In this document: piece by piece, positions 1 through 64,000 of the stretch
Position numbering within the stretch: position 1 is the stretch's first letter
Layout of the letters: the number at the start of each line of letters is the position of its first letter
DNA from: a virus
Length of the DNA: 64,000 nt
Virus record (IMG/VR): IMGVR_UViG_3300034063_000636
Coordinates: 44,215-108,214 of that record
Direction: 5' to 3' (one strand)
Position numbers and translations under genes: made by a program
Notes under the pieces: generated by a model
The model's input: the letters and a program-made list of their open reading frames with translations, nothing else
Databases searched by the model: none
Told to the model about the DNA's origin: nothing

Positions 1-2
1 AG

Positions 3-2354
3 ACAGTGCCAATTTATGGTATTAATGGAATTGACACTGTTATAACACCACAACAAGCAACAGCACTTCTTCGAATTGATATTAACAACTCTATAAATCG
101 CGCTCGAAGTTCAATTAGCGATGGTGTTTGGAACGGATTAAACGTTGCTCAAAAAGCAGGTTTGGCGTTTCATGCGTATCACATCGGTCTTAATGTGGAT
201 TTTGAGAGAATCGGTGTTCGTTCTGCAATCACTTCTGGCGACCTCGTTAGAGCAGCTCAGTTAATCAGTTCCGATAAACTCAAATCTTCAACTGGGAAAT
301 ATCTGATCAGTGAAGATTCGCTGTCACATATTGCTGCTAATCTATTCAAATCAATTCCAAAGTCATCATTGGCTGAGCAAAGAAGAAATACTTTAACAAA
401 AAGAAATCCAATCTCAGCTGCAGGGGCTGGACTTGGTGTTCAAATTCACGAATCAGATTTATCTGCAGATTCAGATGCAAAATCTCTAAAGTATCCGCTT
501 CCAGAAGAGCAAGGCAAGCCTTCATTGAATGATTTTGCAACCTCATTAGAAAAGAGCGTTACACAAAAATTCCGAGAGCGATCTTCAATCATTGCAATTG
601 GAGCAAATGATCAATCATGGTCAGAACCTGCCTCTCCATACATAGCTGAATATCCATATAACAAGGCTATGGAAACAGAATCTGGTCATGTGTTCGAACT
701 TGATGATACTCCTGGAAGTGAGCGTGTTCATCTAGCGCATAGATCTGGAAGTTTTGTTGAATTTTATCCAAGTGGAACTAAAGTAGAAAAAGTCGTCAAG
801 AGTAATTATAGAATTGTTCTCAACGATGATTATCTTTATGTTGCAGGAAAGGTTAATATTGTCTTAGAATCTAACGCTCATATTAAAGTCGTTGGTGATT
901 GTTTCTTGCAAGTCGAGAATAATCTAGAGGCAAATGTGAGTGCAAATATGAATGTATCGGTTGGTGGCGCATTTAATATGCGAGCCAATACTCTGCACTT
1001 CGACATTGCAAATACATCGACAATCACTGCTAATAATCAATACATTTCAGTTGATGATAAACTTATTATAAATTCGAATACTTCTAACATATCAACTGCG
1101 AATGATTTCACTCTTTACTCTAAATCAAATCAATACTTCAACGTTGCGAATACGATTCATTATAGATCTGGAAACGTGGCGATCCAATCCTCTGGAAATA
1201 TCTCAATCAACAGTGTAGGAAATGGATACTTCACTTCAAGTAATGTTCTTCACCTAAAAGGAAGTTCAACTCGAGTCACTGGATCCTCTGTTGAGATTAA
1301 TGGATTGTTAAATGCTGGTGCGACCAATATGGAAGCGACAGGATATGATTCGAACGGGGATTCTCATGTTCTATCTGTAGCAGGCAGCGGAGGAATTGCT
1401 GCATTGATACCAGATCCTTCCTTAACTCGCATGCCTGCGATAGATGCAAATGGTATTGTTTACTTGTATCATGAAGATAAAACGAACAAGGATAGAATGA
1501 GAAGAAATAGCAGTGAAGAGCAATTTGTTCTAATCGAAATCGCTGATCAGTTCCAAATTAATGTAAATCAAGTGCAAGAAGTTGTAAATGCGACATCTTA
1601 TCTTGAGAAACCAATTAAATTAGGAACTCCAACTGATACACAAAAACATCTAGAACCAGATAGAATCTTTAGATTTAAAGACTCGATAACAGAAGAAAAC
1701 AATAAGTTATTAAGAGATTATCTTGCAAATCCTTATGCATATTCTTCACCATATTCAAACGTTAAGAGATTTATTGCACCACCATCAACTTCAGGCTCTG
1801 ATGTGATCTTTAATGATGTTGTGGGAGAGAGTTTGATTGTGATTAATGATGGTGCGGATATATCTGCTTGGCTGAGAAAACAATTAGTTCTCGCAGCAAA
1901 CGGTTATTGGAGAGAAACTGGTGTTGAAATTTCTGGTAGAATCGAACCGTCGAATCCAAATATCACTGATCTCTGGAGAAATCTCGGATTCTCTAGAGAA
2001 TTTTGGAATTTGAGCGATCAATCGAGATGGGCAATCGCATTCGTCAACTTCGGATTGAAACAGAATGGCTATCGATATGTTCAGACTCCAAATCCAAGAG
2101 ATCTTGAAATTCGAATCGATGATTATCGTTTCACTCGTGTTAAGCCATCAGATGCTCAGCCTGGAGATGTTGTTTTGTGGAATAATGACCATACCAACTT
2201 CGTTTATGAAAACATAAATGGATCTCTAACCTTTATCGGAGGATCTCAACCACCGTATAACGGTAATATCGGTGATGGTCGCATTGGTGACGTCTCTCTT
2301 GTCAGCAGCGGAGGTGCGCAAATTGTTGCAATTCTTCGTCCGTCTAAGACATAA
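3..2354 (+). CDS. gp5: Baseplate hub / tail lysozyme spike (T4 gp5-like), 5'-truncated, with C-terminal CHAP/NlpC-like extension
   Basis: Frame is open to the window edge. T4-lysozyme-like helix (ITPQQATALLRIDIN...WNGLNVAQKAGL); gp5 signature EYPYNKAMETESGHVFELDDTPGSER; beta-helix-type repeats; lies before gp25. Confidence 0.9.
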   Translation, partial: TVPIYGINGIDTVITPQQATALLRIDINNSINRARSSISDGVWNGLNVAQKAGLAFHAYHIGLNVDFERIGVRSAITSGDLVRAAQLISSDKLKSSTGKYLISEDSLSHIAANLFKSIPKSSLAEQRRNTLTKRNPISAAGAGLGVQIHESDLSADSDAKSLKYPLPEEQGKPSLNDFATSLEKSVTQKFRERSSIIAIGANDQSWSEPASPYIAEYPYNKAMETESGHVFELDDTPGSERVHLAHRSGSFVEFYPSGTKVEKVVKSNYRIVLNDDYLYVAGKVNIVLESNAHIKVVGDCFLQVENNLEANVSANMNVSVGGAFNMRANTLHFDIANTSTITANNQYISVDDKLIINSNTSNISTANDFTLYSKSNQYFNVANTIHYRSGNVAIQSSGNISINSVGNGYFTSSNVLHLKGSSTRVTGSSVEINGLLNAGATNMEATGYDSNGDSHVLSVAGSGGIAALIPDPSLTRMPAIDANGIVYLYHEDKTNKDRMRRNSSEEQFVLIEIADQFQINVNQVQEVVNATSYLEKPIKLGTPTDTQKHLEPDRIFRFKDSITEENNKLLRDYLANPYAYSSPYSNVKRFIAPPSTSGSDVIFNDVVGESLIVINDGADISAWLRKQLVLAANGYWRETGVEISGRIEPSNPNITDLWRNLGFSREFWNLSDQSRWAIAFVNFGLKQNGYRYVQTPNPRDLEIRIDDYRFTRVKPSDAQPGDVVLWNNDHTNFVYENINGSLTFIGGSQPPYNGNIGDGRIGDVSLVSSGGAQIVAILRPSKT

Positions 2355-2357
2355 ATA
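2351..2357 (+). promoter_or_regulatory. T4-type late promoter box (ATAAATA)
   Basis: ATAAATA overlapping the gp5 stop codon, upstream of a GAGG RBS and the gp25 start. Confidence 0.55.
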
Positions 2358-2377
2358 ATCATTTAGAGGACTCATAA

Positions 2378-2770
2378 ATGGCAAGAGCTGTTCGCGTTTA
2401 TTCTGATCTGGATCTAAAGTTCACAAAACATCCTGTGACTGGAGATGTTGCACTCAAATTAAACGAAAACGCCATTATTGCATCGGTTAAAAACATTGTA
2501 TTGACGAATAAAGGAGAACGTCGGTTTACTCCTTTATTTGGTTCCGATGTGTTTTCGCAGTTATTCGAACCTCTCGATGACATGACTGCTATGAACATTA
2601 GAGAAGAAATCCTCACAAGTATTACAAATTTTGAGCCAAGAGTAAAAGTAGATTATGTAAGTGTATCGCCTAATTTTGATGCAGATGGATTCGATGTTAC
2701 GATTCGATTCTACTTACTAAACTCTATAAGACCAGTCACAACGGCTATATTTTTGCAAAGGTTAAGATAA
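2378..2770 (+). CDS. gp25: Baseplate wedge subunit gp25
   Basis: YSDLDL...AIIASVKNIVLTNKGERRFTPLFGS...ITNFEPRV motifs; 130 aa; synteny. Confidence 0.92.
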   Translation: MARAVRVYSDLDLKFTKHPVTGDVALKLNENAIIASVKNIVLTNKGERRFTPLFGSDVFSQLFEPLDDMTAMNIREEILTSITNFEPRVKVDYVSVSPNFDADGFDVTIRFYLLNSIRPVTTAIFLQRLR

Positions 2771-2771
2771 C

Positions 2772-4847
2772 ATGGCAAATGTCGAAAGTAAACTCGTTAT
2801 TTCAGAACCAGATTTCTTTACAATAAAGGCGAGTCTCAAGAACTTTTTGAAGTCTCAGAGTACGTTTGCAGATTACGACTTTGAGGGATCAACTTTATCT
2901 CAATTGATCGATCTATTGTCATATAATACTCATTACCTATCATTCTATATGAATATGATTGCAAATGAGTCGTTTTTAGATACCGCCGCACTGAGAGACT
3001 CTGTTGTTTCTCATGCGAAGATGTTAGGATACACTCCTTCTTCCATTCGCAGTGCTCAAGCAAAAATCGATTTAAGTTTCACATTGGCAAATAATCCTGG
3101 AGTTGGATCCATCACTTCGCTAACTCTTCCGAAGTTCACACGATTTGCATCATCAGCAATTGATGGCGTCAATTATATCTTCACAAATTTAGATGAAGTC
3201 ACTGTAACTAAATCAAATAATGCATTTACCTTTGCAGATCTAGAGATTTATGAAGGCAATCCTGTTTCTCAGGTTTTTGTATACAATGAGCTGATCAATC
3301 CTCTTCAAGAATTTAAACTTCTAGATCAAAACATTGACACGTCAACTCTTGAAGTGATTGTGCAAAATTCAAGTTTAGATTTAACACAAGAAACATATAC
3401 TCTTGCAACAGATTCAACAATCTTATCTCAAACAAGTAAAGTTTATTTCCTAGACGAAATCACTAATGGAAATTATAAGATTTATTTTGGAGATGATATT
3501 CTTGGAAAGAAACTTTCTGATGGAAATATCGTTATTGTTTCTTATGTCGTAAGTAAAGGCGCAGAAGCAAATAAAGCAAAAGGATTTAGATTGATGGATT
3601 CTGTTGGTGGCTTAACTGAAGGCACCATCGTCGTTGATCAAATTGCTTTGGGCGGTGCCGCTGCAGAGTCAATCGAGAAGATTAAAAATATCGCACCAAA
3701 ATCATATGCCTCAAATGGCAGAGCGATAACTAAGAACGATTATATTGCATTGATTCAACAAAGATACCCTGCATTCGAATCAGTAAACGTTTGGGGTGGT
3801 GAAGAAAATATTCCTCCAGTTTATGGTAAAGTGTTTGTTTCAGCTAAACCTGCAGCTGGATACGAAATTTCTAGAACAGAAAAAGACTATATCATTAATA
3901 CAGTTATTGATCCAATTAGTATTTTGACAGTGACGCCTGAGTTCGTTGATCCAGATTATAACTTCTTAAATTTAAATGTAAAAGTTACATATGATCCGAC
4001 TGCAACGACTTTAACTCCAGGCGAACTCTCAACTCTTGTTCGTGATAAAATTAATGGATATGCAAATACCTACTTGGATCAATTCAATTCATACTTTAAG
4101 ATCTCAAGATTAATGCATGAAATTGACATGGCACATCCATCAATTGTAAGTAATGATGTTGACGTTAAGATCGAAAAACGACTAACACCAATACTTGGTA
4201 CATCTAGAAGTTACGTCATCAAATACTACACTGAATTAAAACGTTCAACAGGTGCTGATAGAATCAGTTCAAGCCCTGCATATACTGCATATGACAACGA
4301 AGGCATCTTGCGCGAATTCTACTTTGAAGAAGTTCCATTGTCTTCTACTGGTGTCTCTTCAGTTCAAGTTGTTCTTGGTGGTTCTGGATTAACAACCACG
4401 CCAAGACTTGACGTTATTGGTGATGGTATCGGTGCTGAACTTGAGGCTATTGTAACAAACGGAAAGATTACAGCAGTCAATGTTAAAAAGCCTGGTGCGG
4501 ATTATACGACTGCAGCAATTAGAGCATATGATCAAGATAATAATTTATTGACAAATATTATCTTAAAACCAATCGTGGAAAACACGACTGGCAGATTAAG
4601 ATCTTACTATTTCGATAATAATAACATCAAAGTGATTTATTCTGATTCTGCAGGTGTGATCGACTATATTACTGGAACAATTACTCTTACGCAATTTAGC
4701 CCAATCGATGTTAGAGATAATTTTAAAATCTTGAAGTTCTATGCAACCCCAAAGAACACTCTGTTTAATTCTGCTCGAAATACAATCATTACACTAGACA
4801 TTGACAATCAATCTCAAGTTTCAATTGATATTGTTAAAGTAACCTAA
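2772..4847 (+). CDS. gp6: Baseplate wedge subunit gp6
   Basis: DYDFEGSTLSQLIDLLSYNTHY, ANESFLDTA.LRDSVVSHAKMLGY and RAITKNDY...VWGGE motifs. Confidence 0.93.
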   Translation: MANVESKLVISEPDFFTIKASLKNFLKSQSTFADYDFEGSTLSQLIDLLSYNTHYLSFYMNMIANESFLDTAALRDSVVSHAKMLGYTPSSIRSAQAKIDLSFTLANNPGVGSITSLTLPKFTRFASSAIDGVNYIFTNLDEVTVTKSNNAFTFADLEIYEGNPVSQVFVYNELINPLQEFKLLDQNIDTSTLEVIVQNSSLDLTQETYTLATDSTILSQTSKVYFLDEITNGNYKIYFGDDILGKKLSDGNIVIVSYVVSKGAEANKAKGFRLMDSVGGLTEGTIVVDQIALGGAAAESIEKIKNIAPKSYASNGRAITKNDYIALIQQRYPAFESVNVWGGEENIPPVYGKVFVSAKPAAGYEISRTEKDYIINTVIDPISILTVTPEFVDPDYNFLNLNVKVTYDPTATTLTPGELSTLVRDKINGYANTYLDQFNSYFKISRLMHEIDMAHPSIVSNDVDVKIEKRLTPILGTSRSYVIKYYTELKRSTGADRISSSPAYTAYDNEGILREFYFEEVPLSSTGVSSVQVVLGGSGLTTTPRLDVIGDGIGAELEAIVTNGKITAVNVKKPGADYTTAAIRAYDQDNNLLTNIILKPIVENTTGRLRSYYFDNNNIKVIYSDSAGVIDYITGTITLTQFSPIDVRDNFKILKFYATPKNTLFNSARNTIITLDIDNQSQVSIDIVKVT

Positions 4848-4848
4848 T

Positions 4849-7800
4849 ATGTCGACATTGAATAAAGTATCAACGTTAATTGAGTCTCAACTTCCTGAGT
4901 TTATTCGCTCAGAGTTTCCCACATTTGTTGAGTTTCTACAAAAATATTATGAGTTCTTAGAGCAACCTGGAAATCCTACTTATGAAATTAAGTTATTCCA
5001 ACAAAATCATGATGTTGATTTAACTCGTGAGAGTTTGCTTTCTTATTTCAGAACAAAAGTTCTTCCTTCATTTCCAGAAGAATCTCAATTAAGCACAGAA
5101 AGAATTATTAAAAGTGCAAGAGATTTCTATGCTAAAAAAGGAACTCCTGACTCTTTTAAGTTTCTATTCCATGTTTTATATGATAAAGATCTAGAAATCT
5201 TTTTCCCAAAACTTCAGATTTTTAGAGCATCTGACGGTAAGTGGGTATTACCTCAAGCATTCCGACTAACAATATCTCCTGGCAACCAATCAGTTGATTT
5301 GAATGCATTGAAAAATAGAAAAGGTATTGGCACAATATCTCGCGCAACTTGCATCATTGAAAGAGTTTATAGATCATATGATGCTGGCACAAATACTGAA
5401 ATTTATGAGGCTTATGTTTCTGGCGTTACAAGACCATTCGTAAACGGTGAGACATTAGATATTGAATATGTTGATACTAATGGAACAAAATTAGTTTTCA
5501 CTGAAACGATTATCGGCAGTTTGTCAAATGTTCGTATTAATCCTCGAAAGAGAGGCAGAAGATATGTTACTGGCGATCCTGTCGTAATTTACGGTGGATT
5601 GGATCCTGGTCTCACATCAAGACAAAAAGCAGTTGCATATGTTAATAACGTAACGAGCGCAAGTATTGACTCAACAACCATTGTTCGAAGAGGTTATGGT
5701 TTTAGAATCGCTCCGAATAGTTACGTTGATATTATCACTAAAAATACATCGTCTGGCGTTTATGATGGTACAGGAAACGGTTCTGGTGGTAACATTGTTG
5801 TCAGCGTCATTGACACAACATCGCCAAATGCTAACATACAACTCAGCTGGGGATTAGATGCTATTCTTCTTTCTGCTAACTTGACATTGAACGTTGCATA
5901 CGATTTACCAAACACAAATCCAGATACAACGTTCTTGGTCACGCCAGCTGGAACAACGCAAACAACTGTCAACATTGCGAATGCTCCAACAGTAAGTTCC
6001 ACAAACGACTATTATAATAGTACGATACTTCGAATTCTTTCTGGAACAGCATCAAATGGATTTGGAGCAAATATCAATACTGTTGTAATCTCAGACTACT
6101 ATGGTTCAAACACCATGGCTATTCTGAATGCAAACACTCCAATCGAAGGCACTGTGAATATTTCTGGTGTTGAGGTTGTTGGCAATACAACATATCCAAA
6201 TCTCACCAATTTTATTGGTGGCACACCAGGATTTTATAATTACCTGTACTCTGGAAAGACCATTGAAATTAACGGTGAAGAAAGAGTGATTGATGTTGTC
6301 ACAAATGCGAATCACTTAACAGTGACTTCTGCTTTCTCGGGTAGCGCAACGAATAAGAAATTGAATGCAAATTCAATTCTCACAACCACACCAGATGTAA
6401 CAAGTCTAGTTCAAATCAATTCTCTTGGCGATACGAAACTATACAATTCACTTGCGTTTGAAACATTTAATGTCAATCCAATATTGACTACAGCAATTAT
6501 TTCTGGTGGTGCAGATTTCGATAGCGAACCACCAGCGTCATTAAATGTAGTTGCAACGTATGAAACAGACTATTCATCTGATGGATTTATTACGATTAAT
6601 CCAGGAAGTTTCAGCACGTACAATCCAGTAAATGCTTCAATCAAATTAAGTGGTTCTGGATTCTCAACAACTGATGACTGGTATAACGGAAGAAGATTGC
6701 TTCTTGAAAGTCAATATAGAACCATCATTGATTATGATGGTGCTTCGAAAACTGCTTTCTTAGATAGACAGTTTGAGACGAATATTAATCAGATAAACAT
6801 CTTGACAAAAACCATTAGAATGGATAATCGTCCAATCATTCTCGGGATGGGAATTCTTGCCAACGTTGAGGTCATCAATGGTGGAACTGGTTATGCAGTC
6901 AACGATGTATTAAATTTCACTGGAACTGGAGTTGGTGCTGCTGGTCGCGTTTCTGCAGTGAGTGGTGGATTCATCACGGCTATTGAATTGACAAATCGCG
7001 GTGAGGGATATCCTATTGCTCCTAATGTTACAGTAAATGGATCTGGAACTGGTGCAATTTTAAAAGCATATTTGTTAGGTGATGGTGAAGACATCACTCC
7101 AACTGCGACGACTCTCGGAGAAATTATCGACTTTAAACTTACAAGTCGCGGCGCAGGATATATCTCAACACCAAACGTTTCCCTTAAGATTTACGATCTC
7201 TATCTTGATCCATCAAGCAACACAACGAATGTTGCCGAGATTCTCGAAAATGATGTTGTGTATCAAGGAACGCCAAGCGCCAAGACATTCACGGGAATTG
7301 TTGACGGGCAATGGGGATCAAATAATTTCCTTCGCGTTTATAACTACTCTGGCGCACCAGCAAATGGACAGTTGGTTGTAACAAGAGCAAATATCACTGG
7401 AAACCTTGTGAATGTTCACAATACTGGAATTAATGTTACGGCTACCGTGTTTAATGGAGTAAGTTATCCAAAAACATACGGAAATGCGAAAGCGAAAGCG
7501 AATGCAGAATTCTTGCAAGGACTGATCCGATACAACGGATATTATCTAAACAGTGACGGATTTATCAGTTCTGATAAGAGACTTCAGGATAAAGAAAGGT
7601 ATCACAACTTCTCATATGAACTTGTTTCTGAAGAAAGTTTTGACACATACAAGAAAACCATTCTAGATGTGGCTCACCCTGCAGGAACTAGACTGCTTCC
7701 AACGCACGTCATCCCAGAAGATTATAATCTAGAATTTGAATCAGATATTAGTGCTCATGAAGTTGTACTAACAACGAACAATTTAATCGATAATTGCTCT

Positions 7801-8292
7801 GTTGCATTTGAATCGAATAACGTGATCAGTGGAGACGGAACGTTTGACACTGTTGCAAATGTGAATGATATCATTGTCATTAATTCTGCAAACACCTTCC
7901 GCGCATTCTCCAAGATTATTACTGGAATCTCTAATAATTACTCACTAAATATTGAAAGTCCTTGCATTCTTGTGGGAGAAGGTAAGGCGAAAATCAACAG
8001 CGGAAATGCAGTTGTTCAAATTGCTGGAAATACGAATCCGATCGCTCGATTTATATCGACTGGCGATCGAATTATGATCAGTGTTGATGGAAACTTACTC
8101 ACGAAAACAATTAATAGCATTTCTGGTAATGCGATCACATTGAATAGCAATACTGGAATCACTAATACAACAAACCTTACGATCGACACATCAAATCCAA
8201 GAAACTATGGAAATCCAAATGTGCCAGCCATTGTATACTATGTTGTTCCGTCATTCAGTAATGTCGCATATGAGATCGTAAGGACGACATGA
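4849..8292 (+). CDS. gp7: Baseplate wedge initiator (gp7-like) with inserted beta-rich domains
   Basis: QLPEFI...FYAKKGTPDSFKFLF near the N-terminus and YHNFSYEL...HPAG near the C-terminus; sits between gp6 and gp8. Confidence 0.75.
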   Translation: MSTLNKVSTLIESQLPEFIRSEFPTFVEFLQKYYEFLEQPGNPTYEIKLFQQNHDVDLTRESLLSYFRTKVLPSFPEESQLSTERIIKSARDFYAKKGTPDSFKFLFHVLYDKDLEIFFPKLQIFRASDGKWVLPQAFRLTISPGNQSVDLNALKNRKGIGTISRATCIIERVYRSYDAGTNTEIYEAYVSGVTRPFVNGETLDIEYVDTNGTKLVFTETIIGSLSNVRINPRKRGRRYVTGDPVVIYGGLDPGLTSRQKAVAYVNNVTSASIDSTTIVRRGYGFRIAPNSYVDIITKNTSSGVYDGTGNGSGGNIVVSVIDTTSPNANIQLSWGLDAILLSANLTLNVAYDLPNTNPDTTFLVTPAGTTQTTVNIANAPTVSSTNDYYNSTILRILSGTASNGFGANINTVVISDYYGSNTMAILNANTPIEGTVNISGVEVVGNTTYPNLTNFIGGTPGFYNYLYSGKTIEINGEERVIDVVTNANHLTVTSAFSGSATNKKLNANSILTTTPDVTSLVQINSLGDTKLYNSLAFETFNVNPILTTAIISGGADFDSEPPASLNVVATYETDYSSDGFITINPGSFSTYNPVNASIKLSGSGFSTTDDWYNGRRLLLESQYRTIIDYDGASKTAFLDRQFETNINQINILTKTIRMDNRPIILGMGILANVEVINGGTGYAVNDVLNFTGTGVGAAGRVSAVSGGFITAIELTNRGEGYPIAPNVTVNGSGTGAILKAYLLGDGEDITPTATTLGEIIDFKLTSRGAGYISTPNVSLKIYDLYLDPSSNTTNVAEILENDVVYQGTPSAKTFTGIVDGQWGSNNFLRVYNYSGAPANGQLVVTRANITGNLVNVHNTGINVTATVFNGVSYPKTYGNAKAKANAEFLQGLIRYNGYYLNSDGFISSDKRLQDKERYHNFSYELVSEESFDTYKKTILDVAHPAGTRLLPTHVIPEDYNLEFESDISAHEVVLTTNNLIDNCSVAFESNNVISGDGTFDTVANVNDIIVINSANTFRAFSKIITGISNNYSLNIESPCILVGEGKAKINSGNAVVQIAGNTNPIARFISTGDRIMISVDGNLLTKTINSISGNAITLNSNTGITNTTNLTIDTSNPRNYGNPNVPAIVYYVVPSFSNVAYEIVRTT

Positions 8293-8301
8293 GGACCTAA
8301 T

Positions 8302-9714
8302 ATGTCATCACTATTCACTCGAAACTTTGGAACGTTTGCAGCAACTTGCTTTGAGAATTTTATTGCAAGTAACTATGCTTATTTGTACATAACAATTGGT
8401 CGTCCACAAGAATGGGCGAACACTTCAAACTCATCTATTCTAGATGACATCACTGTTCCAAGTCCAGTTGAATCGTCAAATGCGTTCTACAATCTCTGGA
8501 ACGATATGATCGGTATGAAGAGAATCACTTCAGCCGATATGAATCTAGTTGTTCCTCGTGTTGACTGGTCTAACGGAACAACATACGTTGAGTACACACA
8601 AGATCTAAATCTATTCGCAAAAGCCAACACAGCAAACATCGCATATGATAATAAGTTCTATGCAAGAAATACGAAAGATCAGGTGTTCAAGTGTTTGTTT
8701 AATAACGGAAACATTGCCTCCACGATTATGCCAGACATTGATCTTGGTGGCCAGCTCCCTGAGAACCCATATATTGAAACTTCCGATGGATATAAGTGGA
8801 AATATATGTACACGATTCCATATGGATTGAAGAAGAAGTTTTTTACGAACGATTATATGCCAATCTATGTTGAGAGTAACGTGGCTGGAAGTGCTGATAA
8901 CGGTCGACTTGATATTCTTAAGATTATTACAAGTGGCGCTGGATTTAACGCAAATAATAACAACAACTTCCTAAACATCGTAACTGTAAATGGCGACGGA
9001 ACAGACGCCAATATTCGTGTAAATGTCTTTTCAACCGCTGCAAACGGTGGAAATATCACAGGATATACCGTCATCTCTGGTGGTAACAACTACACCAGAG
9101 CATCTATTTCTCTTATCGACCCAAACAAGACTCCTGGAACTGCAAACGCGAATCTAATCGCAATTATCGGTCCTCCAGGTGGACATGGATCTAACGTCGC
9201 AAGCGAACTCGGAGCTTCTGCTCTCATGATCAGCGCAACAATTGAGGGAAATGAGAACGAAACTCTTCCTGCAGTTTCAGGTGGTCAGAATAGATATAGA
9301 CAAATCTCTGTTCTGAAGAATCCTCAACTCACCTCAAATACTGTAGCGACAGGAACGGTTTATAGAACGACAACTAAATATTTCTTAGCAAGTCAGGTCG
9401 GAAGTTTCCAAAATAGAGAGATTGTTTACTCTGGGTCTACTTTGGCAAATGCGAATCTAACTGCTGTCGTTGATCATTTTGACGGTGCTAACTCTGCAAT
9501 ATTTGTGAATAATATCGTAAACACTGCAAATATCAATGTGAGCAACTCGTTCTCAATTACTGGAGCAAATTCTGGAGCAACAGCAACTGTGACTGCACTA
9601 GAAGGAACTACGGTTAAATTGTATTCTGGACAATTGCTCTACGTTCAGAATAGTGCATATATTACTCGAGATCCAACAGAACACCAGCAATTTAAAATTG
9701 TATTAAGGTTTTAG
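8302..9714 (+). CDS. gp8: Baseplate wedge subunit gp8
   Basis: YITIGRPQEW, VVPRVDWSNG, VFKCLFN, DGYKWKYMYTI and PPGGHG motifs. Confidence 0.9.
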   Translation: MSSLFTRNFGTFAATCFENFIASNYAYLYITIGRPQEWANTSNSSILDDITVPSPVESSNAFYNLWNDMIGMKRITSADMNLVVPRVDWSNGTTYVEYTQDLNLFAKANTANIAYDNKFYARNTKDQVFKCLFNNGNIASTIMPDIDLGGQLPENPYIETSDGYKWKYMYTIPYGLKKKFFTNDYMPIYVESNVAGSADNGRLDILKIITSGAGFNANNNNNFLNIVTVNGDGTDANIRVNVFSTAANGGNITGYTVISGGNNYTRASISLIDPNKTPGTANANLIAIIGPPGGHGSNVASELGASALMISATIEGNENETLPAVSGGQNRYRQISVLKNPQLTSNTVATGTVYRTTTKYFLASQVGSFQNREIVYSGSTLANANLTAVVDHFDGANSAIFVNNIVNTANINVSNSFSITGANSGATATVTALEGTTVKLYSGQLLYVQNSAYITRDPTEHQQFKIVLRF

Positions 9715-9725
9715 GAATATAACTC

Positions 9726-12700
9726 ATGGCAATAGATTTTAATGTAGAACCATTTTATGACGATTTTAATGCTTCGAACGGAGCCAAGGAACAGAACTAT
9801 GTTCGTATCTTGTTTCGTCCTGGGTATGCTGTACAGGCTCGCGAATTAACTCAAATTCAGAGCATTATTCAGAATCAGATTAAACAATTCGGTGACCACA
9901 TTTTTAAGAATGGATCTCCAGTTTTTGGCGGTCACATCACTTATGATCTAAATGTTCCTTACATTAAATTGCAAACTGCTTATAACGGTGCTGACGTCGA
10001 CGTGGAAGATTATGAGAACGCTGTTATTCGCAACATTGCTGGTACATCAAAGGCTAGAGCAAGAGTAATTGCCACAGACGATACTCAAACTTATCCAACA
10101 CTAATGGTTAAGTATTTGAGAGGCACTCGATTTATCGACAACGAAGTTATTTCGAACGCAGAATCAGGCGGTAACGAAGCAAAACTATTGGCTTCAAGCG
10201 CAACAGGAATTGGATCAGTTGCAACGATTCAACCTGGTGTGTTCTATGTTGACGGATACTTTGTTCAGGTTCCACAGCAATCAATCGTTTTAGATCCATA
10301 TGCAAGCACTCCGTCATATAAAGTCGGACTTGAAATCGTCGAAACAATTATTGACGAAAGTGCTGATGCAAATCTCCTCGATCCTGCTCAACAATCATTC
10401 AACTACCAAGCTCCTGGTGCGCATCGATACCAATTCTCTTTGGATCTTGCAAAAAGAGCATTAGATTCAGTTGATGACACGAAGTTCTTCGAACTATTGC
10501 GCATCGAAAATGGTGTCATTACAAAACAAGTCAAGTATCCAATTTACTCTGAACTTGAAAAGACACTTGCTCGTCGCACTTACGATGAGTCTGGCGATTA
10601 TACAGTAAGCCCATTTAAAGTCGCGTTTGAAGCAAATACATCAACTGCAGCTGGCAACACCGATAGTTTCATTGCTGTTGTCGCTCCAGGAAAAGCATAT
10701 GTAAAAGGATTTGAGTATGAGGCAATCGGTCCACAAAGACTTACGATTCCGAAAGCACGCACAACTCAAATCTCAACAGACTATGATCTGTCTTTAGAAT
10801 ATGGCAACTATTTGTATGCAAATTCAATCTTAGCATCAAATACTAGCGGATTCTTAAATTCAGCAAATCTACCAACACTCGAGTTGCACTGCGTTCCAAA
10901 GAACAGTGTCAATTTGACAAATGCTATTACTTACAACGCAACCTTTATGGGTAGCGCAAAATTAAAGCATATCACTCGAAATTCTGGAGAAGAATTTATT
11001 GTTTACTTGAGCGATATGCAATTAACATCGAACACCGTTACTGCTGGAACGACTGGTGCAAATACTCTTGCAATCAATTTCCCAGTCAACTATGCAAACA
11101 TCGCTAATGCATACCAAAATGTCTCAGTAAGAATTACTTCTGGTGCATCTTCTGGCGATGTTCGTCGTATTGTTGATTACAACTCAACAACAAGAGTTGG
11201 TGTTGTTGATGTTCCATTTACTGGATTGATTGGATCTGGTCAAACATTCTCGCTTCTATACAGCACTCGAGATATTGATTCTCTTATTCAAGCAAATGCA
11301 GCCAAAACAGCATTCAATGTTTCAATGAATGTTTCGAATAATAGTAAAGACGTCACTGGTCGAACTATTGTTTACGACTCAAATAGAAAAACTTTATTAT
11401 TCAAATTCCCAGATGTTCAAATTGAGCGTGGTTCAATTGACAATGCTGATTATGTGACAAATCGATTCTTCGAAGCGCAATCATTTAATTCAAGTGGTGT
11501 TTCAACGCTCACTTTGACTGGTAATGAAGTGCTCGATTTTGGATCTGACGGCAGCACGATTTCTTCCACACTACTTGGTCAAAATTTCATCTTTGTAATT
11601 AAAACTCTTGGGACTGCAACGGCATATAGCGGAAACTCTACTCCAGTTGCAAATGGACAAATCTTTACACCATCAAGTGTTACAAGAACGTCATCAACAG
11701 GGTTAAGTATCACCTCTGGAATCAATGGATCTTTCACTGCTGACATCTATGTCAGAGTCAAGATGGAAAATTCTGAGAACAGCGGAAACAATGTTCGTAG
11801 TAAGACAAGAGTTGGCAACGTTGCAAATACAACACTGTTGGCAACAGATAGTTACACGCCACACACTACAGTTACTGGATGCACTTCAGTTTATATTGAC
11901 TCTTCAAATGGTCGTATTTGGTTCACAGATCCAGCGAGTACAATTAATAAAACTTCTGGTGGCAACACATCACTCTATATTCCAGACGTTTATAAACTTA
12001 TTAAGGTTTATACTTCTGGAAATCCTGCATACATGCCGAACACGACAAATGCAATTGATGTGACAAATAACTTTATGCTTGATACTGGACAAACAGCAGA
12101 ATACTATGATCATTCTAAGTTAGTCCTCAAGCCAGGAAGAACAGCCCCAAGTGGTCAGACAGTGGTCTTTGTTGAATACTATCAACACGCCACAACAACT
12201 GGATACTTCAGCGTTGATTCTTATCCAGAGACACAGTATTCGAACGGTCAAATCGGTATCTTTAAATCTGGTGATGGTGTTGAATACGTTCTTAGAGATT
12301 GTATTGATTTCCGTCCAACGAGAACACTCGGAACAACAGCCAACACATTCTTCGGCGCAAGAATTCCATTACCATATGAGCCAATGGAATTGACTTATGA
12401 ATACTATCTCCCAAGAAGAGATAAGATTGTATTGACGTCGTCAAAAGAATTGAAGGTTGTCAGCGGTATTCCGAATAAAGATCCAAAGTATCCGCCAGAT
12501 CAAAGTGATGCTATGACTTTGTTTACGATGGATATTCCAGCCTACACAAGTTCACATACTCATGTCACAGCAAGAGCTCTTGATCATAAGAGATATACAA
12601 TGCGTGACATTGGTAAACTTGAACAGCGAATCAGAAACGTTGAATACTATTCTGCACTTACTTTAGCTGAAACAAAGGCTAAAGACTCTGCAATTCTATA

Positions 12701-13634
12701 TGAAGACAACGCAACGCAGAAAGAGAAGTATGGCATTATTGTAGACAACTTTACAGGGTTTAAAGTTGGTGATAGCACCAGTGGAGACTTTGTGTGCTCT
12801 ATTGATGGTGGTAAATTAAAACCATATGCTAAAACAACTAATATTAATTTAGTTCCACAATCTAAGACATACACAACGCCAGATTATCCAACCATGCCTA
12901 AGAAAGTCATGTGGACAATTCCTGGAACAGAAAAGATTATTAATGCTCAAACAGCGGCAACAAAAAACACTGCAATCATTCCACCAGTTCTTGCTGGTAA
13001 GTTTGAGGGTGATGTGCATTTGTTCCCATCAACGGATCATTACTATTCTGTGATGCTTCCACCTGTGCTCAATTCAGATACAGAAATTGTTCCACCACCA
13101 TCAATACATTATGTTCCAGAACTTATTAAATGTGATCCTCCAGTGAAATTTGTGGAACCACCACCTGTTATTGATGTTTACTCTCCAGTTCTTGATACTC
13201 GAGTTGAACCAGTATTGCCGCCAGCAGTACCAGTTCCAGCTATCGTCTTTGAGCCTGTAGCACCTCCAGCATACTTGATTCCAACTCAAACAGTGGATCC
13301 ACCAACAGCATATCCACAAATTGTGATGGATCCAGTTCCATATCCAGATCCAGCAACGATTGGTCAGGTTTTGGTACTTCCACAACCACCAGCTCCAGTG
13401 TCTCCACCAACTCCGCCACCAATCTACATTGACGGAGTGGGAACGATTTCATTAATCGATTTTGTGCCACCTCCACTAGATCCTATTCCAGCGGATATTA
13501 CGGGCTTGGCTCCAATCGTATCAACTGTTGATACCTGGTATGCTGCACCAGTTAGTACCGATCCAGAAATCTCCATCGGCGGTGGCGGAATGTTGAGAGA
13601 TCTTGTTTATGAAGATAGAATAGCATTACATTAA
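9726..13634 (+). CDS. Large virion structural protein (VrlC/DUF4815-like, N-terminal part) with Pro-rich C-terminal tail
   Basis: FNVEPFYDDF...ILFRPGYAVQARELTQIQS, APGAHRY, LARRTYDESGDY and YTMRDIGKLEQRI motifs typical of the large protein after gp8 in non-coliphage T4-like phages. Confidence 0.75.
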   Translation: MAIDFNVEPFYDDFNASNGAKEQNYVRILFRPGYAVQARELTQIQSIIQNQIKQFGDHIFKNGSPVFGGHITYDLNVPYIKLQTAYNGADVDVEDYENAVIRNIAGTSKARARVIATDDTQTYPTLMVKYLRGTRFIDNEVISNAESGGNEAKLLASSATGIGSVATIQPGVFYVDGYFVQVPQQSIVLDPYASTPSYKVGLEIVETIIDESADANLLDPAQQSFNYQAPGAHRYQFSLDLAKRALDSVDDTKFFELLRIENGVITKQVKYPIYSELEKTLARRTYDESGDYTVSPFKVAFEANTSTAAGNTDSFIAVVAPGKAYVKGFEYEAIGPQRLTIPKARTTQISTDYDLSLEYGNYLYANSILASNTSGFLNSANLPTLELHCVPKNSVNLTNAITYNATFMGSAKLKHITRNSGEEFIVYLSDMQLTSNTVTAGTTGANTLAINFPVNYANIANAYQNVSVRITSGASSGDVRRIVDYNSTTRVGVVDVPFTGLIGSGQTFSLLYSTRDIDSLIQANAAKTAFNVSMNVSNNSKDVTGRTIVYDSNRKTLLFKFPDVQIERGSIDNADYVTNRFFEAQSFNSSGVSTLTLTGNEVLDFGSDGSTISSTLLGQNFIFVIKTLGTATAYSGNSTPVANGQIFTPSSVTRTSSTGLSITSGINGSFTADIYVRVKMENSENSGNNVRSKTRVGNVANTTLLATDSYTPHTTVTGCTSVYIDSSNGRIWFTDPASTINKTSGGNTSLYIPDVYKLIKVYTSGNPAYMPNTTNAIDVTNNFMLDTGQTAEYYDHSKLVLKPGRTAPSGQTVVFVEYYQHATTTGYFSVDSYPETQYSNGQIGIFKSGDGVEYVLRDCIDFRPTRTLGTTANTFFGARIPLPYEPMELTYEYYLPRRDKIVLTSSKELKVVSGIPNKDPKYPPDQSDAMTLFTMDIPAYTSSHTHVTARALDHKRYTMRDIGKLEQRIRNVEYYSALTLAETKAKDSAILYEDNATQKEKYGIIVDNFTGFKVGDSTSGDFVCSIDGGKLKPYAKTTNINLVPQSKTYTTPDYPTMPKKVMWTIPGTEKIINAQTAATKNTAIIPPVLAGKFEGDVHLFPSTDHYYSVMLPPVLNSDTEIVPPPSIHYVPELIKCDPPVKFVEPPPVIDVYSPVLDTRVEPVLPPAVPVPAIVFEPVAPPAYLIPTQTVDPPTAYPQIVMDPVPYPDPATIGQVLVLPQPPAPVSPPTPPPIYIDGVGTISLIDFVPPPLDPIPADITGLAPIVSTVDTWYAAPVSTDPEISIGGGGMLRDLVYEDRIALH

Positions 13635-13649
13635 TTAGGGATACCAATT

Positions 13650-16499
13650 ATGGGATATATACCAAGAACAATTTTTGAGCCTTCTATTCGACGCCAGTAC
13701 GAGGACGTTGGGCTACAAAGAACACTCGGGTTCGTTAACGATGACATGCAAACGTCATTTCAAGACAATGAGTCGCAAAGAGCCCAGTATACTCGCTTCA
13801 TGCGAAATCAAGAAATCACATTTGTTTCAAATGGTTTATGTCCAGACGCTAATGCAAATATTTTCTTCGATAAGGTCAACGTAAATCGCTTTACGCAAAA
13901 GGCGAACAAACTGACTGTGACGAATATGTCAGTGCCGTTCTTTCAAGATGAAGAAATTATCAATTCAACAACTAATGCGTACGCAAAAGTTCTAACATCT
14001 TCGAATAACTTCGTTTATGTTAATGAAAACTTTATTAATGTGAATATTGCTCCATATGGATCTAACTCATTGAGTACAACCACAGGAGTTAATTTAACTG
14101 TGGTTTATGAAGATGACGTCATCTATCAAACATCATCTAACAATTATTCTGGTCCAATTACTTTTGCTGGAACTGTTGAGCGTTACGAAAGAACAACCAA
14201 TCAACATGCCTATCTTGTAATCAAGCCTATTGCTGGATCATTTAGAAAATTCTCAGCCAATTCAGTAATTTTCTTTAGAGACGATAACTCAAAGAGAGTG
14301 AATGTTGCTGCAGTTCAAACAGCAGGCAACAATTTCCCAGCAGGATCAACAATCTATAGTAAGCGAGATATTACAAAAACAGCAAACGTTGCTTCGCATA
14401 ATCATTACTCTGGTGTAGTGTCGTATGCAAGCAGCAATAGCACAACTGAGATTCATCTATCTGGAAATGTTGCTCCTGCTGTTGGTGAGACACTTAGAAT
14501 TGCCTCAGGAGCTGGTATTGCTTCTGAAAGAACAATCAATAGCGTTTCTTCAAATGGATTTATGGTCACATTGAATGCTGCAGTGTCAGTAACATCCAAC
14601 TCCAAATATTCTTATGGAAAGCATGAAGTTGATGATTTTGGTGTTCTTGCTGGTTTGTTCCATATTCCAGAAGTTTCTGATGCGTATTTCTCAGCTGGCA
14701 AGAGACTTCTTACGATCACTGACGCTGCATCTAGCGACAGTACAGATTATAAGATGAGAGCATTTAACTATTACTCTGTAGTGGGTAATATGGGTCTCAT
14801 GTCTGATTATGCAAGAGTCGCATATGACACAATTGCGCCTTCGAAAGAAGTTGCACTTAATGCTAATGACATTTTAAAGAATAATAGAAAGTTCTTCCCA
14901 CTTTCTCAAACATTCTTTACTCCATCATCATCAAATACTCACTCAGATGGCATCACATCAGAATTTAACGTACTGCAAATTAGTGGTATTGATTTGTTCT
15001 TTGCTGAGAAACCAACCAGTGGTGATTTACAGCTTCCTGTAAAAGTTACGATCAATGAAGTGGAAAACGATCTTCCATCTACGAAGGTTCTTGGTCAAAG
15101 CATCGTCGAAGCAAAAGATATTAATACCTCATTGATTCCAGACTCATCTCAGATTACAACAGTGACAACATTTAGATTCTCTCCACCAGTCATCGTGAAG
15201 CCATCTAAAGAGTATGCGATCACAGTGTCAACTTCTTCACCAGACTACGCATTGTTTGTTGCAGAAGTTGGTGGAGAAATTCTAGGAACAACTCCTGCAA
15301 GAAGAGTCTCAGAGCAACCATATATTGGAGATCTCTTCAAGGCGCAAAATGCATCAAATTGGTCACCAATCCCGAACGAGGATTTGATGTTCCGTGTTCG
15401 TTATGCAAATTGGAGTGGTGCAACATCAAATACGATCACCTTTGTTCCAGAGAATATTCTATCTAATGTTAATGTTGACTCTATTTTGATTCACAGCACA
15501 GATTATAATTTCAAGCCAACAAGCATCAATTATGCGTTTAAGACAACGAACATCGATGGATCGTTTGATGATGGTTGGAAAAATGTTAGACCAGGAAAGA
15601 TCTTTGACTTCAGCGAAGATTTTGAGACATCTACAAAATCATCTAATCGCAGAAGAAGAATCATTGCAGGTAATAATGAATCGCTACTTGTGAAGGCAGA
15701 TTTGTCAACTACTGATGAAAACATTGCACCATTGGTTGACATGGAAAGAATCAGTGCGGTTGCCTTTGAATATATTATCAATGATGCTGGTATTTCTGCA
15801 TCTGATATTACCTTTACAAATCTTGGTAGACATTCAAATGTGTCCAATATCACCATCACTTTCTCTGCACCTGATCGTTCAGACGGCGTGACTGCAAATG
15901 CTTATGTTGCTGCTCTTGTAAATGCAACTTCGTATGTGTCAAATACATTCCCTTCATATTCTGCCAATATTGCGATGATTGTAGTTGACGAACCAGGCTC
16001 TGGGTATTATACTGCTCCTACGATCACAATTTCTGAGGTCGGAAGTACAGATAATGCGACAGCTGTCGTTGCTGGTGAAAATGGAGCATCAGGTGGTAAC
16101 TGTAAGGCGAAGTATGTAACAAAAACAATTACTCTTGCTGACGGATTCGATGCTGGCGATATTCGAGTTTACTTGGATTGCAATCGCCCTGTTGGCACAG
16201 ATGTGAATGTTTATTATAAGGTCAAGTCTGGAGACGATACAGATCCATTCGAAAATAAAAAATGGCAACGTATGTCAAAAGTCAATGATAATTTCTCGAA
16301 GGATCAAAATCAGGTCATCGAGTTAGAATATCGTGCAAGTCTTGATGTAAATAGAGTTTCTTATGTTGAGAATGGCGTGACTTATCCGCTTGGTGGGAAG
16401 TTTAAATACTATGCAATCAAGATCGTGATGACTGCTGCCAGTTCATCTGTCATCCCTTATATCGCAAACTTTAGAGCAATTGCAACTCCTGCAGGTTGA
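13650..16499 (+). CDS. Large virion structural protein (VrlC/DUF4815-like, C-terminal part)
   Basis: PLSQTFF, IDLFFAEK, FRFSPPV, GDLFKAQNAS.W...EDLMF, KYVTKTITL and terminal FRAIA motifs. Confidence 0.7.
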   Translation: MGYIPRTIFEPSIRRQYEDVGLQRTLGFVNDDMQTSFQDNESQRAQYTRFMRNQEITFVSNGLCPDANANIFFDKVNVNRFTQKANKLTVTNMSVPFFQDEEIINSTTNAYAKVLTSSNNFVYVNENFINVNIAPYGSNSLSTTTGVNLTVVYEDDVIYQTSSNNYSGPITFAGTVERYERTTNQHAYLVIKPIAGSFRKFSANSVIFFRDDNSKRVNVAAVQTAGNNFPAGSTIYSKRDITKTANVASHNHYSGVVSYASSNSTTEIHLSGNVAPAVGETLRIASGAGIASERTINSVSSNGFMVTLNAAVSVTSNSKYSYGKHEVDDFGVLAGLFHIPEVSDAYFSAGKRLLTITDAASSDSTDYKMRAFNYYSVVGNMGLMSDYARVAYDTIAPSKEVALNANDILKNNRKFFPLSQTFFTPSSSNTHSDGITSEFNVLQISGIDLFFAEKPTSGDLQLPVKVTINEVENDLPSTKVLGQSIVEAKDINTSLIPDSSQITTVTTFRFSPPVIVKPSKEYAITVSTSSPDYALFVAEVGGEILGTTPARRVSEQPYIGDLFKAQNASNWSPIPNEDLMFRVRYANWSGATSNTITFVPENILSNVNVDSILIHSTDYNFKPTSINYAFKTTNIDGSFDDGWKNVRPGKIFDFSEDFETSTKSSNRRRRIIAGNNESLLVKADLSTTDENIAPLVDMERISAVAFEYIINDAGISASDITFTNLGRHSNVSNITITFSAPDRSDGVTANAYVAALVNATSYVSNTFPSYSANIAMIVVDEPGSGYYTAPTITISEVGSTDNATAVVAGENGASGGNCKAKYVTKTITLADGFDAGDIRVYLDCNRPVGTDVNVYYKVKSGDDTDPFENKKWQRMSKVNDNFSKDQNQVIELEYRASLDVNRVSYVENGVTYPLGGKFKYYAIKIVMTAASSSVIPYIANFRAIATPAG

Positions 16500-16501
16500 T
16501 C

Positions 16502-16726
16502 ATGTTAGTTAAGATAAAAGACAATGATGATCTTGCAAGAGATGTGAAGTCAAGAGCAATCTTGAATGTTAATAAAAACGTTTTGCTTAAAGATCAGATG
16601 TATCAAGAGAAACTAAAGAAACAACAAGAGGTAGAGTCCTCAATAAATACTCTCAGAGAAGAAGTATCTTCGATTAAAGGCGACATTTCTAAGATTCTAG
16701 AAATGTTGAGTTCCAGAGGTAAATAA
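16502..16726 (+). CDS. Small coiled-coil phage protein
   Basis: LARDVKSRAILN followed by a heptad segment (INTLREEVSSIKGDISKILEML). ATG at 16502 preferred over TTG at 16496. Confidence 0.75.
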   Translation: MLVKIKDNDDLARDVKSRAILNVNKNVLLKDQMYQEKLKKQQEVESSINTLREEVSSIKGDISKILEMLSSRGK

Positions 16727-17769
16727 TGGCGAACACAAATATTTCACATGTCCAATTAGTGAACACCTTTAATGAGTGGCGTGCAGCAACTAATGACTTA
16801 ATTGAAGATAGAAATATTCTTCGAAATGCTCATTATGTCAAAGATAATTCTTCTTTTGACATTGCAAACGGAACCATGACGATCAGCCGTTCAAGCAACG
16901 GCACAGTTCTAACAGTCGCAAACTCTGGTAACGTTGCTGTCGGTGGTTGGGTCAATGCAAATACTCTTGCAACAAACTCAGAACTCTGGTTTGGATTAAG
17001 AACTAGCGACATTGCTTCTGTCATTAAGATGACACAAGAGCCAGCAAATACTGTAGAGGCTGGAAACGCAACTTGGTATACTGCAAATCAGAAATCAAAT
17101 AATCCATATTACGGATTCACCTTCCACTCCAATGGCACAATGGTCATTGCGAATGAAGAGGAGAATGCAACTCAAGTGGTTGTCATCGGTGACTCTGCTT
17201 ACAATGTTTCTCCGACCAAAAATGGTACGATTTTTGGTGTCAGTACAATCGTTGGAACATCAGCACCAACAACAGGATATGAATCTGGTTGGCAACCCGT
17301 TCTAGACCTTCGAAGCAATTCTCTATTCATCATGCCAGTTGCTTCTGCAAATGCAGGCAATTGTTTGTATTACAACGTAACAACTGGCGAAATCACATAC
17401 TCAACTGCGCCAAGCGGTAATGTTCTTGCTGGTGATCCAATTCTAATCAACACTGCAGTTGATTCTGCAAACACTGTAAGACTAAATGTGTCAAACTGGT
17501 TCAAGTATACATTGACAGGATCATCTGGCAATCGTAATTTGACATTCACAAATCCTCCTGCTTCTGGCAATGCATATACGTTCACAATGATTGTGATTCA
17601 AGATGGAACAGGCGGTAAAACTCCAAATTGGACAAATACAGTGTATTGGGCTGGTGGACAAATTCCTCCGCCAACAACTGACGCAAGCGCACAGGATATC
17701 TGGACATTTACCACATATGATGGTGGAACAACATATATTGGCACACTTGCTGTTAAAGACGCGAGATAA
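16726..17769 (+). CDS. Tail fibre / adhesin stalk protein
   Basis: N-terminal NTFNEWR..TN motif; C-terminal domain (IQDGTGG..W...VYWAGG..P......DIWTF) resembles the C-terminus of 35757..37769. Confidence 0.7.
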   Translation: MANTNISHVQLVNTFNEWRAATNDLIEDRNILRNAHYVKDNSSFDIANGTMTISRSSNGTVLTVANSGNVAVGGWVNANTLATNSELWFGLRTSDIASVIKMTQEPANTVEAGNATWYTANQKSNNPYYGFTFHSNGTMVIANEEENATQVVVIGDSAYNVSPTKNGTIFGVSTIVGTSAPTTGYESGWQPVLDLRSNSLFIMPVASANAGNCLYYNVTTGEITYSTAPSGNVLAGDPILINTAVDSANTVRLNVSNWFKYTLTGSSGNRNLTFTNPPASGNAYTFTMIVIQDGTGGKTPNWTNTVYWAGGQIPPPTTDASAQDIWTFTTYDGGTTYIGTLAVKDAR

Positions 17770-17771
17770 TC

Positions 17772-19721
17772 ATGCCGAATAGTTTTGGCTTAAACAAAAC
17801 TTGGATTCCTGGTCCTTCCAGAGGAACAACGACATTCAATACTACTGGCAATATTAATATTGCTTATGGTAGAAATAAAACCACAGTTTCAGGTCGTGGT
17901 GGTTCTGGTTCAGGTGCTTCATACAACACTGTTCCAGGAACAACTAATCCCACTACATTTCCATACACACCAGCATCGTATAATACGGTTCCTGGAAATT
18001 TAAATCCAACAACTTATCCGTTTACTCCAGCATCATATAATACAGTGCCTGGAACGACAAATCCTACAACGTTTCCCTTTGTTCCTGCTAGTTATAATAC
18101 TGTGCCTGGAAATACAAATCCACCAAACTATCCTTACACACCAGATAGTTACAACACTGTTCCTGGAACAACCAATCCAACAGTGTATCCATATACTCCA
18201 GAAAGTTATAACACTGTTCCAGGAAATAGTAATCCGCCAAATTATCCATTTACTCCTGAATCATACAATACAGTGCCAGGAAACTTAAATCCAACCAATT
18301 ATCCATACACACCAGCTTCGTACAATACAGTTCCTGGAAACACTAATCCAACTAACTACCCATTCGTTCCTGCATCATATAATACTGTTCCTGGTAATTT
18401 GAATCCAACAGTGTATCCATATACACCAGAGAGTTACAACACTGTTCCTGGAAATACAAATCCAACAAACTATCCATATACACCAGCTTCCTATAATACT
18501 GTTCCTGGAAATACTAATCCAACTAACTATCCATATACCCCAGAAAGTTATAACACAGTTCCTGGAAATACAAATCCAACGAATTATCCGTACACTCCAG
18601 AGAGTTATAACACTGTAACAAACTATCCATATACTCCAGGCTCATATAACGCACCAACAGGTGTTAGTTGGAATTTGACTGCAATCGGACCAAGTTACGG
18701 TGGTGTTGCAACAATAATTGGTGACGGATTTGATACAAATTGCCCATCACCATATAGCACACCAACTCCGTTTGGTCCAGACGAATTCACATATGAATGT
18801 TTCCCAGCTGGAAATACTGAAAATCCTGCGAGTTATAACACAGTTACCAATTATCCATATACACCTGCGTCGTATAATACAGTTCCAGGAAATGTAAATC
18901 CAACCAATTATCCGTTTACCCCTGCATCGTACAATACAGTCCCAGGAAATTTAAATCCAACGAACTATCCTTATGTTCCTGCAAGTTATAACACTGTTCC
19001 TGGCAATTTAAATCCAACCAATTATCCATACACACCAGCATCGTATAATACAGTTCCTGGAAACTTAAATCCAACGAACTATCCTTATGTTCCTGCAAGT
19101 TATAACACTGTTCCAGGAAATGTAAATCCGACAGTGTATCCATATACTCCAGAAAGTTATAATACAGTTCCTGGTAACTTGAATCCGACTAATTATCCGT
19201 TTACTCCTGCATCGTATAATACGGTTCCTGGTAACAGCAATCCACCAACTTATCCATACACACCAGCGTCTTACAATACTGTTCCTGGGACAACAAATCC
19301 AACCAATTATCCGTATACACCAGCATCGTATAACACAGTATCAGGAAACTTAAATCCAACCAATTATCCATTCGTTCCTGCAAGTTATAACACGGTTCCA
19401 GGAACGACAAATCCACCGTCGTATCCATTCGTGCCTGCAAGTTATAATACTGTGCCAGGAACAACAAATCCAACAGTGTATCCATTCGTCCCTGCAAGTT
19501 ATAATACTGTGCCAGGAACAACAAATCCAACAGTGTATCCATTTACTCCAGGAGTTCCTGGAACACCAACAACTGTTCTTGGTGTATACTTCCCAGGCGG
19601 TGTTGCTGGCGTTGCTCCATATGTTCCAGAAACTGTAGTGAATTATTGGGACTATCCAGATAATGCGACCTATCCAGTCACTGTTCCAACAGGTGCATAC
19701 ATAGTAGTGAAGATTGAATAA
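17772..19721 (+). CDS. Pro/Tyr/Thr/Asn-rich symmetric tandem-repeat protein (putative hairpin fibre)
   Basis: 49 aa head + 12x19 aa + 13 aa + 63 aa unique core (2 Cys) + 13 aa + 12x19 aa + 55 aa tail = 649 aa. Confidence 0.85.
   Translation: MPNSFGLNKTWIPGPSRGTTTFNTTGNINIAYGRNKTTVSGRGGSGSGASYNTVPGTTNPTTFPYTPASYNTVPGNLNPTTYPFTPASYNTVPGTTNPTTFPFVPASYNTVPGNTNPPNYPYTPDSYNTVPGTTNPTVYPYTPESYNTVPGNSNPPNYPFTPESYNTVPGNLNPTNYPYTPASYNTVPGNTNPTNYPFVPASYNTVPGNLNPTVYPYTPESYNTVPGNTNPTNYPYTPASYNTVPGNTNPTNYPYTPESYNTVPGNTNPTNYPYTPESYNTVTNYPYTPGSYNAPTGVSWNLTAIGPSYGGVATIIGDGFDTNCPSPYSTPTPFGPDEFTYECFPAGNTENPASYNTVTNYPYTPASYNTVPGNVNPTNYPFTPASYNTVPGNLNPTNYPYVPASYNTVPGNLNPTNYPYTPASYNTVPGNLNPTNYPYVPASYNTVPGNVNPTVYPYTPESYNTVPGNLNPTNYPFTPASYNTVPGNSNPPTYPYTPASYNTVPGTTNPTNYPYTPASYNTVSGNLNPTNYPFVPASYNTVPGTTNPPSYPFVPASYNTVPGTTNPTVYPFVPASYNTVPGTTNPTVYPFTPGVPGTPTTVLGVYFPGGVAGVAPYVPETVVNYWDYPDNATYPVTVPTGAYIVVKIE
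17919..19553 (+). repeat. 57-bp coding tandem repeat, two arrays of 12 units
   Basis: Unit SYNTVPG(N/T)xNP(T/P)xYP(Y/F)(T/V)P(A/E), mostly diverged at synonymous sites; interrupted by the unique core at about 18642-18830. Confidence 0.95.
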
Positions 19722-19723
19722 AC

Positions 19724-19752
19724 TTGAAATTTTTTATAGATTGTAGTATAAT
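19724..19752 (+). promoter_or_regulatory. Sigma70-type promoter
   Basis: TTGAAA (19724-29), 17 bp spacer, TATAAT (19747-52); then GGAG RBS and ATG at 19776. Confidence 0.75.
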
Positions 19753-19775
19753 GATTTAAATCTTGGAGTTATATT

Positions 19776-20366
19776 ATGCCATCATTCACAAAGTACATAA
19801 AACCACTTCCTCAGTTTTGTATTGTTGATAATTATTTCACTGAAGAAGAAGTCGATAAAATTATTGATCTTGAAGAATTGCAAGAATTCAGTGAGGGTAA
19901 GATGGGAACTGGTCCATCAACAACCACTAATAAACAATATCGCGACAGTGACATTTCTTGGTTGAAATGGAGCCCAGATTCTAGATGGATATTTGATAAA
20001 TTTGGTTCATTGATGGGTCAAGTAAACCACTCTCACTTCATGTATGATATTGATGGTTTTGATGCGTTTCAATACACCAAGTATAAACCAAAGCAACATT
20101 ATAATTGGCACTTTGATGCCTTCACAGAATTTCATGGCTTCGAACGAAAGATTAGTGCAGTGGTAATTTTATCAGACCCCAAAAAATATTCTGGTGGAGA
20201 ATTTCAAATTGTTGCGGATGGAAATATAGAAAAACCGCACTCAATAAAACCACCAAAAGGTTCTGTAATATTCTTTGCTTCTTGGATGCCGCATAGAGTT
20301 GCGCCAGTTAAATCTGGAGTTCGTAAATCTTTGGTTGCTTGGATTATGGGTAAAAGAGTATGCTAA
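19776..20366 (+). CDS. 2OG-Fe(II) oxygenase, prolyl-4-hydroxylase-like
   Basis: HYNWHFD (HxD), RKIS.V..LSDP..Y.GGEF and MPHRVAPVKSGVRKSLVAW (distal His, 2OG-binding Arg). Confidence 0.88.
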   Translation: MPSFTKYIKPLPQFCIVDNYFTEEEVDKIIDLEELQEFSEGKMGTGPSTTTNKQYRDSDISWLKWSPDSRWIFDKFGSLMGQVNHSHFMYDIDGFDAFQYTKYKPKQHYNWHFDAFTEFHGFERKISAVVILSDPKKYSGGEFQIVADGNIEKPHSIKPPKGSVIFFASWMPHRVAPVKSGVRKSLVAWIMGKRVC

Positions 20367-21088
20367 ACAAATTGATTCGTGTTTTTAAAAATGATGTGAT
20401 TGAATTTTACTGTCACCCAAAGTTTGAGAATGTCATTCCTGAACCAAAGCCAGCAATCAAATATTTGCCTGAGTGGTTTAGAATTATTCCTCCAGTTTCA
20501 AAGACTCGGAGAGATGAATACAATGACTTTGCGATGAATGCTAAAAAGTGTTTCCCAATGATTGATGCAATGTCTTTGGGATATACAATACCATTGTGTG
20601 GTGATATTCATGTCATGGTCAATAACGATATGACAGAAATGAAGTATACAAGCCCACCAGAAATGAAATTGGCAGATAGCCATAACGTTGAACAAATTGG
20701 TGGAGAGTCAGCCCCAGGATTTCCAATCAATCCGATCAAGTTTATCAATTATTGGATTATTAAGACTGCTCCAGGCTGGTCGACATTGTTTATTCCTCCA
20801 ATTAATCATGTTGGAACTCCATTTACTTGTTTGGGTGGATTAGTTGACACTGATAGATATCCAAAGGAAGTTAATTTTCCAGCAATTTGGAATCAGCCTG
20901 GTTTTGATGGATTAATTCGTGCAGGAACTCCTCTGGTGACTGCAATCCCAATTAAGAGAAATTCATTTCCGAAAAAACCAAAAGTCAGAAAAATTAAAGA
21001 TAAAGAATTTAATGAGATTGAATTGATTCGAAAGAAACAAGTGACCAGAAAAAATGTATACACAAATGAATTGAGAGATGAACGATGA
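20360..21088 (+). CDS. Hypothetical protein, possible degenerate dUTPase-like fold
   Basis: KKCFPMIDAMSLGY, GGLVDTDRY and IRAGTPLVTAIP; paralogous to the next gene. Confidence 0.55.
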   Translation: MLNKLIRVFKNDVIEFYCHPKFENVIPEPKPAIKYLPEWFRIIPPVSKTRRDEYNDFAMNAKKCFPMIDAMSLGYTIPLCGDIHVMVNNDMTEMKYTSPPEMKLADSHNVEQIGGESAPGFPINPIKFINYWIIKTAPGWSTLFIPPINHVGTPFTCLGGLVDTDRYPKEVNFPAIWNQPGFDGLIRAGTPLVTAIPIKRNSFPKKPKVRKIKDKEFNEIELIRKKQVTRKNVYTNELRDER

Positions 21089-21903
21089 AATTTTTTGATT
21101 TTTTTAAACCTAAAGAAACATTTAATGATTCGATTGACGATGAGATTAAGGAAATCTCAAACACTTCTGTTGTTCAATCGACTATTGGTAGAAACAAGTT
21201 AGAATTTATCGATTCATCAGAACTCGTATTTGCTAGTTTACCAATTCAATTAGCAAAAGATGTTCCTGTAAACTCGCAAGCACATGTAGAAAAGCTCGGA
21301 AATAAGTTCACATTTCCAGTCTGCCCTGGCATGTTTGACTATTCGCGACTTGGCTACATTGTTCCAGCCTGGTCAGACTATCATTTTAAGATAAATAAAG
21401 CTGGATGTGCTGCATTAGTTGGTGGGGGACAAAAAGCATCTCCATTTAAGCCTCCAGTTCCGATGGCAACTGATGTTGTCGATGGTCTTTTTAAATTAAG
21501 CGACGGAATTCCACTTAAAACATATAATATCAATTCTCCTTGGAAAATATTTTCTTACGACAAAGATATATCAGCATTACTTCTTCCTGCTTGGTATCAT
21601 GCAGACGTAGAGTTTTTAGATAATTTTTATGTTTATCCTGGAGTTGTTGATTATAATACATTTCATACTATGAATGTCATTCTTTCTCCAAAAAGAAAGT
21701 GTGAGTATACGATTAAAGCGGGAGATCCTTTATTACACGTCATTCCGTTTTATAATAAACAAATTGAATGTGGTTATGGACCACCAAACATAGAACAAAA
21801 AAGCATATTATCATACGATCCTAAAATCCACGAAACGCAATTTTATCGAAAGAATCATATGATTAAAAAGAGTTTCGCACTAGAAGAAAGCAATAAAGAA
21901 TGA
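21085..21903 (+). CDS. Hypothetical protein, paralog of 20360..21088
   Basis: CPGMFDYSRLGY, PGVVDYN and IKAGDPLLHVIP align with the motifs of the upstream gene. Confidence 0.55.
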   Translation: MKFFDFFKPKETFNDSIDDEIKEISNTSVVQSTIGRNKLEFIDSSELVFASLPIQLAKDVPVNSQAHVEKLGNKFTFPVCPGMFDYSRLGYIVPAWSDYHFKINKAGCAALVGGGQKASPFKPPVPMATDVVDGLFKLSDGIPLKTYNINSPWKIFSYDKDISALLLPAWYHADVEFLDNFYVYPGVVDYNTFHTMNVILSPKRKCEYTIKAGDPLLHVIPFYNKQIECGYGPPNIEQKSILSYDPKIHETQFYRKNHMIKKSFALEESNKE

Positions 21904-22847
21904 AGATATTTGTAAGCATATGCTCATACAGAGACCCTCTGTTAGTATACACTCTAAAAGCATTAATGCAGACCAAGTCTGCAATTACAGAAGTTGTGTA
22001 CGGCATATTTGAACAAAATGAAAAAGAAAATAGTTTAGAAACTCTATTTCCAGATCTAGTCGCCAGAAGCGATGTAAAATATAAACGAATCGATCCACAA
22101 TACTCGGAAGGTGTTGGTTGGGCTCGAAATATTAATGCTCTCCAGTTAACTGACGAGGATTTTTATTATCAGATCGACTCTCACATGGTTTTCGATAAGA
22201 ATTGGGATCGCGATTTAATTAACGATTATAAAGAAGGCTGTAGAGCGATCGAGTCAAACAGAGTCATTATCAGTTCGAACTGTAAAAATTTCGAGATGGT
22301 CGATGGTAATGTCGTTTTAGAGCATGGCATGGACTATACATGCAGAGCAAGATTCTATCAGTTTAATCCAAATCTTTGGCTTTTTGCTCACGGCGAACAT
22401 ATTCCTCCAACTGAAACCGTGATGCCAGCGATACACATCTTTGCTGGAAATATGTTTACACACTCTGATTGGGTTCGAAATGTCGGAATCAATCCTAGAA
22501 TATTCTTTCATGGAGAGGAGCAAGCGATAACTCTCTCATCGTTTGCTGCAGGATATCGATTTTTCCACGGAAAGAGGATGTCGTGCTATCACTATAAAGG
22601 ATCTAATGAACATACATCAAAGCAGGACTTTAAACCTGTTGTTCCTTTAGAGATCATTGAAGAGAGAAAACGTAGATCAGAAATTGAATTTAGAGCATTT
22701 TTAGACTCTCTCGAGGACGATTTACTCGAGGAATACCGAGTCTACTCTGGCGTGAATTATATAAATAAGAAAATAGAAGAACGTGCCATAACCCGAGTGA
22801 TTAAACCAAGCATCGATATTGACTGGGAAGTAGGCGATTCTGAATAA
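21900..22847 (+). CDS. GlcNAc transferase, Gnt1/GT60-like (Skp1-hydroxyproline GlcNAc transferase family)
   Basis: IFVSICSYRDP, GVGWAR, YYQIDSHMVFDKNWD and FFHGEE match family motifs (IFVSIxSYRD, QIDSHMxF..WD, FxGEE). Confidence 0.85.
   Translation: MKIFVSICSYRDPLLVYTLKALMQTKSAITEVVYGIFEQNEKENSLETLFPDLVARSDVKYKRIDPQYSEGVGWARNINALQLTDEDFYYQIDSHMVFDKNWDRDLINDYKEGCRAIESNRVIISSNCKNFEMVDGNVVLEHGMDYTCRARFYQFNPNLWLFAHGEHIPPTETVMPAIHIFAGNMFTHSDWVRNVGINPRIFFHGEEQAITLSSFAAGYRFFHGKRMSCYHYKGSNEHTSKQDFKPVVPLEIIEERKRRSEIEFRAFLDSLEDDLLEEYRVYSGVNYINKKIEERAITRVIKPSIDIDWEVGDSE
22760..22767 (+). promoter_or_regulatory. Canonical T4 late promoter TATAAATA
   Basis: Exact TATAAATA inside the 3' end of the GT gene, about 105 bp upstream of the next structural gene. 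Confidence 0.6.
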
Positions 22848-22872
22848 AAAACATAGTTCATAGAGAATTTTC

Positions 22873-23205
22873 ATGCCATACGCAGAGTTAACGGTTGATC
22901 AGGGCACAACTTTCGAAACTTCTATAGATTTAGTTGGCGATGATGGCGCTGCGATCAATATCGCAGGGTGCGTTTTCTTGGGTCAAGTTCGCAAATCTTA
23001 TTATTCTTCCAATGTAACTGCAAATCTGACAATTACCACTTTAAGTAATACAGGTGGAAATCTAATCATGTCTTTAAATTCAGCAGTCACTGCAAACATT
23101 AGAGCAGGTCGTTATCTTTATGACGTAAAGATGACTGATACAGATAACATAACAACTCGAGTCGTAGAAGGTATTCTAACTGTGACACCACAGGTGTCCA
23201 GATAA
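22873..23205 (+). CDS. Small virion structural / fibre-attachment beta-sandwich protein
   Basis: DQGTTF...QVRKSY...GRYLYDV...RVVEG..TVTPQVS pattern; coupled to the fibre gene by a TAATG overlap. Confidence 0.7.
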   Translation: MPYAELTVDQGTTFETSIDLVGDDGAAINIAGCVFLGQVRKSYYSSNVTANLTITTLSNTGGNLIMSLNSAVTANIRAGRYLYDVKMTDTDNITTRVVEGILTVTPQVSR

Positions 23206-26200
23206 TGAAGATAACGATTACGAATAATAATCAGATCGGTAAGGTTACTTTCGGCAAAGTGACGAGAGTCGGCGATCTATATGCAAACGATATTCTAGAT
23301 CTTATAAACACAGTCGTTTATAGATCAGGCTCAACGATGACAGGCAACTTAAATGTTGCTGCGACAATTATTACGCAAAACGTAATTCCGTCTGTCAATA
23401 ATACATACAATCTTGGTAGTCCAACTTATCGATACAAAGATGCATACTTTGGTGGTAACACTGTATACATCGGCGACTCTATACTATCAGCACAAGCAAA
23501 CAGTCTTTTAACAAATACATTTATTGCTACAACATCATTTGTTAGTGGTGGCTTAAACGTTCTAGACCAAGCAAATGCTGCATATGCTGAAGCCAACTTA
23601 AAACTCGGTCTTGGTGGCGGTACAATTACAGGAAGTCTTACTGTAACTGGAAACCTCGAAGTTCTCGGTAATACAACAACACTTAATGTTGAAACATTGT
23701 CACTCGAAGACAATGAAATTATTCTCAATTCAAATGTAACTGGTCCACCATTACTTGACTCGTTCATAACGATCAATCGTGGATCAATGACAAATGCTGT
23801 TCTTAAGTGGGATGAAAGCACTGATCAATGGAAGTGGTCGGATGGCAATGGCGTATATTATGCACTAGATTCTTCTTTGGGCGCATATGCTCAAGCCAAC
23901 GGAGCGTATGCACAAGCCAATGGTGCCTATGCTCAAGCAAACGGAGCCTATTCTCAAGCCAATGGTGCATTTGCGCAAGCAAACGGAGCATATGCTCAGG
24001 CTAACGGTGCTTACGCCCAAGCAAACGGAGCGTATGCGCAAGCAAATGCAGCAAGCGATAATGCAAACACGAGAGTTCTAAAAGCTGGCGATACAATGAC
24101 TGGTCAGCTGAACATCAGTTCAGGCGGTCTTGTTGTCACTGGCAATATTGTTACAACTGGTGCAAGTGGCGACATAACTGGCGTCAATACCATTTATGCT
24201 GGAACATTCTCAACAACAGCTGGATTAAATGTTACTGCTCAAGCAGCAAATGCTTACGAGCAAGCCAATAATGCTAGAACAACAGCAAATGGTGCATACT
24301 TACAAGCCAACGGCGCTTATGCACAGGCTAATGGGGCTTACGCTCAGGCAAATGGCGCATACGCTCAGGCAAATGGTGCTTATGCGCAAGCCAATGGTGC
24401 CTATGCACAAGCGAATGGTGTTTATGCTCACGCTAATGGAATTTATGATGTTGCAAACGCTGCATATGCTCAAGCCAATGCAGACTATCAACCTGCTGTA
24501 ACAAGATTTGATGTGACCTCTAGCGGAACATCAGCATACAGATTCGATCAATATGGCTCAATCGTTGACGATCCAACACTTTATGTTCGTGCTGGTGAAA
24601 CTCTTGCATTCAATTTGAATGTAGTTGGGCATCCATTCATGATCCGCCAATCAAATGGTGGAGCAAATTATAATACTGGATTGACTCACGTTGAAACTAC
24701 AGGTGTAATTTCTACAGGGGCGAGTGCACAAGGTAAAACAACAGGTGTTCTTTATTGGAAAGTTCCATTTGAACTTCAAGGCAACACTTACGTTTATCAA
24801 TGTCAAGTGCATTCTGCGATGGTTGGCAATATTGTTATTGAGCCACCATCAACGATCATTTATGCTCAAGCGAATGTTGCATTTGATACTGCCAATGGTG
24901 CGTACTCACAAGCAAATGGTGCATATAGCCAAGCCAATGGCGCTTATGCACAAGCCAACGGTGCGTATGCGCAGGCAAATGGTGCCTATGCTCAAGCCAA
25001 CTCAGCATATGCTCATGCAAACATAGTTTACGCTCAAGCCAACGCAAGTTTTGATCAAGCGAATACTGCTAGAACAACAGCAAATGATGCATATGAGCAA
25101 GCAAACACTGCAAGAAGCACAGCCAACGATTCATATGCTCAAGCGAATACGGCACGTGATACTGGCAACAACGCATATGCTCAAGCAAACACCGCTCGCG
25201 ATACAGCAAATGATTCTTACGCTCAAGCAAACACCGCTAGAGACACTGGTAACAATGCTTATCTGCAAGCCAATACTGCTAGAGACACTGGCAACAACGC
25301 ATATGCTCAGGCGAATACCGCTAGAGATACTGGTAACGATGCATATAGTCAAGCGAACACTGCTCGCAATACTGCTAATGATGCATACTTACAAGCCAAT
25401 AATGCATACGCTGAAGCCAATATAAAACTTAACATCTCTGGTGGATCGATCACTGGTGATTTGATCGTTTCTGGAAATCTAGAAGTTCTAGGAAACAGCA
25501 CAACATTAAATGTTGAAACTCTTGCAATTGAAGACAATGAGATTATTCTCAACTCAAATGTAACTGGATCACCAACACTTGATGGCTTTATTACAATCAA
25601 TCGTGGCAGCAACACAAATGCTTCGATTAAGTGGGATGAAAATACGAATCAGTGGAAGTGGACGGATGGTGATACATTCTTCTATGCATTTGACTCTGCT
25701 TTAGATGCTTATGCTCAAGCAAATACTGCACGTGATCAAGCCAATACCGCTAGAGAAACTGGCAATGATGCCTATGGTCAAGCCAACACTGCAAGAACAA
25801 CAGCAAACGACGCTTACCTTCAAGCCAATACTGCTCGCGACCAGGCAAATACGGCACGTGATACTGGCAACAATGCTTACGCTCAAGCGAATACAGCTCT
25901 TGATACCGCTAATGGTGCATACGCTCAAGCAAATGGCGCCTATGCTCAAGCCAACGGAGCGTATGCACAAGCAAATCTAGCATTTGGTCAAGCCAATGGT
26001 GCATACGCTCAAGCAAATGGTGCTTATGCGCATGCTAATATTGTTTACGCTCAAGCAAATGCTGCATTCAATCAGGCAAATACTGGAAATGACTCTGCAA
26101 ATGCAGCCTATGCACAAGCAAATACTGCACGCGATACTGGCAACAATGCATATGGACAAGCGAACACAGCTCGCACAACTGCCAATGACGCATATGCTCA

Positions 26201-29200
26201 AGCAAATACTGCTCTAGATACGGCAAACGGCGCATATGCCCAAGCAAATGGGGCTTATGCTCACGCAAATATTGTATATGCTCAAGCAAATACGGCTCGT
26301 GATACTGCAAATGCCGCTTATGGTCAAGCAAATGGTGCATTCGATCAAGCGAACGCTGCTTATAATCAAGCAAACACTGCCAGAACAACTGCGAATGACG
26401 CTTATGGTCAGGCAAATAGCGCATTTAATCAAGCGAATGCAGCATATGACAAAGCCAATACTGCTCTAGACACAGCGAATGGAGCATATGCCCAAGCAAA
26501 TGGAGCCTACGCTCACGCTAACATTGTCTACGCTCAAGCCAATAATGCATACGATACAGCCAATCTAAAACTTAATATTGCTGGCGGTACAATTAATGGT
26601 TCATTGAACGTTTCTGGTAATTTAAGCATAACTGGTAATACAACATATTACAATGTGGCAACTTATGCTGTTGATGACCCATTAATTTATCTTGGCGCAA
26701 ATAATATTCTGAATGATATTGTTGATATAGGATTTATTGCCACGAAAAATACCAGCGGCAACTTGAGTCATACTGGGTTTGCTCGCGATGCTGGAGATGC
26801 TACTTGGTATTTGTTTGATAATCTATTAGATTCTGGTCACCAAAATAACATAGTCGACTTCGCAAATACCACACTCGCAACACTTCGCGCAAACATTGCT
26901 GCAAATAGCATACTCTTGATGGGTAATGTTGTTGCGACTCAAGCAAATCTAACACTCGCTCATAATCAAGCCAATACTGCAAATAATACTGCGAATGGTG
27001 CATATTCTCAAGCCAATGGAGCCTATGCTCACGCTAATATAGTTTATGCACAAGCCAATGCTGCATTTAATCAAGCCAACGCTGCTTATGATAAGGCAAA
27101 TGGCGCATTTGATACTGCTAATGGTGCATATTCTCAAGCGAACGGTGCTTATGCCCACGCGAATATTGTTTATGCTCAGGCTAACGCTGCATATGATAAT
27201 GCAAATACCAGAGTTCTAAAATCTGGCGATACAATGACAGGCAATCTCAATGTGAGTGCCTTCATCATTACTAATAATGTTCAGCCAAATTTAAATGTTA
27301 CATACGACCTTGGTTCACCAACCAAGAGATATAAGAATCTTTATCTTTCAAATAATGCACTACATTTGGGTGATGCGGTAATCACATCAAATGGATCAAC
27401 ACTAGTTGTTTCTGGTGTTGAAATTGATGGCAGTGGAAATCTAATCGCTGCGTTTGATTCTTATGACCAAGCAAATACTGCTAGAGATACTGCCAATGCT
27501 GCATACAATCAAGCAAACGGTGCGTTCAATCAGGCGAACGGTGCATATGCGCATGCTAACATAGTATATGCTCAGGCAAATGCTGCTTATGACCAAGCCA
27601 ATACTGCTCGTGGAACTGCTAACGATGCGTATGCTCAAGCAAATACTGCACGTGATACTGGTAACAATGCATATGCTCAAGCCAATACTGCTCGAGACAC
27701 AGCAAACGATGCTTATGGTCAAGCAAATACCGCCAGAACAACCGCGAATGATTCTTATAATCAAGCAAACACAGCGCGCACTACAGCCAATGATGCTTAT
27801 GGTCAGGCAAACACAGCGCGTGGAACTGCGAATGATGCATATGGTCAAGCAAATGCTGCTTATCTCCAAGCCAATAATGCATATGATGAGGCAAATCTAA
27901 AAGTTAATATTTCTGGTGGAACCATTTCTGGTGATTTGGTTGTTTCTGGTAATCTTTCTGTACTCGGAAATAGCACCACACTTAATGTTGAAACTTTAAA
28001 AATTGAAGATAACGAAATTATCCTCAATTCGAATGTTACTGGATCGCCAACTCTTGATAGTTTCATCACAATCAATCGCGGCAGTTCAACAAACGCTGTC
28101 ATTAAGTGGGATGAGAATACTGATCAATGGAAGTGGTCAGACGGCGACACATTCTTCTATGCGTTTGATTCTGCGTTGGATGCTTATGCTCAAGCAAATA
28201 CGGCACGCGCGACCGCCAATGATGCATATGGACAAGCCAACGTTGCTCGTGCGACTGCCAATGACTCGTATTTGCAAGCGAACACTGCTCGCGATACTGC
28301 AAATGCATCTTACGATCAAGCGAATACTGCAAGAACTACTGCCAATGACGCATACGGTCAAGCGAATACAGCTCGTACGACCGCTAACGATTCTTATGCT
28401 CAAGCCAATACTGCAAGAAATACGGCTAACGACTCTTACGCTCAGGCGAATACTGCTCGAACAACAGCTAATGATGCTTATGCTCAGGCGAACACAGCAC
28501 GCACTACTGCGAATGATTCCTATGCGCAGGCAAACACTGCTCGTAATACAGCCAATGATTCTTACGCTCAAGCAAATACCGCTCGCGCTACGGCAAATGA
28601 TGCATACGGACAAGCGAACGCTGCGTATAACACAGCAAATACTGCAAACGCAACGGCAAATCTAGCATATGCTCAAGCCAATTCAAATTACCAACCTGCA
28701 GTCACACGACTCAACGTAACAAACTCTGGCTTCTCTGCATATTTACTTGATCAATATCCTGGCAATAATCCAACTGTATACGTTAGAGGCGGTGAAACAT
28801 TAGCGTTCGATCTAAACGTTTCTGGTCACCCATTCATGATTCGTCAGTCAAGCGGCGGAGCAAATTATAACACTGGATTGACTCACGTTTCTTCAACTGG
28901 TGTTGTTTCTACTGACGGTAGCGCTCAGGGGCAAGTTTCAGGAACATTGTATTGGAAGGTTCCGTATAATATTGTTGGCAACACTTATGTTTATCAGTGT
29001 TCAATTCATGGTGGTATGGTTGGCAACATTGTTATTGAACCATCAGTGATTGTTGCTTATGCTCAAGCGAATGCAGCATTTGATACCGCCAACGGTGCAT
29101 ATGCCCATGCAAATATTGTCTATGCACAAGCAAATGCTGCATACAATGATGCAAACGGCGCATATGCGCAAGCCAACGGTGCTTATGCTCAAGCAAATGG

Positions 29201-30617
29201 AGCTTATTCTCAAGCCAATGGTGCCTATGCACAGGCTAACGGTGCATACGCTCAAGCGAATATCGTTTATGCTCAAGCAAATGCAGCGTATGAAAAGGCA
29301 AATGCGCCAATCACCGTTAAGGAAATTTATGCTGGCAATTCAACAGTAGTCAATACTTACACCAATATCAATACAATTCAATTTGATTCTGACTCTGGAA
29401 TGGCAGTTGTAAATGCTGCTTCGAACACAGTCACGATTCAGTTGAATAGTACATTCAAGAATTGGAACGTAGATGGAAATGCTGGACTTGTTGCAGTTGG
29501 TCTTGATACTGTAAACTTTATTGCTGGCAGTGGAATTTCGATTGCTGCAAACAATAATGCATCACCAAAATCTATTACATTCACCAGTACTGGTGGTGGC
29601 GGTGGCGCAGCTAACGTTATCGTTAAAGACGAAGGAACAACTCTTACATCAGCTGTAACTTCGATTGACTTTACTGGTGGTGGTGTAACTGCAACAGCAA
29701 GTGGAAGTAATGTAACAATTTCTGTTCCAGTTGGATTGTCAAATACAATCATCAAAACTGTTTCTTATACTTCCACAAATGCTGCAGCAAATTTAACGTA
29801 TGCTCTACCATTAACACCATCAGATCCTTCATATATCTTTGTGATTAAGAACGGTATTGTTCTTACACCAAATACGGATTATAGCCTCAGTGGAAATACA
29901 CTTACTGTAATCGAATCTGGTGCGGCAAACGATGCGATCGAAGTTCGTTATTTTGATCAAGTTAATATTGTAGAGTATCCAAATACAAAAATTGAAGTTG
30001 ATTCAAACACTGTCGCTTCGCAAACGAATACATTCTATGTCACGAGTAATGTTGCTGCAATAAGCCGACTCTCTATCTCTAAGAATGGTTTGTTGCTCAC
30101 ACCAAATCTACACTTCACAGTGACTGGAAATACTGTAACGTTAAATACAGCTGCTGAGATTAACGATGTATTGACCTTTACACATATTCGTGATTTGGGA
30201 CCATTAGAAGGTTCTGGTTTAACAGAATACAACTATAACACAAGCACATCTTCTGTTGAAACAGTCGATTCTTGGTCTAAGAATACCTATCGCAGCGGTA
30301 AGTATCAAGTTCAAGTTGAAAGTGGCGCTGGATATTATGCCACTGAAATCATGATTATTCATGATGACTCTACTACAAATTTAATACAGTATGGAACATC
30401 TTCTTTTGGTTCGAATGTTGGCGTGTTTTCTTCTGACATAAGCGGAAGCAACGTTCGACTATTGTTTACTGCAACTGATTCCACTTCGTTTGTAACTTAT
30501 AATAGAGTTCTTTTGACAAAGAGATCTTCTGAATCGTTACCGACAGATTTGATGACTGGAAGCGATGCGTATGATCTCATGTTGACTCTACCATTTAACC
30601 CAACAGACCTCAATTAA
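23205..30617 (+). CDS. Giant coiled-coil fibre protein (2470 aa) with repeated beta modules and two cupredoxin-like domains
   Basis: Long ANGAYAQ/ANTARDT heptad tracts; three close copies of a GNLxVLGNxTTLNVETL..EDNEIILNSN..RG..W module; two GHPF...C-x2-H-x2-M domains. Confidence 0.85.
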   Translation: MKITITNNNQIGKVTFGKVTRVGDLYANDILDLINTVVYRSGSTMTGNLNVAATIITQNVIPSVNNTYNLGSPTYRYKDAYFGGNTVYIGDSILSAQANSLLTNTFIATTSFVSGGLNVLDQANAAYAEANLKLGLGGGTITGSLTVTGNLEVLGNTTTLNVETLSLEDNEIILNSNVTGPPLLDSFITINRGSMTNAVLKWDESTDQWKWSDGNGVYYALDSSLGAYAQANGAYAQANGAYAQANGAYSQANGAFAQANGAYAQANGAYAQANGAYAQANAASDNANTRVLKAGDTMTGQLNISSGGLVVTGNIVTTGASGDITGVNTIYAGTFSTTAGLNVTAQAANAYEQANNARTTANGAYLQANGAYAQANGAYAQANGAYAQANGAYAQANGAYAQANGVYAHANGIYDVANAAYAQANADYQPAVTRFDVTSSGTSAYRFDQYGSIVDDPTLYVRAGETLAFNLNVVGHPFMIRQSNGGANYNTGLTHVETTGVISTGASAQGKTTGVLYWKVPFELQGNTYVYQCQVHSAMVGNIVIEPPSTIIYAQANVAFDTANGAYSQANGAYSQANGAYAQANGAYAQANGAYAQANSAYAHANIVYAQANASFDQANTARTTANDAYEQANTARSTANDSYAQANTARDTGNNAYAQANTARDTANDSYAQANTARDTGNNAYLQANTARDTGNNAYAQANTARDTGNDAYSQANTARNTANDAYLQANNAYAEANIKLNISGGSITGDLIVSGNLEVLGNSTTLNVETLAIEDNEIILNSNVTGSPTLDGFITINRGSNTNASIKWDENTNQWKWTDGDTFFYAFDSALDAYAQANTARDQANTARETGNDAYGQANTARTTANDAYLQANTARDQANTARDTGNNAYAQANTALDTANGAYAQANGAYAQANGAYAQANLAFGQANGAYAQANGAYAHANIVYAQANAAFNQANTGNDSANAAYAQANTARDTGNNAYGQANTARTTANDAYAQANTALDTANGAYAQANGAYAHANIVYAQANTARDTANAAYGQANGAFDQANAAYNQANTARTTANDAYGQANSAFNQANAAYDKANTALDTANGAYAQANGAYAHANIVYAQANNAYDTANLKLNIAGGTINGSLNVSGNLSITGNTTYYNVATYAVDDPLIYLGANNILNDIVDIGFIATKNTSGNLSHTGFARDAGDATWYLFDNLLDSGHQNNIVDFANTTLATLRANIAANSILLMGNVVATQANLTLAHNQANTANNTANGAYSQANGAYAHANIVYAQANAAFNQANAAYDKANGAFDTANGAYSQANGAYAHANIVYAQANAAYDNANTRVLKSGDTMTGNLNVSAFIITNNVQPNLNVTYDLGSPTKRYKNLYLSNNALHLGDAVITSNGSTLVVSGVEIDGSGNLIAAFDSYDQANTARDTANAAYNQANGAFNQANGAYAHANIVYAQANAAYDQANTARGTANDAYAQANTARDTGNNAYAQANTARDTANDAYGQANTARTTANDSYNQANTARTTANDAYGQANTARGTANDAYGQANAAYLQANNAYDEANLKVNISGGTISGDLVVSGNLSVLGNSTTLNVETLKIEDNEIILNSNVTGSPTLDSFITINRGSSTNAVIKWDENTDQWKWSDGDTFFYAFDSALDAYAQANTARATANDAYGQANVARATANDSYLQANTARDTANASYDQANTARTTANDAYGQANTARTTANDSYAQANTARNTANDSYAQANTARTTANDAYAQANTARTTANDSYAQANTARNTANDSYAQANTARATANDAYGQANAAYNTANTANATANLAYAQANSNYQPAVTRLNVTNSGFSAYLLDQYPGNNPTVYVRGGETLAFDLNVSGHPFMIRQSSGGANYNTGLTHVSSTGVVSTDGSAQGQVSGTLYWKVPYNIVGNTYVYQCSIHGGMVGNIVIEPSVIVAYAQANAAFDTANGAYAHANIVYAQANAAYNDANGAYAQANGAYAQANGAYSQANGAYAQANGAYAQANIVYAQANAAYEKANAPITVKEIYAGNSTVVNTYTNINTIQFDSDSGMAVVNAASNTVTIQLNSTFKNWNVDGNAGLVAVGLDTVNFIAGSGISIAANNNASPKSITFTSTGGGGGAANVIVKDEGTTLTSAVTSIDFTGGGVTATASGSNVTISVPVGLSNTIIKTVSYTSTNAAANLTYALPLTPSDPSYIFVIKNGIVLTPNTDYSLSGNTLTVIESGAANDAIEVRYFDQVNIVEYPNTKIEVDSNTVASQTNTFYVTSNVAAISRLSISKNGLLLTPNLHFTVTGNTVTLNTAAEINDVLTFTHIRDLGPLEGSGLTEYNYNTSTSSVETVDSWSKNTYRSGKYQVQVESGAGYYATEIMIIHDDSTTNLIQYGTSSFGSNVGVFSSDISGSNVRLLFTATDSTSFVTYNRVLLTKRSSESLPTDLMTGSDAYDLMLTLPFNPTDLN
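23880..29300 (+). repeat. 21-bp period coding heptad repeats (several tracts)
   Basis: Degenerate gcNtaYgcNcaRgcNaaY-type units encoding AYAQANG / ARDTAND. Confidence 0.9.
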
Positions 30618-30629
30618 GGACTTCTTACG

Positions 30630-30636
30630 ATAAATA
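30630..30636 (+). promoter_or_regulatory. T4-type late promoter box
   Basis: Intergenic ATAAATA upstream of ATG 30663. Confidence 0.6.
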
Positions 30637-30662
30637 ATTGTACGATTTAAGAGAGAACTAAA

Positions 30663-31157
30663 ATGCCAACAACATTACAATTTAGACGTTATGGAACTGC
30701 AGCCACTGCATCAGTTACTGGTGCAAATGGTGAATTGACGATTGATACTGATAAAGAAACAGTCGTCGTTCATGACGGATCCACGGCTGGTGGGTATGCG
30801 CTCGTAAGAGATGGCGCTGCAACGATCAGCGACACGTTCGGAAATCTTCGTGGAATTCCGATTTCTGGTTCAGAAAAATCTACCAGTTATACGCTCGCTG
30901 CAAATGATGTTGGTCGTTTGGTGATCGTAACAACTAGCGGAAGCATTACAGTTCCGAACACCACATTTGGTGGTGGTAATGTTGTTTCAGTTTACAATAA
31001 CACAAGCAGCAACGTTGTGCTTACATTGAGCACTGCGGCAGCATATGTTTCTGGCAATAATACAAATAGAACATCTCTTAATCTAGCAACTCGCGGCATT
31101 GCAACAGTTCTTTATATTAGTTCAAATTCTTGCGTAATTACAGGAAGCGTATCATAA
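30663..31157 (+). CDS. Short tail fibre protein with Mtd-N-like N-terminal domain
   Basis: LQFRRYGTA...GANGELTIDTDKETVVVHDG.TAGG. Confidence 0.75.
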   Translation: MPTTLQFRRYGTAATASVTGANGELTIDTDKETVVVHDGSTAGGYALVRDGAATISDTFGNLRGIPISGSEKSTSYTLAANDVGRLVIVTTSGSITVPNTTFGGGNVVSVYNNTSSNVVLTLSTAAAYVSGNNTNRTSLNLATRGIATVLYISSNSCVITGSVS

Positions 31158-31158
31158 G

Positions 31159-32829
31159 ATGGGTGGTATTCATTTAGCATTGATGGCTTCGTTTTCTACC
31201 ACTGGTGTCAGTTTCGGCACAGGAACTGTCATTCAATCATTCACATCAACTGGTTCTTGGACATGCCCAACAGGCGTTACTTCTGTTGAATGTCTTTTAG
31301 TTGCTGGTGGTGGCGGTGGAACAAATGACCTTGCTGGCGGAGCAGGTGCAGGTGGAGTTGTATACAATAATTCAGTTTCAGTAACACCAGGAACAACATA
31401 TACAATTACAGTTGGTGCTGGTGGAGCTGCTGCCAGCAATGGTGTGAATTCAAGTGCATTCAGTATGACAACAGCTGTTGGTGGTGGGACAAGCGGTGCT
31501 TATAATGGTGGATCAGGATCTGCTGGTAAAAATGGCGGATCAGGTGGAGGTGGCGGCGCAACACCATCATACAGTGGTCCAGGCGGTAGCGCTGTATATC
31601 CAGGATCCCCATTTATTAGTGCAACAAGACAAGGATATGATGGCGGTCAGGGAACTGCAGGTGGTGGTTCTGGTGGTTATGGCAGATCTGGCGGTGGCGG
31701 TGGAGCTGGAGAAGCAGGTAAAGCAGGATCAGCTGGAAGCGGTGGTGGAGCAGGAACCAATGTACACAGCACGTTACTTCAATCTGCTGGTTTTGGTGTA
31801 TTGTCTGGTGGATTATATTACATAGCAGGTGGTGGTGGCGGCGCTGAAGATGGCGGACCAGGAGGAGTTGGTGGTGGTGGAAATGGCGGATATCGAAACG
31901 GCGCACTCGCAACTGCAGGTCAAACAAACACTGGTGGTGGAGGAGGTGGGAATTGGTATGCTGCAGCTGGCGGTGCTGGTGGTTCTGGATTAGCAATTAT
32001 TAAGTACACCCAACCAACTGTTGTTGGAACTGTTTATACATTTACCACATCTGGAACTTGGACTGCTCCAACTGGCGTCACTTCCGTTGATTATCTCGTT
32101 GTTGCTGGTGGTGGAGGAGGTGGAACTATTGGCGGAGGCGGTGGTGCTGGTGGATACCGAACAGGGACTGGATTTGCAGTTACACCTGGAAACACTTATA
32201 CCATTACTGTCGGATCTGGTGGTGCAGGATCACCAAATAGTGTTAGTTCAACTAATCCACAAGCATCCAATGGATCTAGTTCAGTTTTTGATACAATAAC
32301 GTCTGCAGGTGGCGGCGGTGGCGGATCGTATAATGCTCCTGCAGGTGCTGGCAATAATGGACGTGCTGGTGGATCAGGCGGTGGTGGCGGTTTAAATGGT
32401 GGACCATCGTCAGGTGGTGCTGGCAATACTCCATCAACATCACCATCTCAAGGAAATAATGGTGGAGCAGCAACACCTTCTGCTGCAGCGGGTCAGGGCG
32501 CAGGTGGCGGAGGTGGAGCTGGAGCGGCAGGTGATAGTGGTGGAACAGCACCTTCTGCTGGTGGTAATGGCGGTAATGGTGCAGCATCTACGATCACAGG
32601 CACATCTGTAACTTACGCTGGTGGCGGTGGTGGAGCTGGCAACGTTGCCCCAGCTCCTGCAGGCACTGGCGGATCAGGTGGTGGTGGTGCTGGATCAAAT
32701 ACTCTTAACGGGACAAATGGAGCCGCTGGTCTTGGTGGTGGCGGCGGTGGCGGTGGCAATGGTCCTTCTGGTTATATGGGTGGCGGCACTGGTGGATCAG
32801 GTATAGTAATCATTAAGGTTGCAGCATAA
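31159..32829 (+). CDS. Glycine-rich adhesin, 2 domains
   Basis: Two FT..G.WT.PTGVTSV..L.VAGGGGG...GGSG..IIK units. Confidence 0.8.
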   Translation: MGGIHLALMASFSTTGVSFGTGTVIQSFTSTGSWTCPTGVTSVECLLVAGGGGGTNDLAGGAGAGGVVYNNSVSVTPGTTYTITVGAGGAAASNGVNSSAFSMTTAVGGGTSGAYNGGSGSAGKNGGSGGGGGATPSYSGPGGSAVYPGSPFISATRQGYDGGQGTAGGGSGGYGRSGGGGGAGEAGKAGSAGSGGGAGTNVHSTLLQSAGFGVLSGGLYYIAGGGGGAEDGGPGGVGGGGNGGYRNGALATAGQTNTGGGGGGNWYAAAGGAGGSGLAIIKYTQPTVVGTVYTFTTSGTWTAPTGVTSVDYLVVAGGGGGGTIGGGGGAGGYRTGTGFAVTPGNTYTITVGSGGAGSPNSVSSTNPQASNGSSSVFDTITSAGGGGGGSYNAPAGAGNNGRAGGSGGGGGLNGGPSSGGAGNTPSTSPSQGNNGGAATPSAAAGQGAGGGGGAGAAGDSGGTAPSAGGNGGNGAASTITGTSVTYAGGGGGAGNVAPAPAGTGGSGGGGAGSNTLNGTNGAAGLGGGGGGGGNGPSGYMGGGTGGSGIVIIKVAA

Positions 32830-33005
32830 TGGCAAAACCAAAACAATATCAAGTTCAAGAATTACAAACAGATCTTGGAACAATACACACTCAAGCAAAC
32901 ACTGCTTATGGTCAAGCCAACGCTGCATATGCTGCAGCGAATAATGCATATGCTGCAGCAAATAGTGCTAGTGGTGGATTCGCAAAAGTCTTTTTCAGTT
33001 TATAA
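32829..33005 (+). CDS. Micro-protein (58 aa) with fibre-like heptads; not in the ORF track
   Basis: MAKPKQYQVQELQTDLGTIHTQANTAYGQANAAYAAANNAYAAANSASGGFAKVFFSL; ATG overlaps the upstream TAA and the ORF fills the gap. Confidence 0.8.
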   Translation: MAKPKQYQVQELQTDLGTIHTQANTAYGQANAAYAAANNAYAAANSASGGFAKVFFSL

Positions 33006-33017
33006 CAGGACATTACA

Positions 33018-33344
33018 ATGGCAGAAAGATATAAAATTCTAGGACAAGTGGCTGGAACAACTGCGTTTGCAAATGTCTACACAGTTCCAGCAGCAACATC
33101 AACAGTAGTCTCATCAATTATTGTCACGAATCGATCTTCTTCAAATACGAATTATAGAATCGCAGTGCTTCCTGCAGGTGCTGCTGTTGCAAATCAATAT
33201 TATATTGCCTATGATTCTGTAATTGCAGGAAGCGATGCGATTGGTTTATCACTTGGATTAACTCTTGGCAACACTGATGTGATCACTGTAAATGCATCTT
33301 CAAATGTAATCACGTTCAGCGTGTTCGGAACAGAAATTACCTAA
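33018..33344 (+). CDS. Adaptor-like small beta protein
   Basis: YKILGQ...VYTVPAAT.TVVSSI.VTNR...LGLTLGNTDVI...FGTEIT; close paralog of 38905..39231. Confidence 0.75.
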   Translation: MAERYKILGQVAGTTAFANVYTVPAATSTVVSSIIVTNRSSSNTNYRIAVLPAGAAVANQYYIAYDSVIAGSDAIGLSLGLTLGNTDVITVNASSNVITFSVFGTEIT

Positions 33345-33345
33345 T

Positions 33346-35718
33346 ATGGCTTCGAAGTTATTTGCCTTTCAAAGTTTTGCATCAAGCACGAGAATTTTCA
33401 ATTCTCGCGCGACACCTGCCGCAGTTGGAGCGCAAGAAATTGTTGTAGAAACTTTCGCCAATACAACTACATGGACTGCACCAGAAGGCGTCACATCAGT
33501 TGAATATCTTGTTATTGGCGGTGGAGGCGGAGGGGGTGGAAGATTCGTCGGTGGTGGCGGGGGTGCTGGCGGATTTCGAGCAGGCACTGGTTATGCTGTA
33601 ACACCAAATACTTCTTATACAATCACTGTGGGCGCTGGCGGTAATGGTGCAACCTCACCAAGCATATATGGATCAAATGGATCATCTTCTGTATTTGATA
33701 CGATTACATCTGCTGGCGGTGGTGCAGGAGCTGGATTAGACAATTCTGCACCAGGAACTGCTCAAAATGGACGCGCAGGTGGCTCTGGCGGCGGCGGAAG
33801 TGGTTTTGCAGGAGGGGCTGGCGGCACTGGAAACACCCCTTCAACTTCTCCATCGCAAGGTAATAACGGTGGAAATGGTAGTTCTTCTGCTCCTTTCTAT
33901 GCTGGAGGCGGTGGTGGCGGTGCGGGTGCTGTTGGAACTAATGGCAGCGGATCAAGCGCAGGTACTGGTGGAAATGGAACAGCATCTTCAATTACTGGAA
34001 CTTCTGTAACTTATGCAGGTGGAGGTGGGGGTGGTTCAGATGTTTCTGGTGGTTCTGGTGGAACTGGAGGTGGAGCCAATGGTGGAGCAGGCGGTTCAAA
34101 TGCTCCGAGCGCAGCACCAGCAAGCACTGGCAGCGGTGGTGGTGGATCTGGTGGTGGACCTTCTCCAAGTGGATATAACGGCAGCAGTGGCGGTTCAGGC
34201 GTAGTAATTTTAAAATACACAAAACCAAACGTAAGTGCAAATGCCAATGTCTGGGTATTCAGAACATCAACATCATGGACTGCGCCAACAGGAGTCTCGC
34301 TGATCGATTATTTGATCGTCGGTGGTGGCGGTGGTGGAGCTGGTTATGGTGCAGGCGGTGCAGGTGGGTTTAGAACAGGCACTGGATACTCAGTATCACC
34401 AGCAACATCTTATACTATTACAGTCGGATCAGGTGGTGCTGCAGGTGATATTTCAAATAGAGGCGCAAATGGTGCTGCCTCTATTTTTGCATTAACATCA
34501 AATACATCAGCAAATGTTTCTTCTGCTGGTGGCGGTGGTGGTGGATGCAATTCAGGAACACAAACTGGATTAAGTGGCGGAAGCGGTGGTGGCGGTGGTG
34601 GCGGAACATCTCCTGCTGGTGCTGGTGGAACAGGTAATACACCTGCAGTTGCACCAGCACAAGGTAACAATGGTGGCACTGGTGGAGTTTCTCCTGGAAA
34701 TTCAGGTGGAGGTGGTGGTGGTGCTGCAGCTGCAGGATCTAATGGAGCAACAAATACTGGTGGTAATGGCGGAAACGGTACTGCTTCTACATTGTCTGGT
34801 TCTTCGGTAACTTATGCTGGCGGTGGTGGTGGTGGAACTAATAATGGAAGCCCTGCTACAGCTGGTAATGGTGGAACTGGTGGTGGTGGAAATGGAAGTA
34901 ATGGCAATCCAAGTTCTATTGCCCAAGCTGGCACCGCAAATCTTGGCGGAGGTGGTGGAGGAGGAGGATTCCCTAGCAATCAAACAGGAAATACTGGCGG
35001 CTCTGGTATCGTTATTATCAAAGCATATGCAACCGCAAACGCAAACCTTGCAACATTCACTTCATCTGGAACATGGACAGCACCCACTGGAGCAACACAA
35101 GTTGAATACCTTGTGATTGCTGGCGGAGCTGGCGGTAATGGCGGTGGTGGTGGTGCTGGTGGATTGAGAACAGGTTCTGGATTATCAGTTTCGCCTGGAT
35201 CATCATATACAGTTACAATTGGTGGCGGTGGTGCTGCAGGAAGTAATGGAACTAACTCAGTGTTTAGCACTATTACATCACTCGGTGGTGGTGTTGATAG
35301 TGCTGGTGGAAGACAAGTAACAGGTGGTTCTGGTGGTGGTGCTGAAAGACAATATCCATCAACAGTTGGTCTCGGTACTCCAGGTCAAGGATTTAATGGT
35401 GGCACTGGAAATGCTCCTGCTAATGCATCTGGTGGAGGCGGCGGAGCTGGTGGTGTTGGCGGAAATGCATCTTCAACTGGCGGCGTAGGTGGACCAGGAG
35501 CATTCTCGACGATCAGCGGATCATCAGCAATTTATGCTGGTGGTGGTGGCGGTGGTGGTCAAAGTGGCGGAGGATCAGGAGGAGCTGGTGGTGGTGCATC
35601 GGGTGGTGTTGGTCCAGCAAGTTCTGCATCACCTAATACTGGTGGTGGTGGCGGAGGAATTTACACCAGTGGTGCTGGTGCAGGTGGTTCTGGTATTGTT
35701 ATTATTCGTTGGTCGTAA
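33346..35718 (+). CDS. Glycine-rich adhesin, 3 domains
   Basis: Three WTAP.G...EYL..GGGGGG units; ends in IVIIRWS. Confidence 0.8.
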   Translation: MASKLFAFQSFASSTRIFNSRATPAAVGAQEIVVETFANTTTWTAPEGVTSVEYLVIGGGGGGGGRFVGGGGGAGGFRAGTGYAVTPNTSYTITVGAGGNGATSPSIYGSNGSSSVFDTITSAGGGAGAGLDNSAPGTAQNGRAGGSGGGGSGFAGGAGGTGNTPSTSPSQGNNGGNGSSSAPFYAGGGGGGAGAVGTNGSGSSAGTGGNGTASSITGTSVTYAGGGGGGSDVSGGSGGTGGGANGGAGGSNAPSAAPASTGSGGGGSGGGPSPSGYNGSSGGSGVVILKYTKPNVSANANVWVFRTSTSWTAPTGVSLIDYLIVGGGGGGAGYGAGGAGGFRTGTGYSVSPATSYTITVGSGGAAGDISNRGANGAASIFALTSNTSANVSSAGGGGGGCNSGTQTGLSGGSGGGGGGGTSPAGAGGTGNTPAVAPAQGNNGGTGGVSPGNSGGGGGGAAAAGSNGATNTGGNGGNGTASTLSGSSVTYAGGGGGGTNNGSPATAGNGGTGGGGNGSNGNPSSIAQAGTANLGGGGGGGGFPSNQTGNTGGSGIVIIKAYATANANLATFTSSGTWTAPTGATQVEYLVIAGGAGGNGGGGGAGGLRTGSGLSVSPGSSYTVTIGGGGAAGSNGTNSVFSTITSLGGGVDSAGGRQVTGGSGGGAERQYPSTVGLGTPGQGFNGGTGNAPANASGGGGGAGGVGGNASSTGGVGGPGAFSTISGSSAIYAGGGGGGGQSGGGSGGAGGGASGGVGPASSASPNTGGGGGGIYTSGAGAGGSGIVIIRWS

Positions 35719-35726
35719 TTGCGCAG

Positions 35727-35733
35727 ATAAATA
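35727..35733 (+). promoter_or_regulatory. T4-type late promoter box
   Basis: Intergenic ATAAATA upstream of ATG 35757. Confidence 0.6.
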
Positions 35734-35756
35734 TTCAATAAATCTAAGAGTGTTAA

Positions 35757-37769
35757 ATGTCTGAACCAATTATAAGAATAGCCCAAGTTGCGAATCTAGA
35801 GAATCGTCTAGCATCCGCAGTTGCGAACATTTCTGTTTCTTCAAATGGTGTGTTCTCGACCAATGCAAATGGGTTCAACTTTGTTAACACTGCAACAGTT
35901 CAAATAACTGTTGCTCCTGGTGCAAACGGTAATGCAAATATTTCTTTTGCATCAAGTGGTGGAACAGTAGTTGTTCGCGATAACTTTACTGGCGATGGAA
36001 ATACAGTAAACTTCACACTTTCGACAGAACCAGAAGATCAAACTCATACTCTTGTGTTTGTTGATCTTGTATTCCAGAGTGAAACAGCATATTCTATTAG
36101 TGGAAGTACGCTTACATTCGGAACTGCTCCTGATAATGGCGCGAATGTCGATGTTTACATCTACGGTGGTGGTGTTGGTTCAACAGTCGTAACATCTGAT
36201 GTGTTTACTGGAACTGGCGCATGCACTAGTTATCAATTAACACAAACAGCAACAACATCAAGAACGTTTATATATCTCGATGGCGTTGCTCAGCGTCCAG
36301 AATATGATTATCAAGTTAGCGGAACAACGTTGTCATTTAATGTTGCTCCAGCAAACGCAACAGTAATCGAAGCTCGAACACTCAGCGCATTTGATACTGT
36401 TGACATCAACGTTGCACCAGTTTCGTTGTATTCAGACAAATTCACGGGAACTGGTTCTTGCACTCAGTTTACTTTATCTCAAACAGGCACAACTGATTCG
36501 ACGTTTGTATTCTTAAACGGTGTTTCACAAAAACCTGGAACTGACTTTACAGTTGGTGGTGTGAGTAATACAACACTTACATTAACAAGTCCACCTGCCA
36601 ATGGGTCTGTTCTTGAAGTTAGAACAGTCGGTGCGTTTAGATTATCTGAAAATCAATCAAGAATTGAATCAGATATCTTTACTGGCGATGGTAATACTGT
36701 ATCGTTCACGATGTCAACAGTCAGTACGACTAAAAAGACATTCGCATTTATTGATGGTGTCGCACAAAAGCCTGTAACAGATTATTCTGTCGGTGGCAAT
36801 ATTATTACATTTACTGAAGCACCACCATCAGGAACATTTATTGAAGTTCGATCAGTTGCTCCGTTTATATTTGCAACCTCTACTGGTGATCTTGCATACG
36901 GTCAAGCCAATCTTGCATACAATACAGCAATTGCGGCGTATAGCCAAGCAAATAATGCAGCTGCTGTTGCTGCGAATGCTGTATTAAAAGCTGGTGATAC
37001 GATGACAGGGAACTTAACGTTCTCTGGATCAGGATTAAGAATTTTTGGTGACTTCAGCAATACAACAGTTGCTAATCGATTGATGTTCCAGACAACATCA
37101 GCATCGTCTGCAACACGTGTTGATGCTATACCAACGAGCGGAACAACAACAGCAGAATTTGGTGCATTTAATAATAGTGATCCAACTAATGCGAGTCGTG
37201 TCACACTTACCGTCACATCAACTGATGCTAGACTCCAATCAACTAATACTGGAACTGGCGATTATCTACCTTTGAACATTTATACTGGTGGAGTTGCAAG
37301 ATTACATGTTGATAATATTGGCAACATTGGTATTGGCACAACATCGCCCAACACCAGACTTCATGTAAACGGCACGATAACTCTTGAAGAAGTTTTAGAA
37401 AAGTCTAATATTACTGCAACTGCAATGGGCGCGAATGTCAACTTTGATGTTCTTGATTGCGCAGTGGTTTACTACACAGCAAATACAACTGCGAATAGCA
37501 CATTGAACATTCGTGGAAATACAACAGTCAATCTAAACAGCGTGATGTCAACGAATCAGGCTATGACAATCGCCTTTGCTGTTACAACTGGCGCTACTGC
37601 ACATAGAGTTGCGAATGTTCAAATTGATGGAACATCAATCACACCTAAATGGTCAGGTGGTTCTGCTCCAACAGCATCAGCGAATTCAATTGATGTGTAT
37701 TCGTTTACAATTTTTAAAACTGCCTCGGCAACTTATACTGTTCTTGGTTCCAAAACTCAGTTTGCATAA
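35757..37769 (+). CDS. Tail fibre / stalk protein with four repeated beta domains
   Basis: Four FTG(D/T)G....F.L...(D/N)GV.Q....Y.V.G..LTF...P..G..IEVR-type units, a short heptad tract, GNIGIGTTSP and a C-terminal KWSGG.AP...IDVYSF domain. Confidence 0.75.
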   Translation: MSEPIIRIAQVANLENRLASAVANISVSSNGVFSTNANGFNFVNTATVQITVAPGANGNANISFASSGGTVVVRDNFTGDGNTVNFTLSTEPEDQTHTLVFVDLVFQSETAYSISGSTLTFGTAPDNGANVDVYIYGGGVGSTVVTSDVFTGTGACTSYQLTQTATTSRTFIYLDGVAQRPEYDYQVSGTTLSFNVAPANATVIEARTLSAFDTVDINVAPVSLYSDKFTGTGSCTQFTLSQTGTTDSTFVFLNGVSQKPGTDFTVGGVSNTTLTLTSPPANGSVLEVRTVGAFRLSENQSRIESDIFTGDGNTVSFTMSTVSTTKKTFAFIDGVAQKPVTDYSVGGNIITFTEAPPSGTFIEVRSVAPFIFATSTGDLAYGQANLAYNTAIAAYSQANNAAAVAANAVLKAGDTMTGNLTFSGSGLRIFGDFSNTTVANRLMFQTTSASSATRVDAIPTSGTTTAEFGAFNNSDPTNASRVTLTVTSTDARLQSTNTGTGDYLPLNIYTGGVARLHVDNIGNIGIGTTSPNTRLHVNGTITLEEVLEKSNITATAMGANVNFDVLDCAVVYYTANTTANSTLNIRGNTTVNLNSVMSTNQAMTIAFAVTTGATAHRVANVQIDGTSITPKWSGGSAPTASANSIDVYSFTIFKTASATYTVLGSKTQFA

Positions 37770-37781
37770 GGTGAATAAACT

Positions 37782-38675
37782 ATGCCAATGATTGGAACAT
37801 TTGGTGCTGGATCAATAGGAAGTTATGGAAGGCGTGGTGGACGTGCTGGTCCAGCTCCTGGAACTTTGATTTTAGGTGTTACCAGTGGGTCATCGTCATT
37901 TACAATACCAGTCGGCGTGGCACAAATTAAAGTTTATGGTGCTGCAGGAGGCGGTGGTGGATCAGACTCGAGCCCATCAACTTCTAACGGCGGTGCTGGT
38001 GGCGGTGGTGGTGAATCGCAAATTGTCGGATATACAATAAACGTCACTCCTGGAGAAACATTAACATATTCTGTTGGTTCAGGTGGTTCGGGTGGCGTTG
38101 ATGCTGATGGAAGTGCTGGCGGATCTACGATTATTCAAAGATCTGGCTCAACCATATTCTCGTTGGCTGGTGGTGGCGGCGGTTCTGTCAGTCAAACTGG
38201 TGGCACTGGCGGCACACTAGGATCATTTGGAAGTCATGGTGGTGGTCCAGGTGGATCGGGTGGACCAAGATTTAATCCTGGTGGTTCAGGCACTTCTGGC
38301 GTAGGAGCAAGAGGTGGCGGTGGTGGCGGTGGATTCGGTGACAACTCGCCACCTATTAATGGTGCGGCAGGTGGTTCTGGTGGAAGTTCTACAGATACGA
38401 GCACTTTCCCAGGAAGTCTTGCATTAGGTACTAGCGGTGGTGGTGGCGGACCAGCGCAAAATGATGGAACTAGTGTTCCTGCTGCGACTGCTGGTCGTGG
38501 TGGAATTTATTTTTACTCAGGTGGCGGTGGTGGTGCTGGCGCAGGGGTTAGATTCCCTGTTGTTTCGTCGCTATACTTTGGAGGCGGCGGTGGTGGAACT
38601 GGCGGTATTGATGGAGGTCTTAACCCATCAGGTGGTGCTGGAGCGCCAGGAATTTTATATGTGGTAGTGGCATAA
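37782..38675 (+). CDS. Glycine-rich adhesin, single domain
   Basis: MPMIGTFGAGS..SYG N-terminus; FTIPVGV..IKV..AAGGGGG...GAPGILYV. Confidence 0.78.
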   Translation: MPMIGTFGAGSIGSYGRRGGRAGPAPGTLILGVTSGSSSFTIPVGVAQIKVYGAAGGGGGSDSSPSTSNGGAGGGGGESQIVGYTINVTPGETLTYSVGSGGSGGVDADGSAGGSTIIQRSGSTIFSLAGGGGGSVSQTGGTGGTLGSFGSHGGGPGGSGGPRFNPGGSGTSGVGARGGGGGGGFGDNSPPINGAAGGSGGSSTDTSTFPGSLALGTSGGGGGPAQNDGTSVPAATAGRGGIYFYSGGGGGAGAGVRFPVVSSLYFGGGGGGTGGIDGGLNPSGGAGAPGILYVVVA

Positions 38676-38676
38676 A

Positions 38677-38683
38677 ATAAATA
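38677..38683 (+). promoter_or_regulatory. T4-type late promoter box
   Basis: Intergenic ATAAATA upstream of ATG 38694. Confidence 0.5.
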
Positions 38684-38693
38684 GGAATAGAAA

Positions 38694-38903
38694 ATGTCAA
38701 CAACAGTCGCAACAATAGATGTCGGTGGAACAGGAGCGAATACAGCTGCTGCAGCTCGCGTCAATCTTGGTGTTACAAATTATAATTTCGTGAACACTGG
38801 AACTGTTCAAGTGACTGTAACGAATACAACAACAGGAAACGCGAATGTTTCCTTTACCGCTGCAGATGCAGGGTTCAATCCATTTTTATTAGCAGGTATG
38901 TAA
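38694..38903 (+). CDS. Micro fibre/stalk protein (69 aa)
   Basis: GGTGANTAAAARVNLG tail-fibre motif; NFVNT.TVQ.TV....GNAN.SF shared with the 35757 protein; hydrophobic end FNPFLLAGM. Confidence 0.8.
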   Translation: MSTTVATIDVGGTGANTAAAARVNLGVTNYNFVNTGTVQVTVTNTTTGNANVSFTAADAGFNPFLLAGM

Positions 38904-38904
38904 G

Positions 38905-39231
38905 ATGCCAACAAATTATAAAGTATTAGGGCAAGCAGCAGTAACAACAGCGGTAGCAAATGTCTATACTGTCCCTGCTGCAACTCAAGCAGTTGTTTCA
39001 ACGGTTGTGATTACAAATAGAACAAGTTCAAATGTAAACTACAGACTCGCAGTTCAACCTGCTGGAGCAGCATTAGCCAATCAGCACTACATTGCTTATG
39101 ATGCAATTGCTGCAGCAAGCGATTCAATTGCTTTGACTTTGGGGCTCACTCTTGGCAACACTGATGTGATTTCAGCAAACGCATCAGCAAACAGTTTATC
39201 AATTAGCATCTTCGGTTCAGAAATCACCTAA
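38905..39231 (+). CDS. Adaptor-like small beta protein
   Basis: Paralog of 33018..33344. Confidence 0.75.
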   Translation: MPTNYKVLGQAAVTTAVANVYTVPAATQAVVSTVVITNRTSSNVNYRLAVQPAGAALANQHYIAYDAIAAASDSIALTLGLTLGNTDVISANASANSLSISIFGSEIT

Positions 39232-41789
39232 TGGCAACAAAGTCGTTTCTCCTCAACACACTTCGAAGTTCTTCGCGAATACTAAATCCGCGAGGGGCAA
39301 CGCCAGCACCAACTGTTTTTGAAATTGTTGTAGAAACATTTGCCAATACTACTACATGGACTGCACCAGAAGGTGTGACAAGTGTTGAATATTTGGTTGT
39401 TGGTGGCGGTGGAGCTGGTGGTTCTGGACCAGGAGTTGTTGGTCATGGTGGCGGCGGTGCTGGTGGATTCAGAACAGGCACTGGATTTGCAGTGACTCCA
39501 GGTAACACATATACAGTAACTGTTGGTGCTGGTGGAAGTGGTGGATATAACAGTTCAACTAACGGATCGAGTTCTATATTTTCCACCATCACATCTGCTG
39601 GCGGCGGTTATGGTGGAAGTTATAATGGAACTCCATCAAATATAAAGGGGGCGGACGGCGGTTCTGGTGGTGGTGCAAATTGGGACGGTTCTACAGGAAC
39701 ACCAAATATATTTGGTTTAGGCAATGTCCCTTCTGTAAGTCCGTCGCAAGGAAATAATGGGGGCACATCAAATAATAATTTTCCAGCATCTCGTGGCGGT
39801 GGTGGTGGCGGTGGAGCTGGTGGTGTTGGTGGCAACGCAAGTCCAAGCACAAATATTGCAGGCGCAGGTGGTGACGGTACTACATCTACAATTTTAGGTT
39901 CTAGTGTAACTTATGCTGGTGGTGGAGGAGGCGGTGCTGCTCCTGGAACTGCAGGTCCTGGTGGTTCTGGTGGAGGTGGAACTGGAAGTACAAATGGCGG
40001 TGCAGTAACTGCTGGAACAACAAACACTGGCGGCGGTGGCGGTGGGGGAAGTTCTCCTGGTCCATCAACATCTGGTGCCGTAGTTGGTGGTGCTGGCGGT
40101 TCTGGTATAGTTATTCTTAAATACACAAAATCAAACGCAAACGCTAATGCCAATGTTTGGGTCTTCAGAACATCAACAACTTGGACTGCTCCAGCTGGAA
40201 CAACATTGATTGATTATTTGGTGGTTGGTGGTGGCGGCGGTGGCGGCGGCAATTGGGGAGGCGGCGGTGGCGCAGGTGGATTCCGTACTGGAACTGGATA
40301 TACAGTTACATCAAATACATCTTACACAGTTACAGTGGGCGCTGGTGGATCTGGTGGTAACGGTGGAACATATCCTTCGGCTGGTGACGCCAATGCAAGA
40401 GGAGCAAACGGCTCTGTATCTATTTTTGCGCTTACATCAAACTCCTCAGCAAATGTCTCATCTTCTGGCGGAGGGGGAGGAGCAAATGGCAATAATCCTG
40501 GATCACCAGGAGCTCCTGGAAATATTGGTTTAGCAGGTGGTTCTGGTGGTGGATCAGGTTGGAGTAACTCAGGTGCTTCTGGAAATGTGCCAGGAACTGC
40601 ACCATCGCAAGGTAATAATGGGGGAAACGGTGGTCCAGGCGCGCCAAATTATGGTGGCGGCGGTGGCGGTGGTGCTGGTGCAGTTGGCAGTAATGGAATC
40701 TCTACGGCTGGTGGAGCAGGTGGAACAGGAACTGCATCATCATTATCTGGCACCTCAGTAACATACGCTGGCGGCGGTGGTGGAGGTTCTCAAAACGGCA
40801 CAAATGGTGCTGGTGGAGCTGGTGGCGGAGGAGCAGGTGCGCCTTCTCCTTCTAGCACAACTACTGCCGCTTCAGGAACAGCAGGAACAGGCGGTGGCGG
40901 CGGCGGCGGTGGATTTACTCCTGGTCCAAATGTTGGCGGAATAGGTGGTGCTGGTGGTTCAGGTATTGTTATTATTAAAGCAGTTTCTGGTGCTAACGCA
41001 AACGTAGCAACATTTACATCCTCTGGTTCTTGGACTGCACCTACTGGAGCAACGCAAGTCGAATATCTCGTTGTTGCTGGTGGTGGCGGTGGTGGAGCAT
41101 GGGTTGGTGGTGGCGGTGGTGCTGGTGGTTTAAGAACAGGAACTAATCTTGCTGTTACTCCTGGACAAACATACACAGTAACTGTTGGTGGCGGCGGAAC
41201 TGGTTGGAGTTTAGGTCCAAGTGGCAGTTTAACAACAACAGGTACAGTAGGAAGCAACAGTACATTTAATGCAGTTACTTCTATTGGCGGAGGATTTGGT
41301 GGTGGATACGGACCAAATAATCCTGCTGCGTCATCAGGAGGTTCTGGTGGCGGCGCTGGTGGTGGTGATGGTTATTCTACCACAGGATCAGCAGGAACTC
41401 CAGGACAAGGAAATAGTGGTGGTAATGGAACAGGTCAGCCGCTGTATTGTGGAGGCGGCGGTGGAGGCGCAGGTGCCGCAGGAAGTAATGGTGCATCAAA
41501 CCAAGGTGGCAATGGTGGCGCAGGATTAAGTTCAACCATCACTGGTGCAGCAGTTACATATGCTGGTGGTGGAGGCGGTGGCAACAATCCAAATCCAGGA
41601 GGCAATGCAGGAGCAGGTGGAACTGGCGGTGGTGGCGCAGGTGCTGCTTCAACACCATCTGGTGCAATTGCAACAGCAGGAACAGCAGGACTCGGTGGTG
41701 GCGGTGGTGGATCAGGTCAAAGCAGTTCACAACCACAATCTATAGGCGGCAATGGTGGCTCTGGAATCGTCATCCTTCGTTGGTCATAA
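39231..41789 (+). CDS. Glycine-rich adhesin, 3 domains
   Basis: Same scaffold as 33346..35718. Confidence 0.8.
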   Translation: MATKSFLLNTLRSSSRILNPRGATPAPTVFEIVVETFANTTTWTAPEGVTSVEYLVVGGGGAGGSGPGVVGHGGGGAGGFRTGTGFAVTPGNTYTVTVGAGGSGGYNSSTNGSSSIFSTITSAGGGYGGSYNGTPSNIKGADGGSGGGANWDGSTGTPNIFGLGNVPSVSPSQGNNGGTSNNNFPASRGGGGGGGAGGVGGNASPSTNIAGAGGDGTTSTILGSSVTYAGGGGGGAAPGTAGPGGSGGGGTGSTNGGAVTAGTTNTGGGGGGGSSPGPSTSGAVVGGAGGSGIVILKYTKSNANANANVWVFRTSTTWTAPAGTTLIDYLVVGGGGGGGGNWGGGGGAGGFRTGTGYTVTSNTSYTVTVGAGGSGGNGGTYPSAGDANARGANGSVSIFALTSNSSANVSSSGGGGGANGNNPGSPGAPGNIGLAGGSGGGSGWSNSGASGNVPGTAPSQGNNGGNGGPGAPNYGGGGGGGAGAVGSNGISTAGGAGGTGTASSLSGTSVTYAGGGGGGSQNGTNGAGGAGGGGAGAPSPSSTTTAASGTAGTGGGGGGGGFTPGPNVGGIGGAGGSGIVIIKAVSGANANVATFTSSGSWTAPTGATQVEYLVVAGGGGGGAWVGGGGGAGGLRTGTNLAVTPGQTYTVTVGGGGTGWSLGPSGSLTTTGTVGSNSTFNAVTSIGGGFGGGYGPNNPAASSGGSGGGAGGGDGYSTTGSAGTPGQGNSGGNGTGQPLYCGGGGGGAGAAGSNGASNQGGNGGAGLSSTITGAAVTYAGGGGGGNNPNPGGNAGAGGTGGGGAGAASTPSGAIATAGTAGLGGGGGGSGQSSSQPQSIGGNGGSGIVILRWS

Positions 41790-41790
41790 A

Positions 41791-41797
41791 ATAAATA
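41791..41797 (+). promoter_or_regulatory. T4-type late promoter box
   Basis: Intergenic ATAAATA followed by a GAGG RBS and ATG 41814. Confidence 0.6.
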
Positions 41798-41813
41798 CAA
41801 AGAGGTTACATTC

Positions 41814-41981
41814 ATGCCAGTAGTCGTATCAGTAGCACAAGGTGGAACAGGAGCAAATACATCAGCAGCAGCATTGACTGCTCTTGGTGCTGCGCCAACG
41901 GCTGCTTATGTACAGGCAAATAATGCATATGCGCAAGCAAACACAAAAGCATCAATCGGACTCGTCATCGCGTTGTCCTAA
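41814..41981 (+). CDS. Micro fibre/stalk protein (55 aa); not in the ORF track
   Basis: MPVVVSVAQGGTGANTSAAALTALGAAPTAAYVQANNAYAQANTKASIGLVIALS, with a GAGG RBS. Confidence 0.8.
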   Translation: MPVVVSVAQGGTGANTSAAALTALGAAPTAAYVQANNAYAQANTKASIGLVIALS

Positions 41982-41993
41982 TCGGAGTCAATA

Positions 41994-42329
41994 ATGGCAG
42001 AAACATTTAAATTTGTAAACGCAACGCTAACGACAGCAGCGATTACTTCACAAAACCTTTATACTTCCCCAGCACTTACAACTTCGATTGTGTTCATGGG
42101 GCAGATTGCAAATAGTGATGGCGCGAATGCTGCAATGTTCTCTGTCACTGCAACTGATGCCAGTGGAGCAAGCACAAAGTATTTGGCAAGAGACATTCCT
42201 GTTCCTGCTGATTCTGCAACGACATTCTTGACTGGCAAACTCGTTCTCGAAGCTGGCGATTATATCTCCGCAAATGCAAATTCTAACGCACACATCGATG
42301 TTTCACTCAGCATTCTTCAATTGACATGA
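41994..42329 (+). CDS. Adaptor-like small beta protein (divergent)
   Basis: LYTSPA.TTSIV...IAN...KLVLEAGD.I; same size and position as the two adaptors above. Confidence 0.7.
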   Translation: MAETFKFVNATLTTAAITSQNLYTSPALTTSIVFMGQIANSDGANAAMFSVTATDASGASTKYLARDIPVPADSATTFLTGKLVLEAGDYISANANSNAHIDVSLSILQLT

Positions 42330-44953
42330 GTTATCTTTTCCTTGGTAAACGCAATTTGCTAGGCAGTAATGCTGCAAATACAGCAGGCATTTGGCGTGCT
42401 GAAGATATTACGCAGATGCGATATTATGATTTTATTAGAGGACCAGTCGCCGCACAAGAAATTATTGTTGAAGTATTCGCTAATACAACTACGTGGACAG
42501 CACCAACAGGTGTAAGCGAAGTCGAATATCTTGTTGTCGGTGGTGGAGGTGGTGGTGGGGCTGGACCTTCATCTGGCTATGGTGGAGGTGGCGGCGGTGC
42601 TGGTGGATTTAGAACAGGCACTGGATATTCTGTAACTCCTGGCGTATCTTATACAGTAACTGTTGGAGCAGGTGGAAATGGCGTTTCTCCTGCTACTAAT
42701 GCACTTGGTTCAAATGGATCTTCTTCTGTATTTGGTAATTCTCCAAATGCGATAACATCGGCGGGTGGTGGAGGTGGCGGTGCTGCTGCATCACCACTAC
42801 ACATAGGATTAAGTGGTGGCTCAGGCGGTGGCGGCGGCGGATCAACCACAAGCAACGGTGGTGTCGGAAATACGCCAAGCACATCTCCATCGCAAGGAAA
42901 CAATGGTGGCACAGGAGCTGCTGGTCCATTAGGTGGAGCTGGTGGTGGAGGTGGCGCAGGAGCAGTTGGCAATAATGGATCATCACCAGGAGTTGGTGGT
43001 AATGGCGGTGCTGGATCCTCCTCTACAATTGCTGGTGCTTCTGTAACTTACGCTGGTGGTGGTGCTGGCGGCGCAACATTTGCTGCAGGAGCTAGCACTG
43101 GTGGTGCTGGTGGTGGTGGAAATTCTGTTCCTAACGGCACAGCCAATAACGGCACTGCAAGTACAGGTGGTGGTGGAGGTGGTGGTAGCACAAATCCAGG
43201 AACAACTTATGCTTCTGGTTCAGGTGGCTCTGGCGTCGTAGTCATCAAATACACAAGACCAAACGCAAATGCTGCTGCCAATGTCTGGGTCTTCAGAACA
43301 TCAACAACTTGGACTGCTCCAGCCAATACAACTTTAATCGATTATCTTGTAGTTGGTGGCGGAGCTGGTGGAGGATTTTTAGGTGGTGGTGGAGGAGCAG
43401 GTGGGTTCAGAACTGGATCTGGATACTCAGTTACACCAGCAACATCATATACAATTACAGTGGGTGCTGGTGGTAATGGTGGATTATATCCATCATCAAC
43501 TGCTGCATCAAATGGTAGCGTATCTATTATTGCTCTTACAAGCAATGCATCATCAAACGTGTTTTCTTCTGGTGGCGGCGGTGGAGGCAGTCACAATTCT
43601 CCAGCTGCAGGTTCGCCGAATCTAGGATTTAATGGTGCATCGGGTGGTGGTGGTGGATCATCTGGTGGTTCTGGTCCAGGCGGAACAGGAAATATACCTG
43701 CTGTAAGTCCATCACAAGGAAATAATGGCGGCAATGCAGCTGGAAATGCACCACCTGGATATGGTGGAGGCGGAGGAGGTGGCGGAGGAGCATCAGGTAA
43801 TACTGGAACTAGTTCTGCAGGTGGAAATGGTGGAATTGGCATAGCATCTACGATGTCTGGTGTTTCTACTTTTTATTCTGGTGGCGGTGGTGGTGGTTCA
43901 CAGCAAAATACAACACGTGGGGTTGGTGGTGCTGGCGGTGGCGGCGATGGGAATTCTGGAAACCCAGCAACAGTTCCATATGCAGGAAATAATGCAATAA
44001 CAAACACTGGCGGTGGTGGCGGTGGCGGTGGATGGAATCCTAACACCTATGGCGCGGGTGGTGCTGGCGGATCTGGAATAGTTATCATCAAAGCAATCTC
44101 TGGTGCGAATGCAAATCTAGCCACGTTTACTTCTTCAGGTTCATGGACTGCACCAACAGGCGCGACACAGGTTGAATATCTCGTTGTTGCTGGCGGAGGC
44201 GGTGGTGGTTGGTTAAGTGCAGGTGGTGGTGGTGCAGGAGGTCTTCGCGTTGGAAGTGGGTTATCTGTAACTGCAGGTCAAACTTATACTGTTACTGTGG
44301 GTGCTGGCGGTACTGCAGCAACTGGTTCAACTGGTAGTCCTTATGCAACATCAAGCGGCGGTTCTGGAGGCAACTCAACATTTAGCACAATTACATCTAA
44401 TGGTGGTGGTGGTGGTGGAGCATATAATTCTGCTGGTCCTGCTTATCAAAATGGAGTTGCTGGTGGTTCTGGTGGCGGTGGCGCCATAGGTGAACCATCT
44501 CTCGGTGGGGTTGGAGGCGCAGGAAATACGCCAGCAACTTCTCCGTCGCAAGGAAATGGTGGCGGAACTGCAAATTATAATTCACCAGGTGGAACTTATT
44601 CTGGTGGTGGTGGAGGAGGTGCAGGTGCAAATGGAACATCTGCAGCAGCTGCAACTGGCGCTGGTTCTGGTGGTTCAGGAGTATCCTCTACAATCACAGG
44701 TATTGCAGTAAATTATGCTGGTGGCGGTGGTGGTGGCTGTCATAATAGTAGCACCAATAACACACTAGGTGGCGTTGGTGGCACTGGAGGCGGTGGTAAT
44801 GGCGCAGTTGGTCCAGGATTTGTAAGCACTTCAGCCACAACCAATACAGGTGGCGGTGGTGGAGGTGGTGGCTGGAATCCAGGTGGACCTAATTCCAATG
44901 GCGCTCAAGGTGGAACTGGTGGCTCAGGTATTGTCATTCTCCGCTGGTCATAA
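42326..44953 (+). CDS. Glycine-rich adhesin, 3 domains
   Basis: Same three-domain scaffold with a different N-terminal peptide (AGIWRAED). Confidence 0.8.
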   Translation: MSYLFLGKRNLLGSNAANTAGIWRAEDITQMRYYDFIRGPVAAQEIIVEVFANTTTWTAPTGVSEVEYLVVGGGGGGGAGPSSGYGGGGGGAGGFRTGTGYSVTPGVSYTVTVGAGGNGVSPATNALGSNGSSSVFGNSPNAITSAGGGGGGAAASPLHIGLSGGSGGGGGGSTTSNGGVGNTPSTSPSQGNNGGTGAAGPLGGAGGGGGAGAVGNNGSSPGVGGNGGAGSSSTIAGASVTYAGGGAGGATFAAGASTGGAGGGGNSVPNGTANNGTASTGGGGGGGSTNPGTTYASGSGGSGVVVIKYTRPNANAAANVWVFRTSTTWTAPANTTLIDYLVVGGGAGGGFLGGGGGAGGFRTGSGYSVTPATSYTITVGAGGNGGLYPSSTAASNGSVSIIALTSNASSNVFSSGGGGGGSHNSPAAGSPNLGFNGASGGGGGSSGGSGPGGTGNIPAVSPSQGNNGGNAAGNAPPGYGGGGGGGGGASGNTGTSSAGGNGGIGIASTMSGVSTFYSGGGGGGSQQNTTRGVGGAGGGGDGNSGNPATVPYAGNNAITNTGGGGGGGGWNPNTYGAGGAGGSGIVIIKAISGANANLATFTSSGSWTAPTGATQVEYLVVAGGGGGGWLSAGGGGAGGLRVGSGLSVTAGQTYTVTVGAGGTAATGSTGSPYATSSGGSGGNSTFSTITSNGGGGGGAYNSAGPAYQNGVAGGSGGGGAIGEPSLGGVGGAGNTPATSPSQGNGGGTANYNSPGGTYSGGGGGGAGANGTSAAAATGAGSGGSGVSSTITGIAVNYAGGGGGGCHNSSTNNTLGGVGGTGGGGNGAVGPGFVSTSATTNTGGGGGGGGWNPGGPNSNGAQGGTGGSGIVILRWS

Positions 44954-44956
44954 ATA
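44950..44956 (+). promoter_or_regulatory. T4-type late promoter box
   Basis: ATAAATA overlapping the stop codon, upstream of 44990. Confidence 0.5.
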
Positions 44957-44989
44957 GTTTCTTTAATATGTAATTGGGAGTATAATTGT

Positions 44990-45247
44990 ATGACTGACAA
45001 AATTTATCGTATGTATGGAATTAATACTGCAGTTGAACTCTTGCGTCCAGGCGCAAAGTGGGAATGGACTGGTGGCGTAGGTTTCTCTCGTTGGGAAGAT
45101 CCAAGACCAGTTCCTACAAAAGAAGAAGTCGAAGAGACAATGGAAAAGATCAAAGCATTTGAAGATTCCATTAATACAGTATGGACCGAGGAACAAATCA
45201 AAGAGATCCGCGGATATGAACAACAAATACAGGATGCTACAACTTGA
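44990..45247 (+). CDS. Small hypothetical protein (possible fibre assembly factor)
   Basis: GGAG RBS; AVELLRPGAKW...WED.RP.PT.EE pattern. Confidence 0.6.
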   Translation: MTDKIYRMYGINTAVELLRPGAKWEWTGGVGFSRWEDPRPVPTKEEVEETMEKIKAFEDSINTVWTEEQIKEIRGYEQQIQDATT

Positions 45248-45852
45248 ATATTTTTACATTATTTCCAACAGCAGTCGGTAAGTTTCAATTAGATAGAGAA
45301 TTAACAAAGCAAGAATTAAAGTTTATTGCTGATGCAGAACGTCGTCCAAATATGGGCAATCAAACAAGCGTAAACAATTACGTCTTGAAAGAAAAGCCTT
45401 TAAAGAAACTTGGCGATTTTCTACTTGAGTCAGCAAATAAATACTTGACTGAGATATACAAACCAAGAGATGATGTGAAACTATATATCACTCAATCTTG
45501 GTTGAATTATACTGAGAAAGGCGGCTATCATCACAAGCATGCACATCCGAATAGTTTTGTTTCTGGTGTGTTTTATGTAAATGCTGATGTCACCAAAGAT
45601 AAGATCTTTTTTTATGGTAATGAGCAGTACAAACAAATTAAGTTAGATCCAATCGAATTTAATTTGTATAATTCTGAATCATGGTGGTTAGAGGTAGGTG
45701 TGGGAGTATTATATCTTTTCCCATCTTCTTTGACTCACATGGTTGAGACTGTTCAGCATGAGGAAACGAGGATTAGTTTATCCTTCAATACTTTTTTGAA
45801 GGGAACTATTGGTAGTAATCACAATTTAACAGAGTTATTGATAGAGGAATAA
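45244..45852 (+). CDS. Putative 2OG-Fe(II) oxygenase (TIGR02466-like)
   Basis: WLN......HHKHAHPNS.VSGVFY...LFPS.LTH.V......RISLSFN. Confidence 0.82.
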   Translation: MNIFTLFPTAVGKFQLDRELTKQELKFIADAERRPNMGNQTSVNNYVLKEKPLKKLGDFLLESANKYLTEIYKPRDDVKLYITQSWLNYTEKGGYHHKHAHPNSFVSGVFYVNADVTKDKIFFYGNEQYKQIKLDPIEFNLYNSESWWLEVGVGVLYLFPSSLTHMVETVQHEETRISLSFNTFLKGTIGSNHNLTELLIEE

Positions 45853-45854
45853 AA

Positions 45855-46226
45855 ATGGCACACTTTGCAGAATTAGACGCAAATAATGTTGTTTTACGAG
45901 TCATCGTTGTAGGAAATGCAGACACATCAGATGCCAGCGGTGTTGAAAAGGAACACATTGGCGCTGCTTTCTGCGAAAAACTATTTGGTGGCACTTGGAA
46001 GAAAACATCTTACAACGGTAACATTCGCAAGCGTTATGCTGGCGTTGGCTACACATACAATGCTGATCTAGACGCTTTCGTCCCACCAAAGCCATATGCT
46101 TCATGGACTTTGAACAACACCACTGCTGATTGGGAAGCACCAGTCGCAATGCCTGTTGAAGAAGGCAAAATGTTCTCATGGAACGAAGAAACAGGCGCAT
46201 GGGTTGAAACTCCAGGCATGGTCTAA
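45855..46226 (+). CDS. Phage hypothetical protein (possible fibre assembly chaperone)
   Basis: MAHFAELD.NNVV.RVIVV...WKKTSYN...RKRYAG.G.TY....DAF..PKPY.SW; strong GAGG RBS. Confidence 0.65.
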   Translation: MAHFAELDANNVVLRVIVVGNADTSDASGVEKEHIGAAFCEKLFGGTWKKTSYNGNIRKRYAGVGYTYNADLDAFVPPKPYASWTLNNTTADWEAPVAMPVEEGKMFSWNEETGAWVETPGMV

Positions 46227-46243
46227 AATAGGAAGTATTCGTT

Positions 46244-46819
46244 ATGATGTCAATGAACGTGAAAGATTATGTGAAAATCTATGATGATTTTCTTGATAAG
46301 AAACTATGTAAAGCAGTTGCCAAGAAGTTAAAGAAAGCTGATTGGCAACTGCATACATTTTATCAAGCAACCACTGGCGAATTTATTAGTTACGATAAAG
46401 AACTCTCGATTTCTTATGGTAAAGATCTAGAAGAAACTCAAGAGATTCAGAAGAAAATTTGGTTTGCGATTGAGCAATATGTGATGAAAGATCATGCGCA
46501 TATGGCTGATTGGTTTAGTGGTTGGAATGGTTATACTCAGGTTCGATATAATCGTTATAACACTGACACGCAAATGAAATTGCACTGTGATCATATTCAT
46601 AGTATGTTTGACGGAACACGAAAAGGTATTCCGACTCTTTCTATTCTAGGATCGTTAAACGATGATTATGAAGGCGGTGAGTTAGTATTTTGGGAAAGCG
46701 AAGCGATTCATCTCAAAGCAGGATCGATTATGATTTTCCCAAGTAACTTTATGTATCCGCATAAGGTTATGCCTGTGACAAAGGGAACAAGATATTCATA
46801 TGTCTCATGGGCATGGTAA
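46244..46819 (+). CDS. 2OG-Fe(II) oxygenase, prolyl-4-hydroxylase-like
   Basis: HCD (HxD), LNDDYEGGEL and FPSNFMYPHKV.PVTKGTRYS. Confidence 0.87.
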   Translation: MMSMNVKDYVKIYDDFLDKKLCKAVAKKLKKADWQLHTFYQATTGEFISYDKELSISYGKDLEETQEIQKKIWFAIEQYVMKDHAHMADWFSGWNGYTQVRYNRYNTDTQMKLHCDHIHSMFDGTRKGIPTLSILGSLNDDYEGGELVFWESEAIHLKAGSIMIFPSNFMYPHKVMPVTKGTRYSYVSWAW

Positions 46820-46830
46820 AATACAAGTAG

Positions 46831-47223
46831 ATGGCAGACAAACTTCACGGTCGAGCAATTCAAACTAATTCGATTCCTGTCGATAGAATAGTGCCAGGGA
46901 CAATTACTCTTGATCAATGCGACGCCACGATTGATAACTATGTCAACGATGGTGGTCGACCTTTTATAAGATCTATTAGTTACTTCGGTTCAAATACAAC
47001 AGCTGCAACTAGCGGTGGTCAAACTGTTCGATTGACAGGCAGCAATTTCGCAGCGAACATCCAGATTTATGTAAACACTTCTGCTGCCCCTGCAGTCTCC
47101 AGAACTAATGCCAATTCCGTTTCCTTTACAACTCCAGGAAACGAAGCAGGAACTTATTTGGTTTATGCTATTAATCCTGATGGAGGATTTGCGATTCTAG
47201 TGCCTGGAATTGTTTATGCATAA
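46831..47223 (+). CDS. IPT/TIG-like domain protein; short paralog of the next gene's N-terminus
   Basis: Colinear with aa 1-131 of 47250..51818 (MADKL.G.AI...GTYLVY.IN..GG.AILVPGI.Y). Confidence 0.8.
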   Translation: MADKLHGRAIQTNSIPVDRIVPGTITLDQCDATIDNYVNDGGRPFIRSISYFGSNTTAATSGGQTVRLTGSNFAANIQIYVNTSAAPAVSRTNANSVSFTTPGNEAGTYLVYAINPDGGFAILVPGIVYA

Positions 47224-47226
47224 ATA
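47220..47226 (+). promoter_or_regulatory. T4-type late promoter box
   Basis: ATAAATA overlapping the stop codon, upstream of 47250. Confidence 0.55.
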
Positions 47227-47249
47227 AAGAAAAATCATAGGATTTTCGA

Positions 47250-50200
47250 ATGGCAGACAAATTAGACGGCGGTGCAATTGTAGCCAATACAATTCCTGGC
47301 ACAAAAATCCAATCTGGCACAATCACAACGACGCAGTTAGATCCTGCAATTGCTGCTGCTGTTACCGTACCATTACATCCTAAAATTTCTTCGATCACTT
47401 ATCCTGGGAATGATACTGCTGCAAACACAGGCGGCGGTGATTCGATTGTCATCAATGGTTCTGGATTCGGAACTAACGTTCAGGTCTATATCAACGGAAC
47501 TGCTGCTCCGTCAGTAACTCGCAACAATGCGAATGCAGTCACAATTACAACTGCTGCTCAATCTGCTGGAACTTATCTAGTCTATTTGATCAACACCGAT
47601 GACGGCGGTACTGCTATTCTTGTTCCTGGTATTCAGTATTCTGGAATGCCAACATGGGTTACAACATCACCACTTACTGGTCAAGAAGCAGCTGTTGCTT
47701 GGAGCATTTCACTCTCAGCAACAGGTGATTCACCAATTACTTATGCACTACAAGCAGGAAGCTCGTTACCTGCTGGAATTACATTGGCTGCAAATGGATT
47801 AATCAGCGGTACAATGACCTCTCCGCCAGAAAGCGACACAACATATAATTTTACAGTACTTGCAACCGACCCACAATCCCAAGACACACCTAAAGCATTT
47901 AGTGTTTCTGTAACTGTTGTTGTTGATCCGCAGTTTCAATACACGACTTTGTTATTACAAGCTGACGGAACAAACAACGGCAACAATCATGCGTTTTTAG
48001 ATTCTAGCAATAATAATTTCACGATTACTCGAAATGGAAACGCAACTCAAGGTTCGTTCACGCCATTCAGTCCGACTGGGTGGAGTAATTATTTTGATGG
48101 AACGGGAGATTATTTGACATGGAGTGGATCCACACTTTCTGGAGATTTTACAGTTGAATGTTGGGTTTTCAAAACTGCTGTAGATGCGAGTGGATACACA
48201 AATGTGTTTTCAGGTTCTAATGGCAATCATCAGTTATTCATAGACGCTACAACAGCGGGATCAATAGGGCTCGTAATCGGAGCATCTACAATAATTGCTG
48301 GAAGCGGTGTTGCTGTTACTCCTAATATGTGGCATCATTTGGCATGGGTTAGAGAAGGATCTACTTGTCGCGTTTATGTAGACGGAATTCAACAGGGAAC
48401 TGGATCAAGTTCAACCTCATTTGCATTAGGTGTGATTGGTCGATATTATGAAGGCGGATATGAAATGAATGGATACATTTCTAACGCCCGTATTGTTGCT
48501 GGAACTTGTTTATATCCAAGTGGAACTACATTCACACCACCAACATCACCATTGACTGCTGTTTCTAACACCGCATTGTTAACATGCCAGAGCAATCGTT
48601 TTCGCGACGCAAGCACCAATAATTTTGCAATCACACGCAATGGCGATGTTTCTGTTCAAACCTTCTCTCCATTCGCAACAACTACTGCATATTCACCAGC
48701 AACACATGGCGGGTCAGCATTCTTTGATGGGAGTGGGGATTATCTTGAAACCACTAGTTCTCAAATCATTCCTAGCGGAAACTTTACGATTGAGGCGTGG
48801 GCTTACATAACAAACAGTAGTTCCACGCAAACCATCGTTGCACAAGGGACTGGCGTAGGCGATGGCGCACGAACATGGATGGGAATTGAAAACAGCAGCG
48901 GTGCAAAGTGGGCTGTTCAAGTAGGTGGGACACAGGCTATCAGCAGCGTTACGCCAGTTTTAAACGCATGGCATTACCTTGCTATGGTTTACAGCGGATC
49001 AACCATAAAGATGTACCTAAACGGTACAGAAATAGCCTCAGCCTCTTCAACAACAAACGCATCAAATACGACGCTAAAGATTGGAACTAACTGGGGCGGT
49101 TACATTACGACTGGATTTTTATCCAATATCCGTATTTCTAACACCGCAAGAACAATTAGCGCAGTCCCGTCATCGTTGTTGGCGGCAGATGCAAATACAG
49201 TTTTTCTTGCCAATTTCACCAACGCACAAATTTATGATGCAGCAGCAGGAGCTGTTCTTGAATGTATTGGCGATGCGAAAGTCAACACAGCGATCAAGAA
49301 GTATGGCGCAGGATCAATTACGTTTGATGGAAATGGAGATTATTTGATAACGAATGCGCCTTCTACAGAAACAACCAATCTTGGATCTGGTGACTTTACT
49401 GTAGAATTGTGGGTTTACTTTAATGGTGTATCTTCAGTTCAAACATTTGTTGATTGGCGTGATGCATCTACAGTTGCTGCATATCCTCTATTAGTGTTGA
49501 ACTCAGATGCAACCATACTTTGGTCTCATTCTAACAACACTAGAATTACCAGCTCTCCAATATCAGCAAATACATGGTATCATGTTGCGGTTTGTCGTGC
49601 TGGTGGACAAACTAAACTGTTTATTAATGGAACTCAAAGCGGGTCAACATATTCTGATTCTACAACATATCTTACCACTTCTGGTGCACCGAGAATTGGA
49701 ATCGATAGAAGAGCTGCACCATCTTATTACTTTAATGGTTACATCGATGATCTTCGTATCTCCAAAGGTCTTGCTCGTTATCGATACCCATTCACTCCAC
49801 CAACACGTGCATTTCCAACAAAGGGTGGAACAGCACCAGCAGCTACTGCTGATGAGTATTTTGACTATACAACACTGTTATTGCCAGGAAACGGAACGAA
49901 CAATCAAAACAACCATACATTCTTAGATTCTTCGAATAATAATTTTACTATCACAAGAAATGGCAATGCAACTCAAGGAACATTTAGTCCGTTCAGTCAA
50001 ACTGGATGGAGTAATTACTTTGATGGAAGCGGAGATCGCTTAACTGGAGCATCGCCAATACCAGGGCTTTCGTTTGGAACAGGCGATTTTACTACAGAAT
50101 ATTGGGTATATAAAACAAATTCTGGAGTCAATGCAGTCGTATTTGACGCCAGATCAAGCGCATCAGCTTCTCCTTGGGTATTGGCTATAGACACAAATAA

Positions 50201-51818
50201 TTGCCCTTATTTTTATGATGGAAGCACATATACTTCTAGTTTACCAATACAAATAAATTTTTGGAATCATGTTGCAACAGTAAGAACTTCAAGTACCTTA
50301 AAAATATTCGTTAATGGTGTTCAAGGATATTCAGCTTCATATAGTACAAATTTAGACAGAACTGCTGGATTTGTAATTGGCGATACCGTGCACGCAGCTG
50401 CTCCTCTATCAGGATATTTGTCGAATTTGCGCATCATTAAGGGCACAGCAATTTATACATCAGAATTTACTCCATCAACGTCACCTTTAACTGCTATATC
50501 AAATACTTCCTTATTAACATGCCAATCAAGTCGTTTTATAGATAATAGCGCCAATAATCTAACAATTACTCGAGCTGGTGATGTTTCTGTCCAAGCCTTC
50601 TCTCCATTCGCACCAACAGCATCATATGCTGCAGCGAATGTTGGTGGTAGTGGATACTTTGATGGAAGTGGAGACAGACTTTCACTCAGCGGAAATTCTG
50701 CATTCGACATTTCCAGCGGTGATTTTACGATAGAGGGATGGATTTATCCTCAAAGTAACGCCGCAACACAAGGTCTTTTTGTGCTGTTTACCGCAACAAA
50801 CAGCAATTATGCTGGGATGACTTGCTATGTCTCACGCAACACTAATTCAACAATAACAGTCGAGGGGGCTTCGCCGTCTATTGGGGGTGGCTCTCCAGCC
50901 ATTTCAATTACAACTACCGCAACTGCCTTGCCAAATACTTGGACACACATAGCGGTTACGAGAAGTGGCAGCACCTTCACATGCTGGCTAAATGGTGTTT
51001 CTGCTGGAACTGCAACCTTCGCGGGGACTTTGTATTGGTCTCCTCCAAATCTATATGTGGGTTCTGGGAACGATAGCGCAACGAATTACTTTACGGGATA
51101 CATCAGCAATGTTCGTATTGCAAAAGGCACGGCTGTTTACACGACAACCTTTACTCCCCCTACTGCTCCACTTACTGCCATAAGCAACACTTCGTTCTTA
51201 CTAAACTTCACCAACGCAGGCATCACTGACGCGACAGCCAAAACTATTTTTGAAACTGTTGGTGATGCAAAGATTAGCACAGCGCAGAGCAAATTTGGTG
51301 GATCGTCGATGTATTTCGATGGCACTGGCGATCTTTTGCTTGCGAAAAATAATAATAATTTTGATTTTGGAACAGGAGATTTCACAGTTGAGTTTTGGAT
51401 AAATGCATCAGCTTCTGGAACATATAATCAAGTTGTTGGAACACAAAATTCTAATGCGGATAATGGTGCATGGAGAGTTGGTAATCGTTTCAATAGCGCA
51501 AATGTGCTTTATTTCGCGAGAGGAAATGGATCGAGTTTTGATGAGTTTACTGCAGCAGTAAACGTCAATGACGGCAGCTGGCATCATGTTGCAGTTGCAA
51601 GGGCTTCTGGTTCAGTAAGAATATTTGTTGATGGTGTTTTTGCAAACAGCTCAACAATAAGTGGAACTTGCACATCAGGAAATGATTTGCGAATTGGATT
51701 TAATCCAAGAGATAGTTCATATGTCACTGGTTATGTTGATGATCTTCGCATCACCAAAGGCATCGCTCGTTACACTCAAAACTTCGCCCTACCAACAACA
51801 GCACATTTAACTAGATAA
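47250..51818 (+). CDS. Virion lectin-like protein: IPT/TIG + Ig-like + six LamG/concanavalin-A-like domains
   Basis: Six YFDG.GD.L...(D/N)FT.E.W...W.H.A......(N/D)G...GYI...RI units arranged as two internal copies of about 650 aa. Confidence 0.85.
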   Translation: MADKLDGGAIVANTIPGTKIQSGTITTTQLDPAIAAAVTVPLHPKISSITYPGNDTAANTGGGDSIVINGSGFGTNVQVYINGTAAPSVTRNNANAVTITTAAQSAGTYLVYLINTDDGGTAILVPGIQYSGMPTWVTTSPLTGQEAAVAWSISLSATGDSPITYALQAGSSLPAGITLAANGLISGTMTSPPESDTTYNFTVLATDPQSQDTPKAFSVSVTVVVDPQFQYTTLLLQADGTNNGNNHAFLDSSNNNFTITRNGNATQGSFTPFSPTGWSNYFDGTGDYLTWSGSTLSGDFTVECWVFKTAVDASGYTNVFSGSNGNHQLFIDATTAGSIGLVIGASTIIAGSGVAVTPNMWHHLAWVREGSTCRVYVDGIQQGTGSSSTSFALGVIGRYYEGGYEMNGYISNARIVAGTCLYPSGTTFTPPTSPLTAVSNTALLTCQSNRFRDASTNNFAITRNGDVSVQTFSPFATTTAYSPATHGGSAFFDGSGDYLETTSSQIIPSGNFTIEAWAYITNSSSTQTIVAQGTGVGDGARTWMGIENSSGAKWAVQVGGTQAISSVTPVLNAWHYLAMVYSGSTIKMYLNGTEIASASSTTNASNTTLKIGTNWGGYITTGFLSNIRISNTARTISAVPSSLLAADANTVFLANFTNAQIYDAAAGAVLECIGDAKVNTAIKKYGAGSITFDGNGDYLITNAPSTETTNLGSGDFTVELWVYFNGVSSVQTFVDWRDASTVAAYPLLVLNSDATILWSHSNNTRITSSPISANTWYHVAVCRAGGQTKLFINGTQSGSTYSDSTTYLTTSGAPRIGIDRRAAPSYYFNGYIDDLRISKGLARYRYPFTPPTRAFPTKGGTAPAATADEYFDYTTLLLPGNGTNNQNNHTFLDSSNNNFTITRNGNATQGTFSPFSQTGWSNYFDGSGDRLTGASPIPGLSFGTGDFTTEYWVYKTNSGVNAVVFDARSSASASPWVLAIDTNNCPYFYDGSTYTSSLPIQINFWNHVATVRTSSTLKIFVNGVQGYSASYSTNLDRTAGFVIGDTVHAAAPLSGYLSNLRIIKGTAIYTSEFTPSTSPLTAISNTSLLTCQSSRFIDNSANNLTITRAGDVSVQAFSPFAPTASYAAANVGGSGYFDGSGDRLSLSGNSAFDISSGDFTIEGWIYPQSNAATQGLFVLFTATNSNYAGMTCYVSRNTNSTITVEGASPSIGGGSPAISITTTATALPNTWTHIAVTRSGSTFTCWLNGVSAGTATFAGTLYWSPPNLYVGSGNDSATNYFTGYISNVRIAKGTAVYTTTFTPPTAPLTAISNTSFLLNFTNAGITDATAKTIFETVGDAKISTAQSKFGGSSMYFDGTGDLLLAKNNNNFDFGTGDFTVEFWINASASGTYNQVVGTQNSNADNGAWRVGNRFNSANVLYFARGNGSSFDEFTAAVNVNDGSWHHVAVARASGSVRIFVDGVFANSSTISGTCTSGNDLRIGFNPRDSSYVTGYVDDLRITKGIARYTQNFALPTTAHLTR

Positions 51819-51821
51819 ATA
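51815..51821 (+). promoter_or_regulatory. T4-type late promoter box
   Basis: ATAAATA overlapping the stop codon, upstream of 51842. Confidence 0.55.
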
Positions 51822-51841
51822 TCTAAAAACGGATCACTTCA

Positions 51842-52426
51842 ATGACAACAGTTGTATCTACTAAAATCGGCGGAACAAATCTCCAAACTATTGGAACTGC
51901 TGGTCAGGCTCTCAAAGTCAATTCAACTGGAACTGGGCTCGAATGGGGTTCGGTTGGTGGAGCAATCAACGTTGCTAACGAAATTACCACTAATAGTTCG
52001 GGTTACTATATTCTATTCACGAATGCAGCCTCTGGCAATATCACATCAACCAACGTTGCCACTTCGAAGTTATACTTTAATCCTAGTACTGGTACTGTAA
52101 GTGCAACGAATTTCAATTCTCTTTCTGATCTACAAGAAAAAGAAAACGTTGAGACGCTAAAAAATGCAGTAGAAATGCTTGCTAATATTCGTGGCGTTCG
52201 TTTCACATGGAAAGAAACAGGCGCACCATCTCTTGGTGTTATTGCTCAAGAATTATTACTAGTTGCACCAGAATTAGTTACACGCAACGAACAAGGTGTT
52301 CATACTGTAAACTATGCAGGTCTCAATGCTATTCTTATTGAAGCAATGAAAGATCTTCACTCACAAGTACAATTACTTCGCACTGAAATTGAGAATCTAA
52401 AGAATGGCAATTCTACAGGCGGGTAA
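51842..52426 (+). CDS. Mini tail fibre with C-terminal peptidase S74 (intramolecular chaperone) domain
   Basis: LSDLQEKENV (S-x4-K)...F.WK.....GVIAQE...PELV...VNY..L...LIEA.K, then a coiled coil. Confidence 0.85.
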   Translation: MTTVVSTKIGGTNLQTIGTAGQALKVNSTGTGLEWGSVGGAINVANEITTNSSGYYILFTNAASGNITSTNVATSKLYFNPSTGTVSATNFNSLSDLQEKENVETLKNAVEMLANIRGVRFTWKETGAPSLGVIAQELLLVAPELVTRNEQGVHTVNYAGLNAILIEAMKDLHSQVQLLRTEIENLKNGNSTGG

Positions 52427-54860
52427 CACAGTAGTTGGCGACGCAGGTAACGGCAATTTCAATGTAGTGTCTGTTACGAGTAATGGGTACATCGAAATCC
52501 CAGATACCACGCCATCCGTCAATGCAAATTCGAATTCTTTTATAACTCTCGGTGCTACTGGCGTCACAATTAATAACGCCATGTGGTCTTGGTGGATCAA
52601 GCCACTAGTCCTTCGCGACAAAAACGCATCCAATCATTGGACGTATGCTTGCTTCACACAATCTAATGGAGCGGTTGGCGTCTCTATTACCAATCATAAT
52701 ACTGCAAACACAACGCAGTATACAATTACACCAGCAAATACTTTCTCAAAAGACGATCACAATGCCAGCGCAGTTGTAACTGGCAATAACAAAGCCTATA
52801 TTTTTATTCAGGGTCGTACGGCAAATTCTGCAGTATTAAATACAAAAAATATGTTTTATATTGAATTTAATGAAGGCGAAAGTCCAGCAAATAAAAATCT
52901 TGTCAACGTAACTTTCTCGACTGCCCCAACAGCAACGGCATCGTTCTATCCAAACGCATTTAATGCCAACGGAAAGTTTATTTTATTGGGTCGTCAACAA
53001 GTTTTAAACACTGCGAATCAATGGCTGGCTGTAACTGGTGATTATCCTGTTGCGAATTTGTCGACGCCAAAAGGATTGTTTAAGTCAATTTACACTTGGC
53101 CATATTTTGCAATTAGAAGAAGTTACGAAGATAAAGATATTTTAAATTTTGCTCAGGGCTGGCATCCATACGATTCGACTTCCAATAATAACATTTACTT
53201 TGGTAAAATTCTTCGTAACGGAAACACTGCCCCATGGGATGTGTATGCGAATAATGCAGTCATCGGTAATCTAACTGATGGAACTGGATTGCCATTTGAC
53301 GAAGCAGACTTTGAATTAGTGTTCACCAATTCAGGGGCAAATAATTCTGTTCGTTTGTTTGACGTTCATGACGATGCTGTAGCATTCGGAACATTCAATA
53401 AACTTGTTAATATAATTCAATATAAAGTCGCATATAAAACAGGAAATACTTGGTATACAAAAACTGTTTGCACTGGTGGATATCCATTCCACGGTGTTCA
53501 AGTTCGTGACTATTATGGCGGCATGGCAATCTCTGAGAGAGACAAATACACTATCACAGTTGCCGCTGAAGTAAACAATCAATGGGATATTCGTGAATAC
53601 AAGAGCACCGACAGCGGCAATACTTGGATTTTAAACAATAGCACAAGAGCAGACATCTATCAAGTTGCTGGTCGTCCAATGGACGAAGTCTTATCTGAAG
53701 ATGCACATATCTATAACAGCACAGATCAACTTGGATCATTTAGTTGGTTCGGATCTTATGACGGTTCAGACTTCACCACATTTAGCACGAACGTTGCATC
53801 AACAAGATTAGTCGGAACAGGAAGACAAAATCCTACTATCGATGCAAATCAAAAAGGATTTTTCAGCACTGTAAACACACCTTCAAGTGGATATATTGAA
53901 GTCAGTTCAGTATCATTATCGCATGGCTATGCAAGCGGTGGACTCACACTCTTACCATTCCCAGCTCAGTCTGATCGTATCGATAAGTTTCCGTTTGCAT
54001 CAGATACAAATGCAACAACGATAGGTTATTTGTCGCAACAAATTAGAGGTGCAGCTGGCATATCATCAACAACAAATGGATATACTGCTGCTGGTCAGTT
54101 TGCTTCACCTGCGATTTTACCTGCAAATCAAACTTCTATTGGTAGAATTGAACGATTCCCATTTGCTGTAGACATTGGCTCAACCTATGTTGGCGAGCTT
54201 GTAACAAAAAGAGCTTTCCCTGCTGGTTCAGAATCTTCTACACATGGATATGCAAGCGGTGGTCAGACCAATTTGCCTGCATATCCACCAGTAACTTGGA
54301 CAGCTGCAATAGAAAAATTTCCATTTGCTGCTGAGTTTGCTGCTGCCACAACTGTGGGTAATTTGACAGTAGTGCGATTTGGTGCTATGGGTCAAAGTTC
54401 AAGCACTCACGGTTATGCTTCTGGTGGTGGAACGCCTCCACCTCCTGCTCTCGTCAATGTCGCAACAATTGATAAATTTCCATTTGCGACGGATACAAAT
54501 GCAACATTTGTTGGAGATTTGACTGAAGCGAGACGTGTTGGTGCTGGCACACAATCAACCACTCATGGGTATGCTTCTGGTGGTGGACACCCCGCAACTC
54601 CTACATTATACTCAAATGTCATTGACAGATTTCCATTCTCTAGCGACACAAATGCATCAGATGTGGGTGATCTAACTCAGGCTAGAAGAACAACTGGTAC
54701 AGGTTCTTCTTCAACAACTCATGGGTATACAGCTGGTGGCTCAGATTCACCAACTTATGGAAATGTTATAGATAAGTTTTTATTTGCTGCAAGCGCGAAT
54801 GCCACAGATGTTGGTGATTTAACTCAAGCAAGAATTGACCCTGCAGGTTCACAAGGCTAA
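52404..54860 (+). CDS. BNR/Asp-box domain fused to a six-bladed Kelch-like propeller
   Basis: DDHNAS, WPY and STDSGNTW (Asp-box); six GY..GG...I(D/E)(K/R)FPF...VG.LT..R repeats. Confidence 0.7.
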   Translation: MAILQAGNTVVGDAGNGNFNVVSVTSNGYIEIPDTTPSVNANSNSFITLGATGVTINNAMWSWWIKPLVLRDKNASNHWTYACFTQSNGAVGVSITNHNTANTTQYTITPANTFSKDDHNASAVVTGNNKAYIFIQGRTANSAVLNTKNMFYIEFNEGESPANKNLVNVTFSTAPTATASFYPNAFNANGKFILLGRQQVLNTANQWLAVTGDYPVANLSTPKGLFKSIYTWPYFAIRRSYEDKDILNFAQGWHPYDSTSNNNIYFGKILRNGNTAPWDVYANNAVIGNLTDGTGLPFDEADFELVFTNSGANNSVRLFDVHDDAVAFGTFNKLVNIIQYKVAYKTGNTWYTKTVCTGGYPFHGVQVRDYYGGMAISERDKYTITVAAEVNNQWDIREYKSTDSGNTWILNNSTRADIYQVAGRPMDEVLSEDAHIYNSTDQLGSFSWFGSYDGSDFTTFSTNVASTRLVGTGRQNPTIDANQKGFFSTVNTPSSGYIEVSSVSLSHGYASGGLTLLPFPAQSDRIDKFPFASDTNATTIGYLSQQIRGAAGISSTTNGYTAAGQFASPAILPANQTSIGRIERFPFAVDIGSTYVGELVTKRAFPAGSESSTHGYASGGQTNLPAYPPVTWTAAIEKFPFAAEFAAATTVGNLTVVRFGAMGQSSSTHGYASGGGTPPPPALVNVATIDKFPFATDTNATFVGDLTEARRVGAGTQSTTHGYASGGGHPATPTLYSNVIDRFPFSSDTNASDVGDLTQARRTTGTGSSSTTHGYTAGGSDSPTYGNVIDKFLFAASANATDVGDLTQARIDPAGSQG

Positions 54861-55948
54861 TGGCAATTACAATCAATAATATAACCGTTATCGATGATAG
54901 TTCAAATGCAAATTTGACGCAAGTGTCAATATCATCTTTAGGATATATGATCGCTGGTGCTGCGAATACAACACCACCGCATGCAGGAACATTATATGGA
55001 TATGCTTCTGCTGGAATTTATCCACTCAGATCTCCGCCGCCAGTATACAATCAAACAATTGAAAGATTTCCGTTTGCTACAGATACAAATGCAACATCAA
55101 TTGCAAGCGCGCAATTAAAAAGAAGAAGAGGTGGGTCTTGTTCTTCAGAATTAGCAGGTTATGCAGTTAGTGGGGACTCTACAACAGAATCTAGCCCACT
55201 CCCACCTCAAATGGGTTTAGCATATTACTTTAATATTGAAAAATTTAATTTTGCCACTGAAGCGCCATCAGCTGGCGTTGGTAATCTACAATTTGTTCGA
55301 GTCAATGGCGGTGTAGGTGTTGCATCGCCAACTCATGGATATGTTGGTGGGATGAAAATATATAATGAAGTCCCTGTCGACATTGAAAGATTTTCTTTTG
55401 CAAATGAAGCAGAAACAGCAATTATTGGTGGTATGACATATTATCGTCAGGGTCCATGTGAAGCAGCATCTTTAACTGATGGATACATTATGAATGGAAC
55501 ATTGTTAGGTTCTGGTCCACCAGCAACTATCTTGACAAATATAATTGAAAAGTATCGTTTTTCATCCGAAACAGATTCAGCTTTGGTTGGAGAAACAACA
55601 CGCGCAAGATGGCTTGTGATTGGAGCGTCTTCACCAACACATGGTTATGCAATGGGCGGGGTTGCAAATACTCCTGTTGTACGATATAGAACAATTGACA
55701 AAATGTCATTTGCAGCTGAGGGAACGTCAACTTATGTTGGTGATCTTTCATCAAATAACGCAAGTGCATGTTCATCATCTAGCGCAACGCATGGATATAT
55801 GCTTGGCGGCGCAACGAGCAATAATCCTCCAGCACCAGTGACAGCGACAAATGCAATTGATAAATTTCCTTTTGCTACTGATTCCAATGCTACTGATATT
55901 GGGGATTTGACAGAACCTAAATTCCAATCTAATGGGTTTATAAATTGA
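54860..55948 (+). CDS. Six-bladed Kelch-like propeller protein
   Basis: Six repeats of about 50 aa; N-terminus similar to that of 52404. Confidence 0.75.
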   Translation: MAITINNITVIDDSSNANLTQVSISSLGYMIAGAANTTPPHAGTLYGYASAGIYPLRSPPPVYNQTIERFPFATDTNATSIASAQLKRRRGGSCSSELAGYAVSGDSTTESSPLPPQMGLAYYFNIEKFNFATEAPSAGVGNLQFVRVNGGVGVASPTHGYVGGMKIYNEVPVDIERFSFANEAETAIIGGMTYYRQGPCEAASLTDGYIMNGTLLGSGPPATILTNIIEKYRFSSETDSALVGETTRARWLVIGASSPTHGYAMGGVANTPVVRYRTIDKMSFAAEGTSTYVGDLSSNNASACSSSSATHGYMLGGATSNNPPAPVTATNAIDKFPFATDSNATDIGDLTEPKFQSNGFIN

Positions 55949-55973
55949 TTTTTAGTTGACTTTTTGTTATAAT
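55945..55973 (+). promoter_or_regulatory. Sigma70-type promoter with extended -10
   Basis: TTGATT (55945-50), 17 bp spacer ending TGt, TATAAT (55968-73); upstream of ATG 55992. Confidence 0.75.
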
Positions 55974-55991
55974 ATAGTTTTTGGGTAAATA

Positions 55992-56819
55992 ATGAACAAA
56001 TTATTCTTCTGTGGCGGATTGCCTCGCACTGGTTCTACAGTGCTTATGAATATCCTGCAGCAAAATCCAAGAATATTTACAACAGGCACTTGTGCTTTGC
56101 CCGATCTCTTGCATCAGCAAGTTTTAATCAAGTCTCGTTATCGCGAGCAATTTCAAGCAATGAGTTTGGAGCAAGCCGATAAAGCCATGTACGGATTAAT
56201 TCATGGAGCAACGAAGGGATGGTTTGAAGCACTTACCAACAAACCTGTCGTAATATCCAAGAATCGTTCTTGGTCAAATCTATTTCATTTATATCCAGAT
56301 AGCAAGTATATTTGCATGGTTCGTGATCTTAGAGATATTATTGAGAGTTTCGAGAAAATAAATCAACGAACTCTTGCTCTTCATTCTTTTGCCGACGATA
56401 ATGCTCTTGTTCCTGCCATGTCTGAGTCTGAGAAGTTTGGGTATTATTTTAAATCATTAAATGTTTTGTCTGATGCATTAGCGAACGATGTTACTAGAAT
56501 GATGGATGTATTCAAGAAAAATCCATCTAAAGTTTTGTTTATTCGATTTGAAGATTTTACAAAAGATCCAATCTATATTCTTAAGAAAGTCTACAATCAT
56601 ATAGGCGAAGAATATTATTCACATGATTTAGAAAATATCAGTCAATCAGTTTTGTTCGAACATGATCATGCATATTTTAAAGAACGTGCTGATCATCAAA
56701 CTGCTCCATCTTTTCAATATTATAAAGAACCACAGAGAACATTTTCTACTCGCTTTCAACAGGAAGTTTTAAACAATTATAAATGGTTTTACGAAGGGTT
56801 TTATCCAGATGCATCCTAA
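55992..56819 (+). CDS. PAPS-dependent sulfotransferase
   Basis: 5'-PSB loop GLPRTGSTVL, 3'-PB motif MVRDLRDIIES and IRFEDF..DP. Confidence 0.87.
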   Translation: MNKLFFCGGLPRTGSTVLMNILQQNPRIFTTGTCALPDLLHQQVLIKSRYREQFQAMSLEQADKAMYGLIHGATKGWFEALTNKPVVISKNRSWSNLFHLYPDSKYICMVRDLRDIIESFEKINQRTLALHSFADDNALVPAMSESEKFGYYFKSLNVLSDALANDVTRMMDVFKKNPSKVLFIRFEDFTKDPIYILKKVYNHIGEEYYSHDLENISQSVLFEHDHAYFKERADHQTAPSFQYYKEPQRTFSTRFQQEVLNNYKWFYEGFYPDAS

Positions 56820-57372
56820 TCAACACAATATTTTTTCTGTTCCTATTTGGGGATATATAATTAATAGCGAGAAATATCACTCGAGCGATTATCTAGATTT
56901 AATTTCACATCTAGAAGAAACAGAGCCATCTAAAAAGAAAAGTAATTTTGGTGGGTGGCAATCTAGAAGTGATCTTCATAAAGAAGGATTGTTCCAAGAG
57001 TTTAAAAAGGTTATATTAATTCTTGCAAATGATATTGCTAAATCGCAAGACCTACCAGAATTACATTTAATCAGTATGTGGGCGAACATAAATTACAAAC
57101 ATTCATTTAACGCAGCGCATACACACGAAGGAATATTATCTGGTGTGTTTTATTTGAAGACTCCACCCAACTGCGGCAAATTAATACTCGAGAGCCCAGC
57201 AGTAAGAGCCGATACTAGTCCATATAAAATTAGAAATTATCCAGTTGAACCAAGCCCATTAAGTTGTATTATATTTCCAAGTTGGCTTTCGCATTATGTT
57301 GAACCAAATATGAGTGATGAGAAGAGAATTAGTTTGAGTTTTAATTTTGATATTAAGAGAGAAATATCATGA
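56809..57372 (+). CDS. Putative 2OG-Fe(II) oxygenase (TIGR02466-like)
   Basis: WANIN....N..HTH....SGVFY...FPSWL.H.V.PN.S...RISLSFN. Confidence 0.82.
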   Translation: MHPNQHNIFSVPIWGYIINSEKYHSSDYLDLISHLEETEPSKKKSNFGGWQSRSDLHKEGLFQEFKKVILILANDIAKSQDLPELHLISMWANINYKHSFNAAHTHEGILSGVFYLKTPPNCGKLILESPAVRADTSPYKIRNYPVEPSPLSCIIFPSWLSHYVEPNMSDEKRISLSFNFDIKREIS

Positions 57373-58610
57373 GTGTAAAAGAGCATTTCGATAATAACGG
57401 ATTTGTAATCCTATCTAATGTCTTGCCAAAAGAAAATTGTGAACAATTAGTCACTTACATGTTTGATCTTCTCAAGCAGGGTAAACTTGTGAAAGACGAG
57501 CAATGCCCACTGAGTGACTCTGTTTATGGAGATCCCACATTCGATGAACTATTGCAAAGATTTGCCAAGCCGATTGGTGATCATCTAGGCAAAACTCTTC
57601 TCCCAACATATACCTATGCTCGAATCTATCGAACTGGCGAGGTACTGAAAAAACATAAAGATCGTCCAGCCTGTGAGATTAGCGCGACCATGACGCTTGG
57701 ATTCGACGCTAAACATCTTTGGAAGATCTTCTTTGATGAAGAAAAAGAGATTCCAGTCGATCTTGATATTGGAGAGATGGCAGTTTATGCTGGATGCGAT
57801 ATCTTACATTGGCGTCCAGCGTTTAAAGGTAACTGGCACATTCAAGTATTCTTTCATTATGTTGATGCGAATGGTCCATATGCATCTCATGCAAAAGATG
57901 GTCGTGAGAAGTTTGGTGTAGATAAAGTCAAAAATGTTCTTCCCAAAACAGAGAAGCAAGACTTTAAGTTTCCAAAACCGATATTCAATACCATTATTAT
58001 TCCGAGCACTTTAGATAATACTTTTCCTGGATATTATCCGATCAACAGTCAAAACATTCCAGAGTTAAAGTTTACTGATAAAGAATGCGATACGATACTT
58101 AAAATGCTCAACGATGCATATCCATCGACAGCAGGTGTTGGTGGATCGAAAGAAAATAGTCGTATTTCTAGAGGTATTCGCTCAGCCAATATCTATATCC
58201 TAGAAAACGACGAAGAAAACCATTGGATCTTTCAGAAAGTCGCAAACATTGTATCGTTTGCGAATGAACATCATTTTCAATACGATTTAACTGGAATCAC
58301 TCATGGAATTCAGTTAATTGAATATTCCTCTGACTTCGACGTTAAGGGTCATTACGATTGGCACGTTGATGCTGGAAATGGTGAGCCAGTGACTCGAAAG
58401 ATCTCTTTCACGGCTCAATTAAGCGATCCCAGTGAATATGAGGGGTGCGAGTTAGTTATAAATAATCATGGAACAGAAGTCGTTGCAACCAAAGAGAGAG
58501 GTTCGGTTCATTTGTTCCCAAGTTATATGACGCATAAAGTGACTCCGATTACGAAAGGAAATCGTTATGCATTAGTCATTTGGATTCATGGATCTAGGAG
58601 ATTTAGATGA
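57369..58610 (+). CDS. Tandem two-domain 2OG-Fe(II) oxygenase
   Basis: Domain 1: YARIY...LKKHKDRPACEIS...LHWR. Domain 2: HYDWHVD..RKIS..QLSDP..YEG...HKVTPITKG.R. Confidence 0.85.
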   Translation: MSVKEHFDNNGFVILSNVLPKENCEQLVTYMFDLLKQGKLVKDEQCPLSDSVYGDPTFDELLQRFAKPIGDHLGKTLLPTYTYARIYRTGEVLKKHKDRPACEISATMTLGFDAKHLWKIFFDEEKEIPVDLDIGEMAVYAGCDILHWRPAFKGNWHIQVFFHYVDANGPYASHAKDGREKFGVDKVKNVLPKTEKQDFKFPKPIFNTIIIPSTLDNTFPGYYPINSQNIPELKFTDKECDTILKMLNDAYPSTAGVGGSKENSRISRGIRSANIYILENDEENHWIFQKVANIVSFANEHHFQYDLTGITHGIQLIEYSSDFDVKGHYDWHVDAGNGEPVTRKISFTAQLSDPSEYEGCELVINNHGTEVVATKERGSVHLFPSYMTHKVTPITKGNRYALVIWIHGSRRFR

Positions 58611-59527
58611 GTGAGAATGAAGCGAAAGATAAAGAATTAGCCATTTTTGAGGAAATTCGCAAGGATTTGGCGCTATCCTCAGAACTCAAAGTCCCAATGA
58701 GTTATGTTTTTGGGCGAGGTACTGTAAAGGCAATACAAAGTTTCGGTAACACTTCGTTGCTTGTCAACTCTACGAAAGTCGATAAGGCGATTCAAAACGT
58801 CGAAGAGTTGCAAAGCATTTGGAATCATAGTCACTCTCAGTGGTCTTGGAAGCATCTAAATCTCAGTTATCATGCACCATATAAGAATATGCGTCAGATT
58901 GCTGCTGAGATGGCTAAAAAGAAAGCCGCATTGAACGAAGCCAAATGGCGCCATGTTGAGGTTGAGATTAAGATTCGTAAAATTGAAGAAGAACTTCAAA
59001 AAGAGGGTCTCGATTATTGGCGCGAAGTAGAATTAAAAGTTAAACTCACGAAACTTAAAGAGGGTTTGGCTGAAGGTATGAGTTACGTTGAAGGAGCAAT
59101 GAAAGACGTTCTTACGTTGAATGCTCTTTACGAAGAATTAAAAGAGAAGGTTTCTGGTTTCACTGAACATGATATTGAGAAAGAAGAAACAAAGAGTCAC
59201 CTAAAACGTTCAATTGTACAATGCATTCGTGATGTTCGTCAGTTTGGTAGTATTTCGAAAGGTGAACAAGAATACGTCGAACAGATTGGTGTGAATCCAA
59301 TGAAGTTGCAGGCAGTTCTTCGAGCCTATGTTGAAAATGAAGCCAAACAACAAACATGGGACGTAAGCGGATTGTACGAATTTGTTGATAAGTTGGTTGA
59401 CGAATTGGCTGATGTTTATAAAGTTGACGTTGCTAGAATGAAACTACAAGGATTCAGCAGCGAACCAATTGAGGAATTTTCTTATTCAAATAAGGTAGCA
59501 TTGCTCGAAAAGAAAGAGGAAGAATAA
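58607..59527 (+). CDS. Coiled-coil-rich hypothetical protein
   Basis: 306-aa E/K/L-rich helical ORF with an ATGA overlap. Confidence 0.7.
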   Translation: MSENEAKDKELAIFEEIRKDLALSSELKVPMSYVFGRGTVKAIQSFGNTSLLVNSTKVDKAIQNVEELQSIWNHSHSQWSWKHLNLSYHAPYKNMRQIAAEMAKKKAALNEAKWRHVEVEIKIRKIEEELQKEGLDYWREVELKVKLTKLKEGLAEGMSYVEGAMKDVLTLNALYEELKEKVSGFTEHDIEKEETKSHLKRSIVQCIRDVRQFGSISKGEQEYVEQIGVNPMKLQAVLRAYVENEAKQQTWDVSGLYEFVDKLVDELADVYKVDVARMKLQGFSSEPIEEFSYSNKVALLEKKEEE

Positions 59528-59857
59528 ATGCCTGTTGCAGAATACAAGTTACATAAACAAGGTCATCGTCGCCTAGTGCCAGAGTTTATCGACGATCGCG
59601 GTCACTGGTTTAACCCAAGTGATCACACCTATATTGGCTGGATTGAAGAAAATCCAGATCACTATGTGCCAGATACAATTAACTATCTTACAAAAGAGCA
59701 ATTTGTTACTCGAGCACTTGCAATACATGCTGCCAGCCCAATGCATGGCGATGATGGTGAGTCTCCAGTCGGTGGTGCTCAACTTACAAGTGAACAGGTG
59801 CAAACAGCTGCAGAATCATGGTATGATGGATTTGTAGCAAAAAATACAGCTGGTTAA
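59528..59857 (+). CDS. Hypothetical protein
   Basis: 109-aa ORF abutting the upstream stop codon. Confidence 0.7.
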   Translation: MPVAEYKLHKQGHRRLVPEFIDDRGHWFNPSDHTYIGWIEENPDHYVPDTINYLTKEQFVTRALAIHAASPMHGDDGESPVGGAQLTSEQVQTAAESWYDGFVAKNTAG

Positions 59858-59858
59858 A

Positions 59859-59987
59859 ATGGAAATTATTCTTGCTCAAAAAATATCTGAATTGGATAAG
59901 AGTGAATTGATCAATCTGCTTATGAAGTTGCAAATGAACGAGCCAGAAGCATTTAAAGCACTTCAAGAAGCAGTAGACGATCTATGA
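59859..59987 (+). CDS. Micro-protein (42 aa); not in the ORF track
   Basis: MEIILAQKISELDKSELINLLMKLQMNEPEAFKALQEAVDDL; fills the gap and overlaps the next gene by ATGA. Confidence 0.7.
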   Translation: MEIILAQKISELDKSELINLLMKLQMNEPEAFKALQEAVDDL

Positions 59988-60991
59988 TCCGTGTTCAAAA
60001 AGATAGAATACAATTTGACGATTATACTCTTTATGCTACTCCCACTGGATTTTCCTTTGACGGGAGAATAGTTGCATCAAACTTTATAAATCTTTTTCAA
60101 GGGACAATATCTGGTTATGCGAGCAGTGGATACAATGGTGGCGCATTAGCAACTATTGATAAATTTCCATTCGCAACTGATGCGAACGCAACTCCAGTTG
60201 GCAATTTAAGCCAAGCAAGATTTTTTGGTGCATCGCAATCTTCAAAAACACATGGCTATCATTCTGCAGGTTATAATGGGAGTAACGTTAACACCATTGA
60301 TAGATTTCCGTTTGCTGTAGATGCAAATGCAACAGATATTTCTGATACTACAACTTCAGTTAGATCTCATTCAGGTCAATCCTCTACAACACACGGTTAT
60401 AGTAGCGGTGGATTAACTTCGGTTGATTCTAATGTTATTGACAAATTTCCATTTAGCGTAAATCAAAACGCAACTGATGTTGGCGATTTAACTCAAGCAA
60501 GATTTGGCGTCGCTGGACATAATTCTAGCGTCAGTGGATATGTTTCTGGTGGATTAACATATCCTCCATATACTAGTAGAGACACTATCGATAAATTTCC
60601 CTTTGCCACTGACACAAATGCAGTAGATGTAGGAAACTTATCTCAAGCAAGATACTATCCAGGAGGCGTTTCTTCTGCAACAAATGGATATACTGTTGGC
60701 GGAAATTTATTTAATGGCACCCCACCAAGCGCGAGTGTTAATATCATAGATAAATGGCCATTTGCTGCCGATACAAATGCAACTTCTATTGGAACTTTGT
60801 CTCTTCAAAGATCTGGGCTTGCTGGTTCTTCATCAACAACTAATGGATATTCCACAGGCGGTCATTACGTTCCTTCGTGGCCAGGTGGCTACAGTAATGT
60901 TATCGATAAATTTCCGTTTTTTACAGATGCAAATGCAACTGATATTGGTGATTTGACTCAAGCGAGACAAAGCGTGGGGCATCAAGTATGA
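59984..60991 (+). CDS. Six-bladed Kelch-like propeller protein
   Basis: Six GY..GG...IDKFPF..D.NAT.VG.L.QAR repeats. Confidence 0.78.
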   Translation: MIRVQKDRIQFDDYTLYATPTGFSFDGRIVASNFINLFQGTISGYASSGYNGGALATIDKFPFATDANATPVGNLSQARFFGASQSSKTHGYHSAGYNGSNVNTIDRFPFAVDANATDISDTTTSVRSHSGQSSTTHGYSSGGLTSVDSNVIDKFPFSVNQNATDVGDLTQARFGVAGHNSSVSGYVSGGLTYPPYTSRDTIDKFPFATDTNAVDVGNLSQARYYPGGVSSATNGYTVGGNLFNGTPPSASVNIIDKWPFAADTNATSIGTLSLQRSGLAGSSSTTNGYSTGGHYVPSWPGGYSNVIDKFPFFTDANATDIGDLTQARQSVGHQV

Positions 60992-62010
60992 CCATTCGCA
61001 TTTACGACAATAGAATTGATTTCGGCAACTATAGTTTATCAGTTGACAACATTGGAATTTCTGTCAAATCATCTTATTCAAATTCCATGGGAACGTTGAC
61101 CGCCACTTCAATCGAAGCATTAAACTATCCATTCCAAGGAACTGTGGCAGGATATACGAGTGGAGGATGGCTTCCTCCTGGATCTAACGTTATTGACAAA
61201 TTTTCTTTTGTGTTTGCATTGTCTAATGCAACTGACGTTGGAGATTTAACTCAAGCCAGATGTTTGTTGGCGTCTCAATCATCAGCAACCTATGGTTATT
61301 CAACAGGTGGATATCTGGGACCACCATTTAGTAATGTAATTGACAAATTCCCATTTGCAATACACAGTAATGCAACAGATGTTGGTGATTTGACACAAGG
61401 TCGATATGGTCCAGTTGGTCAATCTTCAAATACTGCAGGATATAGCAGCGGTGGCATCACACCGCCAACTAGAGCAACGATCGACAAATTTCCATTTGCT
61501 GTTGATTTAAACGCCACCTCTGTTGGAAGTTTATCTCAAGCAAGATATTATTCAACTGGACATTCATCAACTACTCATGGATATACTGCTGGCGGAACCA
61601 GTTCAAATGTCATTGACAAATTTCCATTCGCATCGGACGCAAATGCAACAGATATTGGAGATATCTTATCTGCTTCTGCATATCAAATCGCCTCAGGCAT
61701 TTCTTCTCAACATCATGGTTATGTGACTGGTGGTGGTTGGCCAGGAACTGTTAGCAATGTGATTCAAAGGTTTTCATTTATCACAAATCAAAATTCTTCT
61801 GATATTGCTGATTTGACTCAAGGTAGGTACGGTGCAGCTGGAACTTCTAGTACAACTCATGGTTTCACTGCAGGTGGTGCTGTTGCGCCATATACGGTTC
61901 AGAACACTATTGATAAGTTTCCATTTTCTGCCAGCGACGGTGCATATCTTTGCGTTGATCTTGGCGATCTTACTCAATCTCGTGGATATATGAGTGGACA
62001 ACAAGACTAA
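60988..62010 (+). CDS. Six-bladed Kelch-like propeller protein
   Basis: Paralog of 59984..60991 with six repeats. Confidence 0.78.
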   Translation: MTIRIYDNRIDFGNYSLSVDNIGISVKSSYSNSMGTLTATSIEALNYPFQGTVAGYTSGGWLPPGSNVIDKFSFVFALSNATDVGDLTQARCLLASQSSATYGYSTGGYLGPPFSNVIDKFPFAIHSNATDVGDLTQGRYGPVGQSSNTAGYSSGGITPPTRATIDKFPFAVDLNATSVGSLSQARYYSTGHSSTTHGYTAGGTSSNVIDKFPFASDANATDIGDILSASAYQIASGISSQHHGYVTGGGWPGTVSNVIQRFSFITNQNSSDIADLTQGRYGAAGTSSTTHGFTAGGAVAPYTVQNTIDKFPFSASDGAYLCVDLGDLTQSRGYMSGQQD

Positions 62011-63041
62011 TGGCTATTAAAGTTTACAATAATAAAATTATGATCGGATCATACACGATTCAAGAAGGTTCAGGCGGGCTCGTGTTTGATGGATCGATCA
62101 AAGCAGAATCATTACTGCGTGAAGGATCATTTCAAGGATCGGTGGCAGGATTTGCTTCTGGTGGATACATAATGCCAGGTGGATCATCAAATGTTATTGA
62201 CAAATATCCTTTTGCTACTTCTACTTCAAATGCAACAGATCATGGAGACTTAACTCAAGGTAGATATGGCGCAACGTCTCAATCTTCTGATTTGCATGGA
62301 TATACTTCTGGTGGTGCAACTGGTGGACCTTCAACAAATACAATAGATAAATTTGCATTTGCATATGCAGGTAATGCTTCAGATGTTGGTGATTTGAGCG
62401 AGGTTGTGTACACTAGTGGTGGCAGTTCATCTAAACAATTCGGATTAGGATTTGGTGCTGGCAGCGTTTACCCAACATCAAGCAATATTATACAAAAAAT
62501 TCCCTTTTCTGTGGATAGTTTTTCATTTGATATTGGGGATTTAAGCGTAGCTCGTGGATTTGCTGCTGGTCAATCATCAACAACTCATGCATATAACTCA
62601 GGTGGGGAACCTACTAGTGGCGCAACAGCATTGAATGTTATCGATAAATTTCCAATGGCTGCTACAAGTTATGCATTAGCGTCTGATGTTGGTGATCTAG
62701 CCAGCGCATCTACTCGACACACTGGACAATCTTCCACCACTCATGGTTATTCTAGTGGTGGTGGAACTTGGCCACCTGGAACCTCAGGGGCAACAATTCA
62801 AAAATTTTTATTTGCGTCTGATTCGAATGCTACTAGCGTAGGGAGTTTAACTGCAGCTAGATGGACTGGATCTGGATCATCTTCAACTGTTGAGGGATAC
62901 ACTAATGGAGGAAATGCGCCACCCTCCTACACAAACGTCTCCACTATTGATAAATTTCCATTCTCAACTGATTTTAATGCAGTTAGCGTGGGGTCGCTTA
63001 CAGTTGCAAGAGGATTAGGCTCTGGTGGATTCCAAATTTAA
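62010..63041 (+). CDS. Six-bladed Kelch-like propeller protein
   Basis: Paralog of 59984..60991 with six repeats. Confidence 0.78.
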   Translation: MAIKVYNNKIMIGSYTIQEGSGGLVFDGSIKAESLLREGSFQGSVAGFASGGYIMPGGSSNVIDKYPFATSTSNATDHGDLTQGRYGATSQSSDLHGYTSGGATGGPSTNTIDKFAFAYAGNASDVGDLSEVVYTSGGSSSKQFGLGFGAGSVYPTSSNIIQKIPFSVDSFSFDIGDLSVARGFAAGQSSTTHAYNSGGEPTSGATALNVIDKFPMAATSYALASDVGDLASASTRHTGQSSTTHGYSSGGGTWPPGTSGATIQKFLFASDSNATSVGSLTAARWTGSGSSSTVEGYTNGGNAPPSYTNVSTIDKFPFSTDFNAVSVGSLTVARGLGSGGFQI

Positions 63042-63053
63042 ATAGGGCATAAC

Positions 63054-63060
63054 CTAAATA
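63054..63060 (+). promoter_or_regulatory. Late promoter variant CTAAATA
   Basis: Intergenic, upstream of a GAGG RBS and gp13. Confidence 0.45.
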
Positions 63061-63083
63061 TAGAATAAAAACTGAGGTCTCAA

Positions 63084-63845
63084 ATGGCATCTCCATCAAC
63101 TCGCGAACAACTTAAAGATTACGCTCTTCGTAAACTTGGATTTCCAGTTATCGACATTAATGTCGACGACGATCAATTGGAAGATCGCATTGACGATGCT
63201 TTACAAAAGTATCGTGACTATCACTACGATGGAACAGAAGAAATATATCTTGCGACTCAGTTAACTGCAAATAATCTTGCTAACGGCTACGTCGACGTCT
63301 CCGATAATATCGTCGGAATTACTCGAATTATGCCTATCACTGGCGATAGCGTCAGTTCTCAAAATGGTCAAGGATTTAACATCTTTGATATCAATTATCA
63401 GCTTCGCCTCAATGACTTCTACAGTTTAACTGCATCAAGTTACACTTACTATTACATCGCTCGCACGCATCTTGCGATGCTTGATATGATCGTGACTGGA
63501 GAAGTTCCATTTAGATATAACAAAACTGTGAATCGCGTGACAATCTACATGGACTGGAATGCAAGATTATCTGAGAATGATTATATTGTGATGCAAGCAC
63601 AAAGAATTATCGATCCGACAGTTTATACAAAAATTTATAATGATTCTTGGGTAAAAGAATATACAGCTGCACTCTTCAAGAAACAATGGGGTGCAAATTT
63701 AAGTAAGTATGCAAACTATGCACTTCCTGGTGGTTTGGTCGTCAATGGAGAAGCAATTCTCAGAGATGCAACACAAGAAGTTGAATTGCTCGAGCAGAAA
63801 CTTCGAGACATTTATGAATATCCACCAATGATGATTGTGGGATAA
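63084..63845 (+). CDS. gp13: Neck protein gp13
   Basis: LKDYALRKLGFPVIDINVDDDQLEDRIDDAL..Y..YHYDG, WVKEY..AL.K.QWG.NL.K and LPGG...NG. Confidence 0.93.
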   Translation: MASPSTREQLKDYALRKLGFPVIDINVDDDQLEDRIDDALQKYRDYHYDGTEEIYLATQLTANNLANGYVDVSDNIVGITRIMPITGDSVSSQNGQGFNIFDINYQLRLNDFYSLTASSYTYYYIARTHLAMLDMIVTGEVPFRYNKTVNRVTIYMDWNARLSENDYIVMQAQRIIDPTVYTKIYNDSWVKEYTAALFKKQWGANLSKYANYALPGGLVVNGEAILRDATQEVELLEQKLRDIYEYPPMMIVG

Positions 63846-63847
63846 AA

Positions 63848-64000
63848 ATGGGCACATCAGTATACTTTAACAATCAAGATGCAACTCGTGAGCAGTTCCT
63901 CATTGAGGACATGATCATTGAGTCAATCAAGAATCATGGAATTGATGTTTATTATATCCCAAGAGAATCTCAATCTGAACTTGATGATTTATTTGGCGAT
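63848..64000 (+). CDS. gp14: Neck protein gp14 (3'-truncated)
   Basis: MGTSVYFNNQDATREQFLIEDMIIESIKNHGIDVYYIPRE...LFGD; follows gp13. Confidence 0.85.
   Translation, partial: MGTSVYFNNQDATREQFLIEDMIIESIKNHGIDVYYIPRESQSELDDLFGD

Follow-up and report, generated by a model that had tools for sequence, protein, structure and literature searches.

Does an uncultured T4-like phage hydroxylate and glycosylate its own tail fibre, and if so, at which residues? The question arises from a window of 64,000 nt (the whole stretch of DNA analysed, positions 44,215-108,214 of IMGVR_UViG_3300034063_000636), in which the original prediction placed a proline-rich repeat protein followed directly by a separately promoted four-gene operon, proposed to hydroxylate prolines and to glycosylate the resulting hydroxyproline. 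Every element of this arrangement lies at the coordinates claimed, and our literature search found nothing on this cassette. The relevant features are:

16726..17769, plus strand: tail-fibre protein, 347 aa (matches to phrog_9017, phrog_7760 and phrog_22179 at residues 241-342)
17772..19721, plus strand: YN/Pro-rich repeat protein, 649 aa, the presumed substrate (from sequence, TRF and unit alignment)
17772-17918, plus strand: conserved N-terminal domain of the repeat protein
17919-18641, plus strand: repeat block 1
18642-18830, plus strand: Cys-containing central domain
18831-19553, plus strand: repeat block 2
19554-19718, plus strand: conserved C-terminal domain
19724..19752, plus strand: sigma70-type promoter-like site, TTGAAA-17-TATAAT, in the 54-nt gap 5' of the oxygenase gene
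19776..20366, plus strand: 2OG-Fe(II) oxygenase, P4H/PKHD type, 196 aa (PF13640, phrog_61)
20360..21088, plus strand: DUFa, predicted dUTPase fold, DUF6065-like, 242 aa (phrog_7084, 7.5e-48; AF2 model, pLDDT 92.5)
21085..21903, plus strand: DUFb, paralogue of DUFa, 272 aa (phrog_7084, 2.1e-17)
21900..22847, plus strand: GT60-family GT-A glycosyltransferase, 315 aa (PF11397 'GlcNAc'; AF2 model, pLDDT 91)

The stop codon of the tail-fibre gene abuts the start of the repeat-protein gene, and a tail-fibre homologue of variable length lies directly 5' of the repeat protein in related loci. The four genes on the 3' side, in the order oxygenase, DUFa, DUFb and GT60, overlap successively by 7, 4 and 4 nt and are translationally coupled. 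The proposed separate promoter is likewise present: the TTGAAA-17-TATAAT site shows 11/12 matches and is the best within 16400-23400, and among 48 distinct related loci, 30 have a site with at least 10/12 matches ahead of the oxygenase gene, compared with 3% of control windows.

The repeat protein (19% Pro, 17% Thr, 15% Asn and 12% Tyr) matched no family in Pfam, PHROG or NCBIfam and is probably a fibre-associated, distal or adhesin-like virion protein. Its gene contains 57-nt arrays at 17928-18600 and 18846-19549 (TRF), corresponding to roughly 25 repeats of 19 aa, 23 of them full. Across the full units, S1, Y2, N3, T4, V5, G7, N10, P11, P15 and P18 are invariant and P6 is found in 22/23, the prolines occurring as V-P-G, N-P-T, Y-P-Y and T-P-A. 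We compared 70 distinct cassette-adjoining proteins, which have the same architecture but are built from other repeat units, with periods of 7 to 36 aa. All repeat types have just one element in common, Tyr-Asn (YN), with a 2- to 9-fold excess in each of an initial set of 44 family members. Some cassette-bearing relatives (L062, L064, L017) have Pro in just 11-46% of their repeat units, yet they retain the oxygenase, and YN persists where Pro is lost. Proline, originally regarded as the key feature of the substrate, does not hold that place; YN is the invariant. Ser or Thr occurs in at least 80% of the units in nearly all 70 proteins.

The expected association of repeat protein, oxygenase and GT60 proved strongly positive. 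The cassette recurs in about 60 IMG/VR contigs. Among 67 IMG/VR loci retrieved via the GT alone, the oxygenase-DUFa-DUFb-GT60 set is conserved and adjoins a repeat protein of this architecture every time, with the adjacency holding in rearranged loci (L007-L012, L043, L062-L065). We also drew a cassette-blind sample using the upstream baseplate/fibre protein, which gave 32 distinct phages with the full interval (L147 and L005 being resolved separately). The cassette was present in 6/6 phages with a YN repeat protein and in 0/26 without one, a 6/0/0/26 table that is not phylogenetically independent because synteny in one lineage is partly inherited. A second arrangement, type B, consists of a reduced pair, DUFa'-oxygenase', located 3' of collagen-like proteins and accompanied by no GT. 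The collagen-like proteins have an N-terminal domain in common with the YN-repeat proteins, and they show Gly at lag 3 of 0.71-0.79, 28-57 N-P-G triplets, both Ser and Thr, and no Tyr. N-P-G represents the classic X-Pro-Gly hydroxylation context. Tyrosine separates the two kinds of presumed substrate, making up 7-17% of residues in the GT60-linked proteins versus 0% in the oxygenase-only ones.

The identification of the first enzyme as a P4H-type 2OG-Fe(II) oxygenase was borne out by matches to PF13640 (E 1.4e-18; 68.1 bits, cut-off 27) and phrog_61 (3.9e-40). The iron triad H112-x-D114...H173 and R183 are intact, with H112, D114 and R183 invariant and H173 nearly so in an alignment of 28 sequences. 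PF13640-type enzymes of known substrate act on Pro or Lys, and the oxygenase matched no Pfam nucleic-acid oxygenase family. A PDB sequence search returned 3dkq, 4iw3 and 5c5t as solved relatives, the best being PKHD-type YbiX/PiuC-like proteins, followed by Pseudomonas PPHD and the viral vCPH; 5c5t (E 6e-5) is the chlorovirus PBCV-1 prolyl 4-hydroxylase vCPH. A closest kinship to PhyA/PHD is not supported, the YbiX/PiuC-like proteins being nearer. The protein falls outside the PKHD-type YbiX/PiuC equivalogs (PRK05467), its best match, NF003974, reaching 66.5 bits where the cut-off is 143, although this is nonetheless the nearest family. Aquatic T4-like phages encode many 2OG-Fe(II) oxygenases, none of which, to our knowledge, has been assigned a substrate.

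The glycosyltransferase matches PF11397 (E 8e-32; 111.5 bits, cut-off 21), a match confirmed on the genome and shared by 120/120 of its listed homologues, and it contains the strings IFVSICSYRD, QIDSHMVF..WD and FHGEE that the original prediction quoted. The DxH-type metal motif, D93-S94-H95, is invariant in 21 sequences. Neither the protein nor its profile found a match among PDB sequences. The best matches of its structural model are ppGalNAc-transferases (Foldseek 2e-11; for ppGalNAc-T1, Z 21.9, rmsd 3.5, 272 aligned), which reach Z of 21.9 and 20.0 versus at most 17.6 for other GT-A enzymes. This proximity to polypeptide GalNAc-transferases points to a peptide acceptor, and, judged by the model, the enzyme looks like a polypeptide O-HexNAc transferase.

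The two genes in between are paralogues, as had been noticed: both products match phrog_7084, are 19% identical to each other, and have F16, C64, G74, N172, P191, P197 and Y234 invariant in their alignment. DUFa accompanies the oxygenase throughout, be it in type A loci, in type B loci or in a bacterial locus; DUFb occurs solely together with the GT60 gene. The best 22 VIA-align matches to the DUFa model are all dUTPases, dCTP-deaminases or viral dUTPase-related proteins (best 3h6x, Z 10.9, rmsd 3.3, 120 aligned), and Foldseek on PDB and BFVD agrees. The model gives DUFa a dUTPase/dCTP-deaminase beta-barrel fold, and both paralogues are predicted to have it. In sequence, neither belongs to the dUTPase family: Pfam gave no dUTPase match at E <= 0.01 and, out of five catalytic motifs, inspection of the alignments by eye revealed only a motif-III-like G-L-V-D-T-D-x-Y in DUFa, of which DUFb keeps V-D alone. 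DUFa scores 22.8 bits against the cut-off of 26.6 for Pfam DUF6065 (PF19541), and DUFb has no match; structural neighbours in the Atlas that bear the name DUF6065 reach TM 0.82, and these are therefore sub-threshold relatives. Homologues of DUFa adjoin ribonucleotide reductase in haloarchaeal viruses (HF1) and in cyanophage S-RIM4, with no GT60 or annotated oxygenase nearby, which hints at a nucleotide-related role.

On balance, we lean towards the view that the four genes together serve as an operon for tailoring the fibre, acting on the upstream repeat protein. Since the cassette occurs only alongside such a repeat protein, the phage is likely to carry out both hydroxylation and glycosylation of its own fibre, although the modified residue may be other than proline. 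Hydroxylation and O-HexNAc addition, as originally proposed, appear likely, whereas the proposed Skp1-like order (Hyp first, then GlcNAc on Hyp) is more doubtful, Pro being scarce in some relatives. What the data establish are the enzyme families, folds, operon structure, conserved promoter and strict co-occurrence with a substrate-type protein; that the repeat protein is the substrate is inferred, as are the residues modified, the sugar attached, the sequence of steps and what DUFa and DUFb do. Within the late tail-fibre module, the operon would be expressed from a sigma70-type promoter of its own, and its products would act in the host cytoplasm upon the repeat protein encoded just 5'. The oxygenase, with DUFa, would hydroxylate side chains in the repeats, Pro being the most likely target. 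GT60, whose gene always travels with DUFb, would add an O-linked HexNAc, probably GlcNAc from UDP-GlcNAc, with the new hydroxyl or else Thr, Ser or Tyr as acceptor, yielding a hydroxylated, glycosylated and fast-evolving fibre surface. Several observations run counter to tailoring: the nearest characterised relatives of the oxygenase have unknown or non-fibre substrates, Pro is mostly missing from the units of L062, L064 and L017, and homologues of DUFa lie near ribonucleotide reductase.

How the two enzymes might divide this task can be framed in two ways, both sub-cases of a tailoring operon. The first, which we hold only tentatively, is a strict counterpart of the Skp1 pathway, in which the oxygenase makes 4-hydroxyproline and GT60 adds alpha-GlcNAc to that Hyp only, with hydroxylation required. 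In Dictyostelium and Toxoplasma, the prolyl 4-hydroxylase PhyA and then the GT60 enzyme Gnt1 act on Skp1 in this order (PMC6939170, PMC3515798). Here, the two enzymes share one operon, an oxygenase paralogue lies directly 5' of GT60 in L007-L012, and each 19-aa unit offers four invariant or near-invariant prolines. Against this, 54-89% of the units lack Pro in several cassette-linked proteins, the paralogue adjoining GT60 in L008 and L009 has A or S in place of the distal His, the collagen-like substrates have an oxygenase but no GT, and PDB sequence searches did not establish orthology to PhyA or Gnt1. Furthermore, in L060 and L061 a GT60 homologue follows a Thr-rich fibre with no oxygenase alongside, and the GT60 family also includes Thr-directed enzymes (PMC6939170). 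Because of this, together with the PKHD-like oxygenase and the variable Pro content, a dependence of glycosylation on hydroxylation is something that we infer rather than observe.

The second version, to which we give the same tentative weight, involves two independent modifications: GT60 would attach HexNAc straight to Thr/Ser (mucin-type) or to Tyr, and the oxygenase would hydroxylate Pro or another residue for stability, as in collagen and extensins. It is consistent with the Thr-directed polypeptide GlcNAc-transferase of Trypanosoma cruzi within GT60 (PMC6939170), with mucin-type GalNAc-transferases as the closest folds, with the prevalence of Ser/Thr in the units, and with the higher Tyr content of GT60-linked substrates. 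The two enzymes also occur apart, GT60 in L060 and L061 and the oxygenase in type B loci. However, the tight operon with its overlapping genes suggests a coupled pathway, and the collagen-like proteins contain Ser/Thr and yet have no GT.

A rather unlikely elaboration of the tailoring operon concerns the N-terminal domain common to the YN-repeat and collagen-like proteins. This domain might serve as a leader or docking module read by DUFa, which would recruit the oxygenase, and by DUFb, which would recruit GT60, both as adaptors in a RiPP-like, leader-guided tailoring of a full-length virion adhesin, with the chemistry perhaps at Tyr-Asn and not Pro. If so, any hypervariable repeat placed behind the N-terminal domain would be tailored. 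That Tyr-Asn itself is the modified site, through Asn/Tyr hydroxylation followed by glycosylation or through chemistry by the dUTPase-fold proteins, seems improbable. YN is over-represented, common to all repeat types and kept where Pro is lost, but it could equally be structural (forming, for example, an Asn ladder or an aromatic stack within a repetitive fold), the known PF13640-type substrates are Pro or Lys, and type B loci retain oxygenase and DUFa with substrates lacking Tyr. Least probable of all is a target outside the fibre (nucleotides, DNA or a glycan of the host envelope, by analogy with phage DNA hypermodification), with the cassette as a mobile island in the fibre module: the predicted fold of DUFa, its homologues beside ribonucleotide reductase and the early type of the promoter fit such a role, but the oxygenase is of P4H/PKHD type and unlike nucleic-acid oxygenases in Pfam, GT60 most resembles polypeptide transferases, the cassette tracks the repeat protein, and Pfam gives no dUTPase match, with most canonical motifs not evident by eye.

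The locus provides a concrete candidate pair of enzyme and substrate, backed by co-occurrence and directly testable. If tailoring is confirmed, no phage tail-fibre protein before this one would have been demonstrated to undergo hydroxylation and glycosylation by enzymes of the same phage, with bearing on how hosts are recognised, on resistance to proteases and grazing, and on the interpretation of fibre hypervariability in metagenomes. The locus would then also offer a compact bacterial-type system producing such repeat proteins, and would place DUF6065-like dUTPase-fold proteins in a functional context for the first time.

Comparable systems share parts of this logic. The PBCV-1 enzyme vCPH, which reportedly acts on peptide substrates, is also a virus-encoded P4H-type enzyme with Pro-rich repeats of its own virus as likely substrates, but it belongs to a eukaryotic virus and is not known to have a linked GT60, dUTPase-fold partners or an adjacent substrate gene. 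Mimivirus L230, a lysyl hydroxylase/glucosyltransferase, is said to hydroxylate and then glycosylate the virus's own collagen-like fibre proteins, and the type B loci similarly pair collagen-like proteins with an oxygenase; L230, however, is one bifunctional protein that targets Lys, transfers glucose and belongs to a different GT family. The Skp1 pathway likewise combines a PF13640-type oxygenase with PF11397/GT60 in a cytoplasmic, soluble hydroxylation plus protein O-GlcNAc logic, but Skp1 has a single Pro site whereas the phage repeat protein has tens of candidates, the phage operon adds two dUTPase-fold proteins, its oxygenase is nearer the PKHD/YbiX type than the PHD type, and the family data are partly against Hyp dependence. 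Nor is the operon a member of the Skp1 modification system: it comprises four genes only, with none of the later-transferase families (PgtA etc.), and the adjacent gene encodes the repeat protein, not Skp1. The T. cruzi GT60 alpha-GlcNAc-transferase (PMC6939170) and GT27, which provides the best structural matches, share with the phage enzyme the GT-A fold, DxH and a repeat-rich, Thr-rich acceptor, but in eukaryotes these are membrane-bound enzymes of the Golgi, GT27 with a lectin domain, whereas the phage protein is soluble, 315 aa long and in an operon with an oxygenase. Plant extensins and other hydroxyproline-rich glycoproteins, as described in PMC7960765, have Pro/Tyr/Ser/Thr-rich repeats that are P4H-hydroxylated and O-glycosylated, and their Y-x-Y motifs resemble Y-P-Y of the 19-aa unit; they are secretory-pathway proteins carrying arabinose/galactose from other GT families, and we saw no sign of common substrate ancestry. 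Mycobacteriophage GTs, as reported by Freeman and colleagues in 2023 (PMC10527164, via PMC12801897), belong to other families and act on capsid and tail-tube targets with no hydroxylase and no adjacent repeat-substrate gene, but they too are phage-encoded and decorate the phage's own virion proteins.

The window covers the terminal 64 kb of an IMG/VR virus record that spans 108 kb and has an estimated completeness of 63%. Genes for T4-type baseplate hub and wedge proteins lead into an extended series of fibre genes, every one of them on the + strand. Embedded within this fibre module is the segment 17772-22847, where the original prediction had placed a Pro-rich repeat protein and, directly behind it, a separately promoted four-gene operon (the cassette). 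Every element of that description proved to be present:

17772-19721, 649-aa repeat protein (P 19%, T 17%, N 15%, Y 12%)
19776-20366, + strand, PF13640 2OG-Fe(II) oxygenase
20360-21088, + strand, DUFa, the first of two phrog_7084 paralogues
21085-21903, + strand, DUFb, the second phrog_7084 paralogue
21900-22847, + strand, PF11397 glycosyltransferase

The repeat protein opens with a 49-aa N-terminal domain and closes with a C-terminal one; between them, a central domain containing Cys separates a first block of twelve 19-aa units from a second block of thirteen. The unit is fixed at S-Y-N-T-V-P-G, N10, P11, P15 and P18, and variable at positions 8, 9, 12, 13, 16, 17 and 19. L100, a near-identical phage that shares the 949-aa upstream protein of the window at 100% identity, encodes a counterpart (L100:14123-15958) in which each block is one 19-aa unit shorter and the variable positions are reshuffled, despite near-identical N- and C-terminal domains (one or no changes); this comparison indicates rapid turnover, with repeat units quickly gained, lost or converted. 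Among isolate phages, neither megablast with the region nor tblastn with the repeat protein gave a match; the repeat protein had none in the ESM Atlas, and NCBIfam held none for the repeat protein, either paralogue or the glycosyltransferase.

The four cassette genes, with overlapping stops and starts, are separated from the repeat protein gene by a 54-nt gap that contains a sigma70-like promoter, TTGAAA-17-TATAAT. Promoter-like sites scoring at least 10/12 occur in 30 of 48 distinct regions upstream of the oxygenase, compared to 3% of control windows, and several of the related regions score 12/12. Conservation of this promoter indicates that expression of the enzymes can be uncoupled from that of the late structural genes. 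The T4 late-promoter consensus TATAAATA is located at 22760-22767, within the 3' end of the glycosyltransferase gene and about 105 nt ahead of the next fibre-module gene (22873); the window has only two sites of this type, as many as chance would give, and the location of this one would permit late transcription to restart past the cassette.

We investigated the linkage between cassette and repeat protein in two ways, and the predicted co-occurrence across related contigs was borne out by a strong association. A profile search with the glycosyltransferase yielded 67 IMG/VR loci, about 58 of which retain the order oxygenase-DUFa-DUFb-GT60 within the same fibre module. Immediately upstream there are always one or more ORFs with the architecture of the window protein, which share its N-terminal, central and C-terminal domains and carry different repeat units, their periods spanning 7 to 36 aa. 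The association survives rearrangement: in L007-L012 and L066, an oxygenase paralogue (oxygenase') and GT60 precede the repeat protein, which is followed by oxygenase, DUFa and DUFb, and in L062-L065, the repeat protein is followed by GT60, oxygenase, DUFa and DUFb. So that the choice of loci would not depend on the cassette, we drew a separate sample of the lineage using a profile built on the 949-aa upstream protein, obtaining 79 loci (61 distinct) from 80 of the 205 IMG/VR contigs bearing it. In 32 distinct phages, the sequence spanned the full interval as far as the conserved small gene past the cassette. Of these, 26 lacked both a YN-rich protein and the cassette, five carried both, and the remaining one (L147, the same contig as L005) combined the cassette with a family member slightly below the enrichment threshold. 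Thus, the cassette occurs in 6/6 phages with a repeat-family protein and 0/26 without, although the phages counted are not independent of each other phylogenetically. The entire phage cassette (DUFa identity 70%) is also present on a 4.4-kb contig in a Chitinophagaceae MAG bin, which reflects either faulty binning or, as a faint hint, a Bacteroidota host.

The search of the oxygenase against P4H families returned PF13640, as anticipated, and the H112-x-D114...H173 triad and R183 are conserved among 28 aligned homologues. By sequence, the solved structures nearest to it are PKHD-type YbiX/PiuC hydroxylases (4e-8), with Pseudomonas PPHD (5.5e-7), the viral collagen P4H 5c5t (6e-5) and an algal P4H also among the closest; the protein scored under the NCBIfam equivalog cut-offs. 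It is a member of the P4H/PKHD superfamily whose substrate is not readable from sequence, and the literature on PiuC and YbiX yielded no substrate for those proteins. In two loci, the oxygenase copy adjoining GT60 (L008:9426-9998 and L009:9426-9998) carries Ala or Ser at the position of the distal iron-binding His, and is probably a pseudo-enzyme.

The glycosyltransferase likewise matched the family named in the original prediction, PF11397 being the Pfam family of CAZy GT60. Its AlphaFold model (pLDDT 91) adopts a GT-A fold, with mucin-type polypeptide GalNAc-transferases as the closest matches (Foldseek 2e-11; VIA-align Z 21.9 and 20.0, compared to at most 17.6 for other GT-A enzymes), a proximity that argues for a peptide acceptor. 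D93-S-H95 is invariant in 21 sequences. Searches of PDB sequences with the single sequence and with a profile found no match, and isolate phages provided only four distant ones, in Xanthomonas and Stenotrophomonas jumbo phages. In L060 and L061, a lone GT60 homologue lies behind a 2042-aa Thr-rich fibre. Among the members of GT60 are Gnt1, which is specific for Hyp, and a trypanosome enzyme directed at Thr (PMC6939170).

The original prediction held that the phage hydroxylates prolines of its own fibre and then adds GlcNAc to the hydroxyproline. The window protein is the Pro-rich extreme among 70 distinct proteins; across these, Pro occurs in a fraction of the YN-to-YN units as low as 0.11 (L062) and as high as 1.00, and Ser or Thr is present in most such units almost everywhere. 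Tyr-Asn, 2-9 times over-represented in each of the 44 family members first examined, is the sole invariant across all repeat types. The invariance of Tyr-Asn alone, the variable Pro share, the existence of Thr-directed GT60 enzymes, the lone GT60 and the lost distal His all weaken it. We therefore consider putative fibre tailoring in general somewhat probable, with the strict succession of hydroxyproline and GlcNAc and a route of independent modifications about equally likely within it. We abandoned the notion that YN is necessarily the modification site; it may be that site or just a structural motif of the repeat fold.

A reduced form of the system bears on the role of the oxygenase. In L043/L154 (L043:1864-6955), L077 (3-3856), L159 and L169, proteins opening with the N-terminal domain of the window protein continue as collagen-like sequences (Gly at lag 3 of 0.71-0.79, 28-57 N-P-G triplets) with G-N-P and G-N-K triplets and no Tyr. 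Downstream of them are only DUFa' and oxygenase', paralogous copies of the cassette genes, without DUFb or GT60; therefore, oxygenase and DUFa form the core pair, and GT60 and DUFb are an addition tied to Tyr-containing repeats. In L140, where the N-terminus of the collagen-like protein is a different one, the 10 kb of downstream sequence available contain no oxygenase gene. X-Pro-Gly in the collagen-like partners provides the best indirect argument that the oxygenases may be prolyl hydroxylases. The oxygenase' proteins form a separate clade (99/98 support), joined by the enzyme of a DUF6065-oxygenase pair from a Dehalococcoidia MAG chromosome (L087:5989-7303). This pair, the exception among mostly uninformative bacterial DUF6065 contexts, has two genes for TldD/PmbA-type metallopeptidases and a further two ORFs of unknown function as neighbours, and may represent a peptide-tailoring locus.

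The alternative to fibre tailoring, that the cassette acts on nucleotides or DNA, draws on the paralogues. The confident DUFa model (pLDDT 92.5) has a dUTPase/dCTP-deaminase fold, the top 22 representatives in the structure search all belonging to this superfamily (Z up to 10.9), and the idea that the paralogues are cupin-type oxygenases was dropped on the basis of this search. DUFa retains G-L-V-D-T-D-x-Y, similar to dUTPase motif III; the remaining dUTPase motifs are not evident and Pfam gave no dUTPase match. About 50 haloarchaeal Hafunaviridae and three cyanophages encode homologues of DUFa at 27-36% identity, and those of Halophage HF1 (L070, 48119-49003) and cyanophage S-RIM4 (L071, 158324-159118) adjoin ribonucleotide reductase genes, in contexts that lack a GT60 gene. 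Against action on nucleotides or DNA stand the co-occurrence of the cassette with the repeat protein, the resemblance of the glycosyltransferase to peptide transferases, and the P4H type of the oxygenase. A search for longer, fused forms of DUFa found none, which is weak evidence.

As a putative fibre-tailoring system, the cassette would follow the same logic as Skp1 modification (PMC3515798, PMC6939170). Matching logic is found in the PBCV-1 P4H with its Pro-rich proteins, in mimivirus collagen hydroxylation and glycosylation, in plant extensins and in mycobacteriophage virion glycosylation. None of these systems is known to unite a P4H-type oxygenase, GT60, two dUTPase-fold proteins and an adjacent hypervariable fibre substrate, and our literature search found no published description of the cassette.

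The fibre module is generally rich in 2OG-Fe(II) oxygenase-like genes, with three beyond the cassette located among the fibre genes:

45244-45852, oxygenase-like gene, His-rich motif by eye only
46244-46819, 2OG-Fe(II) oxygenase-like gene, PF13640 match
57369-58610, fusion gene, N-terminal phrog_2954 match joined to a phrog_61 oxygenase

No psbA gene was found in the 108-kb, 63% complete record. The fibre protein at 23205-30617 (2470 aa) comprises extended tracts of short units rich in Ala, Asn and Gly (ANGAYAQ and AQANTARDTANDAY, for example), broken up by repeated globular inserts. The stretch 31159-44953 encodes five Gly-rich fibre-like proteins (33-35% G) of the poly-Gly type, which are not collagen-like (Gly at lag 3 about 0.52, measured for two). 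Three of these are each preceded by a small ORF of 108-111 aa (33018, 38905, 41994), and GC content across the stretch reaches 0.48-0.52 with a strong positive GC skew.

What the first reader, a model, noticed from the sequence alone, without database searches (positions are those of the whole stretch)
17919..19553. Mirror-symmetric repeat protein: 12 repeats, half repeat, Cys-pair core, half repeat, 12 repeats
Seen: both arms have exactly 12 full 19-aa units, and the same 6-aa-deleted unit (SYNTVTNYPYTP) flanks each side of a 63-aa core containing the only two Cys. Variants are mirrored: GTT units at N-arm 1, 3, 5 match C-arm 12, 10, 8, and the unique GNSNPP unit is at N6 and C7. GT-versus-GN status agrees in 11 of 12 mirror pairs. 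Inference: the chain goes out and returns as an antiparallel hairpin stalk, presenting a disulfide-closed tip while the N- and C-termini form the base. This differs from the usual parallel trimeric fibre.
Basis: partly seen in the sequence, partly recalled or inferred. Interest (0 to 1): 0.88.

Follow-up and report, generated by a model that had tools for sequence, protein, structure and literature searches.

The report
Folded-back phage fibre with matched arms
A virus of aquatic bacteria encodes a probable host-recognition fibre whose chain seems to run out to a swappable tip and back to its start, because its two repeat arms stay equal in length in over a hundred relatives.

Summary
ORF 17772-19721 (649 aa) reads: 49-aa N-domain, 12 units of 19 aa, a 13-aa short unit, a 63-aa core holding the only two Cys, a short unit, 12 units, 55-aa C-domain. 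Both arms are 241 aa.

It belongs to an unnamed family with no Pfam, PHROG or PDB relative, found only in uncultured T4-like aquatic myoviruses. The arms use very different repeats across the family, yet their lengths match. In 64 proteins with one Cys pair, r = 0.98 over 20-337 aa. Sister-pair contrasts give r = 0.93. The match also holds when the two arms use unrelated repeats. Three close alleles have 12+short/short+12, 11+short/short+11 and 11/11.

The core is the exchangeable part: 22-39% identity between proteins otherwise 92-100% identical. AlphaFold2 appears to place the N- and C-domains in one small beta-sandwich. A two-chain prediction gives weak support.

So an out-and-back stalk with a variable tip is well supported. 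Not shown or not general:
- Contacts between unit i and unit 25-i are not shown.
- Mirror order of unit variants is not a family rule.
- The Cys pair is not universal.

It is probably a receptor-binding fibre. A P4H-like oxygenase, two DUF6065 genes and a Skp1-type GlcNAc-transferase gene follow it in nearly every locus that reaches far enough downstream. Other first-reader notes of this scan describe this same stretch of the same genome; none is on other DNA.

The parts
17772..19721 (+). Whole gene, 649 aa plus stop: the folded-back repeat fibre protein
   Evidence: ORF list. Only copy in the 108-kb virus record.
17772..17918 (+). N-domain, aa 1-49; conserved in the family; three beta-strands in the model
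   Evidence: HMM match E 1e-25. pLDDT 65-91. Invariant K9, W11, F22, Y32, G33.
17919..18602 (+). N-arm: 12 full 19-aa units
18603..18641 (+). N-side short unit, 13 aa, with a six-residue deletion
   Evidence: Present on both sides in the window and L001, absent on both sides in L059.
18642..18830 (+). Core or tip domain, aa 291-353, with C324 and C343; the most variable and exchangeable module
   Evidence: pLDDT 80-96 with four strands. Core swapping in relatives. Core alignment.
18831..18869 (+). C-side short unit, 13 aa
18870..19553 (+). C-arm: 12 full 19-aa units
19554..19718 (+). C-domain, aa 595-649; conserved in the family; five beta-strands; appears to be modelled together with the N-domain as one sandwich
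   Evidence: HMM E 4.5e-29. pLDDT 76-89. Model range in the structure search. Two-chain prediction.
16726..17769 (+). Upstream neighbour, 347 aa, with a tail-fibre-type C-terminal part; ends 2 nt before the fibre gene's ATG; candidate attachment partner (inferred)
   Evidence: phrog_9017 and phrog_7760 'tail fiber protein' on aa 241-343. A homologous C-terminal part lies directly upstream in most related loci.
19776..20366 (+). 2OG-Fe(II) oxygenase of the P4H-like family, directly downstream; candidate modifier (inferred)
   Evidence: PF13640 E 1.4e-18. Nearest solved: PKHD-type hydroxylases and prolyl 4-hydroxylases. Found downstream in every related locus that reaches far enough.
20360..21903 (+). 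Two DUF6065-like paralogues (20360-21088 and 21085-21903)
   Evidence: PF19541 E 7e-5, below Pfam's cut-off. phrog_7084. Conserved synteny.
21900..22847 (+). Glycosyltransferase of Pfam family 'GlcNAc' (PF11397)
   Evidence: E 8e-32. Conserved synteny.

Best explanation
The gene encodes a virion fibre or adhesin of an uncultured T4-like aquatic myovirus, built as an out-and-back stalk.

Proposed build:
- The first 49 and last 55 residues fold together into one small beta-sandwich, the base (predicted).
- From the base the chain runs out through one repeat arm, forms a small globular tip, and returns through a second arm of equal length (inferred).
- The base probably docks on the conserved C-terminal part of the tail-fibre-like protein encoded just upstream (inferred from gene order only).
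- The tip is the exchangeable specificity module, most likely the receptor-binding site (inferred).
- The arms are a spacer. Its length changes only by matched gains or losses in both arms.

The conformation inside the arms is unknown. The only usable model suggests one short beta-strand per unit, stacked as in a beta-solenoid or beta-roll. In that case the stalk would be two rods side by side rather than a two-stranded ribbon.

The P4H-like oxygenase and the GlcNAc-transferase encoded downstream may hydroxylate and glycosylate the arms, which are 21% proline (inferred, untested).
For: 1. Anatomy as described.

2. Arm lengths match across the family.
- 51 distinct proteins, with the core located by a finder that does not assume a centre: N-arm 83-309 aa, r = 0.979, mean difference about 10 aa.
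- 64 distinct proteins with exactly two Cys between the end domains: the distance from the N-domain to Cys1 against the distance from Cys2 to the C-domain gives r = 0.978 over 20-337 aa.
- 25 sister pairs: r = 0.93 for the two length differences, and 14 of 16 informative pairs change in the same direction.
- 110 distinct proteins: Spearman 0.92, median relative difference 6.5%.

3. The match does not come from duplication. In 35 proteins whose arms share at most 10% of recurrent 3-mers, Spearman is 0.87. An example is the L007 clade, with 11-aa units in one arm and 10-aa units in the other. The window's repeats are only 73% identical at DNA level.

4. Three close alleles have arms of 241/241, 222/222 and 209/209 aa. 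Short units are present on both sides or on neither. The GNSNPP unit is sixth from the outer end on both arms in all three.

5. The termini appear to be modelled together. Targets of 78-95 residues align 68-74 residues at rmsd about 3 A to model range 16/17..649. In the two-chain prediction of aa 1-52 with aa 590-649 the verdict was weak support: score 0.46, best of 3 controls 0.00. That mark was reached by 58 of 80 solved complexes and 2 of 110 mismatched pairs. At 0.60 or under it was reached by only 7 of those 80 and by both mismatches that passed. The runs agree in at least 93% of contacts and the partner's pLDDT is at least 69.

6. The tip is the variable module.
- L028a against L047a: N-domain 100%, arms 95 and 92%, C-domain 95%, core 22%.
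- P0005 against P0010: 100, 99, 96 and 100%, core 39%.
- L001 has neighbouring proteins 99-100% identical to the window's. Its fibre DNA is identical through the N-domain and units 1-5, then diverges.

7. Context: the gene lies in a structural module with gp6-like and gp8-like baseplate genes and several fibre-like genes.

8. Conserved gene order: tail-fibre-like gene, one or two family genes, oxygenase, two DUF6065 genes and the transferase, in nearly all related loci that reach far enough. The transferase is placed elsewhere or not found in a few.
Against: - No direct evidence of arm-to-arm contact. The window's arms have pLDDT about 35.
- In L053 the C-arm (pLDDT 65-79) matches beta-solenoids over a contiguous stretch, residues about 204-326, so the matches involve the C-arm alone.
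- I could not read coordinates. That the N- and C-domains touch is inferred from alignment ranges. Structure-search Z values are only 4-6.
- The two-chain prediction is weak support only.
- Mirror order of unit variants is not general. Direct order is significant in L001, L003, L030, L016b and L054.
- Members with two or more tip-like modules do not fit a single hairpin: P0015, P0018, P0045, P0047, P0051, P0077.
- Not shown here: virion location, oligomeric state, receptor binding, any modification.
Confidence: 0.62

Rival explanations
1. A linear dumbbell or rod. Each arm is an independent beta-solenoid, the core is a central knob, and the two termini lie at opposite ends. The arms do not lie side by side.
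For: AlphaFold2 models the L053 C-arm as a solenoid over a contiguous stretch. It matches CAP, pentapeptide-repeat and antifreeze beta-helices at Z 8-9 with about 120 residues aligned. Unit lengths, or small multiples of them, of 14-24 aa fall in the range of solenoid coils (own knowledge).
Against: It gives no reason for equal arms over a 17-fold range, for matched indels, or for short units present on both sides or neither. The N- and C-domains appear to be modelled as one sandwich, with weak support from the two-chain prediction.
Confidence: 0.13
2. The arms are extended, flexible, heavily modified Pro-rich linkers (polyproline-II type, like extensins or mucins). They form a loose loop that tethers a binding domain, without ordered pairing.
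For: The arms are 21% Pro, 19% Thr and 17% Asn, with no Lys, Arg or His. They are modelled at low confidence. P4H-like oxygenase and PF11397 transferase genes follow in nearly every related locus that reaches far enough.
Against: A loose loop needs neither equal arms nor the tip at its exact centre. Eleven of 19 positions are invariant, including Tyr, Asn and Val, despite heavy synonymous divergence; this points to a defined fold. L053 is modelled with a regular strand in each unit.
Confidence: 0.12
3. The symmetry is a by-product of history, such as duplication of one arm or concerted evolution between arms, and has no structural meaning.
For: Direct-order similarity between the arms is significant in several members: L003 z 3.5, L030 z 4.1, L001 z 2.4. 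By eye, P0039 carries a long direct repeat shared by both arms.
Against: Arms built of unrelated repeats still match in length. The window's units are only 73% identical at DNA level, with no direct or mirror signal between arms. Sister pairs change both arms together.
Confidence: 0.05

Closest known systems
Receptor-binding tip of the T4 long tail fibre, gp37 (needle, head and collar domains; PDB 2XGF, Bartual et al. 2010; recalled from my own knowledge, paper not held here)
   Same: A fibre of a T4-type phage in which the chain runs out to a small distal head that contacts the receptor and then returns. Outgoing and returning segments are of similar length and the C-terminus ends near the start of the needle. 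The distal part is the host-range determinant.
   Different: gp37 is a trimer whose needle is held by iron ions bound to His-x-His motifs. PMC6957217 states seven coordinated iron atoms along the needle. This protein has no His at all. It has no sequence match to any PDB chain and no Pfam or PHROG hit. Its arms are long tandem repeats of up to about 310 aa. Its base is formed by both chain ends rather than by a long N-terminal shaft.
gp38 adhesin at the fibre tip of T2- and S16-type phages (polyglycine-II sandwich with hypervariable loops; own knowledge)
   Same: A separate small adhesin encoded next to a fibre gene. An unusual repeat-built scaffold presents hypervariable, exchangeable segments at its distal end.
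   Different: gp38 uses glycine-rich motifs and runs up and down about ten times. Here the arms are 5% Gly and there is one excursion with one tip. No sequence relation was found.
Beta-solenoid and beta-roll repeat rods (pentapeptide-repeat proteins, RTX beta-roll, beta-helical antifreeze proteins)
   Same: Short tandem units with a conserved aromatic residue, Asn and turn-forming Pro or Gly. The L053 C-arm model matches such folds at Z 8-9 with about 120 residues aligned.
   Different: Those are single continuous rods. None is known to me as two equal rods joined by a tip and closed by a split base domain. The window's own arms were not modelled with confidence.
Skp1 hydroxyproline-GlcNAc pathway (prolyl 4-hydroxylase plus Gnt1) and viral P4H acting on Pro-rich repeats (PBCV-1; own knowledge)
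   Same: A P4H-like 2OG oxygenase (PF13640) and a transferase of Pfam family PF11397 are encoded beside a protein that is 19% proline.
   Different: No modification has been shown. The nearest solved oxygenases are PKHD-type hydroxylases of unknown substrate. Two DUF6065 genes of unknown role lie between the two enzymes.

Membership tests
T4 gp37-type fibre tip (needle domain) | Chain runs out to a distal head and returns beside itself | tested here: inconclusive
   Indirect support only: matched arms, N- and C-domains apparently modelled together, weak two-chain support. No contacts seen.
T4 gp37-type fibre tip (needle domain) | His-x-His motifs binding iron along the needle | tested here: not met
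   No His in the whole protein and no H-x-H motif.
T4 gp37-type fibre tip (needle domain) | Detectable sequence similarity to gp37 or its Pfam families | tested here: not met
   Profile of 54 family members against all PDB sequences: nothing at E up to 1. Pfam and PHROGs: no family.
T4 gp37-type fibre tip (needle domain) | Homotrimer | not tested
Beta-solenoid / beta-roll repeat proteins | One coil per about 14-24 residues, with stacked short strands | tested here: inconclusive
   L053 C-arm: one 3-residue strand per 10-aa unit, pLDDT 65-79, Z 8-9 to CAP, pentapeptide-repeat and antifreeze beta-helices. Window arms pLDDT about 35.
Collagen-like phage fibres | Runs of Gly-X-Y triplets | tested here: not met
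   No run of four or more G-x-x triplets.
gp38-type adhesin (polyglycine-II sandwich) | Glycine-rich motifs forming the scaffold | tested here: not met
   Arms are 5.4% Gly, one per unit.
C1q/TNF-like or other jelly-roll base domain | Eight-stranded beta-sandwich of that topology | tested here: inconclusive
   Collagen VIII NC1, C1qA and APRIL at Z 4.3-4.6; nucleoplasmin at Z 5.7. This is the range of common arrangements.
Skp1-type Hyp-GlcNAc modification system (neighbouring genes) | P4H-like 2OG-Fe(II) oxygenase present | tested here: met
   PF13640 E 1.4e-18, 68 bits against a cut-off of 27. PDB relatives include prolyl 4-hydroxylases 4iw3 and 5c5t.
Skp1-type Hyp-GlcNAc modification system (neighbouring genes) | Transferase of the Gnt1 family (PF11397) | tested here: met
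   PF11397 E 8e-32, 111 bits against a cut-off of 21.
Skp1-type Hyp-GlcNAc modification system (neighbouring genes) | Hydroxyproline and GlcNAc actually present on the fibre | not testable with these tools
   Needs mass spectrometry of the protein.

The most novel reading that the evidence does not exclude
The two arms zip together unit by unit into a two-armed repeat stalk not yet described. It can be built from like or unlike repeats and is closed by a base domain split between the chain ends. Its length is tuned in evolution by paired gains and losses of units, and its tip is exchanged as a cassette. The stalk is stiffened by proline hydroxylation and GlcNAc addition carried out by the phage's own enzymes. 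That would be the first such modification system for a phage virion protein.
Probability: 0.25. Interest if true: 0.85.

Novelty: new variant of a known kind. Interest (0 to 1): 0.68.

Why it matters
Host recognition by the abundant T4-like phages of lakes and seas is poorly understood. Most of their fibre genes have no known relatives.

This family gives a clear modular plan of base, adjustable stalk and exchangeable tip. That plan could explain how these phages change host range.

The matched arms are an unusually clean case of co-evolution in repeat number within one protein. That by itself predicts a three-dimensional arrangement that can be tested with a small recombinant member.

If the neighbouring oxygenase and transferase act on the fibre, it would show a eukaryote-style hydroxyproline glycosylation in a phage particle. 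A stalk whose length and tip can be changed independently would also be a useful scaffold for engineered binding proteins.

Tried and rejected
- Whole gene region by megablast, and the whole protein and the C-domain by tblastn, against 50,697 phage records: no match. The low-complexity filter may mask the repeats, so this does not prove absence. No cultured phage could be named as a carrier.
- Pfam and PHROGs on the protein: no family.
- PDB sequences with a family profile: nothing. The same for the upstream protein.
- Foldseek against PDB with both models: nothing at E 0.001 or below.
- ESM Atlas: the sequence is held but has no model and no usable neighbour.
- Core finder with a reduced alphabet: failed and was replaced.
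- Mirror order of unit variants as a family-wide rule: rejected. Mean z is 0.77 for mirror and 0.24 for direct, and several members are clearly direct.
- A heterotypic rule, one arm 'PGN' type and the other 'GGN' type: seen in several short members but not consistent, so not claimed.
- Equality of unit number rather than residue number in the L007 clade: the counts (26/28, 24/25, 20/22, 18/18) and the lengths (N about 6-8% longer) cannot tell the two apart.
- Literature searches found no description of this family, of DUF6065, or of hydroxyproline on phage fibres.
- The Bartual 2010 gp37 paper is not held, so the gp37 chain path rests on my memory.
Full report
**What is there**

The finding lies in one ORF, 17772-19721 on the + strand, 649 aa. 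Splitting the protein at each unit start gives this layout:
- a 49-aa N-domain;
- 12 units of exactly 19 aa;
- a 13-aa unit lacking six residues;
- a 63-aa non-repeat core holding the only two Cys (C324, C343);
- the same short unit again;
- 12 more 19-aa units;
- a 55-aa C-domain.

Both arms are 241 aa. The finding's coordinates are the first and last base of the repeats. TRF reports both arrays at period 57.

The arms are 21% Pro, 19% Thr, 17% Asn and 14% Tyr. They have no His, Lys, Arg, Cys, Met or Trp. Eleven of 19 positions are invariant in all 24 units. Yet units are only 73% identical at DNA level, and 46% of sites with the same residue use different codons. The repeats are therefore old and held by selection on the protein.

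**Context**

The window is part of a 108-kb IMG/VR virus record estimated 63% complete. It has one copy of the gene. The surrounding genes are a T4-type structural module:
- gp6-like and gp8-like baseplate wedge proteins;
- DUF4815/phrog_358 giants;
- several fibre-like proteins.

The gp8-like protein is about 30% identical to those of marine cyanomyoviruses and a Pelagibacter myovirus. No cultured phage in the collection matched the gene region or the protein.

**A family**

A search of 5.8 billion proteins gave 21 relatives, all unnamed. Scans of IMG/VR and of JGI metagenomes gave 57 and 10 loci. A profile search of 1.84 billion representatives gave 154 hits at E 0.001 or below, many of them short proteins or fragments.

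All full-length members share the N-domain, the C-domain and a central non-repeat segment. The arms differ widely, with units of 7-8, 10-11, 14, 19 or 22 aa. The family has no Pfam, PHROG or PDB relative.

**The key test: do the arms co-vary?**

I located the core with a finder that looks only for the longest stretch without recurrent 3-mers. It does not assume a centre.
- In 51 distinct proteins the N-arm ranges from 83 to 309 aa. It correlates with the C-arm at r = 0.979, with a mean difference of about 10 aa.
- A second marker is fully objective. In 64 distinct proteins with exactly two Cys between the end domains, I compared two distances: N-domain to the first Cys, and second Cys to C-domain. 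They correlate at r = 0.978 over 20-337 aa, with a constant offset of 23 ± 18 aa.
- To allow for relatedness I took 25 non-overlapping nearest-relative pairs. The two length differences correlate at r = 0.93. Fourteen of 16 informative pairs change in the same direction.
- Over 110 distinct proteins Spearman is 0.92 and the median relative difference is 6.5%.

The clear exceptions carry two or more tip-like modules: P0015, P0018, P0045, P0047, P0051, P0077. In P0015 the first two arms, read by eye, have about seven units each and flank the first core. That fits a hairpin followed by an extra domain near the base.

**Equal arms are not a duplication artefact**

In 35 proteins the two arms share at most 10% of their recurrent 3-mers, yet their lengths still match (Spearman 0.87, median difference 8%). 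One example is the L007-L054 clade, which has 11-aa units in the N-arm, 10-aa units in the C-arm and only a 5-20 aa turn between them. In the window there is neither direct nor mirror similarity between the arms at DNA level.

**Micro-evolution**

L001 is essentially the same phage. Its neighbouring proteins are 99-100% identical and the downstream kilobase is 99.7% identical at DNA level. Its fibre has 11 full units plus a short unit on each side. Its DNA is 100% identical to the window through the N-domain and units 1-5. It then drops to 58-90% until the end of the gene. This is a recombination cassette covering the inner N-arm, the tip, the C-arm and the C-domain.

L059 has 11 units on each side and no short unit on either side. 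So three alleles have arms of 241/241, 222/222 and 209/209 aa. In all three the GNSNPP unit is sixth from the outer end on both arms. The outer part of the stalk is a fixed block, and units are gained or lost near the tip on both sides together.

**The mirror order of variants**

With the short units included, the window's unit order is closer to mirror than to shuffled order (z 4.05), and direct order is not (z -0.9). On the 12 × 12 full units alone the mirror sum has p = 0.06 at protein level and no signal at DNA level. The GT/GN agreement of 11/12 has p = 0.018 under free placement but 0.2 once an outer/inner gradient is granted (my count).

Across 48 family members the picture is mixed. 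Some are mirror: L006, P0006, L016a, L050. Several are clearly direct: L003, L030, L016b, L054 and L001 itself. Mirror order is therefore not the family rule. Equal length is.

**The tip**

The core is the least conserved module and comes in unrelated types. These are a Cys-pair type like the window's, a type without Cys, and a bare turn.

Proteins that are otherwise nearly identical carry different cores:
- L028a against L047a: N-domain 100%, arms 95 and 92%, C-domain 95%, core 22%.
- P0005 against P0010: 100, 99, 96 and 100%, core 39%.

Conversely, the window's core type (56-63% identity) sits on stalks made of quite different repeats in L028a, P0001 and L027a.

Many phages carry two family genes in tandem. 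In L016 one has a Cys-pair core and the other does not.

This is the pattern of a swappable specificity module, as in receptor-binding proteins.

**Structure predictions**

AlphaFold2 on the window protein with 22 sequences gives confident N-domain, core (pLDDT up to 96, four strands) and C-domain. The arms come out at about 35.

I cannot read coordinates. In the Foldseek-independent structure search, single small beta-sandwich targets of 78-95 residues align 68-74 residues at about 3 A rmsd. The model range runs from residue 16 or 17 to residue 649. This indicates that the two end domains are packed as one sandwich. The Z values of 4-6 say nothing about ancestry.

A two-chain prediction of aa 1-52 with aa 590-649 was judged weak support:
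- score 0.46, best of three controls 0.00;
- the mark was reached by 58 of 80 solved complexes and 2 of 110 mismatched pairs;
- at 0.60 or under, it was reached by only 7 of those 80 and by both mismatches that passed;
- the runs agree in at least 93% of contacts, and the partner's pLDDT is at least 69.

AlphaFold2 on the short relative L053 gives pTM 0.41. One 3-residue strand occurs in each 10-aa unit of the C-arm (pLDDT 65-79), and strands occur every 10-11 residues in the outer N-arm (pLDDT about 50). The C-arm stretch alone matches CAP, pentapeptide-repeat and antifreeze beta-helices at Z 8-9 with about 120 residues aligned.

If that is right, each arm is a beta-solenoid-like rod. The stalk would then be two rods of equal coil number side by side, not a two-stranded ribbon. 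This remains a hypothesis.

**Neighbours**

In nearly all related loci that reach far enough, the gene order is the same:
- a tail-fibre-like protein with a conserved C-terminal part;
- one or two family genes;
- a P4H-like 2OG-Fe(II) oxygenase (PF13640);
- two DUF6065-like genes;
- a transferase of Pfam family PF11397, the family of the Skp1 hydroxyproline GlcNAc-transferase.

In a few loci the transferase lies elsewhere or was not found.

This supports, but does not show, that the proline-rich arms are hydroxylated and glycosylated. Other first-reader notes of this scan made the same suggestion for this same stretch.

**Verdict**

That core is a chain that goes out and comes back, a tip in the middle of the sequence, and both ends at the base.

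Not shown:
- unit-to-unit contacts;
- the disulfide;
- the oligomeric state;
- virion location;
- receptor binding.

The nearest known analogue is the T4 gp37 tip, where the chain also returns. This protein is not a member of that family: it has no His-x-His motifs and no sequence relation. I class it as a new variant of a known kind, a phage fibre or adhesin with a new, strictly length-matched two-arm architecture.

Noticed in passing
window 19776-22847: An oxygenase (PF13640), two DUF6065-like genes and a PF11397 'GlcNAc' transferase form a block directly downstream of the fibre gene. The block is kept in nearly all related loci that reach far enough; the transferase is placed elsewhere or not found in a few.
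   Followed up: partly
window 20360-21088: The DUF6065-like protein has 30-36% identical homologues covering about 95% of its length in 50 phage-collection records. Almost all are haloarchaeal tailed viruses (HF1, HRTV, HJTV and others).
   Followed up: no
window 17772-18203 versus L001:6001-6432: A sharp mosaic boundary. The N-domain and repeat units 1-5 are 100% identical at DNA level between the window and L001. Identity then falls to 58-90% until the end of the gene, and the downstream kilobase is 99.7% identical again.
   Followed up: yes
window 30663-32829: A 164-aa protein with an Mtd_N domain (major tropism determinant N-terminal domain, E 2e-9) is followed by a 556-aa protein with a Gly_rich_2 domain (E 2e-39). 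This may be a second host-recognition module.
   Followed up: no
window 33346-35718, 39231-41789, 42326-44953: Three large paralogues all match phrog_2295 (E 1e-125 to 1e-147) and, more weakly, a 'tail fiber assembly' PHROG.
   Followed up: no
window 57369-58610: A 413-aa protein joins a ferrochelatase-labelled PHROG domain (aa 7-180) to a second 2OG-Fe(II) oxygenase domain (aa 235-410).
   Followed up: no
P0015, P0018, P0045, P0047, P0051, P0077: Family members with two or three tip-like modules (CPxP-type Cys pairs) and more than two arms. In P0015 the first two arms, read by eye, have about seven units each and the third is short.
   Followed up: partly
L044:5992-7560 and P0013: A variant of the family whose arms are rich in Cys: 22 Cys in L044, against none in the window's arms.
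   Followed up: no
L016, L018, L023, L024, L027, L028, L047: Two family genes in tandem. In L016 one has a Cys-pair core and the other a core without Cys.
   Followed up: partly

What the first reader, a model, noticed from the sequence alone, without database searches (positions are those of the whole stretch)
19724..58610. Each adhesin class is followed by its own oxygenase block (six 2OG-Fe(II) domains in five genes)
Seen: oxygenases follow the repeat hairpin gene (19776), the Gly-rich adhesin series (45244, 46244) and the propellers (56809, two domains in 57369). The Gly-rich adhesins' variable loops also carry many SP/GP/PS dipeptides. Established: 2OG-Fe(II) oxygenases are abundant in variable regions of T4-like aquatic phages, with largely unknown substrates. 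Inference: these are dedicated tailoring enzymes for neighbouring virion proteins rather than metabolic auxiliary genes.
Basis: partly seen in the sequence, partly recalled or inferred. Interest (0 to 1): 0.75.

Follow-up and report, generated by a model that had tools for sequence, protein, structure and literature searches.

The report
Phage adhesins paired with dedicated oxygenases
A T4-like aquatic phage carries three swappable gene cassettes in which a host-binding fibre protein travels with its own oxygenase enzymes, which suggests that these common phage enzymes chemically tailor the virus's adhesins instead of reprogramming host metabolism.

Summary
Five genes at the stated coordinates encode six 2OG-Fe(II) oxygenase (DSBH) domains. 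No other oxygenase was detected in the 108-kb contig.

In related viral contigs, four of the five genes sit in conserved partnerships specific to one orthologue group:
- OX1 with a Pro-rich repeat "hairpin" fibre, two dUTPase-fold DUF6065 proteins and a PF11397 glycosyltransferase: 12 of 13 clusters.
- OX2 with a Gly_rich_2 adhesin and small proteins p85 and p123: 65 of 65 loci.
- OX4 and two-domain OX5, with a sulfotransferase, p306 and p109, inside Kelch-like propeller arrays: OX5 in 36 of 59 loci.

No cross-pairings were seen. Flanking genes and internal gene order vary, so these behave as mobile modules. OX3 is not linked: its closest orthologues lie near ribonucleotide reductase.

"Each adhesin class" is overstated. 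The 2470-aa fibre, the LamG protein and the 670-aa protein have no block of their own, and Gly-rich adhesins often lack OX2.

Most likely the enzymes hydroxylate the neighbouring adhesin, followed by glycosylation (block 1) or sulfation (block 3). No chemistry was shown. Other first-reader notes on this genome raise the same idea for sub-blocks.

The parts
17772..19721 (+). HAIRPIN: 649-aa Pro-rich repeat fibre (19% Pro, 17% Thr, about 24 repeats of ASYNTVPGNxNPTNYPYTP). Proposed substrate of block 1.
   Evidence: Sequence and composition. PG dipeptides 31 against 19.1 expected. A homologue lies immediately upstream of OX1 in 12 of 13 clusters.
19724..19752 (+). Sigma-70-like promoter match (TTGAAA-17-TATAAT, 11 of 12) in the 54-nt gap before OX1.
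   Evidence: Best match in 16-24 kb. The total number of matches is not above shuffles, so this is only a lead.
19776..20366 (+). OX1: 2OG-Fe(II) oxygenase, PF13640 (P4H/PKHD type).
   Evidence: Pfam 1.4e-18. H112, D114 and H173 are conserved in 33 sequences. Nearest solved sequences are PKHD hydroxylases, the Pseudomonas EF-Tu prolyl hydroxylase and the PBCV-1 P4H.
20360..21088 (+). DUF6065a (phrog_7084): dUTPase-fold protein whose reading frame overlaps OX1.
   Evidence: Model pLDDT 89.3. The top 11 VIA rows are all dUTPases, Z up to 10.4. It follows OX1 in 12 of 13 clusters.
21085..21903 (+). DUF6065b: paralogue of DUF6065a.
   Evidence: phrog_7084 2.1e-17. Aligned with DUF6065a in A7.
21900..22847 (+). 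Glycosyltransferase, PF11397 'GlcNAc' family.
   Evidence: Pfam 8e-32, 111.5 bits. Present after DUF6065b in 10 of the 10 cluster representatives whose locus extends that far.
30663..31157 (+). Mtd_N-domain protein heading the Gly-rich series.
   Evidence: PF18454 2.1e-09. It recurs upstream of the Gly-rich gene in OX2 loci.
31159..44953 (+). Series of five Gly_rich_2 adhesin genes (31159-32829, 33346-35718, 37782-38675, 39231-41789, 42326-44953). A 670-aa protein and small phrog_1276 genes are interleaved.
   Evidence: PF21722 at 1.6e-39, 3.9e-73, 2.7e-4 (below cut-off), 1.5e-72 and 2.9e-64. About 34% Gly.
44990..45247 (+). p85 (phrog_21526): small conserved gene between the Gly-rich gene and OX2.
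45244..45852 (+). OX2: 2OG-Fe(II) oxygenase, PF13759 / TIGR02466.
   Evidence: Pfam 1.2e-21. NCBIfam TIGR02466 68.8 bits. H96, H97, H99, H101, H165 and R176 are invariant in 20 sequences. A Gly-rich gene lies within 2 genes upstream in 65 of 65 loci.
45855..46226 (+). p123 (phrog_7759): conserved companion of Gly-rich and fibre genes.
   Evidence: Within 2 genes downstream of OX2 in 56 of 77 loci. Present in 31 of 42 Gly-rich-anchored loci.
46244..46819 (+). OX3: 2OG-Fe(II) oxygenase, PF13640. Not adhesin-linked; reads as a movable cargo gene.
   Evidence: Pfam 2.4e-14. Orthologues at 82, 82, 72 and 63% identity lie between u5300-like and u5940/u6281-like genes near ribonucleotide reductase.
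52404..55948 (+). Two propeller (PROP, phrog_19111) genes upstream of the enzyme operon.
   Evidence: Repeats follow the pattern IDKFPFAxDxNATxVGxL...GYxSGG.
55992..56819 (+). Sulfotransferase.
   Evidence: PF13469 3e-18. LPRTGST and RDLRD..ES are conserved in 18 sequences.
56809..57372 (+). OX4: 2OG-Fe(II) oxygenase, PF13759 / TIGR02466.
   Evidence: Pfam 3.8e-19. TIGR02466 90.4 bits.
57369..58610 (+). OX5: two-DSBH-domain oxygenase. The N-domain covers residues 1-175 and the PF13640 C-domain covers 218-413.
58607..59857 (+). p306 and p109: conserved companions of OX5.
   Evidence: Present in 31 and 29 of 59 propeller-anchored loci.
59984..63041 (+). Three more propeller-family genes (335, 340 and 343 aa) downstream of the operon.
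   Evidence: Alignment A3. The nearest named Atlas clusters carry Kelch motifs in 18-22% of members.

Best explanation
The region holds three mobile 'adhesin plus tailoring enzyme' modules and one unlinked oxygenase.

Module 1 (17.8-22.8 kb). A P4H/PKHD-type oxygenase (OX1) hydroxylates residues, most plausibly prolines, of the Pro-rich repeat fibre encoded just upstream. A PF11397 polypeptide-type glycosyltransferase then adds a sugar to the new hydroxyl or to Thr. Two dUTPase-fold DUF6065 proteins assist in an unknown, possibly uridine-nucleotide-related, way.

Module 2 (about 42.3-46.2 kb). A TIGR02466-type oxygenase (OX2), flanked by p85 and p123, modifies Gly_rich_2 adhesins. The target residue is unknown.

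Module 3 (52.4-63.0 kb). OX4 and the two-domain OX5 hydroxylate the Kelch-like propeller proteins around them. The sulfotransferase then sulfates the product. p306 and p109 are accessory.

OX3 (46244-46819) is a movable cargo gene with a different, unknown role.

Shown here: gene content, folds, intact catalytic motifs, and partnerships that are specific to each orthologue group and persist when the surroundings change. Inferred: that the adhesin is the substrate, which residue is modified, and the order of the reactions.
For: 1. Six DSBH domains carry conserved metal and 2OG ligands. Both OX5 domains are closest in fold to protein prolyl hydroxylases, including Pseudomonas P4H, Dictyostelium PhyA, PHD2 and Tpa1/OGFOD1.

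2. OX1-anchored loci (61 loci in 13 clusters at 90% identity): a hairpin homologue lies immediately upstream and DUF6065a downstream in 12 of 13 clusters. DUF6065b and the glycosyltransferase follow in all 10 clusters whose locus extends that far. The cassette occurs in at least three contexts: after p949/TF347, before the head-tail adaptor, and between baseplate genes. In the reverse test anchored on the hairpin N-terminus, 12 of 13 loci with downstream DNA carry OX1. Only five of the 14 contigs were new; of these, 3 carry the cassette, 1 is truncated and 1 lacks it.

3. The hairpin homologues upstream of OX1 in 11 cluster representatives have 9.9-16.1% Pro; the window's has 19%.

4. OX2-anchored loci (best 80 of 196): a Gly-rich gene lies within 2 genes upstream in 65 of 65 loci with at least 1.5 kb upstream, which is 13 of 13 clusters. 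For other genes of the same loci the figure is 80 of 1090. The module is flanked by at least 11 upstream and at least 23 downstream gene families. It also occurs in the 61.5-kb non-T4 phage DSL-LC04. L089 has two tandem modules, each with its own OX2.

5. Propeller-anchored loci (59): OX5 is present in 36, of which 35 are two-domain, and at least one of the five operon genes is present in 39. 16 of the 20 negatives end within about 900 nt of the array. The operon's internal gene order varies between loci.

6. No cross-pairing was found. There were no Gly-rich or propeller genes in the 61 OX1 loci, no hairpin or propeller genes in the 80 OX2 loci, and no OX2 in the 58 propeller loci.

7. Close OX2 relatives in 185,579 species genomes number only 11. 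All are MAG contigs, and six of them carry p85, p123 or Mtd_N-like neighbours.

8. The sulfotransferase motifs are conserved. Iyer et al. 2010 (PMC2938197, passages read) predicted hydroxylation followed by sulfation of co-encoded Gly-rich or tail-collar proteins in bacteria.

9. Reading frames overlap within each enzyme operon.
Against: - No chemistry, mass spectrometry or expression data were obtained.
- The oxygenases are not obligatory partners. Only 6 of 42 Gly-rich-anchored loci carry an OX2-like gene, and 17 of 42 carry any oxygenase. Modules of Gly-rich gene, p85 and p123 exist without OX2 (L310, L313). In the window, 4 of the 5 Gly-rich genes have no adjacent oxygenase.
- Propeller arrays without the operon exist (L286, L303).
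- One hairpin locus lacks OX1 and DUF6065, yet its proteins are still Pro-rich (L245).
- OX3 and most relatives under 45% identity show no adhesin link.
- Pro content of the Gly-rich and propeller proteins is about the contig average, so a prolyl target is not evident there.
- PF13759/TIGR02466 has no known substrate. The nearest solved sequence relatives of the PF13640 domains include PiuC/YbiX-type proteins, for which my paper search found nothing.
- Loci are related by descent and were picked by similarity. Gene labels come from best blastp hits to the window's proteins. The contig is about 63% complete.
Confidence: 0.55

Rival explanations
1. The enzymes are functionally tied to the adhesins but do not modify them. 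They might act on the host receptor or envelope glycan, or on a small molecule or nucleotide sugar needed for adsorption. Alternatively they might serve as assembly factors for the fibres.
For: The same conserved neighbourhoods fit any shared function. The DUF6065 partners have a nucleotide-binding dUTPase fold. p85, p123, p306 and p109 have no enzymatic signature and persist without the oxygenase. Each enzyme operon has a promoter-like site of its own.
Against: The metal and 2OG ligands are strictly conserved, which argues against a purely structural role. The nearest folds are protein hydroxylases. A polypeptide-type glycosyltransferase and a sulfotransferase fit protein tailoring.
Confidence: 0.2
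2. The oxygenases are ordinary accessory or auxiliary metabolic cargo, for 2OG and nitrogen signalling or for repair. On this reading they accumulate in the hyperplastic tail-fibre region, and their adjacency to adhesins reflects insertion hot spots and shared descent.
For: This is the standard reading in print: Sullivan 2010 (PMC3037559), S-SCSM1 (PMC9602691) and DSL-LC04 ORF78 (PMC10611076); passages read. OX3's orthologues move between loci. Distant relatives sit among photosynthesis or replication genes. Oxygenase-only islands exist (L062/L063; L312 and L331).
Against: The pairing is exclusive to each orthologue group, with zero cross-pairs. It persists across unrelated flanks, rearranged operon order and different phage types. 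A glycosyltransferase and a sulfotransferase are co-conserved with the oxygenases.
Confidence: 0.17
3. The oxygenases modify nucleic acids, as AlkB-like repair enzymes or TET/JBP-like base hydroxylases, with the glycosyltransferase glycosylating DNA bases.
For: ALKBH and TET chains appear among the fold matches at Z 13-15. Papers on pelagimyophages list such genes under DNA functions. The dUTPase-fold partners would suit nucleotide chemistry.
Against: Pfam and NCBIfam assign the domains to P4H/PKHD-type and TIGR02466 families, not to AlkB or TET. The best fold matches are protein prolyl hydroxylases. The glycosyltransferase belongs to a polypeptide-type family. All the genes lie inside the tail-fibre module, on the same strand and with overlapping reading frames.
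Confidence: 0.05

Closest known systems
Skp1 prolyl-hydroxylation and glycosylation pathway of Dictyostelium and Toxoplasma (PhyA prolyl 4-hydroxylase, then Gnt1 GlcNAc-transferase)
   Same: A PF13640-type oxygenase is encoded beside a PF11397 'GlcNAc' glycosyltransferase. Dictyostelium PhyA (6t8m) is among the best fold matches of the OX5 N-domain, Z 16.4. Hydroxylated Skp1 is the substrate of Gnt1 (PMC3515798, passages read). That PF11397 is the Gnt1 family is recalled, not tested here.
   Different: There is no Skp1-like substrate. The candidate substrate is a 649-aa fibre with about 24 Pro-rich repeats, not a single Pro. Two dUTPase-fold proteins sit between the oxygenase and the glycosyltransferase. 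No PgtA or AgtA equivalents were found. The system is phage-encoded.
Giant-virus enzymes that modify virion fibre proteins: PBCV-1 collagen prolyl hydroxylase (5c5t) and the mimivirus lysyl hydroxylase/glycosyltransferase (6ax6)
   Same: Virus-encoded 2OG oxygenases thought to tailor repetitive structural proteins. Both appear among the fold matches, 5c5t at Z 15.5 and 6ax6 at Z 14.4. 5c5t is also a sequence match of OX1, E 6.3e-05. Their biology is recalled.
   Different: Those are viruses of eukaryotes with collagen-like or PAPK repeats. Here the carriers are tailed phages, the adhesin families are different (hairpin, Gly_rich_2, propeller), and each adhesin family has its own oxygenase orthologue group.
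Bacterial dioxygenase-sulfotransferase operons predicted by Iyer, Abhiman, de Souza and Aravind 2010 (PMC2938197)
   Same: Dioxygenases and a sulfotransferase are co-encoded with Gly-rich, collagen-like or phage tail-collar proteins. The authors proposed hydroxylation followed by sulfation of the co-encoded protein (passages read). Module 3 has the same logic.
   Different: Those operons are bacterial, often include PAPS synthetase, and use beta-hydroxylase, PhyH or JmjC families. Here no PAPS synthetase was seen in the contig. The enzymes are TIGR02466 and P4H-like, and the candidate substrates are Kelch-like propellers. The same paper read cyanophage dioxygenase arrays as secondary-metabolite genes.
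Cyanophage 2OG-Fe(II) oxygenases read as auxiliary metabolic genes (Sullivan et al. 2010, PMC3037559)
   Same: The same Pfam families (PF13640, PF13759) and the same multiplicity in T4-like aquatic phages.
   Different: The orthologue groups studied here are bound to particular adhesin families. The cyanophage relatives at 30-42% identity are not. One example lies beside psbA/psbD.
Tpa1 / OGFOD1 (ribosomal protein prolyl hydroxylases with two DSBH domains)
   Same: They are the top Foldseek matches of OX5, E 1.5e-10, and also have a tandem-DSBH architecture.
   Different: rmsd over both domains is 15-20 A, so only the single domains superpose. In OX5 both domains keep the HxD...H triad. That the second Tpa1 domain is non-catalytic is recalled.
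TIGR02466 / PF13759 proteins with solved structures of unknown function (3bvc, 2rg4)
   Same: OX2 and OX4 score above the TIGR02466 cut-off. OX2 matches 3bvc and 2rg4 by sequence, E 4e-06 and 1e-05.
   Different: No function is known for the solved members. The phage orthologue group is tied to Gly-rich adhesins or propellers.

Membership tests
2OG-Fe(II) oxygenase superfamily (DSBH fold) | Profile match above the curated cut-off | tested here: met
   Five domains score 49-77 bits against a cut-off of 27. The N-domain of OX5 has no Pfam match.
2OG-Fe(II) oxygenase superfamily (DSBH fold) | HxD/E...H metal triad and a basic 2OG-binding residue | tested here: met
   OX1 has H112, D114 and H173. 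OX5 has H96, D98 and H147 in the N-domain and H332, D334, H389 and R399 in the C-domain, all invariant in 30 sequences. OX2 has H99, H101, H165 and R176 invariant in 20 sequences, with an HxH in place of HxD. OX4 shows the same pattern by eye in its sequence; no homologue alignment was made for it.
2OG-Fe(II) oxygenase superfamily (DSBH fold) | Double-stranded beta-helix fold | tested here: met
   Modelled for OX5 only. The N-domain reaches Z 17.1 (6n1f, rmsd 2.3, 162 aligned). The C-domain reaches Z 16.4 (2y33, rmsd 3.0, 172 aligned). The other four proteins were not modelled.
Protein prolyl 4-hydroxylases (P4H/PHD) | Hydroxylation of peptidyl proline | not testable with these tools
   Only fold and sequence similarity to PHD2, Pseudomonas P4H, PhyA and vCPH were obtained. 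NCBIfam equivalog scores are below cut-off.
Skp1-type hydroxyproline glycosylation pathway | Hydroxylase plus PF11397 GlcNAc-transferase acting on Skp1 Pro143 | tested here: not met
   Both enzyme families are present, but none of the 103 proteins scanned matched a Skp1 family. The module works like this pathway at most; it is not a member.
Hydroxylation-sulfation systems of Iyer et al. 2010 | Dioxygenase(s), sulfotransferase and a co-encoded repetitive structural protein | tested here: met
   Sulfotransferase, OX4 and OX5 lie inside propeller arrays. PAPS synthetase, which is frequent in the bacterial operons, was not found in the contig.
Auxiliary metabolic gene (2OG/nitrogen modulation) reading | Location and relatives among metabolic or host-takeover genes, with no fixed structural partner | tested here: not met
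   Not met for OX1, OX2, OX4 and OX5. Compatible for OX3, whose orthologues lie near ribonucleotide reductase.
dUTPase-like fold (for the DUF6065 partners) | Fold match to trimeric dUTPases | tested here: met
   Best row Z 10.4 (3h6x, rmsd 3.4, 120 aligned), and the top 11 rows are dUTPases. Foldseek gives only E 1.5e-03. Catalytic equivalence was not tested. The Pfam DUF6065 score of 22.8 is below the cut-off of 26.6.

The most novel reading that the evidence does not exclude
Aquatic tailed phages exchange receptor-binding proteins as cassettes that bring their own post-translational tailoring enzymes. One cassette is a hydroxyproline (or Thr) O-glycosylation pathway for a Pro-rich fold-back fibre. 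A second is a hydroxylase for Gly-rich adhesins. The third is a hydroxylation-sulfation pathway for Kelch-like propeller adhesins. On this reading, a sizeable share of the enigmatic 2OG-Fe(II) oxygenases of marine and freshwater phages would be virion-protein hydroxylases, and phage adhesins would carry a chemical surface code that affects host recognition.
Probability: 0.4. Interest if true: 0.85.

Novelty: new variant of a known kind. Interest (0 to 1): 0.7.

Why it matters
2OG-Fe(II) oxygenases are among the most numerous accessory genes of T4-like aquatic phages. Every paper I read on them treats them as metabolic or DNA-related genes without tests.

The neighbourhood statistics here give three concrete enzyme-substrate pairs that can be tested directly by mass spectrometry or co-expression. 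If confirmed, phage receptor-binding proteins would be hydroxylated, glycosylated or sulfated by phage-encoded enzymes. That would matter in three ways:
- Host range could then not be predicted from adhesin sequence alone.
- Many auxiliary metabolic gene calls in viromes would need re-annotation.
- Tailed phages would join the giant viruses in tailoring their own virion proteins.

My literature searches found no paper proposing this for tailed phages. The nearest is the bacterial prediction of Iyer et al. 2010.

Tried and rejected
- **DUF6065 as further oxygenase domains.** Rejected: the model has a dUTPase-like fold.
- **PhyH identity for the OX5 N-domain.** No Pfam PF05721 match. The PHROG and GenBank label 'ferrochelatase' for this family is not borne out by the fold.
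- **T4 late-promoter motif TATAAATA.** 2 matches against 2.98 expected, so no signal. Sigma-70-like and terminator scans are not above shuffles overall.
- **Megablast of 44-60 kb against phage records.** No match.
- **Single-protein scan of species genomes with OX2.** No relative found.
- **Alignments A1 and A3.** Too diverse for locus scans, so I used the smaller alignments A2 and A4.
- **Co-variation of the target motif with enzyme presence.** The one hairpin locus without OX1 (L245) still has Pro-rich, PG-containing proteins, so this was uninformative.
- **Co-phylogeny.** Not attempted, because linked genes would co-diverge whatever their function.
- **Literature on PiuC function.** Nothing found.

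Full report
**What the window is.** The window is the last 64 kb of a 108,214-bp IMG/VR viral contig, about 63% complete. It encodes T4-type replication and baseplate proteins: gp32, gp59, gp5, gp25, gp6 and gp8. Its gp6 is closest to Methylophilales phage Melnitz (41.6% identity) and Pelagibacter phage Mosig (40.8%). From 2.4 kb to the end, every credible gene lies on the + strand. These genes form the baseplate, fibre and adhesin module.

**Checking the observation.**
- OX1, 19776-20366: PF13640.
- OX2, 45244-45852: PF13759.
- OX3, 46244-46819: PF13640.
- OX4, 56809-57372: PF13759.
- OX5, 57369-58610: PF13640, in its C-half.

The claimed second domain of OX5 has no Pfam hit, and PHROGs calls its family 'ferrochelatase'. 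I built a 30-sequence alignment from related loci. It shows H96, D98 and H147 invariant in the N-half, and H332, D334, H389 and R399 invariant in the C-half. The AlphaFold model (pLDDT 87.8) aligns residues 1-175 to 2OG oxygenases and protein prolyl hydroxylases at Z 16-17. Residues 218-413 align to PHD2 and PiuC at Z 16. The top Foldseek matches are the two-DSBH prolyl hydroxylases Tpa1 and OGFOD1. Six domains in five genes is therefore correct.

Pfam scans of 103 proteins of the contig and six-frame searches with PF13640, PF13759, PF05721 and the OX5 N-domain find no oxygenase outside 19.7-58.6 kb.

Other tailoring-type genes lie in the same blocks:
- Two DUF6065/phrog_7084 genes (20360-21903).
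- A PF11397 'GlcNAc' glycosyltransferase (21900-22847).
- A sulfotransferase (55992-56819).

The wording 'each adhesin class' is too broad. The 2470-aa fibre, the 1522-aa LamG protein and the 670-aa protein have no block of their own. The third block lies within the propeller array, not after it. GP+PG is depleted.

**Module 1.** The 649-aa protein upstream of OX1 is 19% Pro and 17% Thr. It is built of about 24 repeats of the type ASYNTVPGNxNPTNYPYTP.

A scan of IMG/VR with OX1 gave 61 loci. I found the focal OX1 gene in 60 of them, and these fall into 13 clusters at 90% identity.
- In 12 of 13 clusters the gene immediately upstream is a homologue of the hairpin protein, and the next gene downstream is DUF6065a.
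- DUF6065b and the glycosyltransferase follow in all 10 clusters whose locus reaches that far.
- The thirteenth cluster (34% identity) lies in an oxygenase-only island.

The six-gene unit (TF347-like, hairpin, OX1, DUF6065a, DUF6065b, glycosyltransferase) occurs in three settings:
- After the DUF4815/p949 genes, as in the window.
- Upstream of the head-tail adaptor.
- Between baseplate genes (L052, L055-L058).

The hairpin homologues keep a shared N-terminal domain and have 9.9-16.1% Pro. PG counts are 17-29 in eight of eleven cluster representatives and 5 in the other three.

In the reverse test, anchored on the hairpin N-terminus, 12 of 13 loci with downstream DNA carry OX1. Only five of the 14 contigs are new relative to the OX1 set: three have the cassette, one is truncated, and one (L245) has the glycosyltransferase but neither OX1 nor DUF6065.

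OX1's metal triad is conserved. Its nearest solved sequence relatives are PKHD-type hydroxylases, the Pseudomonas EF-Tu prolyl hydroxylase and the PBCV-1 prolyl hydroxylase.

DUF6065a is not a further oxygenase. Its model (pLDDT 89.3) has a dUTPase-like fold, and the top 11 VIA rows are dUTPases with Z up to 10.4.

**Module 2.** OX2 relatives (best 80 of 196 candidates, 52-58% identity, 14 clusters at 90%) show the order Mtd_N protein, Gly_rich_2 protein, p85, OX2, p123.
- A Gly-rich gene lies within two genes upstream in 65 of 65 loci with at least 1.5 kb upstream (13 of 13 clusters). For the other genes of the same loci the figure is 80 of 1090.
- p123 lies within two genes downstream in 56 of 77 loci.
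- Beyond the module, the first flanking gene belongs to at least 11 families upstream (46 loci) and at least 23 families downstream (66 loci).

The same order, followed by a LamG protein as in the window, occurs in DSL-LC04, a 61.5-kb metagenome-assembled phage that is not T4-like. Its authors read the oxygenase as an auxiliary metabolic gene (PMC10611076, passages read). One locus (L089) has two tandem modules, each with its own OX2.

Close OX2 relatives are nearly absent from 185,579 species genomes. The single-protein scan found none. The alignment scan found 11, all on MAG contigs, and six of them have p85, p123 or Mtd_N-like neighbours.

The reverse association is weak. Of 42 loci anchored on the Gly-rich domain, 6 carry an OX2-like gene, 17 carry any oxygenase, and 31 carry p123. 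Modules of Gly-rich gene, p85 and p123 exist without OX2 (L310, L313). OX2 is therefore an optional accessory of a subset of Gly-rich adhesins. PF13759/TIGR02466 has solved structures but no known function.

**OX3.** Its four closest orthologues (82, 82, 72 and 63% identity) lie between homologues of the contig's u5300 and u5940/u6281 genes, near ribonucleotide reductase. In the window's own contig those genes abut with no oxygenase between them. Three loci have OX3 inserted within the OX2 module (L107, L148, L150). Among relatives at least 45% identical, 36 of 38 have no adhesin neighbour.

**Module 3.** Their nearest named Atlas clusters carry Kelch motifs in 18-22% of members, which is only a lead.

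The direct scans with OX4 and OX5 gave only four carriers. All four have sulfotransferase, OX4, OX5, p306 and p109 nested between propeller paralogues.

Anchoring on the propeller gave 59 loci:
- OX5 is present in 36, of which 35 are two-domain.
- OX4 is present in 24, the sulfotransferase in 22, p306 in 31 and p109 in 29.
- At least one of the five is present in 39.

Of the 20 negatives, 16 end within about 900 nt of the array. L286 and L303 are clear negatives. L254 and L265 have a single propeller gene beside the adaptor, and the contig of L254 carries the operon elsewhere (L255).

The order of the five genes differs between loci, for example OX5-p109-x-x-OX4 or sulfotransferase-OX5-p109-p306. 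The association therefore survives rearrangement. The sulfotransferase keeps LPRTGST and RDLRD..ES in 18 sequences. That these are PAPS-binding motifs is recalled.

**Specificity.** Across all fetched loci I counted 300 distinct oxygenase proteins.

| Window oxygenase (relatives at least 45% identical) | Neighbouring adhesin family | Count |
|---|---|---|
| OX1 | hairpin | 22 of 26 |
| OX2 | Gly-rich | 53 of 66 |
| OX4 | propeller | 13 of 18 |
| OX5 | propeller | 20 of 25 |

No oxygenase of one group lies next to the adhesin of another. Per locus, the 61 OX1 loci hold no Gly-rich or propeller gene, the 80 OX2 loci hold no hairpin or propeller gene, and the 58 new propeller loci hold no OX2. 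Relatives under 45% identity are mostly unlinked. A 42%-identical OX2 relative in cyanophage S-B64 lies beside psbA/psbD.

These counts are biased by how the loci were picked and by shared descent. Gene labels are best blastp hits (E at most 1e-5) to the window's proteins.

**Mechanism.** Shown: folds, intact catalytic residues, operon-like overlaps of reading frames, and mobile partnerships specific to each orthologue group. Inferred: each oxygenase hydroxylates the adhesin it travels with.

- For module 1 the closest analogy is the Skp1 pathway, in which a prolyl hydroxylase creates the acceptor for a GlcNAc-transferase (PMC3515798, passages read). The Pro-rich, often X-Pro-Gly-containing repeats are the obvious target. 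Thr is an alternative acceptor for the transferase.
- For module 3 the closest analogy is the hydroxylation-then-sulfation of co-encoded Gly-rich or tail-collar proteins that Iyer et al. predicted for bacterial operons (PMC2938197, passages read).
- For module 2 the target residue is open. Pro content of the Gly-rich and propeller proteins is ordinary, so Asn, Asp, Lys or Ser/Thr-proximal chemistry is as likely as prolyl hydroxylation.

The best sigma-70-like matches of their regions fall exactly in the gaps before OX1 (19724-19752) and before the sulfotransferase (55945-55973). This hints at separate promoters. The scans as a whole are not above chance.

**Literature.** I read passages of Sullivan 2010, the S-SCSM1 paper, the DSL-LC04 paper, the Melnitz paper and the pelagimyophage survey. 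They assign phage 2OG oxygenases to 2OG/nitrogen modulation, repair or nucleic-acid modification, and state that no function has been tested. A 2026 preprint reports mutations in 2OG-Fe(II) oxygenase genes of cyanophages S-RIM4 and S-RIM8 after coevolution with hosts (10.64898/2026.10.08.757702, passages read; its supplementary tables were not seen). Searches for phage tail-fibre hydroxylation or hydroxyproline glycosylation found nothing.

**Verdict.** The inference is supported for three modules (four genes), refuted for OX3, and untested at the level of chemistry. It is a new variant of a known kind of system: oxygenase-based tailoring of repetitive structural proteins. It turns a long-standing annotation puzzle into three direct experiments.

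Noticed in passing
window 20360-21903; also L020, L197, L202, L204, L219: DUF6065/phrog_7084 proteins have a dUTPase-like fold and a consensus GxVDTDxY that resembles dUTPase motif III (recalled). They recur next to PF13640-type oxygenases outside the hairpin cassette too, which suggests an oxygenase plus dUTPase-fold pair of unknown chemistry.
   Followed up: partly
window 52404-63041 (alignment A3): Every blade of the propeller proteins keeps D-x-N-A-T. That motif has the form of the extended bacterial N-glycosylation sequon D/E-x-N-x-S/T (recalled). It could equally be a structural Asn ladder or an Asn/Asp hydroxylation site.
   Followed up: no
window 33018-33344, 38905-39231, 41994-42329: Small 108-111-aa phrog_1276 genes precede three of the Gly-rich adhesin genes. 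They recur beside Gly-rich, propeller and p670-like genes in other loci (L303, L304, L313), like a fibre-specific accessory or chaperone.
   Followed up: no
L245:7980-9908: A hairpin-family protein without a neighbouring OX1 carries long tracts of the form PPPPPPPEPPPP and a poly-Gly run at its C-terminal end.
   Followed up: no
L062/L063, L312, L331, L162: Some viral contigs hold islands of five to seven consecutive oxygenase genes of mixed subfamilies beside p123-like and fibre-like genes. This is reminiscent of the ten-gene dioxygenase array of cyanophage Syn9 described by Iyer et al. 2010.
   Followed up: no
L357 (Pelagibacter phage HTVC023P, record 43038-47988): In this cultured podophage, four oxygenase genes (gp65-67, gp71) are interleaved with a 'putative tail protein', four paralogous proteins of 443-491 aa and a glycosyltransferase. 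It is a possible experimental system.
   Followed up: partly
contig positions 9793-12297 (upstream of the window, L001): The phage contig encodes a full-length TonB-dependent receptor (Plug plus beta-barrel). This is unusual cargo for a phage.
   Followed up: no
window 45855-46226 and 31 of 42 Gly-rich-anchored loci: p123 (phrog_7759) is the most constant companion of Gly-rich and other fibre genes, more so than any oxygenase. It belongs to virus-only clusters without annotation.
   Followed up: partly
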